From NCBI GenBank assembly GCA_029260905.1, contig JAJDCH010000008.1:1-54878 (forward strand): 54,878 bases of DNA, written 5' to 3'. Positions 1 through 54,878 of the stretch are shown here, one piece after another. The DNA is from Candidatus Levyibacteriota bacterium (GTDB lineage: Bacteria; Patescibacteriota; Microgenomatia; Levybacterales; UBA12049). Made by a program: the position numbers and the translations under genes. Within the stretch, counting starts at the first letter, position 1. Each line of letters begins with the position of its first letter. The notes beneath the pieces are model-generated. The model did not search any database, was not told the origin of the DNA, and saw only the letters and a program-made list of their open reading frames with translations.

Positions 1-1
1 A

Positions 2-790
2 CTTTCAATAAATGAACTTCAGTCCAATCCGCTTCAGCCACGTGGTGTAATTACAACAGATTCTTTGACAGATTTAGTTGAGTCAATTCGTGAGCAGGGT
101 ATTCTTGAGCCATTGGTTGTTGCAAAGACTCCAGCTGGTTATCAGATAATTGCTGGTGAGAGGCGATGGAGGGCCTCAAAAATACTAGGTCTTGTCAATG
201 TTCCTGTTGTTGTTAAAGAAACAACACCCCAGGGAATGCTTGAAATGTCAATTGTTGAGAACGTTCAGCGTGAGGATCTTAATCCGATTGAAAAAGCACT
301 TGCCTACAAAAGACTTATTGATGAATTTAGCCTCGGAACAACAGAGGTTGCCAAAAGAGTGGGTAAAAGTGTGCCAGCTGTCTCAAACACAATAAGACTT
401 CTTTCGCTTCCAGATGCCATAAAAGATGCGCTTGTTGCAGGGGTGATTACAGAGGGGCATGTGAGACCGCTTCTTTCACTTGGAGACTCCAAGCTGATGC
501 TTGAGGTTTTTAAGACTATTCTTCGTGAAAATCATACAGTTAGACAAACAGAAGAGTTGGCAAGACAAGTAAAAGGAGAGGTTCAGAAGAAAGACCCTGC
601 TCAGGCTAGGGATCAGATTTATGTTCCAGAACAGGATTCAATGGCCAAAGAGATTGAGGAAAAGCATGAAGTTGATAAGGTTGCTATTTTTCAATCAAGC
701 AAGCTTGCGAGAATAACAATTGTGGTAAAAGGATCGCCAGATACAACTAGTGCTAAGCTAAAAGCAATTCACGAAATCCTCATAAAATAA
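2..790 (+). CDS. parB: ParB/Spo0J chromosome partitioning protein (5' end outside window)
   Basis: Frame open from base 2 (LSINELQSNPLQPR...). ParB box GERRWRA, ENVQREDLNPIE, HTH region VGKSVPAVSNTIRLL. Confidence 0.95.
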   Translation, partial: LSINELQSNPLQPRGVITTDSLTDLVESIREQGILEPLVVAKTPAGYQIIAGERRWRASKILGLVNVPVVVKETTPQGMLEMSIVENVQREDLNPIEKALAYKRLIDEFSLGTTEVAKRVGKSVPAVSNTIRLLSLPDAIKDALVAGVITEGHVRPLLSLGDSKLMLEVFKTILRENHTVRQTEELARQVKGEVQKKDPAQARDQIYVPEQDSMAKEIEEKHEVDKVAIFQSSKLARITIVVKGSPDTTSAKLKAIHEILIK

Positions 791-792
791 AT

Positions 793-1368
793 TTATTGCT
801 GAAGATTTTCAGGATAAGGATTTTTTATTAACCTCATATGATTAACAGGCCAATAGACAAAAAGTGATTCACCTATTATTTTTTCACGTTCAAGAAATCC
901 CCATTCCCGTGAATCAGAGCTAAAAGGTCTATTATCTCCCATGACAAGAAATTGTCCATCGGGAACCGTAACGGGTATATCTTCTTGCATAAAATTGGTG
1001 CCATATGTCTGAACAGAGCTATCAAGATATGCACTTTCATCAAGTCTATTCCCGTTTAGATAAACAAATCCACCTTTTACGTATATAGTATCCCCAGCAA
1101 TTCCAATAACTCTTTTGATAAAGTCCTTATCAGGATCAGTCGGCGATTTAAATACGATAACATCTCCTCTTTGAGGATCATCAAACCTGAGTGCTACAAG
1201 ATTGGTAAGTATATATTCGCCGTTTTTATATGTAGGGTCCATGGACTGTCCTGATACCTGAAATGGACGAAATAAAAATATATAGATTACAAGAAAAAAT
1301 GAGGCAGCCAAAAGAATAGTTTGCATGAAATCAAGCAAGAAATTATAAATTTTTTTGGCTGTTTCCAT
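793..1368 (-). CDS. lepB: Signal peptidase I
   Basis: N-terminal TM, catalytic Ser (GQSMDPT) and Lys (FIKRVIG), GDNRxxSxDSR. Start moved from 1395 to the ATG at 1368, 7 nt below a -10 box. Confidence 0.95.
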   Translation of the reverse strand: METAKKIYNFLLDFMQTILLAASFFLVIYIFLFRPFQVSGQSMDPTYKNGEYILTNLVALRFDDPQRGDVIVFKSPTDPDKDFIKRVIGIAGDTIYVKGGFVYLNGNRLDESAYLDSSVQTYGTNFMQEDIPVTVPDGQFLVMGDNRPFSSDSREWGFLEREKIIGESLFVYWPVNHMRLIKNPYPENLQQ

Positions 1369-1375
1369 AAGATTT

Positions 1376-1405
1376 ATTATCTCAAACATGTCCATCTCAC
1401 GTCAA
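1376..1405 (-). promoter_or_regulatory. Sigma70-type promoter for lepB
   Basis: Minus strand TTGACG-18 nt-GATAAT, then 7 nt to ATG. Confidence 0.55.
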
Positions 1406-1415
1406 GGCTATGAGC

Positions 1416-1444
1416 TTGACAAAAGTTATATAAAGTCCTATAAT
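1416..1444 (+). promoter_or_regulatory. Perfect-consensus sigma70 promoter
   Basis: TTGACA (1416-1421), 17 nt, TATAAT (1439-1444). Confidence 0.8.
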
Positions 1445-1450
1445 ACATAA

Positions 1451-2476
1451 ATAGGAAGAGAAAAAGAAGCTGGATCACTAAGCAGAAGAAAGGTTCTTAA
1501 TGCAGCTTTTTCACCACTTGCAAGAAAGACTCCTGGTGTGATTTCAGAAGACGGTCATCCTGTTTTGGTAACTGGATACGAAGTTAAGAGACATAACAGA
1601 AGAGCATTTTTGAAAAAAACAGGTAAAGTTCTCGCTCTTCTTGCATTAGCTGATCAATTTCCAAGGCTATCTGAGGTTTTTCCTCGTGTTACTGATTCCA
1701 CAATAGGCTTTGCTCCAGATCAGCAGGAAATGTTTTTAAATCCTAATACTAAGTCTGCGGTTCTTGTTTTTGGTGGTGCAACAGTTGAGTCAGCTGAGGG
1801 AATGGCCAAGGTTCTTACCCCTGTATTGAAAGAGCTTGGGCCTGTCGGATAGGTAAACTACGCTAAGCATGGATTTGATTTAGATTCAATAGGTGATGAG
1901 ATATTGAGATTAAAAAAAGAATATGGAATTGAAACTGTTTCTATATATGGACATAGCGAGGGGCCACAAGTAGCTGGATTAGTCCTTAAAAAGATTTCAG
2001 ATAAAATTAAGTGGGGGACTGTTTTTCTTGATAGCACTCCAGTTTCTATTGAAAGCTTGTCAAATAAATCAAAGTTGGGGGCAGAAATTATGAATAAAAT
2101 TGATCCTGTTTATGATGGAGGGGTACTTCCTGTGTTGATTGCAAATTTTAACGCATATAATAGAAACCCTTTAAAGTTTGGCACTGCTCATTCTGGTTTG
2201 CTTGAAGACCAGGCAACAATTTTCAAGTACGGTACAGATCCTTTAGATACTTTATCTCAAATGAGCAGGAGAGATAAAAGCCGATTTATTTTTTTAACTC
2301 CTGAAGATCCCGCAAAAGATGAGATAATTAATCCTGTTGCTGCAGAAAAAGAATTAAGAAGAATCTTTCCAAATCTTAAAGTATCAAAAGTGGGGGGCAA
2401 AAAGCAAGGTCATGCAAATCCAGATGGTAATGTCGTGGGTTACTATATAGCAATCCAGAATGGACTGAGATCTTAA
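1451..2476 (+). pseudogene. Alpha/beta hydrolase with twin-arginine-like N-terminus, interrupted by one in-frame TAG
   Basis: ORFs 1538..1852 and 1904..2476 share a frame, separated only by TAG 1850-1852. Frame opens at ATA 1451. Nucleophile elbow GHSEG, later Asp (KDEII) and His (GHAN). Confidence 0.7.
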
Positions 2477-2484
2477 GTTTAAGC

Positions 2485-3252
2485 CTATTTTTCATCAATA
2501 AGCAGTGCGCGGGTGACGAATTGCTTGATGAGTCTTTTGCTCCTTTGACCTACGCTAAACTGGGGATGATTGTTTATCGATTTTAAGCCCCGATATAGAT
2601 ATTCGATATAGGCATCTGGTTTTTTCCATCTTCTAAAGGATGTGCTAACAATAAGAGTTGGGTCAAACTTTATTTTTCCAAAGGGAGCAATATGAATTGC
2701 AAGGTCAAGATCTTCATGAACCAATTTATCATTTAGGCAAATTTCATTTTTTATTTTTTTCCAACCGTTTTTTCTTATAATGCAATTTGGGCCATAGAGG
2801 CAGTCATGTTTTACCATGCTTTTGACAATTCTATTATAGAGTTTTACTGCTCTAACAGAATAGTAACCAGTTTTAAATCTGGGATTTTTAACAAGTTTTG
2901 GAAGATCATAAAATTTTCCTGGACCTGATAAGGCAATTAAATCAGTGTCTAAGAAGTTTCGCTTTATTTTTTTTATCCAATTTTATGGCACGCGGCTATC
3001 AGCATAAGTTCTTGCAATTAATTAGTATTTAGCAATATTTAGTCCTTTATTTCTGGCAAAGGTTATTCCTTGTTTTTTTTCGTTAAGTAGTTTTACTGGA
3101 TATTTTTTAACGATAGCAACTGTATTGTCAGTTGAATTATTGTTTATAATTATAATCTCATCAGCTGGAACTGATTGCTTAAGCAGGCTTTCTATGCATT
3201 CTCCAATATATTTTTCTTCGTTATGGACAGGTACTATTACAGATATCTTCAT
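2485..3252 (-). pseudogene. GT2 glycosyltransferase with two in-frame TAA stops
   Basis: ORFs 3022..3252 and 2485..2817 join in frame across TAA at 3022-3024 and 2983-2985. GT2 N-terminus ISVIVPVHNEE, later HEDLDL. The DxD motif reads TYAD. Confidence 0.85.
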
Positions 3253-3309
3253 ATATACATTTTACTATTTTGACTGAAAAATCACAATAAAACAGGTATA
3301 ATTGTAGTT

Positions 3310-4035
3310 GTGAAATTAAAAATATCGGTTGTCATACCTGCTTTAAATGAAGAAGCATTGCTGCTTAGGTGCATAAAATCATTAAAAAATCAAAATTATC
3401 CGAGAGAAAAATTTGAGATTATTTTGGTTGATTCTGGTTCTACTGACAAAACAGTACAAATTGCAAGAAAAAATGGTGTACGAGTTTTTATAAAAAAAAG
3501 TCTTGAGACCATTGGCGCAAGTCGTGATTTTGGCGCAAAACAGGCAAAAGGGGAAATAATAGCATTTACTGATTCTGATAGCTTTGTTGCAGCTGATTGG
3601 CTTTTGAAAATTGATCAATTCATGGAGACACCAAATTTAATGTTCATAGGTGGTCAAGCGTTACCAGATAGTAAAAGTATTAAAAACAGTATTGTTTTTG
3701 GTTTTTATCATTTCTTTCATATTTTTAATTATTTTTTGGGAAAACCAATTGTTTGGGGCTTTAATATGGCAATTAAAAAATCTGCATATAAGAAAGTTGG
3801 AGGAATAAATACAAAATTAAAATCTTGCGAAGATTGGGATTTATCTTTACGAATAAAAAATATGTTTGGCAAAGATGCCAGTATTTATAATAATTCATTA
3901 AAGGTTTTTACATCAACTAGAAAACATAACTCTTTTTCAATATTTATAAAATATTCCTTTTTAGGAATTAAAAATTATTATAATTTTATAATTTTAAAAA
4001 AAATAAAAGCAGAAACTAATTTTATTGTAAGATGA
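3310..4035 (+). CDS. GT2 family glycosyltransferase
   Basis: ISVVIPALNEE, VDSGSTD, FTDSD (DxD), CEDWDL. Confidence 0.9.
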   Translation: MKLKISVVIPALNEEALLLRCIKSLKNQNYPREKFEIILVDSGSTDKTVQIARKNGVRVFIKKSLETIGASRDFGAKQAKGEIIAFTDSDSFVAADWLLKIDQFMETPNLMFIGGQALPDSKSIKNSIVFGFYHFFHIFNYFLGKPIVWGFNMAIKKSAYKKVGGINTKLKSCEDWDLSLRIKNMFGKDASIYNNSLKVFTSTRKHNSFSIFIKYSFLGIKNYYNFIILKKIKAETNFIVR

Positions 4036-5078
4036 AGATTTTATTTTTAACCAAAAGATTTTTGCCTGATATTGGTGGCGTGGAAAAGCATGTTTTTGAA
4101 ATAGCAAATATTCTTGCAAAAAAAAATCATCAAGTAACTGTTATTGCAGAAGAACCAGATAAAAAACCTTATTTTAAGTATAAAAAATTAAAAAATATTA
4201 ATGTTTTTCATATTCCCAAGTTCAAGGATGATAAATTAAAAAAATTTAAGATTTGGTTTTTTTTAATTAAAAAAAATAAAATTATCCAGGACACTGATAT
4301 AGTTCATTGTCATGATGTTTTTTTCTGGTATTTGCCATTTAGATTTATATATCCAACAAAGTCTGTTTATACAACTTTTCATGGCTATGAAACAAAATTC
4401 CCTATCAGTAAAAAAGCTATTTTTATTCGAAAGCTAAGTGAGAAGTTGTCATTTGGAAGTATTTGCGTTGGTGATTATATTTCTAAATATTATGGAGCAA
4501 AACCTAATTATATAATTTATGGTGGAGCAAAAAAAGCTCAAAATAAAAACTTGTTTGCCACAGGACTTAAAACGCAAGATTTTAATCTTGAGTTAAAAAT
4601 TTGTTTTATTGGTAGATTGGACATTGATACAGGTGTAAAAATATATCTTGAAGCCTTGAATTTATTGAAGAAAGAAAAAATAAATTATAGATTTAAAAGT
4701 TTTGGAGATGGGGTCTTAAAGAAAGATGTTAAAAAATACGGAAAAGCTAATGGGTTTGTGATGAATGTAGAAAAAGAAATTGAAAGAACAGATATTGTGT
4801 TTGCCTCATCTTATCTAGCTATTCTTGATGCGCTTATTCAGAAAAAAATAGTTATTGCTGTATATTCAAATGAGCTGAAAAAAGATTATTTGAAAATGTC
4901 ACCTTTTTCCAGATTTATTTATATATGCAAGAATGCAAATGAAGTTCTTGAAGTAATAAAATTAGTAAATACTAATTCATGGAAATCTAAATCAATGGTT
5001 GAAAATGGATACAAATGGGCAAGTAACCATGCCTGGGAAAATATTGTAAAAATTTATTATAAATTGTGGAAAATATGA
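4032..5078 (+). CDS. GT4 (GT-B fold) glycosyltransferase
   Basis: PDIGGVEKH, DIVHCHD, TTFHG, FIGRL and a C-terminal W..IV..Y pattern. Confidence 0.85.
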   Translation: MKILFLTKRFLPDIGGVEKHVFEIANILAKKNHQVTVIAEEPDKKPYFKYKKLKNINVFHIPKFKDDKLKKFKIWFFLIKKNKIIQDTDIVHCHDVFFWYLPFRFIYPTKSVYTTFHGYETKFPISKKAIFIRKLSEKLSFGSICVGDYISKYYGAKPNYIIYGGAKKAQNKNLFATGLKTQDFNLELKICFIGRLDIDTGVKIYLEALNLLKKEKINYRFKSFGDGVLKKDVKKYGKANGFVMNVEKEIERTDIVFASSYLAILDALIQKKIVIAVYSNELKKDYLKMSPFSRFIYICKNANEVLEVIKLVNTNSWKSKSMVENGYKWASNHAWENIVKIYYKLWKI

Positions 5079-6019
5079 AAATTACATTTATTGCAACTGT
5101 TTTCAATGAAGAAGAAAATATTGATAATTTTTTAAAGTCTTTATCATTGCAAACAAAAAAGCCGGATCAAATTGTAATAGTTGATGGGGGAAGTATAGAT
5201 ACTACAGTATTTAAGATTATGAATTATGAATCAAGAATTGATACAAATTTTAATTTTTATATAAAAAAAGGCAATAGATCAGTTGGAAGAAATGAAGCGA
5301 TAAGAAATGCAACTGGAGACATAATTGTTTGTTCAGATTCAGGAAATATTTTGGATAAGAATTGGATTAAAAATATATACAAACCTTTTCTAAATAAAAA
5401 CATTGATGTTGTTGCTGGATATTATAAAGCCAGAACTGAAAATGTATTTCAAGAATGCCTGATTCCATATGTTTTTGTAATGCCAGATAAGATAAATTCT
5501 CGAGATTTTCTTCCTGCAACAAGATCTGTTGCATTTAAAAAATCTGTTTGGAAAAAAGCTGGTGGATTCAACGAACGTTTGTCGCATAATGAAGATTATG
5601 TCTTTGCAAATAAACTCAAAAAGATAAACGCAAAGATATTTTTTGAAAAAAACGCTTTTGTTTATTGGATACCAAGAAAAAACTTAAAAGAAGCCTATTT
5701 TATGTTCTATAGATTTGCACAGGGAGATATTGAATCAGGAATATTAAGACCAAAAGTGGTTTTTATTTTTGTTCGTTATTTAGTTGCTTTTTGGATGTTG
5801 ATTTGTTTCCTGATATTTAGATCATCCTTTATACTTAGTGTCTTATGCCTTATAATAGTAATGTATATATTTTGGTCAATAAAAAAGAATTATAAATATG
5901 TTAAAAAATGGGAGGCTCTATTTATCTTACCTGGACTACAGATCGTATCTGATTTTGCAGTGATGATAGGAAGTCTGATTGGTTCAATCAAATTATGGGA
6001 TATGCAAAAGAAGCAATAA
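5075..6019 (+). CDS. GT2 glycosyltransferase with C-terminal TM helices
   Basis: TVFNEE, VDGGS, GRNEAI, SDSG, NEDY. ATG 5075 overlaps the upstream TGA (ATGA). Confidence 0.9.
   Translation: MKITFIATVFNEEENIDNFLKSLSLQTKKPDQIVIVDGGSIDTTVFKIMNYESRIDTNFNFYIKKGNRSVGRNEAIRNATGDIIVCSDSGNILDKNWIKNIYKPFLNKNIDVVAGYYKARTENVFQECLIPYVFVMPDKINSRDFLPATRSVAFKKSVWKKAGGFNERLSHNEDYVFANKLKKINAKIFFEKNAFVYWIPRKNLKEAYFMFYRFAQGDIESGILRPKVVFIFVRYLVAFWMLICFLIFRSSFILSVLCLIIVMYIFWSIKKNYKYVKKWEALFILPGLQIVSDFAVMIGSLIGSIKLWDMQKKQ
5213..5240 (+). repeat. Degenerate 7-nt tandem repeat inside a GT2 gene
   Basis: AAGATTA TGAATTA TGAATCA AGAATTG, encoding KIMNYESRI. Confidence 0.65.
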
Positions 6020-7212
6020 AAGGGGTTTCATGGCTTGGTTTTTTGCGTGTTGCAATACGTGGTGTTTCGTATGTAAGAATAGCAATTTTGGCACGTCTTC
6101 TGACCCCGGTACAATTTGGTATTTCAGACATAGCTCTTCTTGTTCTTGGAATAACTGAGATATTTACAGAAACAGGAATAAATCTTTTTTTGATTCAACA
6201 AAAAGAAAGAATAGATAAATACATCAGTACTGCTTGGATAATATCAATTGTAAGGGGACTTTTTATATCAATATTAATTCTTCTGAGTGCTGGGATTGTA
6301 GCAAATTTTTTCAGCAATCCTGATGTTGTAAATTTCCTGACGGTAACTGCTCTGATTCCAATTATAAGAGGAACTATAAATCCTGCGATTGTAAAATTAG
6401 TAAAGGAGTTGAATTTTAGAAAAGAATTTTATTATCGAACGGTAATATTTGTAATCGAAGTCGTGTCAAGTGTAATTATCGCATTTGAAACTAATTCATC
6501 GATTGCAATAGTTGCTGGTGTTGCAATTGGTGCAGTATTCGAAAGTTTATTTTCTTTCTTTATTGTTAGACCGAGACCGTCTTTATTTTTTAATATGAGT
6601 ATTTTTAAAGACATATTTAAAAATGGAAAATGGTTTACTGTAACTGGTATTTTTAGCTATCTTTATCATAATGGTGACAATATAGTAGTTGGCAAAATGT
6701 TGGGTGCTGCACCACTTGGTCTTTATCAGAGAGCCTATAGCATATCGACTCTTCCCATAACTGAGGTTTCGGATGTAATACAAAAAGTAACTTATGCAGT
6801 ATTTGTAAAAATATCAGGAGATTTGAAAAGACTAAGAAATGCTTATCTAAAATCAATTCTTTCTGTTATTATGATTGTTTTTCCAATTGGGGCAGTATTT
6901 TATTTTTTTCCTGAGTTTACAATAAAGATTATACTGGGTGATAAGTGGTTGGGTGCTGTAGATGTTTTAAAAGTTTTAGCTATTTTTGGTGTTCTTCGTG
7001 CAATTTCTCTCTCGTCAATTGCACCATTTTATGCGCTTAAAAGACAAGATCTTGTCACTAGAATAACCTTTGTTGCCTTTTTGGGTTTAGCTGTTACCAT
7101 TATACCTTTTGTGCAAAAATGGGGAATTCTTGGTGCGGGTTATTCAGCATTGGTTGGAGTATTACTTTCTATTCCAATTACTATTTATTATTTATTTAAG
7201 ATACTCAGATGA
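5995..7212 (+). CDS. wzx: Wzx/WzxC-type polysaccharide flippase
   Basis: ILARLLTPVQFG, DNIVVGKMLGAAPLGLYQRAY and many TM segments, typical of PST-family flippases. Confidence 0.85.
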   Translation: MGYAKEAIKGVSWLGFLRVAIRGVSYVRIAILARLLTPVQFGISDIALLVLGITEIFTETGINLFLIQQKERIDKYISTAWIISIVRGLFISILILLSAGIVANFFSNPDVVNFLTVTALIPIIRGTINPAIVKLVKELNFRKEFYYRTVIFVIEVVSSVIIAFETNSSIAIVAGVAIGAVFESLFSFFIVRPRPSLFFNMSIFKDIFKNGKWFTVTGIFSYLYHNGDNIVVGKMLGAAPLGLYQRAYSISTLPITEVSDVIQKVTYAVFVKISGDLKRLRNAYLKSILSVIMIVFPIGAVFYFFPEFTIKIILGDKWLGAVDVLKVLAIFGVLRAISLSSIAPFYALKRQDLVTRITFVAFLGLAVTIIPFVQKWGILGAGYSALVGVLLSIPITIYYLFKILR

Positions 7213-7958
7213 TTAGCGCAATAATACTTACAAAAAATGAAGAAATAAATATTGCTGATTGCATTAAATCAGTCAAGTGGTGCGATGAAATAATTGTTGT
7301 AGATGATAATTCAATTGATAAGACAGTAGACATAGCTGCAAAGAGGGGCGCAGTTGTTTATAGACATGATATGAATATGGATTTTGCAAGACAAAGAAAT
7401 TATGGATTAAGCAAAGCAAAAGGAGAATGGGTGCTTTTTGTTGATGCTGACGAGCGGGTATCCCCATCTCTTTGGTATGAAATAATGCAGTATACCAATG
7501 CATCTTTTGGAAACTATAAAGGATTTTACATAAAAAGACAGGATTATATTTGGGGCAAGAAGTTAAAGTTTGGAGAAGCAGGTGCTGCAAAATTTATACG
7601 ACTTGCTAAAAAAGATGCAGGTAGGTGGAGTGGTAAGGTTCATGAAGTTTGGAATATAGAAGGATTGAAAAAAACACTTGAAAAGGAACTTGCTCATTAT
7701 CCTCATCAAGCAATTGCAGATTTTTTGAAAGATATTAATTTTTATTCAACTTTGCGTGCAAAGGAACTATATGATAAAAATATCAAAGTATCATGGCTTT
7801 CAATAATTATTTTTCCAATAGCCAAATTTTTTCGAAATTATTTTTTAAAACTAGGTTTTCTTGATGGAATTCCTGGTATTATTACAGCTCTTATGATGGC
7901 ATTTCATTCGTTTTTGGTTAGAGGCAAGCTTTGGATCATGAAAAATAAAAATAGATAA
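7209..7958 (+). CDS. GT2 glycosyltransferase (WaaE/KdtX-like)
   Basis: ILTKNEE, FARQRN, WVLFVDADE, GKVHE, LKLGFLDG. Confidence 0.85.
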   Translation: MISAIILTKNEEINIADCIKSVKWCDEIIVVDDNSIDKTVDIAAKRGAVVYRHDMNMDFARQRNYGLSKAKGEWVLFVDADERVSPSLWYEIMQYTNASFGNYKGFYIKRQDYIWGKKLKFGEAGAAKFIRLAKKDAGRWSGKVHEVWNIEGLKKTLEKELAHYPHQAIADFLKDINFYSTLRAKELYDKNIKVSWLSIIIFPIAKFFRNYFLKLGFLDGIPGIITALMMAFHSFLVRGKLWIMKNKNR

Positions 7959-9157
7959 TGAAACTTCTTAAATTACTGATTTTTATAAATCTTTTATTTT
8001 TTGTAACTGGTGAGATGTTTAGATTTAATATCGCTAATGATATTTTTTTAAAACCACTTGATGCATCTGTTCTTTTGACATTTTTTGTCTGGATTTTTCT
8101 TTTAATATTAAATAAAATAAAACAACCGAATATAAAATGGCAATATTTATTTTTTCCAACAACGATATTGATAAGTATAGTTGTAAATTCTTATTGGCTT
8201 ATGCCGATAGAGATTTTTACAGCAACACTTTATGCCTTAAGATTTGTAAGTTTCTTTAGTTTATTTTTTATAGTTGCTAGTTTTGATAAAGATTTTAAGC
8301 AGAAACTTTTAAATATTTTATTTATATTAGGAATTGTCATTTTGATAATTAGTTATTTGCAATACTTCCTATATTCTTCTCTTAGGAATGTTTTCTATCT
8401 AGGATTTGATGAACACTACTTTAGGATATTTTCAGTGTTTTTGGATCCGAATTTTGCAGGTGTTTTTTTTGTGTTATTTTTTCTTTTCATTTTTACAAAA
8501 TTAGTAATTGCTTTAAAAAAAGAAAAATTAAAACAGAAAATATTTTTATTTATTCTTTTTTTAATATCAATAACAACTGTTTTTTTGACTTTCTCAAGAA
8601 CAGCGCTTTTGTCTTTGATTATTTCATTTTCTATTTATCTAGTTTTTTTAAAAAAAAAGAAATTTATTCTACACTTAATAAGTGCATTAGCCATGTTTAT
8701 TTTAATAACTTATCCCTTTTATCAAATAGAAAGTTTAAATCTTTTTAGAACAACTTCAGGAATTGGAAGAATAGAAAGCTACACTACTTCCCTAAAGGTT
8801 GCTAGCGTAAATCCAATATTTGGAACAGGATTTGGTGCATATAGATATGCAAGAAAATTTCATGAAAAAGAAATAATAGATGAAAATGATTTTCCAGAAA
8901 ATTCTAAGTCAGGTGTAGAGAATAGCTTTTTATATGTGTTTGCAACAACTGGACTTGTGGGGCTTGGAGCTTTTTTTATTTTGTGGAAACAAATCTTAAA
9001 TAGTGCTTTTAAAACTCTTAAAAAAAATAATGATCAATATCAGATATTAGTTATTTCATCTATTGCCTGTTTTTTTGTAAGTGCACTTTTTATAAATAGT
9101 TTATTTTTCCCTGCTCTAATGCTTTGGATTTTTATAATCCTTGCTATTCTCCTTTAA
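7958..9157 (+). CDS. O-antigen ligase/polymerase (Wzy_C) family membrane protein
   Basis: Polytopic; FLDPNFAG, LTFSRTA, PIFGTGFG, ENSFL...TGLVG. Confidence 0.8.
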   Translation: MKLLKLLIFINLLFFVTGEMFRFNIANDIFLKPLDASVLLTFFVWIFLLILNKIKQPNIKWQYLFFPTTILISIVVNSYWLMPIEIFTATLYALRFVSFFSLFFIVASFDKDFKQKLLNILFILGIVILIISYLQYFLYSSLRNVFYLGFDEHYFRIFSVFLDPNFAGVFFVLFFLFIFTKLVIALKKEKLKQKIFLFILFLISITTVFLTFSRTALLSLIISFSIYLVFLKKKKFILHLISALAMFILITYPFYQIESLNLFRTTSGIGRIESYTTSLKVASVNPIFGTGFGAYRYARKFHEKEIIDENDFPENSKSGVENSFLYVFATTGLVGLGAFFILWKQILNSAFKTLKKNNDQYQILVISSIACFFVSALFINSLFFPALMLWIFIILAILL

Positions 9158-9842
9158 CTTTTATTTCTTTGGTTGTTTTTGATCCCGCATCATCTGTTAC
9201 CTCTACTCTAATGTTGTTATCTCCTGACTCAAGTGATAATCTAGTTAAAAATCTTCCTTCATCGTCAACAATTGCCAAAATATCATTTACTGTTACTTTG
9301 AATTCAGGTTCTATTTTTCCCTCTACAATTATTGGGCCATCGTCTTTTTTAAATATTTCTCCATCTTTTGGTTTTTCTATTTCAATAGTTGGTGGCTCAT
9401 TACGATAAATGATACTTATAATGTTTGAAAATCCACTTTCTTTTTTTCCATCAATTGCCTTTGCTTTAATATTATTATTTCCAGGTTTTAATATAAGATT
9501 TTTAAATGAAAAGCTGCTATCGTCTTCTATTTTTATTTTTTCTATTAATTTGTTATTTAGATATAGCTCTATCTCTTTGCTTCCAGCAGAGAATCCTGTT
9601 ATGTTAATTTTTTCTGTATTTACTGCTTCAGTTGTGGGATTAAGAACAGGAGGAGCTATGTAATCTACATCTTGTAAAGAATTGGTTTCTATTTTCTTCT
9701 CACCGCTTATTTTATCCAGAAGCACTCCATATCCAATAAGTAAATTTGAACCGAAGAAAATAAAAACAAGGATAATAACAATTATTCCTATAATTGTTTT
9801 GCGGTTTTGTTTTCTTATATTTGATCTTACTCTTGAACGCAT
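9144..9842 (-). CDS. Membrane-anchored protein with two bacterial Ig-like domains
   Basis: Basic N-terminus plus one TM, then two beta-rich repeats (LKPGNNNIKAKAID; LESGDNNIRVEVTD). Start set at ATG 9842 because the longer ORF overlaps the tRNA. Confidence 0.7.
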   Translation of the reverse strand: MRSRVRSNIRKQNRKTIIGIIVIILVFIFFGSNLLIGYGVLLDKISGEKKIETNSLQDVDYIAPPVLNPTTEAVNTEKINITGFSAGSKEIELYLNNKLIEKIKIEDDSSFSFKNLILKPGNNNIKAKAIDGKKESGFSNIISIIYRNEPPTIEIEKPKDGEIFKKDDGPIIVEGKIEPEFKVTVNDILAIVDDEGRFLTRLSLESGDNNIRVEVTDDAGSKTTKEIKVKGE

Positions 9843-9853
9843 AATTTTATATG

Positions 9854-9926
9854 AGCCGATGACGGGAATCGAACCCACGACTTACTCTTTACGAAAGAGT
9901 TACTCTACCAACTGAGTTACATCGGC
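9854..9926 (-). tRNA. tRNA-Thr(CGT)
   Basis: Acceptor stem GCCGATG/CATCGGC, anticodon stem ACTCT/AGAGT with loop TT-CGT-AA, T loop TTCGATT. CCA not encoded. Confidence 0.93.
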
Positions 9927-9939
9927 AAATCATAATGTT

Positions 9940-9968
9940 ATTTTAGATAATTTGATTAGGATTAGCAA
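9940..9968 (-). promoter_or_regulatory. Candidate promoter for tRNA-Thr
   Basis: Minus strand TTGCTA-17 nt-TAAAAT, 13 nt upstream of the tRNA. Confidence 0.55.
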
Positions 9969-9969
9969 C

Positions 9970-10389
9970 TTAATGTGGTCTTTGGCGGCGCTTAGTTTGT
10001 GCGATATGCTGCTGTAGCAAAGATTTTCTTAGTTCTGCCTCAATTCGTATCTGCTCTTCATTTGTCATGTCAAGATCTTTATTCTTTAGAAGATTTTCTG
10101 CTCTAATTTGTGCCTCTTTTGCTCTTTCTATATCTATTTGATCTGCATGTTCTGCATAATCGGCAATAATTGTTGCTTCCCCTTTTTTAATTTCAAGAAA
10201 ACCACCGGCAAGAGCAATTACATATTCTTTGTTTTTTGATTTTATAATTAGTTCTCCGTGAGTAAGTTTTGAAATAAGATTAATGTGATGGGGAAGGATG
10301 CCAATTTGTCCCTTGTCAGTTGGCGCAAGAATTTCAATTATTTCTTCATTGAAGACGGTTTTTTCAGGGGTAATGATTTGTAAATGCAT
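9970..10389 (-). CDS. atpC: ATP synthase epsilon subunit
   Basis: LQIITPEK, GQIGILPHH, GGFLEI; last gene of the atp operon. Confidence 0.95.
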   Translation of the reverse strand: MHLQIITPEKTVFNEEIIEILAPTDKGQIGILPHHINLISKLTHGELIIKSKNKEYVIALAGGFLEIKKGEATIIADYAEHADQIDIERAKEAQIRAENLLKNKDLDMTNEEQIRIEAELRKSLLQQHIAQTKRRQRPH

Positions 10390-10402
10390 GATTCAGTTAT
10401 GG

Positions 10403-12650
<2,248 letters not shown>

Positions 12651-12675
12651 ATTTAGTAATTAATAATTTGTTTTG

Positions 12676-12704
12676 AACTAGCTATTAAAACCACGTAGCT
12701 AGTT
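12676..12704. other. Stem-loop at the atpA/atpG junction
   Basis: AACTAGCTA (12676-12684) and TAGCTAGTT (12696-12704) form a perfect 9-bp inverted repeat with an 11-nt loop. Confidence 0.5.
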
Positions 12705-14231
12705 GCTAATTTTAAATCCTTTCTTAAAATCTTCAACGATCTTTTTTAGTTCGTTTATTGTTTGATCTTCAAGTTTTTCTCCTGTGTTAAGTTTGTCAAT
12801 TAGCTTTTTTGCATGAGCTTTTGCATATTCGTGAAGTTGTTTTTCAAATTCTCCTACTTTTTCAACTGGGACGTCATCAAGGTGCCCATTAGTTACAGAC
12901 CAAAGGCTTATTATTTCAAGTGCTTCAGAAAGAGGTGAGTATTGAGGTTGTTTGAGAATCTCAACAGATCTCTTACCTCGTTCGAGCTGTTTCATTGTTG
13001 ATTCATCGAGCTCTGATCCAAATTGAGCAAATGCAGCAAGGGAGTTGTATTGAGCCAGCTCGAGTCTAAGTTTGCCTGCAACAGACTTGATTGCTTTTGT
13101 TTGGGCTGCACCACCTACACGAGATACAGAATTACCTGGGTTTATTGCTGGTCTTACTCCAATATTGAAAAGGTCTGATTGAAGAAAAATTTGCCCATCA
13201 GTAATTGAGATTACATTAGTTGGGATATAAGCTGATATGTCACCAGCCTGAGTTTCAATAATTGGAAGTGCCGTTATTGATCCACCGCCTTTTTCCTTAT
13301 TAAGTCTAACTGCTCTTTCAAGAAGTCTTGAATGAAGATAGAAAACATCACCAGGATATGCCTCTCGGCCTGCAGGTCTTTTGAGAACAAGGGATAGTTG
13401 TCGGTATGCCCAGGCATGTTTGGTAAGATCATCGTAAACAATCAATACATCTTCTCCTTTTTCCATGAAATATTCACCAATTGCTGATGCTGCATATGGT
13501 GCTAGGTATTGAAGCGCTGCTGGTGCTGATGCGGGCGCTGCAACTACAATGGTGTAATCAAATGCGTTTTCTTCTTTAAGTCTATCAACAACTTGTGAGA
13601 TAGAGCTTTGCTTTTGACCAATTGCTGTATAGATGCAAATAACTTGTTTTTTGCCTTTCTTGTTTTGAAGCTGGCGTTGATTAATAATAGTATCAATTGC
13701 AACTGCAGTTTTCCCCAGTCCACGATCTCCAATGATAAGTTCTCTTTGTCCACGTCCAACTGGAATCATGGCATCAATTGCCTTAATTCCTGTTTTAAGT
13801 GGTGTATCGACAGGTGATCGGTCAATAACACCAGCTGCTATTTTTTCAAGTGGCATTAATTTGCCTTTTTTTATTTTTAGTTTTCCATCAAGCGGTGTTC
13901 CTATTGGATCAACTACACGTCCGAGAAGATCATCGTGTGCCTCAATGCTGAGAAGTTTTTCAGTTCTTTTAACTTTATCTCCTTCTCTGATATCATTGTC
14001 GCTGCTGAGGACAACGATTGAAACTGAGTCTTCATCAAGATTAAGTATTACTCCCTGAACCCCTTTTTGAAACTCAACAATTTCTCCCATCATTGCTTTT
14101 GAGAGGCCTGAAGCCCTTATGACACCGTCATGATTTTGTTCAACAATGCCTACGTGCTCAACTTTTACGCCAGATGTCGAGCTGCCGAGCTTTTGTTCTA
14201 ATTGTTTTATAATCTGATCTGAATTAATCAT
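12699..14231 (-). CDS. atpA: ATP synthase alpha subunit
   Basis: GRGQRELIIGDRGLGKT, GREAYPGDVFYLHSRLLER. Confidence 0.99.
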   Translation of the reverse strand: MINSDQIIKQLEQKLGSSTSGVKVEHVGIVEQNHDGVIRASGLSKAMMGEIVEFQKGVQGVILNLDEDSVSIVVLSSDNDIREGDKVKRTEKLLSIEAHDDLLGRVVDPIGTPLDGKLKIKKGKLMPLEKIAAGVIDRSPVDTPLKTGIKAIDAMIPVGRGQRELIIGDRGLGKTAVAIDTIINQRQLQNKKGKKQVICIYTAIGQKQSSISQVVDRLKEENAFDYTIVVAAPASAPAALQYLAPYAASAIGEYFMEKGEDVLIVYDDLTKHAWAYRQLSLVLKRPAGREAYPGDVFYLHSRLLERAVRLNKEKGGGSITALPIIETQAGDISAYIPTNVISITDGQIFLQSDLFNIGVRPAINPGNSVSRVGGAAQTKAIKSVAGKLRLELAQYNSLAAFAQFGSELDESTMKQLERGKRSVEILKQPQYSPLSEALEIISLWSVTNGHLDDVPVEKVGEFEKQLHEYAKAHAKKLIDKLNTGEKLEDQTINELKKIVEDFKKGFKISN

Positions 14232-14577
14232 TGTTTTGATCTATATTTTCAATAATATTTTCTAAAGTGTTTTTTAAATTCATTTCGAAAATATCATCAT
14301 TGATTTCTATTCTTGATCCAAGCATCATGCTGGAATCTTGATTTACAATAATATTTTTATCTTTAAAAATATATTTTAACTGTTTTTCTGTATTCTTATC
14401 TCCAAGTGCGGTGGTTAGATAAATGTTTTTCGCTTTTTCAGATGCCTTTATTATTCTTATGTATTGTTTAAGATCTTTTTTTGATAATCTGTCAGCTATT
14501 TTGAAAGCTGTTTTTTGATCCAGTTCTCCGTTTTTATAACTTGCTATAGCCAATTTTTTCAAAAATGTTTTATTCAT
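14224..14577 (-). CDS. atpH: ATP synthase delta subunit (short form)
   Basis: Lies between atpF and atpA; C-terminal DSSMMLGSRIEIND resembles the delta C-domain; only 117 aa. Confidence 0.75.
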   Translation of the reverse strand: MNKTFLKKLAIASYKNGELDQKTAFKIADRLSKKDLKQYIRIIKASEKAKNIYLTTALGDKNTEKQLKYIFKDKNIIVNQDSSMMLGSRIEINDDIFEMNLKNTLENIIENIDQNND

Positions 14578-14584
14578 AATAATA

Positions 14585-15085
14585 TCATGCTTTTTTTATT
14601 TTTTGCAGTGCCTGTTTCATGATTGATTCTTGTTCTTTTACTCCAAAAAGTCCTTTTAATGACGCTTTAAGGAAGGATATAGCAAGATTTCCGACTTTAA
14701 CCTCAAGTCTTTTTTCTGTTTCTTTTGCTTCGTGTTCTATTTGCTCTCTTGCTTCTTTAAGCATTTTTTCAACTTTTATTTTTGTTTCTTCCTCAGCAGT
14801 TTTTTTTATCTCAATGCTTTCTGTTTTTGCTTCTTCAAGAATATTTTTAGCTTTTAACTGAGCTTTGCTGATTATCTCTTCTTCTTTTTCTGTTGCCTCA
14901 GTAAGCATTTTCTCTGCCTGTTCTGCGTTTTTTAATCCATCAGCTATTTTTGTTTTTCTTTCTTCAAGCATGGTAATTACTGGCTTGTAGAGAAGCTTTT
15001 TTAAAAGAATAAAAACAATAATAAAATTTACAATTTGTGCTGTGAATTGAATCCAATCAAATCCAAAACCTGTTAATATGTCCAT
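14585..15085 (-). CDS. atpF: ATP synthase b subunit
   Basis: AQIVNF TM segment, LYKPV..MLEER, long coiled coil. Confidence 0.95.
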   Translation of the reverse strand: MDILTGFGFDWIQFTAQIVNFIIVFILLKKLLYKPVITMLEERKTKIADGLKNAEQAEKMLTEATEKEEEIISKAQLKAKNILEEAKTESIEIKKTAEEETKIKVEKMLKEAREQIEHEAKETEKRLEVKVGNLAISFLKASLKGLFGVKEQESIMKQALQKIKKA

Positions 15086-15094
15086 ATATATTTA

Positions 15095-15185
15095 GACTTA
15101 AGACTCATCGCTTAAGATTTATGAGTTAAGAATTAGGCAAATTTAAGTATATAAATTCATATTTTTCCTAATTCCTAATTCATAG
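15095..15185. repeat. Two opposed 7-nt repeat arrays forming an imperfect inverted repeat (atpE-atpF spacer)
   Basis: GACTTAA GACTCAT CGCTTAA GATTTAT GAGTTAA GAATTAG ... TTCCTAA TTCCTAA TTCATAG. Arms 15120-15137 and 15167-15184 are complementary at 16 of 18 positions. Confidence 0.7.
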
Positions 15186-15205
15186 GTTTGAGCCACCCTC
15201 AAACC
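15185..15205 (-). other. GC-containing stem-loop just downstream of atpE
   Basis: GGTTTGAG / CTCAAACC 8-bp stem, 5-nt loop, no long U tract. More likely an mRNA stabiliser or partial terminator. Confidence 0.55.
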
Positions 15206-15225
15206 CACTTTGTTTTTGTTAATGC

Positions 15226-15477
<252 letters not shown>

Positions 15478-15490
15478 TTATAAGTCATAA

Positions 15491-16405
15491 TTAATGATTT
15501 TCCTCCTTTGCATGCGCATGGTGCGGAGTTGTTAATACTGCCATAAAAACAAGTGTCAATACTGAAAATACCAGTGCTTGAACGATGCTGACAATTGATT
15601 CTAGCAGAAGAAATGGCAATGGTGCAAGGAATGCGAAAATATTGGATATCGTATGAAGCGCAATTTCTCCAGCAAATATATTTCCAAAAAGTCTGAAAGA
15701 AAGAGAAATTATTTTTGTTACCTCTGCAACTAATTCTAAAAGCCCGACATATAAGTTTATCGGATTAAATGAGAAAAAGCGGCCAAGATAATCACCAAGT
15801 CCGGTTAGCTGAATGCTAAGCATATGTGTTGCAACAACTGAAATAAGAGCAAGAGCAAGAGTCACATTAATATCGCTTGTAGCGCCTCTTAAAAGTGGAG
15901 TTAGATGCGCTTTTTGCTCTATCTCTTCTGTGTGTCCTGATTCTTTTTCATGAGAATTTGTTGTTGTAGAAGCTTCCTGATTCATCTTCTTTGCTTCAGA
16001 ATGAGTTTCAGTTACTGTTTCTTTATTGTGAATAGGTTCTGATGCATGAGCTTCATTTACTATTCTTGAGTGTTCACTTCCTTCTTCGTAAAATCCAATT
16101 GTTCCAACGCCAGGGAAAAGACCGAGAAGATTTGAGAAAAGAATAAAAAGAAAAAAAGTCATTACGTAGGGGAATATGCTCATTGCTGCTTTTTTGGAGC
16201 TTGCTATTGACTCAGTGAGTGAGTACATGGCATCTACAATTGCTTCAGTGAATGATTGAAAGCCTTGAGGAATTTTTTTAAGATTTCGACCAGCAAAAAA
16301 AGCTGTAGCAATTAGAACCCCATCAACAATGAGTGTATGTAAAAATGTATTGGTTACCTGTAGGGGACCAATCTGGGTGATAATTTCAGGAGCAAACGCT
16401 GCCAT
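15491..16405 (-). CDS. atpB: ATP synthase a subunit with a long His/Glu-rich insertion
   Basis: SNLLGLFPG, ATSDIN, SLSFRLFGNIFAGE (essential Arg), VQALVF. Confidence 0.96.
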   Translation of the reverse strand: MAAFAPEIITQIGPLQVTNTFLHTLIVDGVLIATAFFAGRNLKKIPQGFQSFTEAIVDAMYSLTESIASSKKAAMSIFPYVMTFFLFILFSNLLGLFPGVGTIGFYEEGSEHSRIVNEAHASEPIHNKETVTETHSEAKKMNQEASTTTNSHEKESGHTEEIEQKAHLTPLLRGATSDINVTLALALISVVATHMLSIQLTGLGDYLGRFFSFNPINLYVGLLELVAEVTKIISLSFRLFGNIFAGEIALHTISNIFAFLAPLPFLLLESIVSIVQALVFSVLTLVFMAVLTTPHHAHAKEENH

Positions 16406-16412
16406 CTCTTTG

Positions 16413-16446
16413 ATTGTATTTTAAGAGAAACCTGGGTATAAGTCAA
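16413..16446 (-). promoter_or_regulatory. atp operon promoter
   Basis: TTGACT-17 nt-TAAAAT; an overlapping TACAAT lies 7 nt before the atpB ATG. Confidence 0.6.
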
Positions 16447-19400
16447 GCGTTATTTAGGTAATTTTCTACACGATTTATTTTGTCAACCAGAACAACGGGT
16501 CTGTCATCTTTTGTATCAAATTTTCCCTCAGCTACAACGACATTGTTGTTGTAAAGTAGATCTTTATAGTCTTCAAAAATTCGAGGAAAAATAACACACT
16601 CAACAGATATGCCATTTTCATTTGCAAGAGTTATAAATGCCATTTCGGCTCCACCATTTTTAGTTATTATTTTTTTCATTGTTTCAATAATTCCAGCAAT
16701 TTTTACCCGCTGTCCTTCCTCTTGTCCTTCGAGTGCATCAATTTCATGAGTAATATGTTTTTTAATTTCAATTAATTTTTGAAGATGAGGATGAGATGTG
16801 AGATAGAAGCCCAAAAATTCTTTTTCAAATTCTAGTTTTTCATCATTTGTAAAATCATCAACTTCAGGATTGTTTAGATCAAGCTCATTGGTGTTGTTAG
16901 ATTCTTCATCACCGAAAAGAGATGTTTGGCCTTCATCTGTTTGTTTTTTGCGTCTTGTAATCGTATTGACAATATCAGGGAGAGAAATAAGAAGCGCAGC
17001 GCGATTTCCAAATTTATCCATAGAGCCTGCTTTTATAAGAGATTCTATAGTTTTTTTATTTACTGTTGAGAGACTAACTCGCATGCAAAAATCTGAAAGT
17101 GAAGTAAATTCTTTTCCCTTCCTTGCGTTAAATATGCTTTCGATCGCAGCGCTACCAACGTTTTTAACTGCTGATAAGCCGAAGCGAATTTTGGTTTTAT
17201 TTTCAATTGAAAAATCATCTTTGGATTTATTTATATCTGGTGGCAATACTTTGATTCCTATTCTTTTGCACTCAAGAACTGCTTGTGAGATCTTCTCATT
17301 TTTGACAGGACCGGTTGAGCCACGAGATTCAGCAGTGAAAAGGGCTGTCATAAATTCAACTGGATAATTTGCTTTAAGATAAGCAGTTCTAAACGCAATT
17401 GTTGCATAGCAGGCAGCATGAGCTTTGTTAAATCCATATCCAGCAAAAGGCGCGATCAAATCAAAAAATTCTTCAGCTTTTTTGGATGTAAGTCCATTTA
17501 CAACACTTCCTTTTACAAACATTTCTTTTTGTTTTTTCATTTCACTTGGAATTTTTTTACCCATGGCTTTTCTAAACTTATCGACCTCAAGCCATGAATA
17601 ACCGGCAATTGTCATGACTGTTAGGAGTACATCGTCTTGATATGTCAGTATTCCATAGGATTGAGCAAGGATTTCCTTAAGTCGTGGGTCTGGATAGGTT
17701 ATAAGTTTTGGGTTGTGTTTGCGTCTAATAAAATCAGGAATAATGGCCATGGGTCCTGGGCGATAAAGCGCAACCATAGCCTGGAGATCAAAAATTGTTG
17801 TTGGTTTAAGTTCTTTTATATAACGTCTCATGCCAGGGGATTCAAGTTGGAAAATCCCAGTTGTCTCACCAATTGATAAGAGTTGATATGTTTTTTTGTC
17901 TTCAAGATCTACTTTGGTGAGGTCAATATCGTCTCCTTTGTTTATTTTTATAAATTTTATGGTCTCTTCAATAATAGTTAGATTGCGAAGTCCCAAAAAA
18001 TCCATTTTCAAAAGACCAACTCCGTCTTCTCCGACATTGTACATATCATATTGGGTAACTATTTTATCGCCGTTTGTTTCTCTTTGAAGCGGGACATATT
18101 CTGTCAAATCCTGATCAGCAATCACAACTCCAGCAGCATGAACTGATGCGTGACGAGAAACACCTTCCAATTTTTTTGCAAGGTCTAAAAGTTTTTTTGT
18201 TTCTGGTTCTGTATCGTATGCTCGCTTGAGATCAGGACTTTGTTTTAGAGCATTGTCAATTGTCATTGAATGTCCTTGCCAGCCTGGAGGAATCATTTTT
18301 GAAATTCGGTCTGGTCCTGCATAAGGCATTCCAAGCGCGCGCCCTACATCTCTAACAGAGCCTCTTGCCTCCATGGTTCCAAAAGTTATAATTTGTGCAA
18401 CTTTTTCTTTACCGTATTTATTAGTCACATATTCTATTACCTCATCGCGTCTAGTGTCAGCAAAATCAAGATCAATATCAGGGGCAGATGGTCTATCAGG
18501 ATTTAGGAATCTTTCAAAGGGTAGTTTAAAAAAGAATGGATCGACATCAGTTATTTTTAAAGCATATGAGACAATCGACCCAGCAGCAGACCCTCTCCCA
18601 GGACCAACCATAATCCCTTGATTTTTTGCCCAGTTTACAAAGTCTGATACAACCAAAAAGTAAGTTTCATATCTTTTACACTTTATAATTGATAATTCGT
18701 AGTCAATTCTTTCTTGAACTTCAGGTGTTATTTCTTTATATCTTTCTTTTGCCCCAGCTTCTACCTTTTTTCTTAAAAATTCTGCGCCAGTTGTTCCATC
18801 AGGCACTTTAAAAACAGGCATAATCCATTTCCCAAGTTTTAGTTCAAGCTTACATCTATCTGCAATCTTTACTGTATTTTCAACAGCCTCAGGTATGTCA
18901 GAAAATAATTGTTTCATTTCCTCTGGGGTTTTTAGATAAAAATCAGGACTATCAATCATGGAGAGTTTTCGATTCTTGTCATTGATTGTATTTTGGGTTT
19001 GAACACAGAGAAGAATTTCTTGAGCTTCTGCATCATCCTTTTCTGTGTAGTGATTATCGTTTGTGGCAACAACAGGAATGCCTAGTTTTTTTGACAGTTT
19101 TAGTAGCTTCTTATTTGCTTCTTCTTGTGGAGGAACATTAATATGCCTTTGAAGTTCCAGATAAAAATTATTTTCTCCAAATATTTCAGCAAGCTTGAGG
19201 GCTCTTTTTTCTGCTTCCTCCTCTTGATCTTTAAGAAGTGGACTTGCTACATATCCATTTACACATGCGCTTAAACAGATTAATCCTTCGTGGTGTTTCT
19301 CGAGAAGATTTAAATCGGTTCTTGGCTTGTAATAATATCCTTCTAGATATGAAGCTGTGACAATTTTCATCAAATTTTTATAACCAGTTTCATTTTCTGC

Positions 19401-19676
19401 AAGAAGTATGAGGTGGTTGTAATTTTTATCAACGTTTGCATCTTTATCTGTCATTGACCTTTTGGCAATGTAAATCTCACATCCGATTATTGGCTTTATT
19501 CCTGCCTCTATGCAGGTTTTATAAAACTTAATTGCACCATACATGTTGCCGTGATCTGTTATGGCGACTGAATCCATGTCATGTTCTTTTACGTATTCAA
19601 CCATGTTTTTTATTTTTGAGAGGCCGTCAAGAAGTGAATATTCGGAGTGGTTATGAAGATGAACAAAATCTGCCAT
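16443..19676 (-). CDS. dnaE: DNA polymerase III alpha subunit
   Basis: PHP motif HLHNHSEYSLLDG, GPGRGSAAGS, PDIDLDF, KMDFLGL, FNKAHA, C-terminal OB fold. Confidence 0.99.
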   Translation of the reverse strand: MADFVHLHNHSEYSLLDGLSKIKNMVEYVKEHDMDSVAITDHGNMYGAIKFYKTCIEAGIKPIIGCEIYIAKRSMTDKDANVDKNYNHLILLAENETGYKNLMKIVTASYLEGYYYKPRTDLNLLEKHHEGLICLSACVNGYVASPLLKDQEEEAEKRALKLAEIFGENNFYLELQRHINVPPQEEANKKLLKLSKKLGIPVVATNDNHYTEKDDAEAQEILLCVQTQNTINDKNRKLSMIDSPDFYLKTPEEMKQLFSDIPEAVENTVKIADRCKLELKLGKWIMPVFKVPDGTTGAEFLRKKVEAGAKERYKEITPEVQERIDYELSIIKCKRYETYFLVVSDFVNWAKNQGIMVGPGRGSAAGSIVSYALKITDVDPFFFKLPFERFLNPDRPSAPDIDLDFADTRRDEVIEYVTNKYGKEKVAQIITFGTMEARGSVRDVGRALGMPYAGPDRISKMIPPGWQGHSMTIDNALKQSPDLKRAYDTEPETKKLLDLAKKLEGVSRHASVHAAGVVIADQDLTEYVPLQRETNGDKIVTQYDMYNVGEDGVGLLKMDFLGLRNLTIIEETIKFIKINKGDDIDLTKVDLEDKKTYQLLSIGETTGIFQLESPGMRRYIKELKPTTIFDLQAMVALYRPGPMAIIPDFIRRKHNPKLITYPDPRLKEILAQSYGILTYQDDVLLTVMTIAGYSWLEVDKFRKAMGKKIPSEMKKQKEMFVKGSVVNGLTSKKAEEFFDLIAPFAGYGFNKAHAACYATIAFRTAYLKANYPVEFMTALFTAESRGSTGPVKNEKISQAVLECKRIGIKVLPPDINKSKDDFSIENKTKIRFGLSAVKNVGSAAIESIFNARKGKEFTSLSDFCMRVSLSTVNKKTIESLIKAGSMDKFGNRAALLISLPDIVNTITRRKKQTDEGQTSLFGDEESNNTNELDLNNPEVDDFTNDEKLEFEKEFLGFYLTSHPHLQKLIEIKKHITHEIDALEGQEEGQRVKIAGIIETMKKIITKNGGAEMAFITLANENGISVECVIFPRIFEDYKDLLYNNNVVVAEGKFDTKDDRPVVLVDKINRVENYLNNA

Positions 19677-19687
19677 GGGTTTATTAT

Positions 19688-19722
19688 AAAGGGTTAAAGC
19701 TGAGGCGTAAAGGGTTAAGAAA
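19688..19722. repeat. Degenerate 7-nt tandem repeat in the gatB-dnaE spacer
   Basis: AAAGGGT TAAAGCT GAGGCGT AAAGGGT TAAGAAA, directly upstream of the dnaE -10 box. Confidence 0.5.
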
Positions 19723-19725
19723 AGT

Positions 19726-21042
19726 TTATTTAATGTTTTTAATAATTGCCTCTTTTACAATATTTATATTTACTTTTTTGCCAATTTTTTTCATGGCTTG
19801 TCCCAGAAGAAACATCAATACATTTTCTTTTCCTGACTTATATTCATCAACAGCTTTTTTGTTTTCGTTTAGTGTTTCAATAATGATTTTATCAAGTTCT
19901 TTTTGGTCAATTTGTATTGTTTGTTTAGCGTTTAAGATTTGTTTGACAAGTGCTATGGGCAAAATCTTTTTAATATCTATTTTTTTATTAATTATTTCGT
20001 TTGCAATTTGTTTTGGTTTTATTTCATTTTTTCCCACTCTCACTGTTTCTTCAAAGTAGTTAGCCATTTTTCTGTCTCTTGTAAGTATCTCAGCATCATA
20101 GCGGGGGAGTCCAAATATTTTTTCAAATCTCTTAAGTTTTTGATCAGGTAGCTCAGGTATTGCTATTTTTAATTTTTCTATGTCTTTTTCTGTATAGATA
20201 ATAGGTGGAATATCTGGTTCAGGAAAATATCTATAATCCATTGCGTCCTCTTTGCTTCTTTGAGAGAAGGTTTTTTGTTTTGCTTCATCCCATCCTCTTG
20301 TTTCCTGAGCTGGTGTTTCTTTTTTGTCCAATATTTCAGTCTGTCTTTTTATTTCATAATTAACAGCTTTTTCTACAAATTTAAATGAATTAATATTTTT
20401 TATCTCCACTTTGTAGTCTGGTAACTTGTTGCTTATTGCTTGCTGCTTACTGCTTAATGATATATTTGGCTCAAGTCTCATATCGCCTTTTTCCATATCT
20501 GCATCAGCAACTTCCAGGTAACGAACAATTTGTCTTAGTTTTTGCAAATATTCTTTGACATCTGTAGCATTGTGAAAATCAGGCTCAGTCACTATCTCAA
20601 CTAGAGGCACTCCAGATCTATTGAAGTCAATCAGACTTGATTCCCCCTCATGAATCAGTTTTCCAGTGTCTTCTTCCATGTGGACTCTTCTTATCCTAAT
20701 TATTTTTCCATTGCTTAAAGTAATTGATCCATTTTGACCAAAAGGAAGATCATATTGACTTATTTGATATCCCTTTGATAGATCTGGGTAAAAGTAATTT
20801 TTTCGATCAAATTTTGAGAACAGATTTATTTTACAATTAAGACTGAGGGAAATTTTTATACACCAATCAATTGCTGTTTTGTTTGGAACAGGCAGAGCAC
20901 CAGGAAGCCCTAGGCAAACAGGACAAGTTATGGTGTTTGGTTCTTTGCCAAAATATTTTGCTTCGCATCCACAAAACATCTTTGAGTTAGTCTTTAGCTC
21001 AACATGAGTTTCAAGTCCGATTATTGGAGTGTATTTATTCAT
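19726..21042 (-). CDS. gatB: Asp/Glu-tRNA amidotransferase subunit B
   Basis: IGLETHVEL, RKNYFYPDL, HMEEDTG, DYRYFPEPD. Start at ATG 21042 overlaps the gatA stop. Confidence 0.98.
   Translation of the reverse strand: MNKYTPIIGLETHVELKTNSKMFCGCEAKYFGKEPNTITCPVCLGLPGALPVPNKTAIDWCIKISLSLNCKINLFSKFDRKNYFYPDLSKGYQISQYDLPFGQNGSITLSNGKIIRIRRVHMEEDTGKLIHEGESSLIDFNRSGVPLVEIVTEPDFHNATDVKEYLQKLRQIVRYLEVADADMEKGDMRLEPNISLSSKQQAISNKLPDYKVEIKNINSFKFVEKAVNYEIKRQTEILDKKETPAQETRGWDEAKQKTFSQRSKEDAMDYRYFPEPDIPPIIYTEKDIEKLKIAIPELPDQKLKRFEKIFGLPRYDAEILTRDRKMANYFEETVRVGKNEIKPKQIANEIINKKIDIKKILPIALVKQILNAKQTIQIDQKELDKIIIETLNENKKAVDEYKSGKENVLMFLLGQAMKKIGKKVNINIVKEAIIKNIK
20427..20454 (-). repeat. 7-nt tandem repeat inside gatB
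   Basis: Coding strand AGCAGTA AGCAGCA AGCAATA AGCAACA (SSKQQAISNK). Confidence 0.8.
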
Positions 21043-22445
21043 AGATTTGGTTCCTTTAGATTCCATTCTGTTTCGTCTTCGTATTTTTTTGCAACATTCA
21101 GAATAGTTTGTTCACCAAATTGAGGGCCTATTATATCCATTCCAATTGGCAATCCCTTTTTTGAAAAACCAACAGGAATATTGATACCAGAAAGTCCAGC
21201 AAGTGAAGATGGTTCGACTAAAATGTCCGCAAGTTCGCCAAACATTGGGTCTTTTGCCTCATCAGATCCTGCTTTTAATGCTGTTTTTGGATTTGTAGGT
21301 GCTATAACCACGTCAACATCTTCAAAAGCCTTTTTAAAATCGTTAATGATTAAAGATCTTACTTTTAAAGCTTTATTAAAGTACTGGTCGTAATATCCTG
21401 CAGATAAAACATATGTACCAAGCATGATGCGTCTTTTGGCTTCTTCTGCAAAAAAAGATCTATCACTCCCATAGCGTATCCCATCAAATCTTGCCAAATT
21501 TGATGATACTTCTGATCGCATAATAATTGTATAAACAGCAATAGAATATTTGGGGGAGAAAAGTTTTATTTTTTTTATTTTTGCTCCAAGTTTTTCAAGA
21601 ACTTTGATTGCATCTTCAACTTTTTGTTTAACTTCCGTATCTACCCCTTCAAAATAATCTTCAGATATGCCAATTTTCAGATTCGTTATTTCTCTGTTTA
21701 TATTTTTTAAATAATCAGGAACAGGAAGAGGTGATGTGGTTGCGTCAAGCGGATCTACCCCTGCAAGTACTTGAAGAACAAGCGCTGCGTCCTCAACTGA
21801 TTTGGTAATTGGACCTGGAGAGTCAAGACTTGATCCCATTGCAATCACTCCTGACCTACTAACGCGTCCATAGGTTGGTTTTAGTCCCACTACTCCACAC
21901 CAGCTAGCAGGCTGTCTAATTGATCCTGCTGTTTCTGAGCCTATTGCAGCTATCACTTCGCCTGCTGCGACACTTGCTGCTGCGCCTCCTGATGAACCAC
22001 CAGGTAAATAATCAGTATTCCAAGGGTTTTTACTTTGGCCATAATCTGATGTTTCGGTACTTGATCCATGCGCCCAGGCATCCATATTGGTTTTTCCAAG
22101 AAGTACCATTCCTGCTTCTTTGAGTTTGGTAACGACAGTTGCATCATATGGTGGTATGTATTTATCCAACACCTTGCTTGACGCGGTGGTGCGGACTCCC
22201 TTGGTTGAGAAATTATCCTTTATGGATAGGGGAATTCCAAGAAGTGGCGCGTCAGATCCATTTGCTCTTTTTTTATCAGCATCTTTGGCATTTCTCAGAG
22301 CTTCTTCTTCGGTTACTGTTACAAACGCATTTATTTTCGGCTCAACTTTTTTTATCCGTTCAAGAAATGTTTTCGTCAGTTCAACTGATGAAATCTCTTT
22401 GTTTTTTAATTTTTCTAGAGCTTTGGTAATTGTCAGATTAGTCAT
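21039..22445 (-). CDS. gatA: Asp/Glu-tRNA amidotransferase subunit A
   Basis: Amidase signature PGGSSGG, GSIRQPA, SSNLARFDG. Confidence 0.98.
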   Translation of the reverse strand: MTNLTITKALEKLKNKEISSVELTKTFLERIKKVEPKINAFVTVTEEEALRNAKDADKKRANGSDAPLLGIPLSIKDNFSTKGVRTTASSKVLDKYIPPYDATVVTKLKEAGMVLLGKTNMDAWAHGSSTETSDYGQSKNPWNTDYLPGGSSGGAAASVAAGEVIAAIGSETAGSIRQPASWCGVVGLKPTYGRVSRSGVIAMGSSLDSPGPITKSVEDAALVLQVLAGVDPLDATTSPLPVPDYLKNINREITNLKIGISEDYFEGVDTEVKQKVEDAIKVLEKLGAKIKKIKLFSPKYSIAVYTIIMRSEVSSNLARFDGIRYGSDRSFFAEEAKRRIMLGTYVLSAGYYDQYFNKALKVRSLIINDFKKAFEDVDVVIAPTNPKTALKAGSDEAKDPMFGELADILVEPSSLAGLSGINIPVGFSKKGLPIGMDIIGPQFGEQTILNVAKKYEDETEWNLKEPNL

Positions 22446-22731
22446 TGTCAATTAGTACGTTAACCTTGAAAAGATTATTTTGTTTTGATTTTGTATTTGA
22501 TAAGGCTTGTTCTTGGGTTAGTGATTTAGTTGCTATGTCTTCACGTGTTACATTCTCAAGACCTGTTACTTGTGAAGTGGGCTTAGTGCTTGTAGTATTT
22601 ATTTCTTCAAGTTGCTTAATGTATGAAATTGTTTCATCAAGTTGTTTTTCAAATTTATTTTTTTCCTCATTTGTCAAGGGAAGATTAGCAAGTTTTGAGA
22701 TGTGGACAACGTCAATTTTAGTTTTTGACAT
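22438..22731 (-). CDS. gatC: Asp/Glu-tRNA amidotransferase subunit C
   Basis: HISKLANL, NVTRED, position before gatA. ATG 22731 is 6 nt below TATAAT. Confidence 0.93.
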   Translation of the reverse strand: MSKTKIDVVHISKLANLPLTNEEKNKFEKQLDETISYIKQLEEINTTSTKPTSQVTGLENVTREDIATKSLTQEQALSNTKSKQNNLFKVNVLIDND

Positions 22732-22738
22732 GAGGGTA

Positions 22739-23542
22739 TTATAGCTTAATTCCAAGTCTTCTTGCAATCATTTGTCTTGCTTTTTGTTCAAGAGTATTAT
22801 CTAATTTTTTAAGTTCAATTTCTTTGCTATATTTTATGAAAAGAGCTTTTGCTATCAAAAAATCTGCTATTTCAGGATTTTTGGAAAGAAGTGGCCCGTG
22901 AAAGTATGTGCCAATTGCATTTTTGTAAACTACGCCTTCTGTTTTGTCTTCACCATTGTTTCCGTATCCTTTTAAAACTTTTGCAAATGGTACTGCTGTT
23001 GGTCCAAGACAAGTTCTCCCCCCGTGATTTTCAAAACCAACCATGTAGCTTTTGGTTCTTAGTTCCTGGTTCTTGGGATAAAGGTTTTGCCAATTAACAT
23101 CAGCAACGATATTTCCAATCAGTCTTTCTTTTTTTGGTCCTGGATGAATTGAGGTCATATCAAAAATACCAAGTCCTTCAATTCTTTTTCCAACGGATGG
23201 TTCATAATATTTTCCAAAAAGTTGCGGCGCGCCACAAACAAAAAGCGCGGGTACTTCTCTCTCAATAAGCTTTCTTATTTCAGTTTCATGTTTTTTTAAA
23301 TATTTAATTACTATTGATTGCTCTTTATCTTGTGCGCCACCTGCAAATAAAAGGTCAATAGATTTTAGATCTTGGGTCTTAGATTTTTGATCTATGTTGA
23401 TAATTTTTACATTAATTCCTCGCCACTGACATCTTTTTAAAAGTACCATAATGTTACCACTGTCCCCATAGGTACTCATTAATTCTGGATATAGCCAGCC
23501 AATTATTAGTTCTTGGTTCTTTGTTGATGGTTTTTTATTCAT
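22739..23542 (-). CDS. gatD: Lipid II isoglutaminyl synthase glutaminase subunit (CobQ-like GATase)
   Basis: YPELMSTYGDSGN, catalytic Cys in VCGAPQL, GFENHGG, HGPLLSKNP; coupled to murT. Confidence 0.9.
   Translation of the reverse strand: MNKKPSTKNQELIIGWLYPELMSTYGDSGNIMVLLKRCQWRGINVKIINIDQKSKTQDLKSIDLLFAGGAQDKEQSIVIKYLKKHETEIRKLIEREVPALFVCGAPQLFGKYYEPSVGKRIEGLGIFDMTSIHPGPKKERLIGNIVADVNWQNLYPKNQELRTKSYMVGFENHGGRTCLGPTAVPFAKVLKGYGNNGEDKTEGVVYKNAIGTYFHGPLLSKNPEIADFLIAKALFIKYSKEIELKKLDNTLEQKARQMIARRLGIKL
23046..23087 (-). repeat. 7-nt tandem repeat inside gatD (C-proximal)
   Basis: AAACCTT TATCCCA AGAACCA GGAACTA AGAACCA AAAGCTA (NLYPKNQELRTKSY). Confidence 0.7.
23358..23392 (-). repeat. 7-nt tandem repeat inside gatD (middle)
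   Basis: GATCAAA AATCTAA GACCCAA GATCTAA AATCTAT (DQKSKTQDLKSI). Confidence 0.75.
23505..23539 (-). repeat. 7-nt tandem repeat forming the gatD N-terminus
   Basis: AATAAAA AACCATC AACAAAG AACCAAG AACTAAT (NKKPSTKNQELI). Confidence 0.7.
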
Positions 23543-24846
23543 AAGATTTTTTTGCCAGTTAAGATCTTTCTTGCATCAAGCATAGCTGAATATGTTGGGA
23601 GAATGAAGAGTGTCTCTTTGTTGTTTAATGTCTGAACTGAATCATCAATTGCTTTTTTTAATTCATCATTGACTTTGACTTTCAATTCGTAATCTTTGAT
23701 TCCCAATTCATATTTTAACCTCAGCGCCATATCATAGACTCGATCACCAGATAGATAAATATTTTTGAAATTCTCAATACCTTTCAGGTCTACATCCCAA
23801 ATCCATGAGATATCACGACCATCAGGAATCCGATCATTTAAAATAATTAAAATTGTTACTGCCTTCATATCTTTTATGGTTTGAAAAGACTGGTTAAAGC
23901 TAGTTGGATTTTTGGAAAGAAAAACTTGAATCTTCTTTCCTTTGTAAAAAATTTCTTCCTGTCTGCCAAACGCAGGCTTGAAGGTTTTGAAAGACTCTTC
24001 TATTTTTTTATCAGTTAACCCATTTTGTTTTAGGGTAAGTACCGCTGCATGAGTGTTATATTTGTTATAAACGCCTGAGAGGGGATAAAAAGAAAAATTA
24101 TCAATGTCTGGTTTCGGTTTTTTAAGATTGCATTTTGGGCAAAGCCAGTCTCCAAGATGTGAAAAAATTATTCTTTTGTAATTTAATTTTTCACCACAAT
24201 TTGGGCAATATCCAGAATCAGATGCTTGATTTGTTGGATTTTTGTAGTTATCTATAGATAGATCATTACAACTAAAATATTTTATTTTGGCTTTTAGTTT
24301 TTGACCCAAATTTGCAATCAATGGATCATCAGCATTAAGAATAAGAGTTGTTGAACTTGTTAATCTTTGAAGTGAACTCTTCCAATTCTCAGCAATTGTA
24401 TTAATCTCGCCATATCTGTCTAGCTGATCACGGAAAAGATTTAAAAGCAAAAGATAGTCTGGGGTTATTTGAGCGAGAATTTGCGGGATGGTATTCTCAT
24501 CTACTTCAAAAATTGCAAAATCTTTTTTAATTTTTCCCGCTCCATCAGAATAGCTAATTAAAGTGGATGCGATACCATTGAGAAGATTTGCGCCTGATTT
24601 ATTTCTGATAATTGTTTTTCTATTTTGTTTAAGTGCATTTGAAATAAGAGATGAGGTAGTTGTTTTGCCATTTGTTCCTGCAACAAGAATTATTTTAATA
24701 TCTGATTTTGATAAAATTTGTTTAATAAATTGAGGGTTTATATTTAGCGCAATGTGTCCAGGCCAGGTTGATCCGTTGCCAAGATTAAAAAGACTTGCTG
24801 ATTTGGAAATAATTTTTCCAATGCCTGTTAATAAGCTATTTAACAT
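23539..24846 (-). CDS. murT: Lipid II isoglutaminyl synthase Mur-ligase subunit
   Basis: GTNGKTTT, EVDE, NLFRDQLDRYGE, CxxC...CxxC zinc finger, DGRDISWIWD (DUF1727), PTYSAM. Confidence 0.93.
   Translation of the reverse strand: MLNSLLTGIGKIISKSASLFNLGNGSTWPGHIALNINPQFIKQILSKSDIKIILVAGTNGKTTTSSLISNALKQNRKTIIRNKSGANLLNGIASTLISYSDGAGKIKKDFAIFEVDENTIPQILAQITPDYLLLLNLFRDQLDRYGEINTIAENWKSSLQRLTSSTTLILNADDPLIANLGQKLKAKIKYFSCNDLSIDNYKNPTNQASDSGYCPNCGEKLNYKRIIFSHLGDWLCPKCNLKKPKPDIDNFSFYPLSGVYNKYNTHAAVLTLKQNGLTDKKIEESFKTFKPAFGRQEEIFYKGKKIQVFLSKNPTSFNQSFQTIKDMKAVTILIILNDRIPDGRDISWIWDVDLKGIENFKNIYLSGDRVYDMALRLKYELGIKDYELKVKVNDELKKAIDDSVQTLNNKETLFILPTYSAMLDARKILTGKKIL
23674..23715 (-). repeat. Degenerate 7-nt tandem repeat inside murT
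   Basis: AAATATG AATTGGG AATCAAA GATTACG AATTGAA AGTCAAA (KYELGIKDYELKVK). Confidence 0.55.
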
Positions 24847-24865
24847 CTTCTTATTGTAGCATTTG

Positions 24866-25765
24866 TTACATGCTTTTGAGGATTTTAACTCTTTCTTCTA
24901 TTGGTGGATGAGTATTAAAAAGATTAGATAAAAAGTTTTTACTTTTTTTATCTTTAAAGGGGCTTGAGATAAAAAGGTGCGCTGTTGCGTTGCTTGCTTG
25001 TTTCATAGGTGTTGGGTCTTTGGATATTTTAATAAGCGCTCTTGCAAGTCCATCAGGATAGCGTGTCAGAAGCGCGCCTGATGCATCAGCCAAGAATTCT
25101 CTTTTTCTTGAGACAGCAAGCTGAATAAGGGTTGCAACGATAGGAGCAAGAATCGCAAGCACAACACCAATAACTAAAAAGAGAACTTGAGCTCTGCCTC
25201 CACCATTGTCTCTGTCTCTTAACCCTCCCCAAAAAAGGCTTCGCATGAACATATCAGTCAAAAGAGCAACAAAGCCAACAAGCACAGCTGTAGTTGCCAT
25301 CAGGCGTGTGTCAAAGTTTTTGATGTGTGAAAGTTCATGAGCAATAACTCCTTCAAGTTCAATCTCTTCAAGTCTCTCAAGAAGTCCTGTTGTTACTGCA
25401 ATTGCAGCATGTTTTGGGTCACGTCCTGTTGCAAAAGCATTTGGTGATGCTTCATTGATAATATATACCTTTGGCATTGGGATTCCAGATGCGATTTTTA
25501 AGTTCTCGACAATTCTAAATAGTTCAGGATTGTCTTTTTTTTGAATCTGTTTTGCTCCGCTTGTGGAGAGTACTAATTTGTCTGAAAAGAAATAACTTCC
25601 AAAGCTTGAAAGTATTGCAAATAAAAACGCGAAAATCCCAAATGAAGGGCCATATCCTGATGCTTGTCCTATGACATAGGCAACGCCTAGTACAAATAAT
25701 GTAAAAAACACCATGATCAGGTAGCTTTTCCAGATGTTTTTGGAAATAGCAGAGTAGATGTTCAT
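24866..25765 (-). CDS. htpX: Zinc metalloprotease HtpX (M48)
   Basis: PNAFATGR, HELSH (HExxH), SRKREFLAD, THPP. Confidence 0.96.
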   Translation of the reverse strand: MNIYSAISKNIWKSYLIMVFFTLFVLGVAYVIGQASGYGPSFGIFAFLFAILSSFGSYFFSDKLVLSTSGAKQIQKKDNPELFRIVENLKIASGIPMPKVYIINEASPNAFATGRDPKHAAIAVTTGLLERLEEIELEGVIAHELSHIKNFDTRLMATTAVLVGFVALLTDMFMRSLFWGGLRDRDNGGGRAQVLFLVIGVVLAILAPIVATLIQLAVSRKREFLADASGALLTRYPDGLARALIKISKDPTPMKQASNATAHLFISSPFKDKKSKNFLSNLFNTHPPIEERVKILKSM

Positions 25766-26313
25766 CAGAATTTTACCTCTGTAGGTTGTTTTTCTTTTTC
25801 TTCAGCTTCAAAAAAATCAGCTACCTTGAATCCAAACATTCCTGCAACAATGTTGCTTGGGAATACCTGAAGCCTGTTGTTATAGTCCAAGACATTGCTG
25901 TTGTAAAATTGTCTTGAGTAGGCAATTTTATTTTCTGTATCTGATAACTCCTCCTGAAGCTCTAAAAAGTTTGAGCTTGCTTTGAGATCAGGGTAGTTTT
26001 CAGAAACAGCAAAAAGCGACTTCAATGTTTCAGATAGCATATTATTTGCTTCAGCTTTATCATGTGTTGTGTTGGCTGTAAGTAGGCTTGCGCGAGCTTT
26101 TGTTACATTTTCAAGAAGTCCTTTTTCATGTTTTGCATAGCCTTTTACTGTTTCTACAAGATTTGGTATCAGGTCGGTTCTTCTTTTGAGCTGCACATCA
26201 ATTTGAGAGAGTGCTTCTGCGATTCTGTTTTTTGCTCTAACCAAACCGTTATAAACGATTAGAAAGAACATAAGTATTATTGCAATAGTTATTGCTAAAA
26301 TAGGAAATGTCAT
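25765..26313 (-). CDS. lemA: LemA family protein
   Basis: [31 protein letters not shown]; usual lemA-htpX pairing; SD AAGGTGGTGA. Confidence 0.96.
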
Positions 26314-26328
26314 ATTAAATCACCACCT

Positions 26329-28101
26329 TTATTTTTCAAACCAACTCTTAAGAGTATTATACTCAAAAGAATTTAAAATGTCATCTTTTGTTGCCCAACC
26401 ACGTCTTGCAACTGAAACTCCGTATTCCATAAGATCCATCTGTGTTGATGCGTGACTGTCAGTGTTTATAAAAAGTTTAACAGCTTTTTGTGTAGCTAGT
26501 CGTACTAGACTATCTGGCAAATCAAGTCTTTGAGGCCAGGAGTTTATCTCAATAGCTTTGTTGTTTTTTGCGCAAAAATCAAATATCTCATCCCAATTCA
26601 ATTCATAGCCTGGTCTTTTGTTAATGAGTCTTCCTGTTGGGTGTGCAAGAATTTTTGCTTTAGGGTGAGAAAGTCCTTTAAGCACGCGTTTGGTCATATC
26701 ATTTCTGTTCATATTAAATGAGCTGTGAACTGACACTATTGTTGCATCAAGAAATTTAAGTGATTTATCCTTCAATGCAAGATTGCCGTTTGGTAAAATA
26801 TCTGTTTCCATAAGTGAAAATATATGTATAATATTTTTATACTTTTCTCTAAGCTGAGTAATATATTTATTCCTTTTTTCTAAAACTGAAGCTGTTTGCT
26901 GTTCTGTGTGTTTAGAAATGCTGGGATTATGTTCTGAGAATCCAAGATATTTATAGTTAAGACTGAGTGCCTTTTTAATCATATCATCCATGGTGTTGAT
27001 TCCCATATCATGACTTGGCTCAACTGGATAGCTTGAGTGAAGGTGAAAATCTCCTTTTATGTCTTTTAATTCAATTAGTCTTGGTAAATTATTTTTTAGG
27101 GCTAGTTCTATTTCCCCAGCGTTTTCCCGCATTTCAGGTGGAATCCACTGCATTCCAAGGAATTTATATAGTTCTTCTTCAGTTTTAAAAAGTTTGATTT
27201 TTGAATTTGGATCTGATTTCTTTTTTATTCCGTAATCAGATAGTGAATATCCTTTGGAAAGTGCTATTTCTCTGAGGCGAACGTTGTGTTCTTTGCTTCC
27301 AGTGAAGTGTTGAAGAAGCGCTCCAAATCCCTCTGGATCTTCGACCATCAGATCAATTTGTTTGTTAGATGATGTAATTATTGATGCAGTGCGTGTTCCT
27401 TTTTCTATAACTCTGTCTGTGTGTGGGTATGAGGCGAAGTGATCAAGAACAGCTTTTGGATTTTTGCTCGCAGCTGCTATATCAATATCGCCAACTGTTG
27501 ATTTTTTACGCCTTAGACTTCCAAGCGTTGATGCAGCTTTTACATCTTTTGACGCATATAGGTAGTCAATTATTTTGGTGGCAAGGTCATTTGCGTAAGG
27601 TAGAACCATTCTGGCAGTTTTGGTTTTGCCAAGGCCATATTCTTTAAAACTTTGGAGAATGTCTGATTGGGATTTTTCACCAAAGCCTTGTAGCGTTGCG
27701 ATCTTATTTTTATTTGCAATTTCAACTAGGTCTTTTATTACTGTTTCTGGATTTTTGAGATTAAATTCTGTGACGAGTTTATATGCTTTTTTGGGTCCGA
27801 AGCCAGGAACATCAAGAAGAGTAAAAACAGGAGAGGGAATTTTGTCTAGTACTTGATCAAAATGGGCTACTTTTCCGGTTGTAAAAAGTTCTTCTAAGTG
27901 TGATTTGATTGATGATCCAATTCCTGGTAATTCCTCAAGTCGTCTTTCTTTATAAAGCTCTTTTAATTCTTTAGATTCATGCTCTATTGCATCTGAGGCT
28001 TTTTGGTAAGCAAGTATCTGAAATCTGTGTTTTTTATCATCAATTATTGCATAAGCTGATGCAACACTACTTAGTAATTTTGCTATTTCAGAATTGGTCA
28101 C
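26329..28101 (-). CDS. polX: DNA polymerase X / PHP-domain protein
   Basis: GSLRR..TVGDID, QIDL, HFTGSKEHN; PHP motifs HLHS, SEH, AHPTGR, NTDSH. GTG start. Confidence 0.95.
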   Translation of the reverse strand: MTNSEIAKLLSSVASAYAIIDDKKHRFQILAYQKASDAIEHESKELKELYKERRLEELPGIGSSIKSHLEELFTTGKVAHFDQVLDKIPSPVFTLLDVPGFGPKKAYKLVTEFNLKNPETVIKDLVEIANKNKIATLQGFGEKSQSDILQSFKEYGLGKTKTARMVLPYANDLATKIIDYLYASKDVKAASTLGSLRRKKSTVGDIDIAAASKNPKAVLDHFASYPHTDRVIEKGTRTASIITSSNKQIDLMVEDPEGFGALLQHFTGSKEHNVRLREIALSKGYSLSDYGIKKKSDPNSKIKLFKTEEELYKFLGMQWIPPEMRENAGEIELALKNNLPRLIELKDIKGDFHLHSSYPVEPSHDMGINTMDDMIKKALSLNYKYLGFSEHNPSISKHTEQQTASVLEKRNKYITQLREKYKNIIHIFSLMETDILPNGNLALKDKSLKFLDATIVSVHSSFNMNRNDMTKRVLKGLSHPKAKILAHPTGRLINKRPGYELNWDEIFDFCAKNNKAIEINSWPQRLDLPDSLVRLATQKAVKLFINTDSHASTQMDLMEYGVSVARRGWATKDDILNSFEYNTLKSWFEK

Positions 28102-28121
28102 AAGCAGAGTTTAGCAAAGGA

Positions 28122-28150
28122 TTGACTCCCAGGCAAGAGTAAAGTAAAAT
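28122..28150 (+). promoter_or_regulatory. Promoter for tRNA-Asp
   Basis: TTGACT-17 nt-TAAAAT. Confidence 0.7.
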
Positions 28151-28166
28151 ACAGTGATGTAAATTT

Positions 28167-28240
28167 GGGGTTGTAGCTCAGTTGGTTAGAGCGTCTCCCT
28201 GTCACGGAGAAGGTCGCGGGTTCGAGTCCCGTCAATCCCG
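28167..28240 (+). tRNA. tRNA-Asp(GTC)
   Basis: Acceptor GGGGTTG/CAATCCC, anticodon stem TCTCC/GGAGA with loop CT-GTC-AC, T loop TTCGAGT, G73. CCA not encoded. Confidence 0.95.
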
Positions 28241-28337
28241 CATAAAGTTTTTATAGCTCCCAATTTTAGAAGTTTTTTTATTATAGTATTGTAGTCTTTC
28301 AGTCTGTAAGAAAAGATTTATAGGACAACTTGACCCC

Positions 28338-28366
28338 TTGCATTTTTAAAAAAAACATTGTATTCT
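28338..28366 (+). promoter_or_regulatory. Candidate promoter for the LysM gene
   Basis: TTGCAT-17 nt-TATTCT; the leader carries SD AAGGAGGT. Confidence 0.5.
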
Positions 28367-28420
28367 TCTTCTTAATTAGTAATTCTGTCCACACCATCTC
28401 TGCCTAGAAAGGAGGTATGC

Positions 28421-29053
28421 ATGTCTACAAAACATTTAAATAAAATAAAATCAAATTTTCCCGGATTTTTCAGAATTGGTGAGTCATACACAAGTCTAGT
28501 TCTTGGAATTATTGTTGTCATTGTTGTTACTATTCTTATAATCGCTTTCGTTAGACAGAGAAACGGAGATGAAGTAACAGATGAAAGCGCTACAACCAAA
28601 AGCGGAGATCTTTACACAGTTGGAGAGGGTGAAACGCTTTGGGATATTTCAGAGAAAGAATTTGGAAGTGGATACAACTGGGTTGATATCGCATCTGAAA
28701 ACAATCTAGGAGATCCAAATGCTATTGAAGCAGGTACTGAATTAAAGATCCCTGATGTTGAGCCAAAAACACCAACAACTGAAGAGGCAATGTCAATGGA
28801 GAAAGCTGAAGAATCAGAAGTCGAAGATGCAATGAAAAAAGAAGAGCCAAAAGAGGAAGCTGTTATGGAGAAGAAAGAAGAAACAGCTGAGATCAAAGGC
28901 GATTCATATGTTGTTAAAGAAGGCGACTATCTCTGGAAAATAGCAGTTGAAGCATATGGTGATGGATTCAAATGGGTCGAGATCGCAAAGGTAAATAATA
29001 TTTCAAATCCAGACCTAATCTATCCAGAAACCAAGCTCAAGCTTCCAAGATAA
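28421..29053 (+). CDS. Membrane-anchored double-LysM protein
   Basis: One TM, YTVGEGETLWDIS...LKIP and YVVKEGDYLWKIA...LKLP, separated by an acidic linker. Confidence 0.92.
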   Translation: MSTKHLNKIKSNFPGFFRIGESYTSLVLGIIVVIVVTILIIAFVRQRNGDEVTDESATTKSGDLYTVGEGETLWDISEKEFGSGYNWVDIASENNLGDPNAIEAGTELKIPDVEPKTPTTEEAMSMEKAEESEVEDAMKKEEPKEEAVMEKKEETAEIKGDSYVVKEGDYLWKIAVEAYGDGFKWVEIAKVNNISNPDLIYPETKLKLPR

Positions 29054-29191
29054 AACCTGCCCATTCGTCCTATTAATTATTGGATAAAGAAAATAAGTGG
29101 AGAAGCATAGGGTAATTTGTATTATCTTCTTGTTCTAAAATCTTACAATTTTTAATTTAAAAATTATGAATTAATTATTTAAGATTTGTTG

Positions 29192-29262
29192 AGCGGGGTA
29201 CGAGAATCGAACTCGCTTCTCCACCTTGGGAAGGTGGCATACTACCGGTATACTAACCCCGC
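29192..29262 (-). tRNA. tRNA-Gly(CCC)
   Basis: Acceptor GCGGGGT/ACCCCGC, anticodon stem CCACC/GGTGG with loop TT-CCC-AA, T loop TTCGATT, U73. CCA not encoded. Confidence 0.93.
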
Positions 29263-29349
29263 CTGCTTGAGTAGATAATAACACTTTAAGTACAAAATTT
29301 CATTATTTTTCTGGGTTGATAATTTTTTCCATTTTTGGTAACATGAATC

Positions 29350-31020
29350 ATGCCCCTTACAAAATCTAAAAGAACTAAATATATATTTGTTTCAGGCGGT
29401 GTCATATCTGGAATTGGCAAAGGCACAACCGCTGCCAGTATTGCTTATCTTCTTAAAACTGCAGGCTATAAAGTCGCTCCAATAAAGTTTGAAAATTATC
29501 TCAATATAGATGCAGGTACGATAAATCCTATTGAACATGGTGACCCTTTTCTTTGTGAAGATGGAACCGAGGGTGATATGGATATAGGAACATATGAAAA
29601 ATTTCTTGATGAAGATATGGGTCATGATAATTTCATCACAATGGGCAGGATTTATCAGACGGTTATTGATAAAGAGCGTAGATTTGAATATGGAGGAGAA
29701 GATGTTGAAGCAATACCACACATTACAGATGAAATTCAAAAAAGAATAAAAACGCTTGCTGATAAAACAGATGCAGACATAATTTTGATTGAGCTGGGTG
29801 GAACAGCTGGTGAGTACCAAAATGTATTTTATTATGAAGCATCTCGTATCATGACTCTAAGAAATCCAGGAGACGTGATCCATGTTCATGTCAGCTATGT
29901 TCCCACCCCTGCGCATCTTGGCGAACCAAAAACCAAGCCGACTCAACTTTCAGTACGAACACTTAACTCACTTGGAATTCAGCCTGATTTTATAATCGCA
30001 AGATCCAGAAAGTATCTTGATAAAAGGCGAAGAGACAGATTTGCGCTTTTCTGCAATATGCACCCAGAAGATATTATCTCAAATCCTGATCTAGAGTCAG
30101 TCTATGAAATCCCTCTTGTTCTTCAAAAACAGGAAATGGATAAAAGGATTTTTGAAAAGTTGGGATTAACACCCAAAAAAGCTGATCTAAGTAAATGGGA
30201 GGCTCTTGTGGGTAAGATAAAAGCGAAAAAGAGCAAAAAGATTGAGATAGCCATTATTGGAAAGTATTTTGGAACTGGTGATTATCAGCTTAAAGATTCA
30301 TATGCAGCGCTTTTTGATGCAATTAATCATGCAAGTTGGGAAATAGGAGTGGAAGTAACAACCAAATGGGTTGATGCTGAAAAAGTAGAGAAAGAAGGGG
30401 TTAAGATAATTGGCGCGCCAGACGGGCTTATCGTGCCAATTGGCTGGGGATCAAGAGGTTCAGAAGGTATGATAGCAGCTGCTACATATGCAAGAGAAAA
30501 CAATATTCCATATCTGGGACTTTGTTATGGAATGCAGCTTGCAGTTGTTGCTTTTGCCAGATCTGCTGCAGGAATTGAAGATGCATCAAGTGCTGAGAAT
30601 CATCCAGATAGCAAGCACCCAGTAATATATATAATCCCATCTCAAAAAGAGCTAATGAAAAGACGTGCATATGGGGGAACTATGAGGCTTGGAAGTTGGG
30701 AAGCAATTGTTGAGAAGGGAAGCAAAGCTCACGCGCTTTATGAAAAATATGGTGGATTTATAGACAAAGAAAAGGGACTTACTAGTGAGCGTCACAGACA
30801 TAGGTATGAATTTAACAATAAATATGCCAAAGATCTTGAGAAGGCAGGCCTGAATATAACTGCCAAATCAGTTGCAGAAGGGCTAGTTGAGATAATTGAG
30901 GTTCCAGATCACCCCTTTTACATGGGAACACAGGGTCATCCAGAATACAAAAGTAGGCCACTTAAGCCCCACCCAATATTTTTGGGATTTTTGGAAGCAA
31001 TGGCAGGAGAGAGAAAATAG
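29350..31020 (+). CDS. pyrG: CTP synthase
   Basis: GGVISGIGKG, KTKPTQ, LGLCYGMQ, ERHRHRYE, HPE. Promoter TTGATA-17-TAACAT 5 nt before ATG. Confidence 0.98.
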   Translation: MPLTKSKRTKYIFVSGGVISGIGKGTTAASIAYLLKTAGYKVAPIKFENYLNIDAGTINPIEHGDPFLCEDGTEGDMDIGTYEKFLDEDMGHDNFITMGRIYQTVIDKERRFEYGGEDVEAIPHITDEIQKRIKTLADKTDADIILIELGGTAGEYQNVFYYEASRIMTLRNPGDVIHVHVSYVPTPAHLGEPKTKPTQLSVRTLNSLGIQPDFIIARSRKYLDKRRRDRFALFCNMHPEDIISNPDLESVYEIPLVLQKQEMDKRIFEKLGLTPKKADLSKWEALVGKIKAKKSKKIEIAIIGKYFGTGDYQLKDSYAALFDAINHASWEIGVEVTTKWVDAEKVEKEGVKIIGAPDGLIVPIGWGSRGSEGMIAAATYARENNIPYLGLCYGMQLAVVAFARSAAGIEDASSAENHPDSKHPVIYIIPSQKELMKRRAYGGTMRLGSWEAIVEKGSKAHALYEKYGGFIDKEKGLTSERHRHRYEFNNKYAKDLEKAGLNITAKSVAEGLVEIIEVPDHPFYMGTQGHPEYKSRPLKPHPIFLGFLEAMAGERK

Positions 31021-31059
31021 TATTTAATATTAAGTATTAGATTTTTAATCCTTGAGTTC
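31018..31059. repeat. Degenerate 7-nt repeat in the pyrG-rplS spacer
   Basis: TAGTATT TAATATT AAGTATT AGATTTT TAATCCT TGAGTTC. Confidence 0.5.
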
Positions 31060-31080
31060 AGGTTTTTTTTCCGCTATAAT
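31052..31080 (+). promoter_or_regulatory. rplS promoter
   Basis: TTGAGT-17 nt-TATAAT, 8 nt before ATG. Confidence 0.7.
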
Positions 31081-31088
31081 ACATATCT

Positions 31089-31376
31089 ATGCAGCAAGTA
31101 ATTAATTTCGTGCCAGGAGACACCATAAAAGTTCATCAGAAGATTCAGGAAGGTGAGAAGACTCGTATTCAGGTTTTTAAAGGTATGGTCCTTGGTATTC
31201 GTGGACGAGGCGACAACAAAAGCTTTACTGTTCAAAAAATGGTTGGACAGATTGCAGTTGATAGAATCTGGCAGATCGATTCTCCAAATATTGAAAAGAT
31301 TGAAATTGCTGAAAAATCACGAAAAAGAATGAGAAGAGCCAAGCTTTCCCACCTCAAAATAACCCACAAGAATTAA
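31089..31376 (+). CDS. rplS: 50S ribosomal protein L19
   Basis: FVPGDTIKVH, EGEKTRIQVFKG, SFTV, RRAKL. Confidence 0.95.
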   Translation: MQQVINFVPGDTIKVHQKIQEGEKTRIQVFKGMVLGIRGRGDNKSFTVQKMVGQIAVDRIWQIDSPNIEKIEIAEKSRKRMRRAKLSHLKITHKN

Positions 31377-31419
31377 TTATAGTGCAGGACATAAAGGTAG
31401 TAAATAAGCCAGGGGTAGT

Positions 31420-32214
31420 TTAAGAAAGCGTTTTTACGAATTTATAGATAAAATATGCGCTTAGGAGCGAAATAGCAAAAGATATAATTGTTCCCCAAAG
31501 TAAACCAGTTGAAATATAAAAAAATCGTACTGTCAAAGAATAAACAAGCACATTTATTAATCCGCTAAGCATCAGTGATTTCATTACGCCCAGAGAAAAC
31601 TTTTCTCCTTGGAGCTTATATGTTATTGCCATTGTTGCAAAAAAAACTGCGGGAAATGAGGCAAATGCACCTCCTAGTAAAGGTCCACCAAACTCAGAAA
31701 ATAGTACAGATATCGCAATCGTAGAGCCACCAATTAATCCTCTAATTAGTATATCTTGATAAGAAAACTTATATTTTTTTCCAGAAACTGATGGTATTCT
31801 TAATAAGTATTCAAGAATTAAGTAAGACATGGGTAATATCACTAAAAAAGAAGCTATTGAGATATATAAATTGTTAAAATTAAAAAAGATCAAAATTGCT
31901 GAAGACACAAACCAAAACAATATTGATAAAGAGTATGCGATATAAAAATGATAGCGTAGAAAAAAACTATAAATAACAACCAATAATGCATTAATGCTTA
32001 ATATAATAGGAATTATAGAAACGCTTTCAGAAGCGTGAATTGTTCCTTGTGTCCAGCCAATAAAAAAGAGAGCAATAACAGTAGTAGAAGGTATTCCGGC
32101 AACCACTCCTCCAAGTTTGGACCCCAAGTTTTCTGCAAGTATTGTTGTCAATGTAATCCAGACAGAGCCTACAAGAAAAGATAAAAATAATTTTAATAAA
32201 AAAATATTGTCCAT
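31420..32214 (-). CDS. Polytopic membrane protein with internal duplication (DUF3147-like)
   Basis: About 8 TM segments; halves carry matching motifs AENLGSKLGGVVAGIPS and SEFGGPLLGGAFASFPA. Confidence 0.65.
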   Translation of the reverse strand: MDNIFLLKLFLSFLVGSVWITLTTILAENLGSKLGGVVAGIPSTTVIALFFIGWTQGTIHASESVSIIPIILSINALLVVIYSFFLRYHFYIAYSLSILFWFVSSAILIFFNFNNLYISIASFLVILPMSYLILEYLLRIPSVSGKKYKFSYQDILIRGLIGGSTIAISVLFSEFGGPLLGGAFASFPAVFFATMAITYKLQGEKFSLGVMKSLMLSGLINVLVYSLTVRFFYISTGLLWGTIISFAISLLSAYFIYKFVKTLS

Positions 32215-32229
32215 TGCTATAATGATAGC
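32215..32229. promoter_or_regulatory. Overlapping bidirectional -10 elements between divergent genes
   Basis: TATAAT (+, 32218-32223) 6 nt before the yraN ATG; TATCAT (-, 32222-32227) 7 nt before the opposite ATG. Confidence 0.65.
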
Positions 32230-32592
32230 ATGTCACGGTTTTTGAAAGATGAAGGGGATGAGGGGGAGGAGTTGGCAGCTGACTTTTTGCAGAAAAAAGG
32301 ATATAAGATAATTGAGCGCAATTTCAGGATCAGAGGTGGTGAGATTGATATTATTGCAATTTTTCAGGATACTTTGGTCTTTATTGAAGTCAAGACAAGA
32401 TCATCAAATAAATTTGGCACGCCTCTTGAGTCAATTACGCCCTGGAAGCTGAAGGCTCTAATACGTACAGCGCAGTTTTATAAAATAAAAAATAAAAATC
32501 TGCCAGATGGGATGAGAATTGATGCAGTAACTGTTGAGCATGACTTGTCAGGAGTTCCACAAATCGAACATATTGAAAATATTAGTTTTTGA
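32230..32592 (+). CDS. yraN: YraN family PD-(D/E)xK nuclease-like protein
   Basis: GEELAADFL, IIERNFR, GEIDIIA, FIEVKTR, RIDAV. Confidence 0.93.
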   Translation: MSRFLKDEGDEGEELAADFLQKKGYKIIERNFRIRGGEIDIIAIFQDTLVFIEVKTRSSNKFGTPLESITPWKLKALIRTAQFYKIKNKNLPDGMRIDAVTVEHDLSGVPQIEHIENISF

Positions 32593-32627
32593 TTTGTAAT
32601 TTTGGGGGTTGAATTTGATTGTTTTTT

Positions 32628-32636
32628 TGTTACAAT
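32628..32636 (+). promoter_or_regulatory. Extended -10 promoter for the pyk leader
   Basis: TGnTACAAT, 6 nt before the leader ATG; TTGAAT at 32609-32614 (16-nt spacer). Confidence 0.6.
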
Positions 32637-32642
32637 ACTTTT

Positions 32643-32693
32643 ATGGTAGTAAATAATAAAGCAGTAGCAGTAGTCGCAGTTCTACTCCCTTAG
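32643..32693 (+). CDS. Putative attenuator leader peptide MVVNNKAVAVVAVLLP
   Basis: 16-codon ORF with 6 Val, 3 Ala and 2 Leu codons, overlapping alternative RNA hairpins upstream of pyk. Confidence 0.72.
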   Translation: MVVNNKAVAVVAVLLP

Positions 32694-32721
32694 AGCGGAG
32701 GCGATTTTGCTGATAAATCAC

Positions 32722-32744
32722 CCCCGCCAGAAGCGGGGTTTTTT
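32722..32744 (+). terminator. Intrinsic terminator (attenuator) in the pyk 5' leader
   Basis: CCCCGC-CAGAA-GCGGGG followed by T6; the 5' arm can instead pair with 32695-32707. Confidence 0.85.
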
Positions 32745-32769
32745 AATGGTTTAGTTAATAAATATATTT

Positions 32770-33780
32770 ATGAATAATGTAAAAAAACAAATCAAGATAA
32801 TAGCAACAATTGGTCCTGCGACTCATTCTCCTGATCGTATACTTGATTTGGCAAAAGCTGGTGTAAATATATTTAGGATTAATTTGTCACATGCTACCGA
32901 TCAGGAGATTTCAGAACGTTTTAAATGGATAAAATTAGCAGAAGATATTTTGGGGGTAAAACTTGAGATACTTGGTGATTTGCCTGGACCTAAAATAAGA
33001 ATTAATGATGTTGCAAAAAATGTGATCCTTGAAAAAGGACAAAAATATTATATCTTGAAAAATAAGAAAAATGGTGATGTGTATGGATGTGGCCTTAACT
33101 ACCCAAAAATATTAGATGTGCTTACTGAGGGAGCAAAGATATTTATAGATGATGGACAGATTCAACTGATTGTAGACAAAAAAACATCAGAAGGTCTAGA
33201 GACAACCGTTGTAGTGGGTGGTCATTTGACTTCAAGGAAAGGTTTTTTGGCTGAAGGGATATCAATCAGTCTTGGCAGTGTTTCAACAAGAGACAAAAGG
33301 GGAATAAAGCAGATGATCAGAGAAAAACCAGATTATCTAGCAATCTCTTTTGTTGAAACGAAAAAAGACATAGAAGAAATAAAAAAACTGTTACCCAAAA
33401 ATTTCAATGCTAAATTGATTGCAAAGATCGAGACATGTAATGGCGTAGTTAACGCTGAAGATATTTTAAGTGTCTCAAGTGGATTGATGGTAGCAAGGGG
33501 AGATTTGGGACTTGCTATGCCTATTTTTAAAGTGCCTAGAATTCAGAAAGACTTGATAAGGCTTTGCAATCAAGAGAAAAAATTTGTAATAACTGCAACT
33601 CATATGCTTGAGTCAATGATTAATAAGCCTCTTCCCACAAGAGCAGAGGTTAGTGATGTAGCAAATGCTATTTGGGATGGAACTGATGCTGTGATGCTTT
33701 CTGGGGAGTCAGCTATTGGTAAATATCCGATTGAAGCAGTTACGGTTTTGCAGGAAATGATTGATGAGATTAGTTTTTAA
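32770..33780 (+). CDS. pyk: Pyruvate kinase lacking the C-terminal domain
   Basis: [51 protein letters not shown]; ends at 336 aa. Confidence 0.95.
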
Positions 33781-35773
33781 TCTTTTGAATTTTTCTTACT
33801 TCATCTCTTAGTCTGATCGCGGTTTCAAAATCAAGCTTTTCAGCTGCATTTTTCATTTCTTTTCTTAAGGCCTTAATTAGTTTTTCTTTCTCATCAGGAA
33901 GAATTACTTCCTTGTTGGAGAATTCAATCAGTTCAGCAATTGTTTCAGCTTCTTTTTCTTTTTCTTCCTCTTCAATTAATTTTGCTCGAATTGCTTTTTC
34001 AATTGTTTTTGGTGTTATATTGTTTTGCTTGTTGTATTTAAGCTGAATTTCTCTCCTTCTTTCAACTTCATCGATTGCGCCTTTCATTGATTTGGTTATT
34101 TTATCGGCATACATTATTACTTTTGAATCAACGTTTCGCGCTGCTCGTCCCATTGTCTGAATGAGGGATGTCTTGCTTCTTAAAAAGCCTTCTTTATCTG
34201 CATCAAGAATGGCAACAAGTGAGACTTCTGGCAAATCCAACCCCTCGCGCAGAAGATTGATTCCAACTAGCACATCAACCTCTCCTGATCTTAATGAATC
34301 AAGCACATCTTGTCTGCGTAGCGTCTCAATATCAGAGTGAAGATATGCTATTTTATAACCCCTCTCTTGAAGATAGCTTGATAGTTCTTCCGACATGCGT
34401 TTAGTAAGTGTTGTTACTAGTACGCGCTGTTTATTTTTTATTCTCTTATCTATTTCTGCTGTTAGGTCAGTAATTTGTCCTTTGGTGGTTCGAACTGTCA
34501 CAGCCGGATCCACAAGGCCAGTTGGTCTGATTAGCTGTTCAACGATACTGTTTTTTGATTCTTTTGCTAGTGATACTTCGTAATCATTTGGCGTTGCTGA
34601 AACAAAGATGGTTTTGTTTAATTTTCTGACAAATTCTTCATATTTTAAAGGCCTGTTATCAAGAGCTGATGGTAGTCTAAATCCATAATCAATAAGAGTT
34701 TGTTTTCTTGATCTATCACCGTTGTACATCCCTCTTATCTGGGGGATGGTGATGTGTGATTCGTCAATCATCAAAAGCCAATCTTTGCTTGCATGGTCAA
34801 GATAGTCAATCAAAGTATATGGTGGTTGTCCGGGTTTTCGTCCATCAAAATAAATTGAATAGTTTTCAATTCCATTGACATATCCTACTTCTTTTATCAT
34901 TTCAAGGTCAAAATTTACTTTTTGTGTAAGACGTTGTGCTTCAAGCGCGCGTCCCAGGGATTTTAATTTTTTAACCTGTTCATCCAGATCTTTTTGAATT
35001 TCAGTAAATGCTTTTGTATGAGTTTTTGGATCTGTCATATAGTGTTTGGCAGGATAGATAATGGTTGCATCAAGGATTTTGAGAATCTCCCCTGTAAGTG
35101 GGTTAAACTCATACATCTTTGTTAGCTTGTCCTGAATTTGAATTTTAATTCCATGATCAACGTAGGCAGGAAATATGTCTATATCTCCACCTCTTACTCG
35201 AAATGTCCCTCTTTTAAATTCATAATCGTTTCTTGTGTATTGCAAATCAGTAAGCTTGAAAAGAATATCTTCTTGTCTTATTTTCATGCCTGTTTTTAGC
35301 TCCATGACAAATTTCCCGTACTCAATAGGCGATCCAATATTATAAATACATGAAACTGATGCAATAACAATTACATCTTTACGAGTTAAGAGGTTGGCAG
35401 TTGCAGCAAGTCTGAGTTTGTCAATTTCTTCATTTATGTCAGCCTCCTTTTCAATGTAAGTATCAGATTGGGGCACATATGCTTCTGGTTGATAGTAATC
35501 ATAGTATGAAACAAAATATGAGACAGCATTATCTGGAAAAAAATCTCGAAATTCTTGATAAAGTTGTCCGGCCAGTGTTTTATTGTGAGAGATAATAAGT
35601 GTTGGTTTCTGTACGTTTTGGATCACATTTGCCATGGTAAATGTCTTACCACTTCCAGTTACCCCCAGAAGAACCTGGTTTTCTGTATTTTGCTTTAAGT
35701 TTTGAGTTAATTGTTTTATAGCCTGAGGCTGATCCCCAGTTGGCTTAAATTTGGACTTAAGTTTGAACTTCAT
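33770..35773 (-). CDS. uvrB: Excinuclease ABC subunit B
   Basis: [31 protein letters not shown]-terminal UVR motif. Confidence 0.99.
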
Positions 35774-35878
35774 GATCTTTTATTTTAACAGATTTATAAG
35801 TTTTGATGTGAAAGAACATATAATTTTGATTTGTATCAATACTGATCCCTTTTGAGCCAGTTTGTATTATTGCAAAAT

Positions 35879-35896
35879 TATACGAATTGTCGTATA
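35879..35896. promoter_or_regulatory. Palindromic candidate LexA operator
   Basis: TATACGA-ATTG-TCGTATA, 27 nt upstream of lexA, in the lexA/uvrB divergent spacer. Confidence 0.6.
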
Positions 35897-35923
35897 TTTT
35901 TTAGTAATAGATTAATTTTAATT

Positions 35924-36550
35924 ATGGCAGGCGTTTTATACAAAAAAGAAAGACAGGTTCTTGAATTTTTAGTTCAATTCCAATCAAAATACGGTTATTC
36001 TCCGACTCTTGCTGAGATAGCAAAAGCAACAGGACATAAAAGTGTCAGCACTATTTATGTTCTTATCCGAAGTCTTGTTGATAAGGGTTATGTTCAAAAA
36101 GTTGATGGTAATGCGAGAGTTCTTAAGGTTAAAGACGAAAGTGTTATTTCAAAATTTATGGGAATTGAACCATCAATTGAGCTGCCGTTGATGGGTTACA
36201 TAGCAGCTGGGGCGCCTCTGGAGCCACACACTGATCCAAATGCAACGTTCCAAGTCTCTGCATCAATGGTGAGTGGAACTAAGACCTCTTATGTGCTTCA
36301 GGTCAAGGGCGAGTCTATGATTGATGATGGGATATTGGATGGAGACTTTGTGGTGATAGAAAAGGTAAATCAGGCAATAAATGGAGAAATTGTTGTTGCA
36401 TTGGTTGATGATAATCTGGCAACGCTAAAGAAGTTTTATAAAGAAGGAGAGATCATTGTTCTCAAGCCCGCAAACTCCTCTATGGATCCTATTTATCCCA
36501 AAAGCCTCAAGATTCAAGGAAAAGTTGTAGGACTTGTTCGTAAGTTTTGA
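35924..36550 (+). CDS. lexA: LexA repressor
   Basis: Winged HTH (GYSPTLAEI), Ala-Gly cleavage site (IAAGAP), catalytic Ser (GESM) and Lys (TLKK). Start moved to ATG 35924. Confidence 0.96.
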   Translation: MAGVLYKKERQVLEFLVQFQSKYGYSPTLAEIAKATGHKSVSTIYVLIRSLVDKGYVQKVDGNARVLKVKDESVISKFMGIEPSIELPLMGYIAAGAPLEPHTDPNATFQVSASMVSGTKTSYVLQVKGESMIDDGILDGDFVVIEKVNQAINGEIVVALVDDNLATLKKFYKEGEIIVLKPANSSMDPIYPKSLKIQGKVVGLVRKF

Positions 36551-36565
36551 TGTTATAATACGAGA

Positions 36566-37267
36566 ATGGGCACTCTTTTTATAGTCGCAACCCCTATTGG
36601 CAACCTCAAAGATATCTCAATAAGAGCAATCGAAAATTTATTCTCAGTTGACGCAATAGCTTGTGAAGATACAAGAAGAACAGGACTTCTTCTTGAAAAT
36701 CTTTTAAAATATACAGAAAAAAAAGAAAAGCCAAGGCTGGTTTCATATTATGAGCAAAATGAGTTAGATCGGATTCCTGAGATAATAGCTTTTCTCAAAG
36801 ACGGATTCAGTATTAGTCTGGTTAGTGATGCTGGAACACCTGCCATTTCAGATCCTGGATTCAAGCTTATCCGTGAATGTGTGCGGGAAGGAATAAAGAT
36901 TGTTTCTATTCCTGGGCCGTCAAGCGTCTTGACAGCTTTGACTTCGTCAGGTTTGCCGACAGATAAATTTTTTTTCTGTGGATATCCACCTCATAAATCC
37001 GGTCACCGCAAAACATTTTTTGAAAATATCCTATCATCACAGCATTATTTAAAATCAACTGTAATTCTTTTTGAGGCGCCTCATAAAATAATAAAGACGC
37101 TTGGGGAGATGAAAGAGGTTTTTGGTGATATTGAGATTGTTTTGGCACGTGAACTAACCAAAACGTATGAAGAAGTGAGACATGAAAAAATATCAGAATC
37201 CTTGGTGCATTTTAAGAAAAAGTCACCAAAAGGGGAGTTTGTGATATTATTAAAGTTAATTATTTGA
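36566..37267 (+). CDS. rsmI: 16S rRNA C1402 2'-O-methyltransferase
   Basis: VATPIGNL, CEDTR, SDAGTPAISDPG, FEAPH, ARELTK. Confidence 0.97.
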   Translation: MGTLFIVATPIGNLKDISIRAIENLFSVDAIACEDTRRTGLLLENLLKYTEKKEKPRLVSYYEQNELDRIPEIIAFLKDGFSISLVSDAGTPAISDPGFKLIRECVREGIKIVSIPGPSSVLTALTSSGLPTDKFFFCGYPPHKSGHRKTFFENILSSQHYLKSTVILFEAPHKIIKTLGEMKEVFGDIEIVLARELTKTYEEVRHEKISESLVHFKKKSPKGEFVILLKLII

Positions 37268-37313
37268 ATAATATTGATTTTGCAGGCAAAATTGTGTAGA
37301 ATGTTTTTCTTAT

Positions 37314-37619
37314 ATGAGTTTCGAAGCAATAAGATCGAGTAATAGACGAGCTAGGGAATTAGCAGAGCTTCACGTTGCAAATTTGCTAAAAACATCAAAA
37401 AATATAGATGGATTGCCACCATGTCTACGTAAAAGCAAAAGGTTAGAAGGGCTTCGTCCACAAGCAAAAGTTGTTATTGATGACCTTACGAAATTACCAC
37501 ACTTAGAAAGTGTAAGATTGATGAGGGGGGGCAAAAGAAGACTTGGTTCCAGTTTTTCAACTAGGGCAGGCATAAGGGTTGCATATGAGTTGACAAGAGC
37601 AAGGATAAAGAGTTTGTAA
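37314..37619 (+). CDS. Basic hypothetical protein
   Basis: Fills the rsmI-gpmA gap; preceded by TTGATT-17-TAGAAT (37274-37302); no recognised motif. Confidence 0.55.
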   Translation: MSFEAIRSSNRRARELAELHVANLLKTSKNIDGLPPCLRKSKRLEGLRPQAKVVIDDLTKLPHLESVRLMRGGKRRLGSSFSTRAGIRVAYELTRARIKSL

Positions 37620-37650
37620 TTATTTTTAGTTTTATGAAATGAGTAATTTC

Positions 37651-38277
37651 TTAAACTTTATTCTCGTTCTTGTTTCTTATTTCTTTTGAAGCTATATTAC
37701 CATCCTTTTCTATCTCATAGACATAAATTTCACCAACTGCGATTTCAAGATGGGGGATGTCCTCATCTGATATATTTTCAAGATATTTGATCAATGCTCT
37801 TAGACTATTTCCATGAGCCGTGATAATAATATTTTTGCCATCTTTCAAAAGTGGCATGATCTCAGATTCAAAATAAGGAATAGCTCTTTGATAAACATCT
37901 TTTAAAGATTCACCGTTTGGCAATTGATAATCCCAGCTACGTCTTATTTTCTGAAACATCTCCTCTCCCACTTCTTTTTTTACTTCCCATTTATTTTTTC
38001 CAGTATAATCACCGTAATCTCGTTCATTTAAAGCTTTATTTTCAGTTGTTGGTACGTTTTTCTCAGTGCTTCCTTTTTGAATTTCATCCCATGTTTCCTT
38101 AGCTCTTTTTAGGGTCGATGTGAACGCGAGATCCATATGGATATCTTTTAGTTTTTCTCCAGCTTCAAAAGCAACTTCTCGACCTTTATCATCAAGTGAA
38201 ACATCAGTCCAGCCGGTCCAGAGACCTTTGGCATTCCAAACAGATTCACCATGTCTAACAAGTATAAGTTTTGCCAT
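37651..38277 (-). CDS. gpmA: 2,3-bisphosphoglycerate-dependent phosphoglycerate mutase
   Basis: LVRHGES, TGWTD, LNERDYG, RRSWD, AHGNSLRAL. Confidence 0.97.
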   Translation of the reverse strand: MAKLILVRHGESVWNAKGLWTGWTDVSLDDKGREVAFEAGEKLKDIHMDLAFTSTLKRAKETWDEIQKGSTEKNVPTTENKALNERDYGDYTGKNKWEVKKEVGEEMFQKIRRSWDYQLPNGESLKDVYQRAIPYFESEIMPLLKDGKNIIITAHGNSLRALIKYLENISDEDIPHLEIAVGEIYVYEIEKDGNIASKEIRNKNENKV

Positions 38278-38280
38278 AGA

Positions 38281-38322
38281 TTATTAGTATTAAGTATAAA
38301 GTATTATGTATTAAGTATAAAG
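38281..38322. repeat. 7-nt tandem repeat with 21-nt super-period upstream of gpmA
   Basis: TTATTAG TATTAAG TATAAAG TATTATG TATTAAG TATAAAG. Confidence 0.85.
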
Positions 38323-38331
38323 GGTATGGTT

Positions 38332-39372
38332 TTAGAAAAATCCGCCAGAGTGGACATGAGCTTTTTTTCCATTTATGGTTATTATTTTTCCCTCTTTTAA
38401 AATTCTGGTTGCATTTTTTGCATTAATAATTCCAGAAATGCCATGATGAAAGTCAAAAACACCAGTGTGGATTTTTGAATCCTCTTCTATGATAAATCCT
38501 GAGATTTTTTGCCTAATATTTTTAGGTAGTAAATCAAGACTTTTTGCTATCAAAATATTTTCCTTTTTTATATCTTTTAAATCATTGAAATTTTTTATAA
38601 TTTTTGCAATGCCTGTTGTTATTCTATTTGAAATAGTTTTTCCTGTAATAAGTATAGTTTTTCGTTTTATTTGCATTTTAGTTTTAGGGGTCGGAATGTG
38701 TGGCTTGATTGATAGGATATAAAAAATTCCTTCTTTAATACCCCAAGTAACTTGATGCGGAATTGGAAAAAGTATGTTTAGTTTTTTTACTATTTTTTCC
38801 AAATGTGGATGATATTTATTGTTAGCTGAATTTTTTGTACCAGTTAAGATTTTGCCAAAAACATCAGGCAATATTTCTTTACGAACAGATATAGCAGGAG
38901 TGATTTTTTGATAGTCTATTTTGTTTTTGAATCTATAATAAAGCATCCCTGGTTCAAAAAAATCAATTATTGATTGTTTTATTTTTTCGGCAAGATCATC
39001 TCCTTTTTTGAGATAAACTTTTTTATTATTAAAATCTAGATACATATTTGTACCTAGTTTTTTTTGTAGGTTTTTTGAATCATTAGTAAAGCCATCAGGA
39101 AGCATGGTCTTAAGGATTTCATTTTTGATATGAGTTGAAGCTTGAGCAAGAGATGCTTGATTTTCAAAATGAATTGTTGATATCAAGCCATTTATCCGAG
39201 AGCTAAGAAAACTTGTGTTGATTAATTTCTGATACACCTCAGGTGACAACATATACACATCTGGAATCGAAAAACTTGCTTTTTTTAATTTAAAAAGTTT
39301 TTTTAATTCTTCGTTCAGATTTTTTGAGTACTTTTCTTCAGTCTTTTCTATGTTCAGAAAAAAATTATTCAT
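38332..39372 (-). CDS. Degenerate PEP-synthase-like protein (eroded nucleotide-binding domain plus phospho-His swivel domain)
   Basis: N-terminus aligns by eye with PpsA (FSIPDVYML..., LAQASTHIKNEIL, VTWG..FYILSIKP). C-terminus resembles the PEP-utiliser mobile domain (GKTIS..TTG.AKII, ENILIA, NATRILKEGKIITING). Confidence 0.7.
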   Translation of the reverse strand: MNNFFLNIEKTEEKYSKNLNEELKKLFKLKKASFSIPDVYMLSPEVYQKLINTSFLSSRINGLISTIHFENQASLAQASTHIKNEILKTMLPDGFTNDSKNLQKKLGTNMYLDFNNKKVYLKKGDDLAEKIKQSIIDFFEPGMLYYRFKNKIDYQKITPAISVRKEILPDVFGKILTGTKNSANNKYHPHLEKIVKKLNILFPIPHQVTWGIKEGIFYILSIKPHIPTPKTKMQIKRKTILITGKTISNRITTGIAKIIKNFNDLKDIKKENILIAKSLDLLPKNIRQKISGFIIEEDSKIHTGVFDFHHGISGIINAKNATRILKEGKIITINGKKAHVHSGGFF

Positions 39373-39418
39373 CTAGATTTATTGTTGCTTATTGAGAAAG
39401 AAATTTCAAGCACTTGTA

Positions 39419-39448
39419 TTGACAATCAAGGAAAAATTAGTCTATAGT
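39419..39448 (+). promoter_or_regulatory. Promoter of the Hpt-receiver-pilus operon
   Basis: TTGACA-18 nt-TATAGT. Confidence 0.6.
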
Positions 39449-39470
39449 CAAATAAGTTAACAATAGTTAT

Positions 39471-39866
39471 ATGCCAGTTTCAGACGACGATAAAAGTAAG
39501 TTCAAAGATTTGTATCTTCAAACAGCAAAAGCTTATATCGATGATATTCAGAGAAATTTATTAATTTTAAGGTCTGACTTTTCGAATAAAGAATCAATAG
39601 GTGTGGTACATATGGCAGCCCATTCTTTGACAAGTCAAAGTATATTGATGGGCTTTGGTCATGTTGCTGCATACTCAAGACTTATTGAGATGATTTTTAG
39701 ACAAAAAATAAATGACAATAACAGAATTCTTGATTTTGAATTGGTTCAAGAGATAGACAAAGGGCTTGTTGAGCTGTATAAATCTCTTGATGCGATAAAA
39801 GACAATGGGGTTGAAGTTGATATGTCTCCTTTTATAAAGTTGTTAGAATCAAGAGTTCATAATTAG
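39471..39866 (+). CDS. Stand-alone Hpt (CheA P1-like) phosphotransfer protein
   Basis: Helical 131-aa protein with AAHSLTSQS..MGF matching the Hpt H-box AHSLKG.S..MG. Confidence 0.8.
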   Translation: MPVSDDDKSKFKDLYLQTAKAYIDDIQRNLLILRSDFSNKESIGVVHMAAHSLTSQSILMGFGHVAAYSRLIEMIFRQKINDNNRILDFELVQEIDKGLVELYKSLDAIKDNGVEVDMSPFIKLLESRVHN

Positions 39867-39868
39867 TT

Positions 39869-40240
39869 ATGTATGTACTATTAATAGAAGACGACAAATT
39901 TTTTCAAGAGTTTTATTCTTTTAAATTAAAAGAAAAAGGAGTAGAAGTTGACATAGCATCAGATGGTGAGGAAGGCTTGTTAAAGATTGCGCAAAGAATT
40001 CCAGATGTCATTCTTCTTGATCTTATCATGCCTAAAAAGGATGGGTTTGAGGTGCTACAGGAGCTTGTGAATAGAAATCTTATCGCTCAGATACCAGTTC
40101 TTGTTTTTTCAACTCTTGGTCAAAAGTCTGATGTCGAAAAAGCAATAGGACTTGGAGCTAAGGGATATGTAAATAAAAGCTTTTTTGACTTTGACAAACT
40201 CCTCACATCCATCATACAATTAGGTCAGAAACAAAACTAA
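39869..40240 (+). CDS. Single-domain response regulator (CheY-like receiver)
   Basis: IEDD acidic pocket, phospho-Asp in LLDLIMP, FST and conserved Lys (VNKS); no output domain. Confidence 0.93.
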   Translation: MYVLLIEDDKFFQEFYSFKLKEKGVEVDIASDGEEGLLKIAQRIPDVILLDLIMPKKDGFEVLQELVNRNLIAQIPVLVFSTLGQKSDVEKAIGLGAKGYVNKSFFDFDKLLTSIIQLGQKQN

Positions 40241-40249
40241 TCTGCCCAT

Positions 40250-41932
40250 ATGCTCATAACAGATGAAAAGCTCAAAGAGCTATTGCTTAATGTCAAGGTG
40301 TTGGATGAAAAAAGTCTTTTAGATGTAGAGACTTATTCTAAAAACACGGATACTTCGCTTTATGAATCGTTGATAGAAAAAGATATTATCACTGATGAAA
40401 ATTTGGGAATTCTTATTGCAGATTCTCTTAAAATTCCATTTATCGTTCTCTCCAAGATTTCAATTCCTGATAATGTTTTTAAAATAATTCCTGAAAGAAT
40501 TGCTCGAAAGTATAAGGCAATACCATTTGAGCGCGATAAGAATGGAGTTAAAGTGGCAATGGCTGATGTTAGCAATAAGATGATTCAGGAAATGATTGCT
40601 AAAAAAACAGGGCAAAAGGTCTATGCATATCTTTCAACAGAGCGTGACATCTATAGCAAGTTGTATATTTTTAAAAAAGACCTTCAGAAATCTTTTGACA
40701 GTCTAGTTTCTGAGCAGTTAAAAAACGCCGGCAAAGGAGCATCAGATGCGCCCATTTCAAAGATAGTTAGTCTTATTATTCAGTATGGTTATCAGGATCA
40801 GGCATCCGATATTCATATTGAACCAGAAGAGAAAGGAACACTTGTTCGTTTCCGTGTTGATGGTATTCTTCATGATGTTTTACATCTCCCCAAAAATCTT
40901 CATGAGCAGATCTCAACTCGTATAAAAGTCTTATCAAATTTAAGAACCGATGAGCATATGTCACCTCAGGATGGAAAATTAAGGGTTGAGTTGGAGGAGG
41001 AAAATCTTGACATCAGGGTGTCTATCTTGCCGATTGTGTATGGTGAGAAACTGGTTATGAGGCTTCTTGCATCGCATTTCAGGCAGTTTTCACTGGTTGA
41101 TCTTGGTATGCGAGAGGAGGATCTGGAAAAAGTAAATAAAGGTTTTGCCAAATCTTTTGGGATGGTTCTTTCTACTGGTCCGACTGGTTCTGGAAAAACA
41201 ACATCAATTTATTCAATTCTGAAGATAATAAATACTCGCGAAAAAAACATCACCACCATTGAAGATCCGGTTGAGTATAGGATAAAAGGCGTTAATCAAA
41301 TTCAAACAAATGTCAAGGCTGATCTTACTTTTGCACAGGGTCTAAGATCTATTCTTAGACAAGACCCAAACGTTATTTTTGTTGGTGAAATAAGAGATAG
41401 TGAGACTGCGGGAATTGCTGTAAACGCAGCACTCACCGGTCATTTAGTCTTGTCAACTCTTCATACAAATGATGCTGCTGGCGCGCTTCCGAGACTTACA
41501 GACATGAATGTTGAGCCGTTTCTGGTTGCCTCAACAGTAAATGTTATTGTTGCCCAGCGTCTTGTCAGAAAAATTTGTGAGATGTGTAAATCATCAATTG
41601 AGGTAACAGAAAATGATCTTGATAAGAATTTGCCACCAGAAGTTGTAAAAAAATATTTTGGTGAGAAAAAGGATATGCGGATTTATGTAGGAAAAGGATG
41701 TGAGGTTTGTCACGAGACAGGATATTCTGGAAGAATTGGTGTTTTTGAGGTTCTGTCTGTCAGCCCTGCCATTAAGGCGTTAATTAGCGCAAAAAAAGAT
41801 TCCAATGTCATCCTTGAGCAGGCAATAGAAGAAGGGATGACAACAATGCTGGATGATGGAATTATTAAAGTTAAGAAGGGCCTAACAAGTATTGAGGAAG
41901 TGTTAAGGGTTACAAAAGTAGAATCGCTTTGA
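40250..41932 (+). CDS. pilB: Type IV pilus assembly ATPase (PilB/GspE)
   Basis: ASDIHIEP, GPTGSGKTT, EDPVEY, LRQDP, GEIRD, STLHTN, tetra-Cys motif. Confidence 0.96.
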   Translation: MLITDEKLKELLLNVKVLDEKSLLDVETYSKNTDTSLYESLIEKDIITDENLGILIADSLKIPFIVLSKISIPDNVFKIIPERIARKYKAIPFERDKNGVKVAMADVSNKMIQEMIAKKTGQKVYAYLSTERDIYSKLYIFKKDLQKSFDSLVSEQLKNAGKGASDAPISKIVSLIIQYGYQDQASDIHIEPEEKGTLVRFRVDGILHDVLHLPKNLHEQISTRIKVLSNLRTDEHMSPQDGKLRVELEEENLDIRVSILPIVYGEKLVMRLLASHFRQFSLVDLGMREEDLEKVNKGFAKSFGMVLSTGPTGSGKTTSIYSILKIINTREKNITTIEDPVEYRIKGVNQIQTNVKADLTFAQGLRSILRQDPNVIFVGEIRDSETAGIAVNAALTGHLVLSTLHTNDAAGALPRLTDMNVEPFLVASTVNVIVAQRLVRKICEMCKSSIEVTENDLDKNLPPEVVKKYFGEKKDMRIYVGKGCEVCHETGYSGRIGVFEVLSVSPAIKALISAKKDSNVILEQAIEEGMTTMLDDGIIKVKKGLTSIEEVLRVTKVESL

Positions 41933-41934
41933 TT

Positions 41935-42984
41935 ATGAGTACAAAAAGAATTAGTATTTCAAATAAAGAAAAAATAGGATTGATCAGTAATCTGCATACA
42001 ATGCTTTCAGCTGGGATTCCGATTCTTGAAACAGTTGATTCATTACTCGAGGATGTAAAAGGAAACATGAGGAAGCTTCTTCTTGTTCTAAGAGAGGATT
42101 TGATACAGGGAAAAAAGGTTTCATTTGCTTTTGCAAAATTTCCAAAGATCTTTGATAAGGTTACAGTTAATATCATTAAGGCCTCAGAAGAGGCTGGCAA
42201 TCTTGATACTACATTAAATGATATAAAAGAAAATATTAAAAAAGATATTGAATTTAATGACAAAATTAAAAGTGCTCTAATCTATCCTGTTTTTATTATG
42301 TTTGTTTTTGTAGCAGTGCTTTTGATGATTTTGGTTGTGGTTGTTCCGAAAATTTCCAATGTTTTTTTAAGACTAAATGTAGAGCTTCCTCTCCCAACGC
42401 GTATTATGATTAGTATGTCTGATGCACTAATTAACAACACTATTCCAGTTGTTCTTGGAATAGGGTTTGCTATTTTCATAATTATGTTTCTGTTTAAGAA
42501 GAATAAAAGAGCATTTATATCAATCCTTGTTTCTCTTCCAGCTATTTCAACGCTTGCGCAAAAGGTAGATTTGACGCGTTTTTCAAGAGGGCTTTATCTT
42601 CTTTTAAGTGCGGGAATTCCTATTACTTCGGCGCTTGAGCTTGCGGAGGAGATTGTCAGTAAAAGAGAAATGCAAAGAGCAATAAAGCAGACAAAAGAAA
42701 TGGTCTTTTCTGGAAAAAAGCTGTCTGATGGGTTAAAGCTCAACAAGGCAATTATTCCATCAATTATGATAAAGATAGTTGAGGCTGGCGAGAAAACAGG
42801 ATCTTTAGATAGATCTATGCAAGACGTTTCTGAATATCTTGACTATGAGGTGTCAAGTTCTCTAAAGACTCTTACGGCACTTATTGAGCCGCTTCTTTTA
42901 GTGATTGTGGGTGTGATGGTTGGCGGGATGATGATGGCTATCATCAGTCCTATCTATAGCATTGTTGGACAGATTGGAGGGTAA
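41935..42984 (+). CDS. pilC: Type IV pilus platform protein (PilC/GspF)
   Basis: Two GspF repeats (LSAGIPI; EEAGNLD / GEKTGSLD), ALIYP, LIEP. Confidence 0.95.
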   Translation: MSTKRISISNKEKIGLISNLHTMLSAGIPILETVDSLLEDVKGNMRKLLLVLREDLIQGKKVSFAFAKFPKIFDKVTVNIIKASEEAGNLDTTLNDIKENIKKDIEFNDKIKSALIYPVFIMFVFVAVLLMILVVVVPKISNVFLRLNVELPLPTRIMISMSDALINNTIPVVLGIGFAIFIIMFLFKKNKRAFISILVSLPAISTLAQKVDLTRFSRGLYLLLSAGIPITSALELAEEIVSKREMQRAIKQTKEMVFSGKKLSDGLKLNKAIIPSIMIKIVEAGEKTGSLDRSMQDVSEYLDYEVSSSLKTLTALIEPLLLVIVGVMVGGMMMAIISPIYSIVGQIGG

Positions 42985-42988
42985 AATT

Positions 42989-43016
42989 AGCTTATGGCTT
43001 ATGGTAAATGGCGTAT
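42989..43016 (+). repeat. 7-nt repeat spanning the start of a minor pilin
   Basis: AGCTTAT GGCTTAT GGTAAAT GGCGTAT; supplies the ATG and MAYGKWRI leader. Confidence 0.7.
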
Positions 43017-43467
43017 AGTAGCGAAAGGATTTACTTTAATAGAATTGGTTCTTGTGATGGGAATTTTTACAGCGATTGTAAGTCTTTCAACAATATCATT
43101 ATCTAGGCTTCAGTCAAGTTCCAGACTTGATGCTGCTGTCAATAGTCTTAATGCCGATTTAAGAGAGCAGCAGCTGAAAGCAATGTCAGGTGATAATGAC
43201 GGGCAAGGTGGTTCGTCTAATTATAATTACGGAGTTCATTTTGATGCTGAATCATATACATTTTTTAGAGAAAATTACGGAGCTGGTAATATTTCTTATA
43301 CTCTTAAAGAGCATCTAGAATTTGTACCGCCTTTTACTGAGTTTGTCTTTCAAAAAGGAAGTGGTGAGATTGGAGCTCCTGTGACAGTTACTATCAATGA
43401 TACAGCAATAGGCAGACAAAAAATAATTGAGATAAATAAACTTGGAGTAGTAACAGATGTTAACTAA
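42994..43467 (+). CDS. Minor type IV pilin (FimT/GspH-like)
   Basis: Class III signal KG|FTLIELVLVM. Confidence 0.85.
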   Translation: MAYGKWRIVAKGFTLIELVLVMGIFTAIVSLSTISLSRLQSSSRLDAAVNSLNADLREQQLKAMSGDNDGQGGSSNYNYGVHFDAESYTFFRENYGAGNISYTLKEHLEFVPPFTEFVFQKGSGEIGAPVTVTINDTAIGRQKIIEINKLGVVTDVN

Positions 43468-45475
43468 GATGAAGATTTTTAATTACAAAGGACAGACATT
43501 GATAGAGTTAATTTTAGTTATGGGTATAGCTGCACTTGTCTTGCCTGCTATTTTGACAGGGCTTGTAGTTTCGCGTGAGGCAAAACCTCAACAGGAAAAA
43601 AGACTTGCGGCAACAGCCTATCTGAAAGAAGTGGAATCAGCAATTAAAAATATTAGAAACTCTAGCTGGTCAGCATTTTCAACAAATGGTACGTTTCACA
43701 CTGAGATTAGTGGAACTTCCTGGTCTCTTGATTCCGGATCATCAACGAATGCTGACGGGATTACGCAGGAAGTGGTAGTTAGTGATGTTTATAGAGATGA
43801 AAGTGGAGCGATTGTGGAAACAGGAGGAGTTGTTGATCCATTGACGAAAAAAGTTGATATTATTATTTCTTGGACTGAGCCAAGAGATTCTTCAATTACA
43901 TCAACATTATTTATAGTTAATACCAATAATGAAACTGTAACACAAACGACTGAAGCTGATTTTTTGGCAGGAACACCCACTACAACAGAGGTAACAAATA
44001 ATGATGATGGAGAGGTTGCTCTGGAGCTTTCATTTGGTCAGGCAGACTGGTGCAGTCCGCAGGATTCTGAAGTCGAGAATTTGACTCTTCCTAAGAAAGG
44101 AAACTCAATAAGAGTGCCTGGGGTTGGATCTGCATATGTAGCAACAGGTGATGGTACAGAGGGTGAGTCTTTTGTTAATGTCGGAATTTCCTATCCTCCT
44201 CCTCCAGGCGCGCCGGATGCAGCTATTGTTGCAACATATAGTGGAAATTATCAAACAAATGCCATTTACAGTACAGGTAATTATGCTTATCTAGCAATAA
44301 ATGGAACAACCAAACAAGTTAGAATATTAAACATTTCAAGTACACCCTATACAGAGGTTGGTACGATCACTCTTCCATCAGGAACTAATGCAAACGGTGT
44401 TTTTGTTGATGGCAATAATGCATATGTGACAAGTAGTAATAAAATATATAAGGTAGATATAACCAATAAAAATGGTTCTCATTCACCAAATAGATCAAGG
44501 TCAATGAGTCTTGACTGGTTTGAAACAGGTACGCCAATTGCTCATCAGGTAGCAGTTGTCGAAAATCGTGTTTTTGTTACAGTTCAGGGCGCGCTTGCTG
44601 GTGTTCAGATTTTTGATAAAAGTAATTTAGTTCTCAGAGGTGTCGGACAGCTAACATTTAACCAAACACCCCGTGGCCTTTTTGTAAACAGTACTGGAAC
44701 ACGCGCATATGTTTCTTTCAGCGGTGGACCAGGCTGGTTATCAAAAGGATTTTTTATTATTAATACATATGAACCAGATGCTTTTTGGTTTGTTATTTAT
44801 TTTCATCCCAAAGTTGGTACATACAGTACAGGTACAGTGGAGCCTCGTAGTATGGCAATAACGCCTGATACTGGAAACAGAGCATTGATTGGTGGTTTAA
44901 ACGGAACTTATGAATATCAGGTTGTCAATATCTCAAATGAGTCAAATCCAATATTTTGCGGAGGATTAGATATACCTGCTGGAGTAACAGGAGTAAGCGG
45001 AGCGCTTGATCAATACGGGAATGTTTTTGCTTTTCTTTTGACAGGTGATATTGTAGGAGGTGGAAGTGATCAGCTCAAGATAATACAAGGTGGAGCTGGC
45101 GGTGGAGGTGGTGGCTATGCTTCATCAGGTACATTTGAGTCATCATCGATAAATATTGGAGGATCTGCTGTTTTTAATAGATTTGCAGCAACCGTTACAG
45201 AGCCAGTAAATACTTCTATACAAATGCAGGTCGGTGTTGCAGCGCCTACTTCTGGATCGTGTAGTACTGCTCAGTTTACGTTTGTTGGACCAGATGGAAA
45301 TACTGGGTCTTATTACACGCCAGTCGGAAATACAATCTCTGGTTCAATTCCAATTGGAAGCATTAGTCCTTTTTATGAAAACCCAGAGCAGTGTTTCAGA
45401 TATAAAGCATATTATGAAAATAATACAACCTCGTCGCCAATTCTTGAGGATGTGATAGTTAATTATTCGCCATGA
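43457..45475 (+). CDS. Large pilin-like protein with a beta-propeller-like domain (candidate adhesin)
   Basis: KG|QTLIEL signal, repeated GNYAYLA / GNNAYV / ENRVFV / GTRAYV blades, Gly linker GGAGGGGGG. Confidence 0.75.
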   Translation: MLTKMKIFNYKGQTLIELILVMGIAALVLPAILTGLVVSREAKPQQEKRLAATAYLKEVESAIKNIRNSSWSAFSTNGTFHTEISGTSWSLDSGSSTNADGITQEVVVSDVYRDESGAIVETGGVVDPLTKKVDIIISWTEPRDSSITSTLFIVNTNNETVTQTTEADFLAGTPTTTEVTNNDDGEVALELSFGQADWCSPQDSEVENLTLPKKGNSIRVPGVGSAYVATGDGTEGESFVNVGISYPPPPGAPDAAIVATYSGNYQTNAIYSTGNYAYLAINGTTKQVRILNISSTPYTEVGTITLPSGTNANGVFVDGNNAYVTSSNKIYKVDITNKNGSHSPNRSRSMSLDWFETGTPIAHQVAVVENRVFVTVQGALAGVQIFDKSNLVLRGVGQLTFNQTPRGLFVNSTGTRAYVSFSGGPGWLSKGFFIINTYEPDAFWFVIYFHPKVGTYSTGTVEPRSMAITPDTGNRALIGGLNGTYEYQVVNISNESNPIFCGGLDIPAGVTGVSGALDQYGNVFAFLLTGDIVGGGSDQLKIIQGGAGGGGGGYASSGTFESSSINIGGSAVFNRFAATVTEPVNTSIQMQVGVAAPTSGSCSTAQFTFVGPDGNTGSYYTPVGNTISGSIPIGSISPFYENPEQCFRYKAYYENNTTSSPILEDVIVNYSP

Positions 45476-46452
45476 ACCAAAAAATAAACAAACAGTATTT
45501 GATTAATTTTTTTAAAAAAATTGTAGAAGATAAGTTTATTCTGGGAATTGTCATGCTTGCAATTTTAAGCATCATAGTTAGTGTTTCACTTTTAATAGGT
45601 GGGGAAAATAATTTTTCAAAACGTACAGGAATTCCAAATGTTTCAAATCATGGATCAGGAGAAGATGGTAAGACTGGAGAGGAGGAATCATCAGAAAAAG
45701 GATTTAATTTCTTTGGACTTCTTTCTGAAAAAGATCAAGGGAAAGATCAGTCTTCAGAAAATAGTGCTCCAAGAAGTCTTAAAGGAGTTACTGTTCCAAA
45801 TGGAAATCCTAACATCAAGACTCCGCCTGCAATTAAAAAAGTGAATGCTGATGGATCATCAGTTGCACAGACTTTAAATCAAACAGGTTCAACAAATACA
45901 ATCGAGGGAACAATTGATCCTGATCCAGATGGAGGACTTCAAGAAGGGGTTGATAGTGATTCGGGAGGGGATAGTATTGCAATTAGTTTTCAAAATTCGG
46001 ATGGTTCAATTACAGAATATGTTCCGCCAGGCACACCTGAAGATGAGATAAGATGGGGAAGGTATACAAACACTACAAGTGGTTACGCTCTAAATTTTCC
46101 TGTAAATTGGCAATTTACATATTCAGTAGCTGAAACAGGTGATGAACTTTTAATACTTTTTCCGCCAAACGTTGATCCTGATGATCCAGAAAGTGAAAAT
46201 ATTGTTTTCGGCTTTAATAGTAGTAATTTTAATCCAGTAAACACGATACTTAGGGATGCTTATACAACCACGATTATTGTTGATGGACAGACTGGGAATT
46301 TGTACACAAAAGGACCTCTTGGTCCTAGTTATATTGCATCAATTCTAAACACTAATACTGGATTGTTTGGATTGATGGCAAGTAAAAGCGATGAGCTTTT
46401 TGCATATGTTTATTATTTCATGATTCATTCACTAACATTTAATGTTGAATAA
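45472..46452 (+). CDS. Membrane-anchored extracellular protein, possible PsbP-like C-domain
   Basis: One N-terminal TM, low-complexity linker, YTN...GYALNFPVNW motif; overlaps flanking pilin genes. Confidence 0.55.
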   Translation: MNQKINKQYLINFFKKIVEDKFILGIVMLAILSIIVSVSLLIGGENNFSKRTGIPNVSNHGSGEDGKTGEEESSEKGFNFFGLLSEKDQGKDQSSENSAPRSLKGVTVPNGNPNIKTPPAIKKVNADGSSVAQTLNQTGSTNTIEGTIDPDPDGGLQEGVDSDSGGDSIAISFQNSDGSITEYVPPGTPEDEIRWGRYTNTTSGYALNFPVNWQFTYSVAETGDELLILFPPNVDPDDPESENIVFGFNSSNFNPVNTILRDAYTTTIIVDGQTGNLYTKGPLGPSYIASILNTNTGLFGLMASKSDELFAYVYYFMIHSLTFNVE

Positions 46453-46978
46453 AATTAAACCAAGAATAAATGTTCAAAATTCAAAAACTCAAATGAAGGG
46501 TTTTACTCTTATTGAGTTGACTATGTCTATGGGGATTCTTGCAGTTTTGCTAGTAGCATTCACTGCTATATTCGGATCGGTGGTTGACGTAAATCTTGAG
46601 TCAAGTTCTGCATCTGCTATAGACCAGGATGGGAGATTTGTAATTTCCCGTCTTGTTTATGACACACAACGTGCTGATGAAATAGTGCAACCATCCGTTC
46701 CGGCTACGACATCGTCAAATACTTTTACAGTTTTAATATCTGGAGAGCAGTTCACATATGGCATGGATCTAAATGAAAATATTGCTCTTACCAATAATTC
46801 GGGAACCAATACGCTTAATAGCATGAACACAAAAGTTGAGAATTTGACTTTTCAGAGAATAGGCATAGGTGACAATACTGATACGATTCAGGTGAAATTT
46901 AATCTAGTAAGCAGGATTCAAAGGACAGCAGGAATTGTTGATTCAAAGGATTTTCAAACAACACTTAGTATAAGATGA
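46442..46978 (+). CDS. Minor type IV pilin (PilW/GspJ-like)
   Basis: KG|FTLIELTMSM class III signal. Confidence 0.85.
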   Translation: MLNKIKPRINVQNSKTQMKGFTLIELTMSMGILAVLLVAFTAIFGSVVDVNLESSSASAIDQDGRFVISRLVYDTQRADEIVQPSVPATTSSNTFTVLISGEQFTYGMDLNENIALTNNSGTNTLNSMNTKVENLTFQRIGIGDNTDTIQVKFNLVSRIQRTAGIVDSKDFQTTLSIR

Positions 46979-47358
46979 AAGGACAGGCGCTAGTTACACT
47001 ATTATTTTTTACGATTTTTGCTATAACTGTTACTACAGCAGCAGTTGTGGTGGTGGTTGCCAATTCCAAATCAGGAGTAAAATTTCAGGAGGGTTCTGTG
47101 GCATTTCAGGTCGCGCAAAGTGGTGCAGATAATGCGGTAATAAGACTTCTCCGCGATCCTGGCTATACTGGTGAAACTGATTTGCAGGTGGGAAAGGGGC
47201 TTGCTGATATTTCAGTAATTGGATCAGGAATAATTGCTGATCCGTATATTATAATATCAACAGGCAAGGTTGGAGACTTTGTTAAAACAATTGAGGTTAC
47301 TGTAACTTATGAAGAAAATGAGATGGAAGTTATTTCACAAAAAGAAGTTTTTAATTAA
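46975..47358 (+). CDS. PilX/GspK-like minor pilin
   Basis: KG|QALVTLL lacking Glu5, with AF..AQSG...A...L typical of PilX N-termini. Confidence 0.75.
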   Translation: MKGQALVTLLFFTIFAITVTTAAVVVVVANSKSGVKFQEGSVAFQVAQSGADNAVIRLLRDPGYTGETDLQVGKGLADISVIGSGIIADPYIIISTGKVGDFVKTIEVTVTYEENEMEVISQKEVFN

Positions 47359-47361
47359 TTT

Positions 47362-48138
47362 ATGAATACCCAGGGACAGGGAGTAGTGCTCCTTCAGAAA
47401 GACAAATTTCAAATTTTTATGTCGAATCAGCCAGGAATTCTGGAATTTTTGTTTGTTCCTGAAATTGTTTCGGATCTGGATATAATAGATAAAAATTTTT
47501 TAGAACAATTGATCAAGCTTTTTATAGACAGTAATAAGCTGACACCAGGCGCGCTTACATTTGTAATTGCTGAACAGGCATGTTTTATAAAAAATATTGT
47601 GCTTCCTCCGCCTCCAGCTGTTCATACAGAGCCAAATCAAGTAGTTAATTTTGATTTGGAGAAAGAAATAAATCAATTTCTTGAAAGAGTTCCGTTTGAT
47701 GAAGTAGCAAGTGTTAGATTTCAGCTTGAAAATGGTGCTAGGATTTGTGCCACAAATAAAATTTTCTTCGAAAGTTTTGTTAAGGCTTTTGAAAAATATG
47801 GATTTATGACAAATATTGTTGTGCCATCGTTGGCGCTTGGATCAAGTCCAATTCTTAAGCCAATTCTTGATCAACAAATGGCAAACTATATTCTTTCAGC
47901 AGATCTGGGAGCATTGAGAAGACATAGTTTTATGATTGATCAAAAAATAGAACAGCAAGCTTCTGTTTTAGATGAGAAAAAGTCAGGGAATTCGTCATCA
48001 GGGAACTATGAAATATCTGATGCTCCATCTGGTCCTGAGAAAAAAACTAATAAAAAAAGAGTTTTTTTATTAGTAAGTGTATTTGTAATTTTGATAGCTA
48101 TTTTGGTGTTTATGATTTTTAATCAAGAACCAGTCTGA
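47362..48138 (+). CDS. Pilus-operon protein with C-terminal TM (possibly PilM/GspL-related)
   Basis: Position in operon; soluble domain followed by a basic stretch and one TM. Family assignment is weak. Confidence 0.4.
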   Translation: MNTQGQGVVLLQKDKFQIFMSNQPGILEFLFVPEIVSDLDIIDKNFLEQLIKLFIDSNKLTPGALTFVIAEQACFIKNIVLPPPPAVHTEPNQVVNFDLEKEINQFLERVPFDEVASVRFQLENGARICATNKIFFESFVKAFEKYGFMTNIVVPSLALGSSPILKPILDQQMANYILSADLGALRRHSFMIDQKIEQQASVLDEKKSGNSSSGNYEISDAPSGPEKKTNKKRVFLLVSVFVILIAILVFMIFNQEPV

Positions 48139-48184
48139 TTTTAGTTAGCCTTAGACTTTCGATTTATTTTCTATTTTTGCCCCC

Positions 48185-48240
48185 TTGACACGTTATTGAT
48201 AAATATTTAATAATGATTACAGATCAATAAATATTGATCT
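48185..48240 (+). promoter_or_regulatory. Pilin promoter with a downstream 20-bp palindrome
   Basis: TTGACA (48185-48190), TAATAAT at 48208-48214, then AGATCAATA-AA-TATTGATCT (48221-48240). Confidence 0.6.
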
Positions 48241-48254
48241 AATTTTTTAAAAAT

Positions 48255-48743
48255 ATGACTGCCCAAATTTCAAAACTTAAAAAAGGTTTCACGCTTATAG
48301 AGCTTCTAGTTGTTATCGGAATTTTAGCTATTCTTCTAGCAATCACTCTTATCGCCATCAACCCCGCAAGACAATTCGCCCAAGCAAATAATACTCAAAG
48401 AAATAGCGATGTTAATGCTATATTAAATGCGATTGGACAATATGCTGCTGAAAACTCAGGTCAACTTCCAGGTGATGATCCTGTTGCTCCAGCAAATAAT
48501 GAAATTACCACTACTGTACAAAATATCTCTGAAGCAGGAGCAGATATTTGTGGAGATCTAGTTCCGGATTACATTGCACAACTTCCAGCTGATCCATCTC
48601 TGGGAGGTCCAATAGCTGCAACATGTCCTGCATTATATGACACAGAGTATCAGGTGGTAAAAAGTGCTTCGGATAGCAGAGTAACTGTCTCAGTATTACC
48701 AGCAAACGAAGAGCTTGATGTATCTATATCAGTAACAAGATAG
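48255..48743 (+). CDS. Type IV pilin (probable major pilin)
   Basis: KG|FTLIELLVVI, INPARQF, two Cys; has its own promoter and terminator. Confidence 0.92.
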   Translation: MTAQISKLKKGFTLIELLVVIGILAILLAITLIAINPARQFAQANNTQRNSDVNAILNAIGQYAAENSGQLPGDDPVAPANNEITTTVQNISEAGADICGDLVPDYIAQLPADPSLGGPIAATCPALYDTEYQVVKSASDSRVTVSVLPANEELDVSISVTR

Positions 48744-48769
48744 GTCACTAATATAGAAAATGAATATAT

Positions 48770-48793
48770 AAACTACCGAAAGGTAGTTTTTTT
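48770..48793 (+). terminator. Intrinsic terminator after the first pilin
   Basis: AAACTACC-GAAA-GGTAGTTT with GNRA loop and T run. Confidence 0.85.
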
Positions 48794-49033
48794 GTAGGTA
48801 TATATTTATAAATATGAAGAATCAATAATTAGAATTGTATTCCTAACTGGATACCGGGGATGCCGCATGTTGCAAACTTCTTTCTTTGCATGATATATAA
48901 AAAAATATAAGAAGGAAAGAGTAGATAAAGTTTATAGATAAGATAAGGAGCGAAAAGAGATGGAAAAGTATTTCTCAAACTTATAACAGAGAGGGGCAAA
49001 TTGAAATTTGCTACTTATTAAAAACAAGGTAGT

Positions 49034-49291
49034 TTATTTTTTCTTCTTTTTCGCTTTTGAAGATTTAGAGGTTGCCTTTTGGCTAGAGTTTCCAACTAGA
49101 TAGAGAAGACCGATGAGAAATCCTCCTCCGACTATTGCAAACAAAGTATAGTTTCTTAAAGCCTCTATATCATCAAAGAAATATTCTTGATTGGTTATAA
49201 ATTTATTAAAAATAACATAAGCAATAAGAAGGATAAGTAAAGCAATTATTGCCTTTGCTGTACTGTGTGTTTCGTGAGTTTTTAAAGCCAT
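49034..49291 (-). CDS. Small two-TM membrane protein with basic tail
   Basis: Two hydrophobic helices, KAKKKK end; TATAAT 5 nt before ATG, TTGACA further upstream. Confidence 0.75.
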   Translation of the reverse strand: MALKTHETHSTAKAIIALLILLIAYVIFNKFITNQEYFFDDIEALRNYTLFAIVGGGFLIGLLYLVGNSSQKATSKSSKAKKKKK

Positions 49292-49359
49292 TATCTATTA
49301 TATGAATAAATAAGTAGTCTCTGTCAAGCATTAAAAATAACACGAAAAGATTAAGTTGC

Positions 49360-49388
49360 TTGACGCTGCAAAATTAATCATACATAAT
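49360..49388 (+). promoter_or_regulatory. Promoter of the second pilin
   Basis: TTGACG-17 nt-CATAAT. Confidence 0.65.
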
Positions 49389-49405
49389 TAATTAGGACTT
49401 GAAAT

Positions 49406-49876
49406 ATGACTGCCCAAATTTCAAAACTTAAAAAAGGTTTCACGCTTATAGAGCTTCTTGTTGTTATTGGAATTCTAGCAATTCTACTTGCCGTTACGTT
49501 AATTGCTATTAACCCCGCAAGGCAATTTGAGCAAGCTAACGATGTGCAAAGAAGGTCTGATGTTAATGTTATTTTAAATGCTATTAATCAATATTCAATA
49601 GATCAAAGCGAGCTTCCTGGAGACGGTTTGGGTTCTCCAGATCTTATAACAACATCAGACAGAAATATTTCAAGCTCAGAGGTGAATATCTGTGCTCTTC
49701 TTAGGCCATTGTATGTTGCAGCTCTGCCCACTGATCCTGATTCTTCGCATGTAGGAAGTTCTCTTTCTCCTTGTCCGGGTAGCTATGATACAGAATATGC
49801 TGTCAGAAAAACTCCTGATGGTAGAATTGTGGTTTCAGCTCCAAATGCTAGCACTACTGTCGAGGTAACAAGATAG
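49406..49876 (+). CDS. Type IV pilin paralogue 2
   Basis: Same leader as 48255..48743, FTLIEL, INPARQF, ends VTR. Confidence 0.92.
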   Translation: MTAQISKLKKGFTLIELLVVIGILAILLAVTLIAINPARQFEQANDVQRRSDVNVILNAINQYSIDQSELPGDGLGSPDLITTSDRNISSSEVNICALLRPLYVAALPTDPDSSHVGSSLSPCPGSYDTEYAVRKTPDGRIVVSAPNASTTVEVTR

Positions 49877-49883
49877 TAAAGAA

Positions 49884-50411
49884 ATGAATACTAATTACCA
49901 CGAATTTTCAAGCAAAGGATTTACCCTCATAGAGTTAATGGTTGTAATTGGTATTTTTTCTGTTCTTCTTGCTATCACGCTTGTAGCTCTAAACCCCGCA
50001 AGGCAGTTTGCACAGGCAAATAATACAAAAAGGGGTAGCGACACACAAGCAATCTTAAACGCGATAGGACAATACTCAGTCCAAAATAGCGGTAATTTAC
50101 CTGAAGGAAGCGGAACAAATGGTGGCATGATTCTTCTTTCAGATTGTACAGTGGGATCTCCATGTCTCATTTCAAACGATGCTGCAGTTTTGACCCCCAA
50201 AATAGACCTTTGCGGAGTGCTTATCACAGATTATCTCGCTGAGTTGCCGATTGATCCTGTTTCTGGCGAGGGAACACCGACAGGCTCCTGTATAACTGAT
50301 TACAATACGGGATATTTTGTTTATCAAGCTGCATCAAGCAATAGAATTACGGTTTTAGCTCCAGATACAGAATTACAACCAGAAGTGAGCGTAATTTCCG
50401 TTACAAGATAG
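49884..50411 (+). CDS. Type IV pilin paralogue 3
   Basis: KG|FTLIELMVVI, LNPARQF, four Cys, ends VTR. Confidence 0.92.
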   Translation: MNTNYHEFSSKGFTLIELMVVIGIFSVLLAITLVALNPARQFAQANNTKRGSDTQAILNAIGQYSVQNSGNLPEGSGTNGGMILLSDCTVGSPCLISNDAAVLTPKIDLCGVLITDYLAELPIDPVSGEGTPTGSCITDYNTGYFVYQAASSNRITVLAPDTELQPEVSVISVTR

Positions 50412-50486
50412 TTTTGTAAAAATTTATTATTTTTTTGACTGGTTTCGTTATAAATGGGCATATATTGTTATAATAAGACATAAGAT

Positions 50487-50981
50487 ATGAAGTTTTATTT
50501 CAATTTTTGGATAATTACTTTAGCAATTTTTTTCTTCATAGTAATTGCAAACATGGGAGATCAAGAATGGGACACATTTAGTACAAGTGTATTGATCACA
50601 GATATTTTAGCAGGAATTTTTGCTTTCTTGGCATTTGCTATTTCTGTATTTAGAAAATATTATAATAAAATATCATGGTCTTCATTATTCGGATATATAT
50701 TTTTTCTTGTACTAATTTTTAGTCCATTATTATTTAGTGATAATGAAAGCAGAAGTAACGAAGGTGCTGAGAATTACATTCAAACAGATTTTACTGAGAT
50801 GGAAACGTTTGAAAGAAATGATAACTATAGCAAAGAGAGAGATTATGAAACCACTGGCGATTTGGATTGTGATGATTTTTATGATCAAAATGAAGCGCAG
50901 GATTTTTTTGAATCAGAAGGCGGACCAGATCAAGACTTTCATAATTTAGATAGGGATGGTGATGGAATAGCTTGCGAGTAA
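50487..50981 (+). CDS. Membrane protein with Excalibur calcium-binding domain
   Basis: Three TM segments, then DLDCDDF...LDRDGDGIACE (DxDxDGxxCE). Confidence 0.85.
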   Translation: MKFYFNFWIITLAIFFFIVIANMGDQEWDTFSTSVLITDILAGIFAFLAFAISVFRKYYNKISWSSLFGYIFFLVLIFSPLLFSDNESRSNEGAENYIQTDFTEMETFERNDNYSKERDYETTGDLDCDDFYDQNEAQDFFESEGGPDQDFHNLDRDGDGIACE

Positions 50982-50989
50982 TTATGAAT

Positions 50990-52033
50990 TTATTTCGCTA
51001 ATTTTTCTTTGAAGTAATCGACCCAGGGGTTGGTAGCAGGGTTTTGCTTGTATTCAAGCGCAAGAAATAGTGTCAGATAAGATCCATACTGAAGAACCTC
51101 CAGGAAGTCTTCATAAATAGTTGATCCTGAAGTCCTCAAGTCATGAACAGGAAATTTGTTTTCTCTAACCACCTCTGATGTAAGTTTTACACGTTTTTTT
51201 ATCTTTTCTGAGTAATTGGGTGAGTTAAGGATAATAAACTCAAGAGGGGACTTCTCAGGGAATTTAAGACCCTCCATAAGATGATGATTAAGATCTGGAA
51301 TCAAGAAAAAAGATGAAAAAGTCTTACTTGTCTCATTAAATTGGTTTCTCAAAATTTGCGCGTTTCCTGCCAAGTGCTCAGCTGCAAAAATAACCGGTAT
51401 TTTCCCAATATATTTTTTATAATCGTTCTGAGCCTGATTTCTGATCACATCTTTTGTTTCAGTAAGTCTTATGAGAGAGTTTTCAATCTCATGTTCTTCA
51501 ATATCAATAACTCCTGTTTTATTGAGAAGGCCAATCAATCCAAGTATCGTATAGCCATTTCCAAGTCTTGGTACACCTGCTGGGTTTAGCTTGCCATCAA
51601 AAATATATGCTGGATATTCATTTTCTTTTGCAAATACAGATAAAGGGCCTCCCTTGGTAAGTACAATAATTTTTGCATTCTTTGATTTGGCATCTTCTCC
51701 GCATGATATGACCTCCTCAGTGGTGCCTGAATAGCTTGTGAGAACCACTAGAGAGTTGGAGTCAACGTAGTCAGGTACAAAGTAGTCAGAAATTATCTCA
51801 ATGGGAAAGGGAAGTGAGCGTCCATAAAGAGCTTTGAGAACAAGCGCGCCATAGATTGATGCCCCCATTCCACAAAATACTATGTTTTTAATTTCTCCCA
51901 GATGTGGAGGAAGATTGAGAACATTTACTTCATTCCAAGCAGCCTCGCATTGCTTAAGCAGTCCCTTGGTTGATCCGTAAGTGTCTTTGGGATCAAGTTT
52001 TTTTAGTTCATCTTGATTTGAAAAATCTATCAT
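50990..52033 (-). CDS. Bifunctional phosphoglucose/phosphomannose isomerase (SIS family)
   Basis: CGMGAS, SYSGTTEE, PR motif, NQFNETSK, PDLNHH. Confidence 0.88.
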   Translation of the reverse strand: MIDFSNQDELKKLDPKDTYGSTKGLLKQCEAAWNEVNVLNLPPHLGEIKNIVFCGMGASIYGALVLKALYGRSLPFPIEIISDYFVPDYVDSNSLVVLTSYSGTTEEVISCGEDAKSKNAKIIVLTKGGPLSVFAKENEYPAYIFDGKLNPAGVPRLGNGYTILGLIGLLNKTGVIDIEEHEIENSLIRLTETKDVIRNQAQNDYKKYIGKIPVIFAAEHLAGNAQILRNQFNETSKTFSSFFLIPDLNHHLMEGLKFPEKSPLEFIILNSPNYSEKIKKRVKLTSEVVRENKFPVHDLRTSGSTIYEDFLEVLQYGSYLTLFLALEYKQNPATNPWVDYFKEKLAK

Positions 52034-52467
52034 AATTCTCCTCTTTCTTTTTTGCGTTGTTCAGGCGTCTCATCAGGCCTACTATAATCATCTTCAAGTC
52101 TTAAGGTTGTTCCCATTTCTGGTGTTGAAACCTCAATAATATCGCAGTCTGTTATTCCAACCAGTCTATGTTTTTGTCCTAGTGCGCACGTATAGCCCTT
52201 GCCTTTTTCCATTTCTGTCTCAACCATGTTGCCATCTTTGTCTTCCCAGATAATTTTTCCCTTCCCACTCATCAGAAACCAACTTTCTTGTTTCATGTCA
52301 TGAATTTGAAGTGATAATCTCGCTCCTGCCTTAATATGTTCAATTTTTCCCATATATGGGAGGTCTTCTGGTGCGAAATGAAGCTCGTAGCCCCAGGGTT
52401 TCTCGACTCTTTTTATATAAGGATCGTTTTTAAATTTTGTTTTATCAATATTATTGATGTCAAACAT
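52030..52467 (-). CDS. Cupin protein (mannose-6-phosphate isomerase type II C-domain-like)
   Basis: VEKPWG, RLSLQIH..KQE, KHRL, EVSTP, RLEDDYSR. Confidence 0.8.
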   Translation of the reverse strand: MFDINNIDKTKFKNDPYIKRVEKPWGYELHFAPEDLPYMGKIEHIKAGARLSLQIHDMKQESWFLMSGKGKIIWEDKDGNMVETEMEKGKGYTCALGQKHRLVGITDCDIIEVSTPEMGTTLRLEDDYSRPDETPEQRKKERGEL

Positions 52468-52518
52468 AGTTAATATTTACATAAATTATCATACTACAAA
52501 TTCTTTAACTTGTGTAGC

Positions 52519-53481
52519 TTATTGTGGGAGTTTGTGATGGTGGGTTGTTACATATCTAAGTGTGCCTGTTATTCCTCTTAAAACCATAGAATGGGTTATG
52601 TGTTTCCCATCTTGAACCCTAACTCCTGGTAAAAGAGGCCCATCTATAACACCTGTTGCTGTAAAAGTTAACTCTTCTCCTTTTGCCAAATCTTCAGCAG
52701 AGAGAATTTTATCTGGATTTCTGACTCCTGCCTTTTTTAGTTCATTTAAATCTTTTTCGCCACGAGGAGCGAATCTACAGTGAATTTGTCCACCAAGTAT
52801 TTTAAGAGCTGATGCTGCAATTACAGCTTCAGTGCTTGCCCCGACTCCCATTAAAAGATCAATGCCCGAATCAGGAAAGCATGGAGCAAGCGCGCCTGCT
52901 ATATCTCCATCTGTGATTAGTCTTAGTCGTGCGCCAGTTTTTTTAATCTCATCCATTAGCTTGTGATGACGTGGACGATCAAGCACCATTACTGTAATTT
53001 CAGATACATTTTTGCCAAGCGCTTTTGCTGTTTTTTTGATATTTGTGCTAGTTGGAGCGTCAAGATCTATTACCTTTGCTGCCAGAGGACCAGCTGCTAT
53101 TTTATTCATGTACATGTCTGGAGCGTGAAGAAGAGAGCCTTTTTCACCAGCCGCTATGACTGTTATTGCATTGTAGCGGCCAAAAGCAACGCTGTCTGTA
53201 CATTCAAGCGGGTCAACCGCTATATCCATGACTGGTTTGGTTCCTTTTCCGACAACTTCTCCGGTGTAAAGTTGTGGCGCCTCATCCTTAGTACCCTCAC
53301 CAATCACAACAGTTCCTTTAAAATCTATTTGTCCAAGTCTCATTCGCATCTGATTGACCGCTGCCTGATCTGCTGAATTCTTATCTCCAAAGCCAATCCA
53401 TTGTGCTGCACCAATTGCAGCAGCTTCGGTAACTCTGACAAATTCCAATGCTAAATTTCTACTGTAGGTACTTGCTTTCAT
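52519..53481 (-). CDS. glpX: Class II fructose-1,6-bisphosphatase
   Basis: RVTEAAA, VIGEG.KDEAP, AVDPLE, APDMYM, LDRPRH, DGD, ATGV. Confidence 0.95.
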   Translation of the reverse strand: MKASTYSRNLALEFVRVTEAAAIGAAQWIGFGDKNSADQAAVNQMRMRLGQIDFKGTVVIGEGTKDEAPQLYTGEVVGKGTKPVMDIAVDPLECTDSVAFGRYNAITVIAAGEKGSLLHAPDMYMNKIAAGPLAAKVIDLDAPTSTNIKKTAKALGKNVSEITVMVLDRPRHHKLMDEIKKTGARLRLITDGDIAGALAPCFPDSGIDLLMGVGASTEAVIAASALKILGGQIHCRFAPRGEKDLNELKKAGVRNPDKILSAEDLAKGEELTFTATGVIDGPLLPGVRVQDGKHITHSMVLRGITGTLRYVTTHHHKLPQ

Positions 53482-53521
53482 AGAACTATTATAAATATTT
53501 TTGTTTTTATTGCAAACATTA

Positions 53522-54277
53522 TTAGCTATTTATTGTTTTAAGTATTTCATTATGTAGTATCCCATTTGAAACAATTAAATTTTTAGAACCTAGACTCCAA
53601 GGTTTTCCTTCAAAATCAGAAACTTGCCCGCCTGCCTCTTCAATAATACGAACAAGCGGCGCATAATCCCAAGGAGTTGCAAAAGAATCGATGACAAAGT
53701 CCATTTTGCCTGATGCAACAAAGCTAAAAGTATAAGCGTGTTCGTAGGATCTGAGATTTGCGCCTTTTTTGCCCAATTTTAAAATAAGTTCGGGTTTTTT
53801 AAAATGAGTTATTCCACCAAAGCTTGCAAAAGCATGCTCAAGTTTTCTGGTTCCAGAAACATGAATTCTTTTGCCGTTGAGATAGGCCCCTTTTCCACGT
53901 TCTGCATACACAAGCATGTTTTGTGTTGGTATATAGCAGACACCTACCTGAACAGTATTATTTTTATAATAAGCAATTAAAATTGACCATTGAGCAATTC
54001 CTTTTGCAAAAACACGTGTTGCATCGATTGGATCTATTATCCAAAACTCACTGTGGTCAGTATGACCACCTGATTCTTCAGCCAAAATATTTGCATCAGG
54101 ATATTTTGATTTTATAAATTTAATTATTTGTTTTTCTGTATCGAGATCTGCTTTTGTGAGAATGGATTTATTTTCTTTGAGGGTAATTCCAAGATCAAGT
54201 TCTTTGTCAAAATATTTTAGAGCTGTTTTAGCACCAGTCTTGGCAGCAGCAATTGCAACTTTCAGCTCATTTGACAT
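53522..54277 (-). CDS. Inositol monophosphatase family phosphatase
   Basis: TKAD, AEE, WIIDPIDAT, PWDYA. Confidence 0.9.
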   Translation of the reverse strand: MSNELKVAIAAAKTGAKTALKYFDKELDLGITLKENKSILTKADLDTEKQIIKFIKSKYPDANILAEESGGHTDHSEFWIIDPIDATRVFAKGIAQWSILIAYYKNNTVQVGVCYIPTQNMLVYAERGKGAYLNGKRIHVSGTRKLEHAFASFGGITHFKKPELILKLGKKGANLRSYEHAYTFSFVASGKMDFVIDSFATPWDYAPLVRIIEEAGGQVSDFEGKPWSLGSKNLIVSNGILHNEILKTINS

Positions 54278-54280
54278 AAA

Positions 54281-54877
54281 TTATTCCGTTGAGTTTTCTT
54301 TTATAAGATTTATTATTTCTTCTTGCTTTTCTTTCATTGTGGCATCATTAAAACTTTCTACATTTAGCCTCAACAGCGGTTCGGTATTTGAGGTTCTTAC
54401 ATTAAATCTCCAATCAGGATAGTTAACGGTTACCCCATCAAGTGTTACAAGTTTTCCGTCACTATATTTTTCTTTCAGTAAATCTAGTATTTCAAGAGCG
54501 TTTGATACTCTAAAATTTACCTCTCCTGATTCATAACTTCTTCTTAGATCATTTGCTACTTCGGATAGTGTTTTTCCCTCATCAGAAAGTACTTTTAGAA
54601 CACAAATGAGAGTTGCTAATTGTGATTCTGCATTTCCATTTTCTTTGAAGTAAAAATGACCTGATGATTCTCCTGCAAAAAGCCCATCATTTTTTGCCAT
54701 TGCCTCAGTAATAAATGCATGCCCGACACGAGTCATAACATATTTGCCTCCATATTCTTCGATTATTTTTTGGGTCGCTAAGGTGTATCGTATATCGCAA
54801 AGTATAGTTGCTCCTGGATTTTCTTTGAGTAGCTCTCTGGCAACTAGCGCTGTGATAATAGTTGCGGGAACTACTTG
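54281..54877 (-). CDS. Phosphomannomutase/phosphoglucomutase (5' part outside window)
   Basis: Frame open to the window edge; RVGH, GESSGHFYF, DGV, RTSNTEPLLRLNVE. Confidence 0.93.
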   Translation of the reverse strand, partial: QVVPATIITALVARELLKENPGATILCDIRYTLATQKIIEEYGGKYVMTRVGHAFITEAMAKNDGLFAGESSGHFYFKENGNAESQLATLICVLKVLSDEGKTLSEVANDLRRSYESGEVNFRVSNALEILDLLKEKYSDGKLVTLDGVTVNYPDWRFNVRTSNTEPLLRLNVESFNDATMKEKQEEIINLIKENSTE

Positions 54878-54878
54878 A

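Follow-up and report, generated by a model that had tools for sequence, protein, structure and literature searches.

What places the same seven-base period, spelled in different words, at many loci of one genome? The question is raised by a stretch of 54,878 nucleotides (the window) from Candidatus Levyibacteriota bacterium, whose ~0.95-Mb, 35% GC and 95%-complete genome is not that of a cyanobacterium by gene content. An initial annotation listed 13 degenerate arrays within and between genes of the window, and the sequence it described is present at all of its coordinates. It had proposed comparing lag 7 with lags 5 and 8 and with codon-shuffled controls, and both comparisons bear it out. Genome-wide, segments scoring at least 12 number 78 at lag 7, 56 at lag 14 and 25 at lag 21, versus at most 14 at any other lag from 4 to 22 (1 at lag 5, 6 at lag 8). 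At a score of at least 11 there are 99 lag-7 arrays; each of three codon shuffles gives 1-3, and each of three synonymous shuffles that preserve the protein gives 13-15, so that the arrays are not simple codon repeats, as had been argued. In the window, 14 places have a lag-symmetric score of at least 28/42, versus 1-2 in codon shuffles and 4 in synonymous shuffles, and a simple lag-7 segment scan of the window alone gives a modest excess (5 versus at most 3 at non-multiples of 7). It is the genome-wide scan, not the window by itself, that firmly establishes the period-7 family as real. The genome holds about 100 patches of ~31 bases in which a 7-base word recurs four to five times; many of them are in frame within housekeeping genes.

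Ten of the 13 listed sites reach 28/42 and the one at 19688-19722 is a clear family member, whereas those in GT4 and murT are weak. The stretch in the variable loop of a GT4 glycosyltransferase (4563-4597; gene 4032-5078, + strand) has a lag-7 value of 10/24 (p 0.09 per window) and a score of 21/42; on its own it is not distinct from chance, and 0/13 orthologues reach at least 16/24 there. The MurT loop (23674-23715; 12/24, p 0.02, score 24) carries a decayed or weak array, indistinguishable from chance when taken alone. This loop is a hotspot in relatives, 5/29 orthologues reaching at least 16/24, and is five residues longer than in many array-free orthologues. An in-frame array in a GT2 glycosyltransferase (5213-5243; gene 5066-6019, + strand; 17/24) marks a recurrent hotspot, at least 16/24 being reached in 8 of 24 aligned genes (the window gene counted) with several different words. 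In GatB, the in-frame array lies in a hypervariable loop (SSKQQAISNK; 20425-20459; 20/24, p 7e-7). GatD (267 residues) contains three separate in-frame arrays, which the initial annotation listed without positions, each 17/24: one in a variable loop (23048-23076) where five relatives have other words, one (23359-23391) where the segment was overwritten with its length unchanged, three relatives having other words in the same ungapped columns, and one at the N-terminus (23503-23536) with other words in four relatives. A pilin-like gene (42994-43467, + strand) has an array across its start and leader (42988-43016; 16/24, score 28/42), and the leader in the same-genus genome G001 is different and A/T-rich. 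Beyond the first list, a patch of family words in a DUF3147 gene (31795-31825; gene 31420-32214, - strand; lag-7 12/24) lies above the vocabulary threshold; the comparison loci contain no orthologue of this gene. The vocabulary score was applied only to this patch; the words at 19688 and at the gatD and pilin arrays are rare in its library, and it misses those sites.

Between genes, the atpE/atpF spacer holds a gene-less inverted array pair (15095-15185) that is predicted to form a hairpin (MFE -23.9 kcal/mol, z -3.9; 0/200 shuffles equally stable); the sequence of this spacer site in G001 is unrelated. The atpB/atpE array (15473-15500; 16/24, score 29/42) overlaps the atpB stop, and another lies past the pyrG stop (31018-31059; 16/24, score 29/42), its folding not significant (z -1.7). 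A solo array ahead of a phosphoglycerate mutase gene (38281-38322; 20/24, p 7e-7) belongs to the commonest intergenic word family, and has neither an inverted partner within 3 kb nor a fold (z -0.5). Ahead of dnaE, a solo array at 19689-19719 (listed as 19688-19722; score 25) has three mismatches to the 11-member (AAG[CG]GTN)4AAG family, and contains the -35 hexamer of a consensus promoter (TTTACG-17-TATAAT, - strand). A block of ~34 nt is missing here in G001, as a clean indel; its direction cannot be read, since a related array occupies this position in G002. Promoter adjacency is not a general feature of non-coding arrays, with just 6/36 cases, several of them trivial. Among low-depth contigs from one study only, no array indels are listed for 14500-34000, and the host genes are intact in frame.

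The arrays have a modal length of 31 nt, and 86/135 strong ones measure 29-35 nt. Median lengths of intergenic (31 nt) and coding arrays (32 nt) do not differ (p 0.98), so array length is not set by the reading frame; among 104 strong arrays, 68 (about two thirds) lie deep inside genes, 24 are intergenic and 12 are at edges. Unit identity is 0.81 within an array versus 0.44 between arrays. Variant patterns among 323 arrays (AABB 30, ABAB 49, ABBA 38) show no excess of sharing between neighbours, and the units behave as independent draws from one family word. Middle singletons exceed end singletons in the AABB analysis, for which window picking may be the cause. The strong arrays of this genome have 39 distinct consensus words, and G/C-richer words occur in its A/T-rich background. 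Thus a shared 7-nt period with differing words, as first described, stands, but the words are not unrelated: they have a common grammar, one C per seven in A/T-rich units, and group into families.

Comparison with orthologues showed that the same tolerant sites in GatB, GatD and GT2 carry arrays of different words, often without a change of length. Amino-acid identity is 0.39 at array sites versus 0.72 for whole genes, and at 15/43 sites G001 has an array of a different word, versus 1.7% of random sites. The GatB loop of relatives has no insert, other heptamers, 9-mers or palindromic inserts, a 21-nt difference separates two relatives at one GatB loop, and in four GatB orthologues net-zero overwriting occurs within ungapped helices. 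The initial annotation had placed the arrays in protein loops and termini, which is borne out and extends to helices. As to its proposed check for indels at the arrays, length differs at some sites, the difference from the same-genus orthologue being +7 residues at 4/36, but not at the 14/36 sites with a net change of 0. Its explanation by a frame-keeping step of three units (21 nt) is not supported: intergenic and coding lengths are the same, seven-residue gains are few, and units three apart are 0.74 alike versus 0.81 for neighbours. Steps of 21 nt were rejected as a general rule. Neither a lack of lag-7 excess nor gap-free alignment to conserved residues in distant orthologues, the outcomes it had named as contrary, turned up. 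A higher codon identity in shared arrays (40/48 versus 64%) was discarded as circular, the sites having been chosen for a common word.

No responsible gene lies within the window, as had been stated; the candidates sit on other contigs. These are genes for four-helix-bundle proteins of the 23S rRNA intervening-sequence family (IVPs; PF05635, TIGR02436), of which the genome has four TIGR02436 matches above cut-off, all outside the window, two of them apparently truncated. A resident protein scores 123 bits against PF05635 (cut-off 33.8) and matches 2GSC, an entry with five chains (E 1.7e-22). The resident IVP genes on C13 and C16 sit between inverted periodic arms, and intact cassettes lie in protein-gene junctions. 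The arms of the cassette at G000 C13:12362-12781 belong to the (AAG[CG]GTN)4AAG family, which has 11 members at no more than 5 mismatches, versus 0 in four shuffles and 2 in G001; one word is common to this cassette and nine dispersed arrays, and the word of the GatB array (20425-20459) resembles the arms of the C16 cassette. The claim that the arrays are not one mobile element is therefore right as to the differing words, but misses identical words forming the inverted arms of these cassettes. None of the 11 members shows a sixth unit in the flanking bases covered, and the AAG triplet is retained at both ends in 7/11; the members vary in word order and in spacer bases. That units number exactly five rests on this one family, since pooling the end phases of all families shows no significant departure from uniformity (p 0.15 and 0.53), arrays of genome G080 are mostly 25-37 nt, and some IVP cassette arms have period 8 or 9.

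IVP is also the answer to which gene family the arrays flank, a question set by the initial annotation: lag-7 arrays lie upstream of 16/30 and downstream of 19/30 IVP genes, versus 0-1 for lags 5-6. Partner arms are 21-24 of 31 alike, no more than non-partners (mean 21.9 of 31), and the sense duplex is the more stable in only 13/30 cassettes, giving no strand bias in arm pairing. Arm words are common to IVPs with identity above 60%. Covariation of protein and word is weak overall (Mantel rho 0.09, p 0.03), and co-inheritance could account for it. Searches of this genome for GxxExxY or PDDEXK_3 genes as alternative partners found none.

Array density follows IVP copy number over 120 genomes of the phylum (rho 0.59), 31 related genomes (rho 0.71) and 69 family means (rho 0.70); the density pattern was taken from this genome, which is A/T-rich, its counts include cassette arms and matches that overlap, and GC is uncontrolled. 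Within-family contrasts (n=17) gave 14 up, 2 tied and 1 down, and genomes of one family differ many-fold in array density, tracking IVP number. In G080, 28/40 dispersed arrays use words of its own cassettes versus 3.2 expected, with loci picked partly around those cassettes and a null from a distant lineage. In this genome, resident cassette words are matched by 13/76 dispersed arrays versus 10.8 expected from foreign cassettes (p 0.38), and in G001 by 2/40 versus 3.7 expected. Six array-rich genomes have no detected TIGR02436 gene (G011 and G016, both of which also have no PF05635, and G116, G133, G124 and G043), and neither a GxxExxY nor a PDDEXK_3 gene was found in five of them. A 33-IVP profile had no match in a partial sample of two of these genomes (G116, 53 kb; G016, 160 kb). 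Three genomes with at least four IVP genes have few pattern matches.

These observations led us to a reading, to which we give slightly less than an even chance, in which each array is a putative recognition site of four to five words (~31 bases) for an IVP pentamer. Judging by homology to 2GSC and Avd, the protein would be a homopentamer, each subunit reading one word in single-stranded RNA or DNA; this would set the size of four to five units, with each protein having its own word. Binding would favour sequences that come near the word, via protection, recombination or re-registering, and sites would accumulate across the genome as short patches are replaced and, now and then, 21 bases are added or lost; this is the least supported step. 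Selection on the protein would retain just those patches that fall in loops, termini or amphipathic helices and lack stop codons. Cassettes would be gained and lost more quickly than arrays decay, so that some words would lack a resident gene and an old site could be overwritten by a new word. The 31-nt size, the C13 family, the independent draws of units, the IVP flanks, the copy-number association, the word match in G080, the arm words shared by similar IVPs and the likeness to 2GSC and Avd support IVP sites. The reading is weakened by the lack of a resident-word excess here and in G001, the array-rich genomes with no detected IVP, the three IVP-rich genomes with few matches, and the weak Mantel rho.

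The overwriting of sites could also be the work of a templated writer: a polymerase or recombination step tied to IVP would copy a cassette-encoded word four to five times and write the resulting 31 bases onto a chromosomal site, in the manner of diversity-generating retroelements. Blocks of ~10 codons replaced by a new word at net-zero length, the clean indel at 19688, the G/C-richer words and the homology of IVP to Avd (accessible text of PMC10053308) are in its favour. We consider it unlikely, since a reverse transcriptase (PF00078) match is absent from this 95%-complete genome, the 11 family members differ in word order and spacer bases and so are not block copies of one donor, and the 19688 indel, given the related array in G002, has no assignable direction. 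Rather improbable, too, is intrinsic 7-base polymerase slippage, a hypothesis attributed to Mrazek et al. 2007 in the available part of PMC4692102, which would expand chance seeds filtered by frame and protein tolerance, the IVP genes being passengers in repeat-prone genomes. Perfect arrays do exist, occasional intergenic ones reach 77-104 nt, exact seven-residue differences and the 21-nt GatB difference are of the kind expected, and arrays persist in genomes with no detected IVP. From slippage one would not expect the 31-nt peak to recur outside genes, nor the net-zero overwriting in ungapped helices, the absent AABB excess, one word family at unrelated loci, or a many-fold density difference among genomes of one family that follows IVP number.

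This genome has inverted forms that are intact, decayed or gene-less, and G001, which has no cassette at the C13-cassette junction, has a different gene-less array there. Both would be expected if the arrays were remnants of mobile arm-gene-arm cassettes, which on excision or decay would leave behind hairpins with no gene or lone arms, in some cases within genes. Such an origin is improbable for the arrays as a whole: most have no inverted partner within 3 kb (9/99 beat all 30 controls), a housekeeping gene would have had to take up a cassette at each of the three GatD arrays and at each net-zero site in a conserved helix, one arm is not a copy of its partner, and the cassette has no transposase or integrase. 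It may still account for part of the intergenic arrays. Finally, coding arrays might simply reflect A/T-rich codon use and seven-residue protein segments of amphipathic or low-complexity character, seven residues being encoded by three units and 13-15 of 99 arrays surviving synonymous shuffles. We regard this as extremely improbable and already contradicted by the synonymous-shuffle control, since most of the signal is lost once codons are shuffled with the protein kept, the signal is larger at lag 7 than at lag 21, intergenic sequence has identical words, and array sites have low amino-acid identity.

If the arrays are IVP sites, two unexplained features would be joined, the preference of many bacteria for 7-base repeats and the role of the common four-helix-bundle 'IVS' proteins, and a small accessory protein would generate both new promoter elements and rapid, patch-wise change in the protein sequences that core genes encode. 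A doubtful extension is that IVP pentamers act as selfish rings that recognise nucleic acid by its sequence and spread their own sites, of five words and 31 bases, through the genome with no transposase or reverse transcriptase, repeatedly rewriting ten-codon patches of essential genes, creating promoter elements and causing the heptamer-repeat bias of prokaryotes. This genome offers a matched pair, one intact protein and an 11-member word family with sharp 31-base limits, so that the link is testable with one protein and a few oligonucleotides. In this group, alignments and trees can be misled by the patches, which look like convergent residues or ones under positive selection.

Four-unit heptamer arrays within genes are already in print for Geobacter; no paper that ties them to IVP was found. 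According to the available text of PMC2700814, Gmet_H4 of Geobacter metallireducens consists of heptanucleotides in four tandem copies, present at 49 places both inside genes and between them, while the class 1-4 sites comprise classes of four octamer or five heptamer units paired on opposite strands; both are proposed as regulator binding sites. The present arrays are alike in their period-7 excess, their ~four units in and between genes and some inverted pairs. Gmet_H4 has one G/C-rich word per class, as against dozens of A/T-rich words here, and its available text names no binding protein and describes neither orthologue overwriting nor word switching (PMC2700814). In the accessible part of PMC4692102, the heptamers of Xanthomonas (GGGAATC) and Nostoc (GGGGA(C/T)T) are mainly intergenic and studied as G-quadruplex formers, those of Xanthomonas being mostly of four units, often in inverted pairs and variable between close species. 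The present arrays are G-poor and mostly inside genes, the G-rich Nostoc words are not among their consensus words, and no one word dominates the 39. The cyanobacterial STRR, to which the arrays had been likened, are grouped with period-7 repeats (available text of PMC4692102), whereas the host here is not a cyanobacterium. In Avd of diversity-generating retroelements, a homologous pentamer (PMC6182149, PMC10053308, in part), all five subunits contact a 31-nt RNA element via flipped-out bases (accessible text of 10.1101/2023.10.23.563531). The Avd site is a stem-loop, whereas the present arrays are tandem words, with neither a template/variable repeat pair nor a PF00078 reverse transcriptase found. 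The intervening sequences after which the IVP family is named lie in 23S rRNA; the resident cassettes lie in protein-gene junctions with periodic arms, and the window has arrays only.

The accessible text of PMC8700078 contributed nothing further to these comparisons, nor did PMC4060949, in which a term search gave no hits. A search of largely open-access literature returned no paper joining heptamer arrays to IVP or four-helix-bundle genes. In TRAP sites, each subunit of an 11-mer ring protein has its own repeat, the period being 5 and the sites confined to a few regulated leaders. DNA uptake sequences are a short motif driven into genes, as one non-periodic word. Rickettsia palindromic elements are in-frame selfish DNA in protein loops, which they resemble the present arrays in occupying, and differ from them in being longer palindromes that add residues. 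In relatives of this genome, palindrome-like inserts occupy the same GatB and GatD hotspots as the arrays.

The short period-7 arrays, in which a 7-base word is repeated four to five times over about 31 nt, form a real family that extends throughout the host genome (953,759 bases in 17 contigs, about 35% GC, assembly completeness 94.9%). The sequences listed in the initial annotation are present in the window as described, and the genome-wide scan that it suggested shows an excess at this period. A lag scan gave 78 segments scoring at least 12 at lag 7, 56 at lag 14 and 25 at lag 21; no other lag in the 4–22 range exceeded 14. At a threshold of 11 the genome holds 99 lag-7 segments, against 1–3 in codon shuffles and 13–15 in shuffles keeping the protein. 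A detector scoring arrays symmetrically with respect to lag found 104 arrays genome-wide (0 and 10 in the codon and protein-keeping shuffles) and 14 places in the window (1–2 and 4). Ten of the thirteen sites originally listed pass this detector; those in the GT4 and murT genes are weak when taken singly. Lag 8 is mildly enriched (11 vs 0–4 in shuffles). In the same-genus genome G001, 56 lag-7 segments were found versus at most 13 at lags that are not multiples of seven.

The window, contig C15 of this assembly, carries glycosyltransferase genes, an ATP synthase operon, dnaE, gatCAB, murT-gatD, pyrG, uvrB and type IV pilus genes, together with tRNA genes for Asp (28167–28241), Gly (29191–29262) and Thr (9853–9926). 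A spike in contig depth at 28171–28821 is due to tRNA-like matches from other organisms. Four short open frames within 1538–2817 and 37314–37619 lack a Pfam match, and the phosphoglycerate mutase gene ends in an additional short period-7 stretch (37667–37685) that is absent from the original list.

The words follow a shared grammar, being A/T-rich with one C per seven bases on one strand, and otherwise differ. The mean grammar score of 65 arrays was 4.32, compared with 3.55 ± 0.06 in column-permuted controls. In a set of arrays picked by this grammar alone, unit identity was 0.81 within an array, 0.74 three units apart and 0.44 between different arrays. Array length is narrowly peaked, with 86 of 135 strong arrays spanning 29–35 nt and a mode of 31. 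Since coding and intergenic arrays are equally long (median 32, n=68, and 31, n=24; p 0.98), the reading frame does not set their size, and the earlier suggestion of a frame-keeping rule of three units (21 nt in all) was not supported as an explanation of the arrays. No excess of sharing between neighbouring units was found in the variant columns of 323 arrays (AABB 30, ABAB 49, ABBA 38; p 0.10 against equal shares). Perfect arrays reaching 77–104 nt are exclusively intergenic and rare (104 bases at G000 C11:41802-41905 in the host, 77 bases at G001 C1:450873-450949). In G025 and G116 contigs terminate in such long arrays, which may interrupt assembly. Six arrays with six different words lie in one 936-residue gene (L006, G000 C7:10154-12964), for which the G001 comparison showed no reciprocal hit.

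Comparison with orthologues revealed that the arrays occupy recurrent hotspots. Among 30 GatB frames there were 16 lag-7 segments, six at lag 9 and at most one at lags 5, 6, 8, 10, 11 and 13; these arrays are confined to a handful of positions, and four lie within a helix whose anchor-to-anchor length is unchanged. Thirty GatD frames gave 14 lag-7 segments and at most one at other lags, and the three GatD arrays of the window occupy three of these hotspots, the middle one ungapped. Eight of 24 genes reach a lag-7 match count of at least 16/24 at the GT2 site, and five of 29 do so at the murT site. Among 572 reciprocal best hits with G001, 36 coding arrays were measured, some with unreliable terminal alignments; net length change was zero in 14 and +7 residues in four, and was scattered in the rest. 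Identity to G001 was 0.39 at array sites vs 0.72 over the genes. Gap-free alignment of the arrays to conserved residues in distant orthologues, the refuting pattern named in the initial annotation, was not seen. By the symmetric detector, 22 of 43 sites had no partner array in G001, 15 had one with a different word and six the same word; in 688 trials with random sites the partner rate was 1.7%. It is thus the same tolerant positions that are overwritten again and again, by differing words.

Four genes of the IVP family of four-helix-bundle proteins (TIGR02436) were found in the host genome, distributed over contigs C13 and C16. Two of them are intact, each lying between inverted arrays. The other two seem truncated (G000 C13:17964-18227 and C16:51859-52110), and the former ends abruptly beside its downstream arm. 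In 30 IVP loci from relatives, a lag-7 array was found upstream in 16 and downstream in 19; lag-8 scores were found upstream in seven and downstream in four, and cassettes L061, L064 and L212 have 8-base arms. Arm words are common to IVPs more than 60% identical and hardly shared below that. The locus L070 (G005:C2 near 68140) matches TIGR02436 weakly, is armless and is followed by sequence resembling the template repeat of a diversity-generating retroelement (DGR), and is therefore probably a true Avd, the DGR accessory protein.

From the arms of the C13 cassette, whose intact gene lies at G000 C13:12402-12755, a word family, (AAG[CG]GTN)4AAG, was derived; it is present at eleven places in the genome at up to five mismatches, at none in four shuffles and at two in G001. 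Of the eleven, two are the arms themselves, four make up two gene-less inverted pairs and five are solo copies, which include window 19689–19719 and two inside genes. In the flanks inspected no member continues into a sixth unit, and both terminal triplets are kept in seven. The words are ordered differently from member to member, and similarity between partner arms does not exceed that between non-partners. Ahead of dnaE, the minus strand at 19683–19711 reads TTTACG, a consensus −35 hexamer supplied by the window copy, and then TATAAT at a spacing of exactly 17 bases. A second member, at G000 C4:33471-33501, has the same arrangement; because this copy is conserved in G001, the sequences suggest that members may have been co-opted as promoters. 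The window copy is missing from G001 as a block of about 34 nt, and since a related array lies at the same place in G002, the difference may be a gain or a loss.

Across genomes, surveyed with the word grammar as pattern (32 matches in the host vs 0–4 in shuffles), array density correlated with IVP copy number, with rho 0.71 in 31 related genomes and 0.59 in 120 phylum-wide genomes, kin not being independent in either set. Median densities in the phylum-wide set were 0.9, 0.2, 7.5 and 24.5 per Mb at 0, 1, 2–3 and at least four copies. The pattern is biased towards A/T-rich words, and the counts take in cassette arms as well as matches that overlap. Within families, 14 of 17 contrasts went up, two were tied and one went down. 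Arrays occur without a detected IVP gene in G116, G133, G124, G043, G011 and G016; conversely, few pattern matches were found in G050, G058 and G068 despite at least four IVP genes in each. Dispersed words strongly match resident arms in G080 (28/40 vs 3.2 expected), and not above chance in the host genome (13/76 vs 10.8) or in G001 (2/40 vs 3.7).

The resident IVP protein matches 2GSC, a five-chain structure. According to the respective papers, the IVP/2GSC family is homologous to Avd (PMC10053308), Avd is a pentamer carrying positive charge (PMC6182149), and a 31-nt RNA element is contacted by all five Avd subunits (10.1101/2023.10.23.563531). On this analogy we tentatively propose, at somewhat short of even chances, that an IVP homopentamer explains the arrays, each subunit reading one word. 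Such a pentamer would account for the size of the arrays and the single word in each, and would also explain why units and arms vary independently and why arrays go with gene number. For site formation we prefer a drive-like bias, in which a bound sequence would be favoured and new sites thereby arise. Words that match no resident arm might then be relics of lost cassettes, the weakest patch of the proposal given the chance-level matching in the host genome. Templated writing of the arrays is unlikely, and no reverse transcriptase was found in the host genome at its 94.9% completeness. Intrinsic slippage, a hypothesis cited in a report on mostly four-unit heptamer repeats in Xanthomonas (PMC4692102), appears less likely again, and an origin of the arrays as scars of cassettes the least likely of these. 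As regards the IVP homopentamer, the host genome offers a specific protein–word pair suited to a direct test of the mechanism.

TRAP, uptake sequences and the palindromic elements of Rickettsia are analogies to the arrays. In Geobacter metallireducens, one study describes heptamer arrays of four units, both genic and intergenic, as well as sites of four to five units arranged as inverted pairs, all proposed as regulator sites (PMC2700814). The phenomenon thus has precedent, so far unexplained, and its mechanism here is one that we infer. Our literature search, of incomplete coverage, found no paper that connects heptamer arrays with IVP genes or reports codons being overwritten word for word.

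In relatives, the loops of GatB (L044, L048, L025) and GatD (L092, L099, L106, L086) that take up heptamer arrays also hold palindrome-like inserts, in frame and roughly 15–30 residues long, and one is placed inside an array (L047); these resemble the Rickettsia elements. The GatB hotspot is occupied by a 9-base word in three relatives (L028, L035, L045), and one IVP subfamily has this word in its arms too (L067, L078 and G000 C13 near 17985).

Follow-up and report, generated by a model that had tools for sequence, protein, structure and literature searches.

Why the gene of a glycolytic enzyme should be preceded by a short reading frame rich in Val, Ala and Leu codons and by an intrinsic terminator is the question raised by the pyruvate kinase gene, pyk, of a Candidatus Levyibacteriota genome (G000). 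Leader-peptide attenuation is a textbook mechanism whose known targets are, to our knowledge, nearly all operons for the synthesis, charging or uptake of the amino acid that is sensed. The window studied here, meaning the whole stretch of DNA that was analysed (54,878 nt), had received a first-pass annotation in which the spacer upstream of pyk was read as an attenuator of the ilv, leu and thr layout or, alternatively, as a relocated ilv-type leader. Both proposals gained strong computational support, from sister leaders in the same genome, ilv leaders in relatives and a profile match. The spacer at 32609-32769 is likely to be an ilv-type ribosome-mediated (leader-peptide) transcription attenuator that controls pyk, and an ilv-type attenuator thus appears, judged by its sequence, to have been recruited to pyruvate kinase.

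Organization of the pyk locus

The locus comprises the following features.

32230..32592, + strand, yraN (UPF0102; Pfam PF02021, 101 bits)
32609..32636, + strand, promoter-like site (-35 TTGAAT, 16-nt spacer, extended -10 TG-T-TACAAT)
32643..32693, + strand, leader ORF MVVNNKAVAVVAVLLP, 16 codons and TAG at 32691-32693
32665..32712, + strand, protector (1:2) hairpin, in which the control-codon region pairs with the G-rich segment past the stop (MFE and centroid folds)
32684..32739, + strand, antiterminator conformation, inner helix 32695-32707/32715-32727 and outer helix 32684-32691/32731-32739 (MFE fold of 5'-truncated leaders)
32722..32744, + strand, intrinsic terminator, CCCCGC-CAGAA-GCGGGG followed by T6
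32770..33780, + strand, pyk, pyruvate kinase of 336 aa (PF00224, 322 bits, profile positions 2-328 of 328)

The pyruvate kinase is encoded by an intact ORF and consists of the barrel domain alone, without the C-terminal domain that carries allosteric control in other pyruvate kinases; its closest relatives are those of genomes G119 (336 aa, 62% identity) and G118 (335 aa). Because uvrB converges on the 3' end of pyk, pyk is the sole gene downstream of the leader; no gene for amino acid biosynthesis, charging or transport follows, in line with the first-pass annotation, which had seen no amino acid synthesis gene adjacent, and ilvBNCDE lies elsewhere. Neither PPDK nor alanine dehydrogenase was found in the genome. 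With no PPDK found, pyk is a plausible main source of pyruvate from PEP, and with no alanine dehydrogenase found, a direct link between pyruvate and alanine is not established.

A promoter scan placed the -35 element at 32609-32614 and the extended -10 element at 32628-32636 (9/12 matches, TG flagged). The leader ORF lies between this promoter-like site and pyk, and its ATG is located 6 nt past the -10 element, so that the ORF is probably leaderless, its translation being predicted from the sequence. Its 16 codons include six Val, four Ala and two Leu codons and no Ile codon, with nine Val/Ala/Leu codons in succession, a run that a rough hand estimate from the base composition (36.4% GC) puts at a chance of about 1e-6 per start position. 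The extended -10, the 16-codon ORF and the nine-codon run are all as the first-pass annotation had described them. The spacer has a single good promoter-like site, and the terminator separates it from pyk, ending 25 nt before the pyk ATG. No promoter-like site passes the scan in that 25-nt gap, and readthrough past the terminator is hence the likely route to pyk expression.

Two further identities for the spacer were rejected. A degenerate tRNA or tmRNA 3' end, considered for its ...CCCCCGCCA motif, would span 128 nt and was recognised by neither ARAGORN nor Rfam, and the yraN-pyk spacer contains no tRNA or tmRNA. A 14.7-bit Rfam match to anti-hemB (31000-34500) reflects the terminator only.

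Alternative folds of the pyk leader

The MFE fold of 32640-32760 (-30.9 kcal/mol) consists of the protector at 32665-32712, whose pairs include GCAGUAGUCGC/GCGAUUUUGC and CUC/GAG, and the terminator hairpin at 32722-32738, followed by T6 at 32739-32744, and the full leader folds into the same two hairpins at -29.6 kcal/mol. The whole-leader fold is not unusual compared with shuffled sequences (z = -1.29). The antiterminator conformation takes up both arms of the terminator. Its inner helix has 11 of 13 pairs with two mismatches and a predicted energy of -13.7 kcal/mol, against -12.0 for the terminator alone, and begins 2 nt past the leader TAG, a position in which a ribosome standing on the stop codon would mask its 5' strand.

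In constraint and truncation folds the antiterminator becomes the MFE structure once the 5' part of the leader is masked or removed, with energies of -22.4 (5' ends 32676-32682), -22.0 (32684) and -18.4 kcal/mol (32686), compared with about -17.4 for the terminator state. The terminator fold is back at 5' ends 32672 and 32674 and from 32688 onward. The truncation folds thus yield, as modelled, the three states of classical attenuation, and the protector, the antiterminator (11 of 13 pairs) and the terminator proposed from the first reading were reproduced. The antiterminator of the pyk leader is favoured over a window of only 11 nt, against about 25 nt in the ilv leader, and its counterparts in the ilv and leu leaders are stronger. 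As a control, three non-leader terminators of the same genome (at a gene end before a tRNA, after the 5S rRNA and after the 16S rRNA) kept their hairpin in 18/18 truncations.

Leaders of the same build in the genome

The first-pass annotation had called for ilv and leu genes to be sought in the genome, and they are present. The 0.95-Mb genome carries three further leaders of the build of the pyk leader, located before ilvBNCDE, leuA-leuC and ilvA.

G000:C6:76113-76236, ilvBNCDE leader, leader peptide MYRTGLVIVVEVTP
G000:C6:76296-76409, leuA-leuC leader, leader peptide MNSKNLLNLLLLTV, six Leu
G000:C11:12227-12341, ilvA-ridA leader, leader peptide MLIKKAQIIINIITP, six Ile

The codon runs of these leaders fit the pathway of the genes that they precede, with Val, Ile and Leu for ilv, Leu for leu and Ile for ilvA, whereas that of the pyk leader is Val/Ala(/Leu). 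The four leaders are otherwise alike in having an extended -10 of the TGnTAnnAT type, a start codon 6-17 nt after it, 14-16 codons, a G-rich arm 0-2 nt past the stop, a CCCGC-type terminator and a run of T5-T7. The ilv leader of a relative (G017) has a TGTTACAAT identical to that of the pyk leader. In the truncation folds the ilv and leu leaders change from antiterminator to terminator; the ilvA leader shifts in the same direction, although it has no protector and, at two of its last three truncations, a shortened terminator or none. Both the ilvA and the pyk leader also form an outer antiterminator helix in which the last sense codons (ACU CCU and CUC CCU, respectively) pair with the 3' arm of the terminator. 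The pyk leader differs from its sisters in the two antiterminator mismatches, the narrower stall window and a target outside the pathway proper.

Relationship to the ilv leaders of the family

By eye, ilv leaders of this build were read in at least seven genera, and a profile match lies no more than 200 nt upstream of 14 further ilvB genes. The ilv leader peptides of seven relatives and of G000 itself have 14-15 codons and the layout of the pyk leader. A profile (R2) was built from seven ilv leaders, with the pyk leader excluded, and searched against the whole genome. It matches the pyk leader with 35.7 bits (E 5.5e-9, model positions 2-128 of 132), the best match outside the training set and above the leu (31.2) and ilvA (19.2) leaders. 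This profile and a second one, R1, take only sequence into account and score shared composition (promoter, GC stem and T-run) favourably, which may contribute part of the R2 score of the pyk leader.

A MAFFT alignment placed the pyk leader colinear with six ilv leaders over the -10, ORF, stop, G-rich arm, terminator and T-run, with the stop codon in a common column for six of the seven rows. RNAalifold recovered only four pairs from it, around the stop codon, the stems being out of register in the alignment. The pyk leader peptide resembles the variable ilv leader peptides in composition and not in sequence, as expected of a regulatory ORF, and its codon run is unlike those of all eight ilv leaders read in having no Ile. 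Ala codons do occur in the ilv leaders of relatives, four of them in that of G005. The Rfam families Leu_leader, Thr_leader, His_leader, Trp_leader and Phe_leader gave no match at E <= 10 in 31000-34500, and even the leuA leader of the genome has only 17 bits to Phe_leader. The ORF, codon run and terminator of a leader-peptide attenuator of the trp/ilv/leu class, together with its predicted protector and antiterminator, are present upstream of pyk.

The pyk loci of relatives

A search for a conserved Val/Ala-rich upstream ORF, suggested in the first-pass annotation, gave nothing, since a Val/Ala/Leu-rich ORF with a stop and then a terminator precedes pyk in 0/41 pyk loci of relatives. R1 gave nothing at E <= 1 in six of these 41 loci, and among the 150 R1 matches listed from 151 genomes (115 weaker ones lie beyond them) only that of G000 itself adjoins pyk. 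In the pyk locus of G005 (L003) a 31-codon ORF was considered as a leader peptide and rejected, as it runs through the hairpin into pyk and its ATG is 2 nt past the -10 element.

In relatives, yraN stands directly before pyk. In 27 of the 41 loci a yraN match precedes pyk in the same orientation, with a computed gap of -4 to 146 nt in 24 of the 27; the computed gap is 404-1121 nt in the other three (L003, L039 and L052), where the figure for L003 is wrong, its sequence having about 95 nt. A GC hairpin with a U-run and no ORF is present between yraN and pyk in relatives L033, L046, L003, L047, L048 and L050. In the sister genome G001, the only other genome of the genus, yraN abuts uvrB, and pyk, the leader and ilvB are all missing.

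At the DNA level, the leader is single-copy in its own genome, and a search of 194 family genomes returned no homologue, only short terminator-like matches, three of which sit immediately 5' of ilvB in relatives. Among sequencing runs, the locus occurs in four DNA runs, all from a single study, and in no RNA run; the contigs of these DNA runs over 32200-33800 are identical to the window in the leader; a second, G001-like strain without the pyk leader is also present in the sequencing runs. A metagenome scan with Pyk retrieved one distant locus (42% identity), and a second scan of contigs retrieved three distant MAG loci (33-42%) that are of no use for comparing leaders. By a hand tally of kin that are not independent, pyk is present in 21/33 other ilvB-positive and 51/160 ilvB-negative family genomes, a weak hint of co-occurrence of ilvB and pyk across the family.

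This distribution bears on a reading in which the leader is a recent passenger, a relocated or duplicated ilv-type leader that responds to valine without an adaptive link to pyk, or a decaying cassette, and that still terminates most transcription from yraN and from its own promoter. Its restriction to G000 among the pyk loci examined, the arrangement of G001, the frequency of the cassette type in the family (R1 matches in 109/151 genomes) and the comparatively weak antiterminator are what such a passenger would predict. Yet promoter, start, unbroken ORF, a stop 2 nt before the G-rich arm, both helices and the T-run are intact and in register, the codon run without Ile departs from every ilv leader read, and pyk itself is intact and matches the full pyruvate kinase barrel profile. 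Since no homologue occurs in the 194 family genomes, the leader is also not a fresh copy of any sampled leader. We regard a passenger as unlikely and favour an attenuator that controls pyk.

Terminators in the genome

Strong GC terminators are rare in this genome and mostly regulatory, and intrinsic terminators are hardly used at gene ends. A pattern of 6 G/C, 3-8 nt, 6 G/C, 0-1 nt and TTTTT occurs at four places in 954 kb, against two for the reversed pattern used as control. Of the 35 terminator-like sites in the 54.9-kb window, that of the pyk leader alone combines a hairpin of six GC pairs with T6; terminator-like sites in general are not enriched there over shuffles (10, 12 and 13 against 11.6, 12.8 and 9.2 expected). 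A looser stem with a longer T-run (5 G/C, 3-8 nt, 5 G/C and T6) occurs at 13 places, five of them in 5' leaders, namely those of pyk, leuA, dapL and purF and the FMN riboswitch before ribE. The terminator of the ilvB leader has T5 only and is one of the four places of the stricter pattern; the ilvA leader fits neither pattern and was located by R1. Of the other eight places, two come after the 5S and 16S rRNA genes, one is at a gene end before a tRNA and one is upstream of a 16S rRNA gene; two were judged intra-coding with the frame read by eye, and the remaining two (C4:56820 and C17:825) had no match in the Rfam scan. The dapL leader, which forms an antiterminator at one truncation only and matches R2 with E 0.027, and the purF leader, which matches no Rfam family, are candidates.

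With its promoter, about 100 nt of sequence and its strong terminator, the pyk leader has the parts of a self-contained unit and could accordingly be a stand-alone gene for an sRNA of that length or for a hydrophobic peptide of 16 residues, with pyk expressed otherwise. A similar unit without an obvious ORF is located upstream of the 16S rRNA gene on contig C8, and trans-acting RNAs and peptides from terminated attenuators are reported for Sinorhizobium (PMC7968998, PMC7298713). Against such a unit, only 25 nt follow the terminator, with no promoter-like site passing the scan, the alternative pairing with the terminator is absent from the three ordinary terminators, the peptide resembles ilv leader peptides in composition and not in sequence, as for a regulatory ORF, and no Rfam family matches. 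We consider it quite improbable.

The least probable reading, and a scarcely credible one, is that of an ordinary terminator of yraN which only by chance is preceded by another hairpin and an ORF. The terminator hairpin does lie downstream of yraN on the same strand, and relatives often carry an ORF-less GC hairpin with a U-run at this position, but gene ends in this genome hardly ever have an intrinsic terminator, the hairpin stands 130 nt past the end of yraN, 3' of the promoter-like site, the ilv-only profile matches over its full length (E 5.5e-9), and the nine-codon run together with the specific alternative pairing would need coincidence. The related idea of a GC hairpin that serves merely as a 5'-end stabiliser or yraN terminator, taken from relatives with a hairpin right after the promoter, was rejected as the main reading for G000 on the sister leaders and the alternative pairing.

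Proposed mechanism

If the leader works as an attenuator of pyk, transcription would start about 7 nt past the extended -10, and the leaderless or near-leaderless AUG would be translated. With no ribosome, the control-codon region would pair with the G-rich segment, the protector and the terminator would form, and transcription would stop before pyk. A ribosome reaching the Pro-stop end would cover the 5' strands of the outer and inner antiterminator helices and so also leave the terminator to form. A ribosome stalled on uncharged tRNA with its A site at about codons 8-12 (Val Ala Val Val Ala) would break the protector and free the G-rich segment, the antiterminator would form, and the polymerase would read into pyk; this stall window assumes that the ribosome covers about 9-12 nt past the A site. 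The net effect would be more pyruvate kinase upon a shortage of valine and perhaps of alanine, and the extra pyruvate would feed the acetolactate synthase pathway, itself under a sister attenuator in the same genome.

The sensing of Val, Ala and Leu suggested by the first-pass annotation is plausible for valine, three of whose codons fall in the predicted stall window. Alanine is uncertain, as Ala codons also occur in the ilv leaders of relatives and alanine need not be a sensed signal, and leucine is doubtful, since neither Leu codon falls within the stretch where, in the folds, stalling would release the antiterminator. As pyk lies outside the biosynthesis of the sensed amino acids, the regulatory logic is one that we infer. 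Whether pyk is wired into a branched-chain/alanine regulon by tRNA-charge sensing, as feed-forward precursor control through a modular, leaderless cassette that was relocated within the family and retuned in its codons, is in our judgement evenly balanced.

Implications

The codon run of the pyk leader consists of pyruvate-derived amino acids, without isoleucine, and stands before the enzyme that makes pyruvate. If the proposal is true, the cassette would have been retuned to Ile for ilvA, Leu for leuA, Val/Ile/Leu for ilvB and Val/Ala for pyk, and the pyk leader would be the first leader-peptide attenuator on a glycolytic gene. The set would also be, as far as our searches show, the first described in a genome this small. 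Since this pyruvate kinase has no C-terminal domain, attenuation may substitute for allosteric control. Working in this way, the leader would couple central carbon flux directly to tRNA charging, attenuator cassettes would be open to recruitment by new genes once moved and retuned in their codons, and much of the metabolic regulation of a very small genome may be run by RNA switches, by which we do not claim that protein regulators are absent. The four amino-acid-specific and apparently leaderless attenuators would form a compact natural set for side-by-side comparison.

Judged by titles and abstracts, the literature that joins leader peptide, attenuation and pyruvate kinase includes no pyk attenuator, and that on leader-peptide attenuation with glycolysis and valine holds nothing relevant. 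No leader-peptide attenuator of Patescibacteria is among the publications listed on leader peptides or attenuators, no publication was found on transcription attenuation in the Candidate Phyla Radiation, and the titles and abstracts on that group with branched-chain amino acids and acetolactate synthase concern only unrelated work. In the passages available of a genomic account (PMC2965389), the leader-peptide systems known at that time are assigned to Proteobacteria and Actinobacteria, and bacilli are added with a His leader; these passages do not mention pyruvate, pyk or glycolysis, and its supplementary candidate lists could contain glycolytic genes.

Comparison with known systems

The enterobacterial attenuators of branched-chain amino acid operons are ilvBN/ivbL, ilvGMEDA/ilvL and leuL. 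The pyk leader is like such attenuators in its short ORF close to the promoter, marked by a run of Val/Leu(/Ile) codons, in three overlapping helices with the stop just before the antiterminator strand and in a predicted default of termination with zero or full translation. A branched-chain leader-peptide attenuator is also reported for ilvBNC of Corynebacterium glutamicum (PMC11857589). Unlike the branched-chain attenuators, the pyk leader has as its target pyruvate kinase, a glycolytic supplier of precursor and not a biosynthetic operon; its ORF is apparently leaderless, with four Ala codons and no Ile, it resides in the 0.95-Mb genome of an uncultivated organism, and it matches no Rfam leader family.

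Leader ORFs that control non-biosynthetic genes are known from the pyrBI and tna leaders. Those of mgtCBR and mgtA in Salmonella are reported to belong here as well (PMC3641672). The pyk leader as proposed is like these systems in that the position of a ribosome on a short ORF would govern genes beyond the operon of the sensed amino acid; they differ from it in their signals (proline and other conditions, UTP and free tryptophan) and their targets, and have no sequence relation to it.

The pyk leader and its alternative folds

The 177-nt yraN–pyk spacer contains a candidate leader-peptide attenuator (window 32609–32744, + strand), and the promoter, ORF, helices and terminator that the first-pass annotation had placed there were all recovered.

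Features of the yraN–pyk spacer and its boundaries
32230–32592, yraN, upstream neighbour of the spacer
32609–32636, + strand, promoter-like site from the promoter scan: TTGAAT (32609–32614), 16-nt spacer, TG-T-TACAAT (32628–32636)
32643–32693, + strand, leader ORF MVVNNKAVAVVAVLLP of 16 codons, ATG at 32643 (6 nt past the -10) and TAG at 32691–32693
32665–32712, + strand, protector hairpin in the minimum free energy (MFE) fold of 32640–32760, Ala/Val codon region paired with the G-rich stretch past the stop
32722–32738, + strand, terminator hairpin in the same fold, 6 bp, all GC, then T6
32770–33780, pyk, 3' boundary of the spacer

The transcription start and the leaderless translation of this ORF are predictions. 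The untruncated leader folds at -29.6 kcal/mol with both protector and terminator formed. When the 5' end is moved to 32676–32686, the antiterminator becomes the MFE structure, at -22.4 kcal/mol and down to -18.4 at 32686, and the terminator returns for 5' ends at 32672, 32674 and 32688 or beyond. The antiterminator proposed in the first-pass annotation (32695–32707 with 32715–32727; 11 of 13 positions paired, -13.7 kcal/mol, compared with -12.0 when only the terminator forms) is the inner helix of this structure, and an outer helix (32684–32691 with 32731–32739) also captures the terminator 3' arm. As a control, truncation was applied to three non-leader terminators of the same genome, G000; the hairpin persisted in all 18 folds. 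The fold energy of the whole leader is not unusual against shuffled sequences (z = -1.29), so the case for an attenuator does not depend on fold stability.

Ribosome footprints indicate that a ribosome covers about 9–12 nt past its A-site codon. If this coverage is assumed here, the stalls permissive for transcription would be those at codons 8–12, GTA GCA GTA GTC GCA (Val Ala Val Val Ala). Both Leu codons and the Pro codon fall within the outer antiterminator helix, and a ribosome on these codons or at the stop would favour the terminator. Sensing of Val, Ala and Leu had been proposed; the stall geometry gives no support for Leu.

Sister leaders on amino acid biosynthesis genes of the same genome

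A search of the genome for ilv and leu genes, which had been suggested as a check, recovered ilvB-N-C-D-E, leuA-leuC and ilvA, each preceded by its own leader.

Leaders of branched-chain amino acid genes in G000
G000:C6:76113–76236, - strand (L067 about 14112–14256), ilv leader, before ilvB-ilvN-ilvC-ilvD-ilvE
G000:C6:76296–76409, + strand (L100 1318–1452), leu leader, divergent from the ilv leader, 50 nt before leuA
G000:C11:12227–12341, + strand (L104 158–292), ilvA leader, terminator directly before ilvA and ridA

The ilv operon was assigned by NCBIfam (TIGR00118, 729 bits; TIGR00119, TIGR00465, NF002068 and NF005146 also matched). The promoter of its leader (TTGAAA, 17-nt spacer, extended -10 TG-C-TACTAT) is followed by the ORF MYRTGLVIVVEVTP, and a G-rich arm begins 2 nt past the stop and pairs with the terminator 5' arm. 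The antiterminator is formed by CGGGTGTT and AACACCCG, and the terminator ends in T5; truncation folds give the antiterminator over a 25-nt window of 5' ends and the terminator beyond. The leu leader, which shows the same three-state folds, precedes leuA (NF002086, 714 bits) and leuC, and consists of TTGACG, a 16-nt spacer, TG-A-TATACT, an ATG 7 nt past the -10, the predicted leaderless ORF MNSKNLLNLLLLTV with six Leu codons, and a terminator 37 nt 5' of leuA. The ilvA leader, located through the leader profile search, precedes ilvA (NF006390, 604 bits), which is followed by ridA; the promoter of this leader reads TTGACC, 17-nt spacer, TG-A-TACGAT, and an ATG 6 nt past the -10 opens the predicted leaderless ORF MLIKKAQIIINIITP with six Ile codons. 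Unlike the ilv and leu leaders, the untruncated ilvA leader folds as the antiterminator without a protector, and in its last truncations the terminator is shortened or absent. Its antiterminator shares with that of the pyk leader an outer helix between the last sense codons and the terminator 3' arm. The codon runs therefore track the regulated gene: Ile for ilvA, Leu for leuA and Val/Ile/Leu for ilvB. The pyk leader has six Val, four Ala, two Leu and no Ile codons.

A further candidate leader lies before dapL (LL-diaminopimelate aminotransferase; G000:C10:73175–73311, + strand, L092 about 1380–1525). An extended -10 and the ORF MKIIGSILVSKNNKRLI are present, along with a protector hairpin and a terminator that is very strong; only one truncation yields the antiterminator, and the match to the ilv-leader profile R2 (below) has E 0.027.

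Leader profiles across the family

The ilvB gene is present in 34 of the 194 family genomes. Seven ilv leaders from relatives, six of them complete, were read by eye. Each has a promoter, a start 6–12 nt past the -10, a 14–15-codon ORF rich in Val/Ile/Leu with 1–4 Ala, a G-rich arm right past the stop and a CCCGC-type terminator, and the pyk leader is colinear with six of them in the alignment. A sequence-only profile (R2) built from the alignment of seven ilv leaders (A2), with the pyk leader excluded, was run on the whole of G000.

Matches of profile R2 in G000
ilv leader, 61.4 bits, training sequence
pyk leader, 35.7 bits, E 5.5e-9, model positions 2–128 of 132
leu leader, 31.2 bits
ilvA leader, 19.2 bits
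dapL candidate leader, 14.3 bits, E 0.027
purF terminator, 12.9 bits, partial match
contig C8, 11.1 bits, E 0.27, partial match

An independent model thus points to the pyk leader as an ilv-type leader. R2 takes no account of base pairing, and similar composition raises its score, which therefore does not prove common descent. A second profile that includes the pyk leader (R1) matched over its full length in 109 of the 151 family genomes searched, up to nine times per genome. Among the 150 matches listed, beyond which lie 115 weaker ones, the only one adjoining a pyk gene is that of G000 itself, and at least 14 non-training matches lie within 200 nt 5' of ilvB. Cassettes built from a promoter, a short near-leaderless ORF, a G-rich arm and a terminator may form a large undescribed set of attenuators in this family. 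One relative carries a cassette of the same type (G003:C50, L023 1310–1560) with a Thr/Ser/Cys-rich, predicted leaderless ORF MSKQFSICTCTTSSL, followed by a second short ORF MKKRLEQNNTSTTCTLLWRL. Over 41 nt the terminator of this cassette shares 82% identity with that of pyk, and no NCBIfam family matched the 326-aa protein encoded downstream.

Strong terminators in the genome

In the 54.9-kb window, lenient criteria gave 10, 12 and 13 terminator-like sites, against 11.6, 12.8 and 9.2 expected from shuffled sequence, so such sites are not enriched; the only one with six GC pairs and T6 is the pyk-proximal terminator. A strict pattern (six G/C, 3–8 nt, six G/C, 0–1 nt, TTTTT) occurs at four places in the whole genome (953,759 bases, 36.4% GC): in the pyk leader, before the acetolactate synthase gene, before purF and at one place judged intragenic by eye. 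A looser pattern, with two arms of five G/C and then T6, occurs at 13 places, of which eleven were read. Five are within 5' leaders (pyk, leuA, dapL, purF and an FMN riboswitch), two follow rRNA genes (5S and 16S), one closes a gene that precedes a tRNA, another is about 270 nt 5' of 16S rRNA and two are intragenic by eye; the remaining two, C4:56820 and C17:825, had no match in the Rfam scan. Judged from the places read, the strong intrinsic terminators of this genome mostly belong to regulatory or rRNA-linked sites and do not mark gene ends in general.

Details of three of these regions follow. About 270 nt 5' of the 16S rRNA start, at G000:C8:68330–68418 (L091 about 1426–1522), a perfect promoter (TTGACA-17-TATAAT) is separated by about 65 nt from a strong terminator; the unit could encode a small RNA or belong to the rRNA leader. 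The purF site (G000:C2:101075–101170, - strand, L059 about 1500–1620) has an equally perfect TTGACA-17-TATAAT; its AT-rich leader, about 90 nt long, matches no Rfam family and is followed by a strong terminator. The FMN riboswitch (RF00050, 84.9 bits; G000:C6:43700–43880, - strand, L084 1500–1675) carries a terminator and precedes a putative riboflavin synthase gene, identified by eye.

The pyk loci of relatives

The pyk gene occurs in 73 of the 194 family genomes. In 27 of 41 loci a yraN match lies 5' of pyk on the same strand, with a computed gap of -4 to 146 nt in 24; the other three were computed at 404–1121 nt, at least one of them erroneously (about 95 nt by eye in L003). In several genera a promoter (TTGTAA or TTGTCA, 17-nt spacer, TATACT) lies inside the last yraN codons, followed immediately by a GC hairpin, a U-rich run and the pyk ATG, with no leader ORF (L033, L047, L048, L050, L005, L046, L003). 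The hairpin CCCGGACTTGATCCGGG was found in two genera; such hairpins may be 5' stabilisers or another kind of attenuator. Conservation of a Val/Ala-rich ORF upstream of pyk, raised in the first-pass annotation, was not borne out: none of the 41 loci has a Val/Ala/Leu-rich ORF with stop and terminator, and R1 found no match at E <= 1 in six relatives' pyk loci. The pyk 5' region of G118 (L036) has a 15-codon ORF, MCFIVFKLDVEAIST, without a terminator. In G001, the sole other species in this genus (YraN 87% identical), the yraN stop adjoins the uvrB stop (L029/L030, C1:529251–531594), and both pyk and ilvB are missing. On this evidence the pyk leader is specific to its lineage, about 120 nt inserted where yraN and pyk ancestrally lay close together, and no orthologous copy was found in which covariation could be sought. 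The leader is identical in all four DNA runs that contain the locus.

Possible biological role

The G000 pyruvate kinase is a short form of 336 aa comprising the barrel only, as in its closest relatives, G119 and G118. Enzymes of 335–343 aa with the barrel domain and no C-terminal domain are found in G000, G119, G118, G006 and G010 (window 32770–33780; L033, L036, L009, L015), and those of most relatives have 465–483 aa. The C-terminal domain of other pyruvate kinases carries allosteric control; that attenuation compensates for its loss is speculation. Judged from the ilv, leuA-leuC and ilvA genes, Val, Leu and Ile are probably made from pyruvate in this organism. Since no pyruvate-phosphate dikinase was found in G000, pyruvate plausibly comes mainly from pyruvate kinase. 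A shortage of valyl-tRNA, perhaps also of alanyl-tRNA, would raise pyk expression and feed acetolactate synthase while the ilv leader opens. No alanine dehydrogenase was found in G000, and Ala codons also occur in the ilv leaders of relatives; sensing of Ala is therefore no more than a possibility.

Relation to known attenuators

The pyk leader matched no Rfam leader family. In the open-access literature searched, including passages of PMC2965389, neither pyruvate kinase nor another glycolytic gene was described with a leader-peptide attenuator, and, within the same limits, nothing turned up on attenuation in small genomes of the candidate-phyla type. Like the classical trp, ilv and leu attenuators, the pyk leader has all the structural features of the class, and its mechanism, as inferred from sequence and thermodynamic folds, would be theirs. 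It differs from them in that pyk lies outside the biosynthetic pathway of the amino acid that would be sensed and that the leader has no orthologous conservation. Such a mechanism is textbook knowledge; the target, pyk, and the retuned codon run are unexpected, as is the presence of four amino-acid-specific, predicted leaderless leaders in one sub-megabase genome, which form a directly testable set.

Follow-up and report, generated by a model that had tools for sequence, protein, structure and literature searches.

The window analysed here, a stretch of 54,878 nucleotides from a tiny-genome Candidatus Levyibacteriota bacterium, contains one of its type IV pilus operons, headed by two short signalling genes (Table 1). 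ORF coordinates and Pfam matches confirm the gene order originally predicted, in which an Hpt, an intact CheY-like receiver, PilB and PilC follow one another with 2 nt between hpt and rec and 9 nt between rec and pilB; the ORF coordinates also bear out the 98-bp spacer towards the divergent ppsA-like gene. The promoter match listed in Table 1 sits in this spacer, 23 nt 5' of the hpt start, and such matches number 62 across the region against 52.2 (sd 7.8) in shuffles, which is not clearly above. The gpmA gene is a member of a collinear housekeeping gene block. As had been predicted, a Pfam scan of the 61 window ORFs detected no histidine kinase, CheW or chemoreceptor.

Table 1. Features of the pilus locus in the window and of the candidate donor pair on contig C7.
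Feature	Position	Strand	Basis
gpmA, histidine phosphatase superfamily branch 1	37651-38277	-	Pfam His_Phos_1; judged outside the system
ppsA-like remnant, 346 aa	38332-39372	-	ORF list, Pfam; judged outside the system
Sigma-70-like promoter match TTGACA-18-TATAGT, 11/12	39419-39448	+	Consensus match only
Free-standing CheA-P1-type Hpt, 131 aa	39471-39866	+	Pfam, family profile, fold model
CheY-like single-domain receiver, 123 aa	39869-40240	+	Pfam Response_reg, 81.5 bits
PilB-type pilus extension ATPase, class PilB-A, N-terminal MshEN	40250-41932	+	Pfam T2SSE, 419 bits, and MshEN
PilC platform protein, two T2SSF repeats	41929-42984	+	Pfam T2SSF
Six co-directional operon genes	42994-48138	+	Conserved with pilB-pilC in relatives
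Pilin-like proteins	42994-43467, 43457-45475, 46442-46978	+	Weak N_methyl matches
Three proteins without Pfam family	45472-46452, 46975-47358, 47362-48138	+	
Three further pilin genes (overall span 48255-50411)	48255-48743, 49406-49876, 49884-50411	+	N-terminal methylation motifs
Soluble GAF-domain HisKA kinase, candidate donor	contig C7:17148-18626	-	
Single-domain receiver, convergent with the GAF kinase	contig C7:16817-17212		

The window Hpt scores 22.8 bits against the Pfam Hpt model, under the cut-off of 24.6. However, 89 of the 90 members of its family match this model, and the family profile matches CheA P1 with an E value of 7e-20. The AF2 model of the protein has five helices (pLDDT 95.5) and finds its best fold matches among CheA and CheA3 P1 domains (TM 0.74-0.84), the best structural match being 3kyi, CheA3 P1 with CheY6 (TM 0.81), while other Hpt classes reach TM 0.3-0.56. 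Because of the Pfam matches of the family, the profile match to CheA P1 and the fold matches of the model, we regard the identity as secured: judged by sequence and predicted fold, the free protein is a genuine Hpt of the CheA-P1 type despite its sub-cut-off score. The predicted phospho-site, His51, is invariant (90/90), and Ser52 (85/90) and Glu73 (88/90), the latter corresponding to CheA Glu70, are kept in an alignment whose mean column identity is 35%. Three residues past His51 the window protein has Thr54, at a column that holds Lys in 60 of the 90 members. The protein is fast-evolving, with 37% identity within the genus.

In the receiver, Asp8, Asp9, Asp51, Ser81/Thr82 and Lys103 are intact, and Asp8, Asp9, Asp51, Ser81 and Lys103 are invariant across 19 orthologues; by these residues the PilB-linked receiver is predicted to be competent for phosphorylation. 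Its closest solved relative is RR468, and its family lies nearest RR468 and CheY. When co-folded with PilB, the receiver gave a score of 0.57 (runs 0.57, 0.55 and 0.59) against 0.00 for the best of three controls, with at least 95% of contacts agreeing between runs and a partner pLDDT of 86. Of 157 solved complexes, 116 passed the mark applied, as did 2 of 215 mismatched pairs, counts that are rough since our own alignments were used; the passes scoring at most 0.60 were 18 of those complexes and both mismatches. The co-fold lends weak support to a direct contact, as a pass of this kind is more often wrong than right unless the pairing is likely beforehand.

Among 61 related genomes, a profile search detected an Hpt in 19. 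In 18 of these it lies, free or fused, directly before REC-PilB, and the remaining one (G026) has a true CheA and no free Hpt. Of 19 fetched loci, 17 have Hpt and receiver side by side ahead of PilB, as do all 12 further loci taken from other assemblies, at least one of which is the same contig as G002; three genomes (G048, G006 by Pfam, and L069) encode Hpt-REC fusion proteins. The predicted linkage of the two as a pair to pilB is thereby borne out. PilB-A is present in 26 of the 61 genomes, 18 of which have the Hpt-REC head, and the eight PilB-A operons that lack the Hpt likewise lack the receiver, although related genomes in such co-occurrence counts are not independent samples. These results show that the Hpt-REC pair is real, conserved, tied to pilB and confined to one PilB class. 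A third class, PilB-C, occurs in HK-REC-REC-PilB operons with no Hpt in four of five genomes examined, and the PilB-proximal receiver of these operons is the one most similar to the window receiver.

The module had been described as kinase-less. This holds within the window but not genome-wide, as the genome (94.9% complete) encodes six HisKA+HATPase_c kinases, together with seven single-domain receivers and only one Hpt. Four of the kinases adjoin a single-domain receiver, and all of these adjacent receivers keep their acceptor residues. No CheA was found in this genome, and since searches for CheW, MCP and H-kinase_dim likewise came back empty, no CheA route appears to be available; CheW occurs in only 1 of 61 relatives. 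The supposed absence of a cognate kinase did not survive, as candidate cognates exist. The foremost is the GAF kinase which, with its convergent receiver, lies beside comEC on another contig, apart from the pilus operon. Orthologues scoring at least 232 bits, a threshold set after seeing the score gap (232.6 vs 185.5), are found in 21 of 26 PilB-A genomes, in contrast to 3 of 35 without PilB-A. In five relatives there is a physical link to the operon: in G041, G053 and G048 kinase and receiver form the tail of this pilus operon, in G007 they adjoin the Hpt, and in G059 a receiver of the convergent type separates REC from PilB. G008, the smallest genome (88% complete), yielded a single HisKA kinase, two receivers and a single Hpt; these are the four proteins of the set and make up its whole two-component inventory as found. 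G013 has two kinases and three receivers. No kinase match of at least 232 bits was found in 2 of the 18 module-bearing genomes, G002 (94% complete) and G022 (72%). Because eight genomes without a free Hpt carry the kinase/receiver pair (five with PilB-A, plus G012, G034 and G026), the pair can work without the Hpt, and the convergent receiver may itself be an output.

Considering (i) the domain identities and catalytic residues, (ii) the conserved Hpt-REC pair and its restriction to one PilB class, and (iii) the co-occurrence and linkage of the kinase/receiver pair, we hypothesize that, most likely, an ordinary sensor kinase encoded elsewhere in the genome signals to the pilus motor through the Hpt and the receiver. 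To the specific version, a four-step His-Asp-His-Asp phosphorelay that controls the pilus system and has the Hpt and receiver as its final two steps, with the C7 GAF kinase as donor and PilB as output, we give about an even chance. The kinase would autophosphorylate and charge the convergently encoded receiver, from which the phosphate would pass to His51 of the Hpt and on to Asp51 of the receiver encoded before pilB; the phosphorylated receiver would then act directly on the extension ATPase. Each transfer, the order of the steps, the receiver-PilB binding and whether pilus assembly is raised or lowered are what we infer. Counted against this relay were the five other kinases of the genome with their neighbouring receivers, the placement of the C7 pair away from the pilus operon, the two module-bearing genomes without a kinase match, the kinship with RR468, which takes its phosphate straight from a HisKA kinase and makes a direct kinase-to-receiver route possible, Thr54 in place of the family Lys, and the occurrence of the kinase/receiver pair without Hpt. 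Our literature search found no description of the four-part set of GAF kinase, convergent receiver, Hpt and REC.

Multistep phosphorelays built from separate proteins include KinA-Spo0F-Spo0B-Spo0A of Bacillus, ShkA-ShpA-TacA of Caulobacter and the HptB network of Pseudomonas, where HptB is fed by several hybrid kinases; their final receivers are transcription factors or enzyme regulators. The proposed logic is the same, running from kinase through single-domain receiver and phosphotransfer protein to a final receiver, but here the last receiver has no output domain and is encoded before a motor ATPase, and the Hpt is predicted to be of the CheA-P1 fold class, not of the Spo0B or ShpA/Ypd1 type. 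In the Pil-Chp system of Pseudomonas aeruginosa (ChpA, PilG, PilH, PilJ, PilI), CheA-type Hpt domains phosphorylate CheY-like receivers that control type IV pilus extension and PilB placement, and the review describing it states that direct contact of PilG or PilH with PilB had not been reported (PMC11656802). The window system differs in lacking a CheA kinase core, CheW and chemoreceptor, in having its Hpt as a separate protein whereas ChpA carries several Hpt domains, and in its likely phosphate source, a classical GAF-HisKA kinase. In the split CheA of the Synechocystis tax3/pilG cluster, which includes Rre6/PilG, a CheA-type HPt (Hik36/PilL-N) has a gene of its own, takes part in controlling pili and binds a receiver protein (PMC7656254); there, however, the kinase half exists elsewhere in the genome (Hik43/PilL-C), while the 94.9%-complete genome studied here yielded neither a dimerisation or kinase domain of the CheA type nor a CheW domain. 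CheA3 P1 of Rhodobacter sphaeroides is likewise separate from the kinase core that charges it, being phosphorylated in trans by CheA4 (PMC6829392), but CheA3 has further domains and needs a CheA kinase, and the CheA3/CheY6 output is the flagellar motor. For the last step, EmvR of Xanthomonas oryzae offers a precedent for a single-domain receiver that binds PilB: it lowers the ATPase activity by ~40% in an Asp- and Thr-dependent manner and is charged by the classical kinase ColS with no Hpt step (PMC11973254). Like EmvR, PixG/PixE (PATAN, Synechocystis) and DrdR (X. campestris), the window receiver would act on PilB without a DNA-binding domain; those receivers are not known to be encoded beside pilB with an Hpt.

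The phosphate might also take other routes. The GAF kinase or another HisKA kinase could charge the PilB-linked receiver directly, with the Hpt only moving phosphate back and forth between the two receivers; as a buffer or sink it would then determine how fast the system responds, comparable to two-CheY or PilG/PilH-type antagonistic pairs. The genomes with the pair and no free Hpt, the Hpt-less PilB-C operons, the nearness of the receiver family to RR468 and CheY, both charged directly by kinases, and the finding of no CheC/CheX-type phosphatase gene in the annotated parts (the window and the C7, C14 and C17 regions) all favour such a branch. We nevertheless consider it unlikely, as Hpt and receiver are gained or lost together, and an accessory sink accounts less well for their fusion in three genomes than a dedicated donor-acceptor pair does. 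Alternatively, several or other kinases (MASE1-PAS, GAF-PAS, GAF and others) with their neighbouring receivers could feed the single Hpt, the C7 kinase not being the main or sole donor. The surplus of kinases and receivers over Hpts and the intact acceptors of the receivers adjoining four kinases agree with this; however, the most reduced module genomes, G008 and G013, mostly keep only the GAF pair, the only one found joined to the pilus operon, which makes convergence of many donors distinctly improbable.

A relic Hpt that no longer transfers phosphate, serving as binding partner or scaffold of a receiver charged by acetyl phosphate or a kinase, would explain why no CheA core is there to charge a P1-type domain, why the Lys past the His is lost and why the protein evolves fast, but an invariant His51 and a nearly invariant Glu73 against the low mean column identity are what a catalytic site still being maintained would show, and we hold this reading to be very unlikely. 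Least probable is the original proposal of a relay from the PpsA-like neighbour, whose swivel His, carrying phosphate from PEP or ATP, would donate to the Hpt His and so tie pilus extension to PEP status. A ppsA-like gene is the divergent neighbour at 8 of the 18 module loci and at four others, and in one alignment His302 falls at the catalytic column, but the alignment needs a gap of one residue there and the motif is degenerate; in the model His302 lies in a loop of pLDDT <50, without the following helix. Of 12 ppsA-like neighbours, only 2 retain the canonical GGxTSH (GGRTSH) His; in the others the column is gapped or occupied by Glu, Thr, Leu, Ala or Asp. The protein keeps a partial ATP-grasp region (PPDK_N 31 bits, profile positions 11-95 of 328 only) and a swivel-like domain (PEP-utilizers 21.5 bits, 24.8 bits in a second scan), matches that are sub-threshold or weak. 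It lacks the PEP-binding domain (PF02896), and because neither this domain nor HPr was found in the 94.9%-complete genome, there is no domain found that could load phosphate from PEP. What had been called a phospho-His protein is thus better described, on sequence and model, as a decayed PEP synthase-like remnant, which we judge to lie outside the system and to be no metabolic phosphate donor. Nor is the linkage conserved as that of hpt-rec-pilB is: G001, of the same genus, and G002 retain Hpt-REC-PilB beside a 95-residue N-terminal stub without swivel, and no ppsA-like gene was found in the fetched locus of 8 of the 18 module genomes, among them the four that belong to the sister family. The unconserved linkage and the candidate kinases both go against the metabolic relay, as the original proposal itself had specified. 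Where the adjacency does occur, it falls within a longer collinear block (uvrB, lexA, methylase, gpmA) common to close relatives.

The genes at the head of the pilus operon are listed in the table; their open reading frames and spacings are as the original prediction described them, and beyond PilC follow nine more co-directional genes, most of them pilin-like by Pfam. A Pfam scan of all 61 non-overlapping ORFs of the window found no kinase, CheW or chemoreceptor, again in line with the original prediction. The window is the entire contig C15 of a genome of 954 kb in 17 contigs (94.9% complete), and a promoter and terminator scan gave counts near shuffle expectation, with one good promoter match. 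A second match, within the receiver gene (40191-40220), might provide a separate start for pilB.

Genes around the head of the pilus operon (window coordinates)
Gene	Coordinates	Strand	Remarks
gpmA	37651-38277	minus	next after the PpsA-like gene
PpsA-like gene, 346 aa	38332-39372	minus	divergent from hpt
Hpt, 131 aa	39471-39866	plus	98-bp spacer from the divergent PpsA-like gene
Receiver, 123 aa	39869-40240	plus	2-nt gap after hpt
PilB	40250-41932	plus	9-nt gap after the receiver gene
PilC	41929-42984	plus	follows PilB

Elsewhere in the window, a pyruvate kinase ORF (32770-33780, 336 aa) matches the barrel domain only, with no C-terminal domain listed at E 1e-5 or better, and a 76-aa ORF at 3022-3252, whose Glycos_transf_2 match is confined to the first 78 profile positions, is probably a gene fragment bordering the glycosyltransferase/polysaccharide cluster (3310-9157).

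The window Hpt scores 22.8 bits against Pfam PF01627, below the 24.6-bit gathering cut-off, and a word-index homologue search returned nothing beyond the protein itself. With E 0.001 as the limit, an exhaustive search retrieved 354 representative clusters, mostly stand-alone proteins of about 130 aa together with a few long multi-Hpt proteins; 90 of these clusters were aligned, and Pfam Hpt recognises 89 of them with E values no higher than 0.01. The family profile matches the P1 domain of Thermotoga CheA (E 7e-20) with the phospho-His positions aligned. His51, which aligns with the CheA His, is the sole residue invariant in the family (90/90), while Glu73 is kept in 88 and Ser52 in 85 of the 90 members; the CheA counterparts are the phospho-accepting His48 on the second helix and the supporting Glu70. 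The CheA P1 motif H-x-x-K-G, with its Lys three residues past the His, is not matched in the window protein, which has Thr54 and Ser55 (family: Lys in 60/90, Ser in 68/90). An AF2 model (pLDDT 95.5) consists of five helices, a four-helix bundle and a fifth helix, and its top Foldseek matches are the P1 domains of CheA and CheA3 (TM 0.74-0.84); for HptB, Ypd1 and plant AHP the TM values are 0.3-0.56. Because of the Pfam matches of the family, the profile match to CheA P1, the residue conservation and the fold matches, the window protein is identified as a free-standing phosphotransfer protein of the CheA-P1 type whose active site has been kept.

In a set of 61 related genomes (numbered G), one of which is the own genome, relatives of this Hpt were found in 20 by single-sequence search and in 19 by profile search. 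Loci were fetched around the non-self matches, 19 in all, and 17 of them have the receiver, PilB, PilC and pilins directly after the Hpt. The other two hold the CheA of G026 and a spurious match in G046 (E 0.0045), which has no module at its locus and was lost in the profile search. The same gene order recurs in 12/12 further loci from other assemblies, at least one of which is the same contig as G002. Of the ppsA-like/hpt/rec/pilB neighbourhood that the original prediction asked to be checked, the Hpt-REC-PilB part is conserved. In G048 and G006 (both Pfam-confirmed) and at locus L069, Hpt and receiver are fused into a single protein.

PilB homologues fall into three classes by score. The class of the window (PilB-A, at least 787 bits) is present in 26/61 genomes, a second (about 42% identity) in nearly all, and a third (52-55% identity) in five. 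Each of the 18 Hpt-REC heads belongs to a PilB-A operon, and the eight PilB-A operons that have no Hpt have no upstream receiver either. In four of the five third-class operons the order is HK-REC-(REC)-REC-PilB, the receiver nearest PilB being the one most similar to that of the window. These four (loci L109-L112, from G024, G029, G017 and G026) carry a kinase, one or two receivers, the window-like receiver, PilB, PilC and a pilin, with no Hpt. Since the third-class operons place a window-like receiver behind another input module, a receiver just ahead of PilB is a recurring theme in which the input modules differ. The own genome also encodes, at C6:89067-93195, a second-class PilB together with PilC and a PilT-like ATPase, a set that includes neither receiver nor Hpt; it therefore has two type IV pilus systems, only one of them with a signalling head.

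The receiver matches Pfam PF00072 with 81.5 bits, its nearest solved relatives are RR468 and CheY proteins, and its acidic pair Asp8/Asp9, acceptor Asp51, hydroxyl residue Ser81 and Lys103 do not vary across 19 orthologues. Co-folding of the receiver with PilB gave a score of 0.57 (best of three controls, 0.00), in the band up to 0.60 that holds just 18 of 157 solved complexes and both of the mismatched pairs that pass the mark; the mark is reached by 116/157 solved complexes vs 2/215 mismatched pairs. At least 95% of the contacts agree between runs and the pLDDT of the partner is 86. The co-fold thus weakly suggests that the receiver may dock on PilB. A precedent is the single-domain receiver EmvR, which is reported to bind PilB and lower its ATPase activity (PMC11973254). 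As to PilB-receiver fusions, PF00072 was found in 0/120 of the longer PilB homologues listed, whose length band of 981-2800 aa excludes fusions of about 700 aa. PilB homologues close to 1000 aa long (P0155-P0273), nearly double the usual length and some with MshEN matches, are present in many Patescibacteria.

The original prediction had placed the PpsA-like neighbour at the start of a relay, its swivel His passing phosphate to the Hpt and so reporting PEP status to the pilus. This 346-aa protein lacks the greater part of the ATP-grasp match, PPDK_N aligning over no more than positions 11-95 of its 328-position profile, and against NCBIfam PEP_synth it scores 79 bits vs a cut-off of 740. Pfam finds no PEP-utilizers_C in it, nor does this PEP-binding domain (PF02896) match anywhere in the own genome, where HPr (PF00381), as a PTS-type transfer from enzyme I to HPr would need, is likewise unmatched; the only mobile-domain match of the genome is this remnant. 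Its His302 reaches the column of the catalytic His (G-G-x-T-S-H) only via a one-residue gap, with the flanking motif lost, and in the structural model (pLDDT 82.3) it lies in a loop of pLDDT below 50 with the usual following helix missing. Among 12 aligned ppsA-like neighbours, GGRTSH is kept only in G013 and G008; in the remainder the catalytic position is taken by Glu, Thr, Leu, Ala or Asp or falls in a gap. In some relatives the Hpt does adjoin a full-length form of about 750 aa that has the ATP-grasp, swivel and PEP/pyruvate-binding barrel domains (Pfam-confirmed in G005).

Linkage gives the same picture. In eight of the 18 module loci, including all four of the sister family, the fetched stretch holds no ppsA-like gene, and in G001 (same genus) and G002 what is left is a 95-residue N-terminal stub, in frame with gpmA and with no swivel, beside an intact Hpt-REC-PilB. 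The ppsA-hpt adjacency falls within a longer stretch of collinear genes (uvrB, lexA, methylase, gpmA) common to close relatives. The PEP-status relay therefore fails on grounds that the original prediction itself had named, and this attractive idea is removed as unsupported.

The truncated PpsA-like form recurs, in the window and at L044 8057-9247, L059 2724-3971, L062 2661-4040 and L063 2752-3933. These proteins of 346-459 aa keep the N-terminal part and a swivel-like domain and miss the PEP-binding barrel; their C-terminal end is conserved, several with Glu at the catalytic His column, and the form looks like a maintained pseudoenzyme, not random decay. In G001 and G002, members of two genera, the PPDK_N fragment and a complete GpmA domain share one frame (L042 5914-7257, 447 aa; L043 6113-7444, 443 aa), which may reflect a genuine fusion or else an ORF that has been extended too far, over a dead ppsA stub.

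The description of the module as kinase-less holds inside the window but not genome-wide, where six HisKA+HATPase_c kinases were found (MASE1-PAS, GAF, GAF-PAS, GAF and two simpler architectures); GyrB accounts for the seventh HATPase_c match. The genome has nine receivers, two OmpR-type and seven single-domain, all with the acceptor residues kept, and four of the single-domain receivers adjoin kinases. It has exactly one Hpt. Two ORFs tried as extra Hpt proteins, C17:7277-7753 (158 aa) and C7:24132-24452 (106 aa), were rejected, having no similarity to the Hpt and no Pfam family. Each lies directly upstream of another single-domain receiver, and the 158-aa ORF gives weak membrane-protein-like matches.

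One of the GAF kinases (C7:17148-18626) overlaps a convergent single-domain receiver (C7:16817-17212). Matches to this kinase of at least 232 bits, a threshold placed at a gap in the scores, occur in 24/61 genomes: 21 of the 26 with PilB-A vs three of the 35 without it, the genomes counted being related and not independent. They include 16 of the 18 genomes with an Hpt-REC head, and the convergent receiver goes with the kinase in 15 of the 24. In G041, G053 and G048 the same pilus operon ends with the convergent-type receiver gene, on which the kinase gene converges; in G007 kinase and receiver lie at most 2 kb upstream of the Hpt, and in G059 a receiver of this type stands between REC and PilB. 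In each of G007, G048 and G053 a single pilus locus holds kinase, intermediate receiver, Hpt and terminal receiver, and in G008 (88% complete) the searches retrieved a single HisKA kinase, a single Hpt and two receivers, which are exactly these four proteins. The own genome has all four, with the C7 pair on another contig than the pilus operon, beside a split comEC; the window is an ordinary member of the module, the kinase half of which happens to sit on another contig. The comEC just upstream of the pair (C7:13874-15994) consists of two adjacent ORFs, one with the Competence domain (411 aa) and one with the metallo-beta-lactamase domain (287 aa).

As the best-supported model we propose a chain to which we give an even chance of being right: the GAF kinase would phosphorylate the convergent receiver, this would pass the phosphate to His51 of the Hpt, from there it would go to Asp51 of the PilB-linked receiver, and the latter would act on PilB. 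The main rivals differ from it in wiring only. The kinase pair occurs with no Hpt in eight genomes, and because of this two other arrangements stay viable: direct transfer from the kinase to the receiver, with the Hpt as shuttle or sink, which we consider unlikely, and input to the relay from other kinases, which seems less probable still. The proposed chain of kinase, receiver, Hpt and receiver is compact and conserved, probably complete, and ends beside PilB; with four small soluble proteins and one ATPase, it is a system directly testable in vitro.

The module resembles Pil-Chp and the Synechocystis split CheA in how it works (PMC11656802; PMC7656254), yet belongs to neither, because a CheA core, CheW and a receptor were looked for and not found. 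A CheA/Chp-type system needs dimerisation, kinase and CheW domains as well as a CheW protein and a chemoreceptor; the own genome, at 94.9% completeness, yielded no match to H-kinase_dim (the CheA dimerisation domain), CheW or MCPsignal, and its seven HATPase_c matches all belong to HisKA kinases or GyrB. The logic is shared with Spo0F/Spo0B-type relays, from which the module differs by its P1-fold Hpt and motor-adjacent terminal receiver. No description of Hpt-receiver cassettes at CPR pilus operons was found in the main texts searched, nor anything on the regulation of CPR/Patescibacteria type IV pili. In their available parts, a preprint on the Saccharibacteria pilus (PMC11623550) has no occurrence of 'response regulator' and a survey of CheA architectures (PMC10542144) none of 'stand-alone', 'standalone' or 'lacking P1'.

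CPR/Patescibacteria cells are believed to use type IV pili for finding and holding their hosts and for DNA uptake. A further reading, which we advance tentatively and hold to be rather doubtful, is that a CheA-P1-type domain was detached from its chemosensory kinase and now takes its input from a classical GAF-HisKA kinase and a single-domain receiver, forming at the two ends of the pilus operon a self-contained four-protein pathway that gates the pilus motor by direct contact of receiver and PilB. On this reading the four proteins make up, in the most reduced genomes, all the two-component circuitry that the searches recovered, so that such ultra-small cells would devote their last signalling pathway to gating the pilus motor. 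The P1 domain offers a clean case of persistence in genomes that have no CheA, which bears on the recycling of chemosensory parts into ordinary two-component pathways.

A chemosensory cluster of the CheA kind survives in one related genus, that of G026, the only one of the 61 genomes with CheW. There a complete MCP-CheW-CheY-CheB-CheA-CheC-CheD cluster with a further receiver (L046, contig C50) includes a CheA whose P1 domain matches the free-Hpt profile with 142.8 bits. This cluster lies, in a CPR genome, a few kb from a PilT-like gene.
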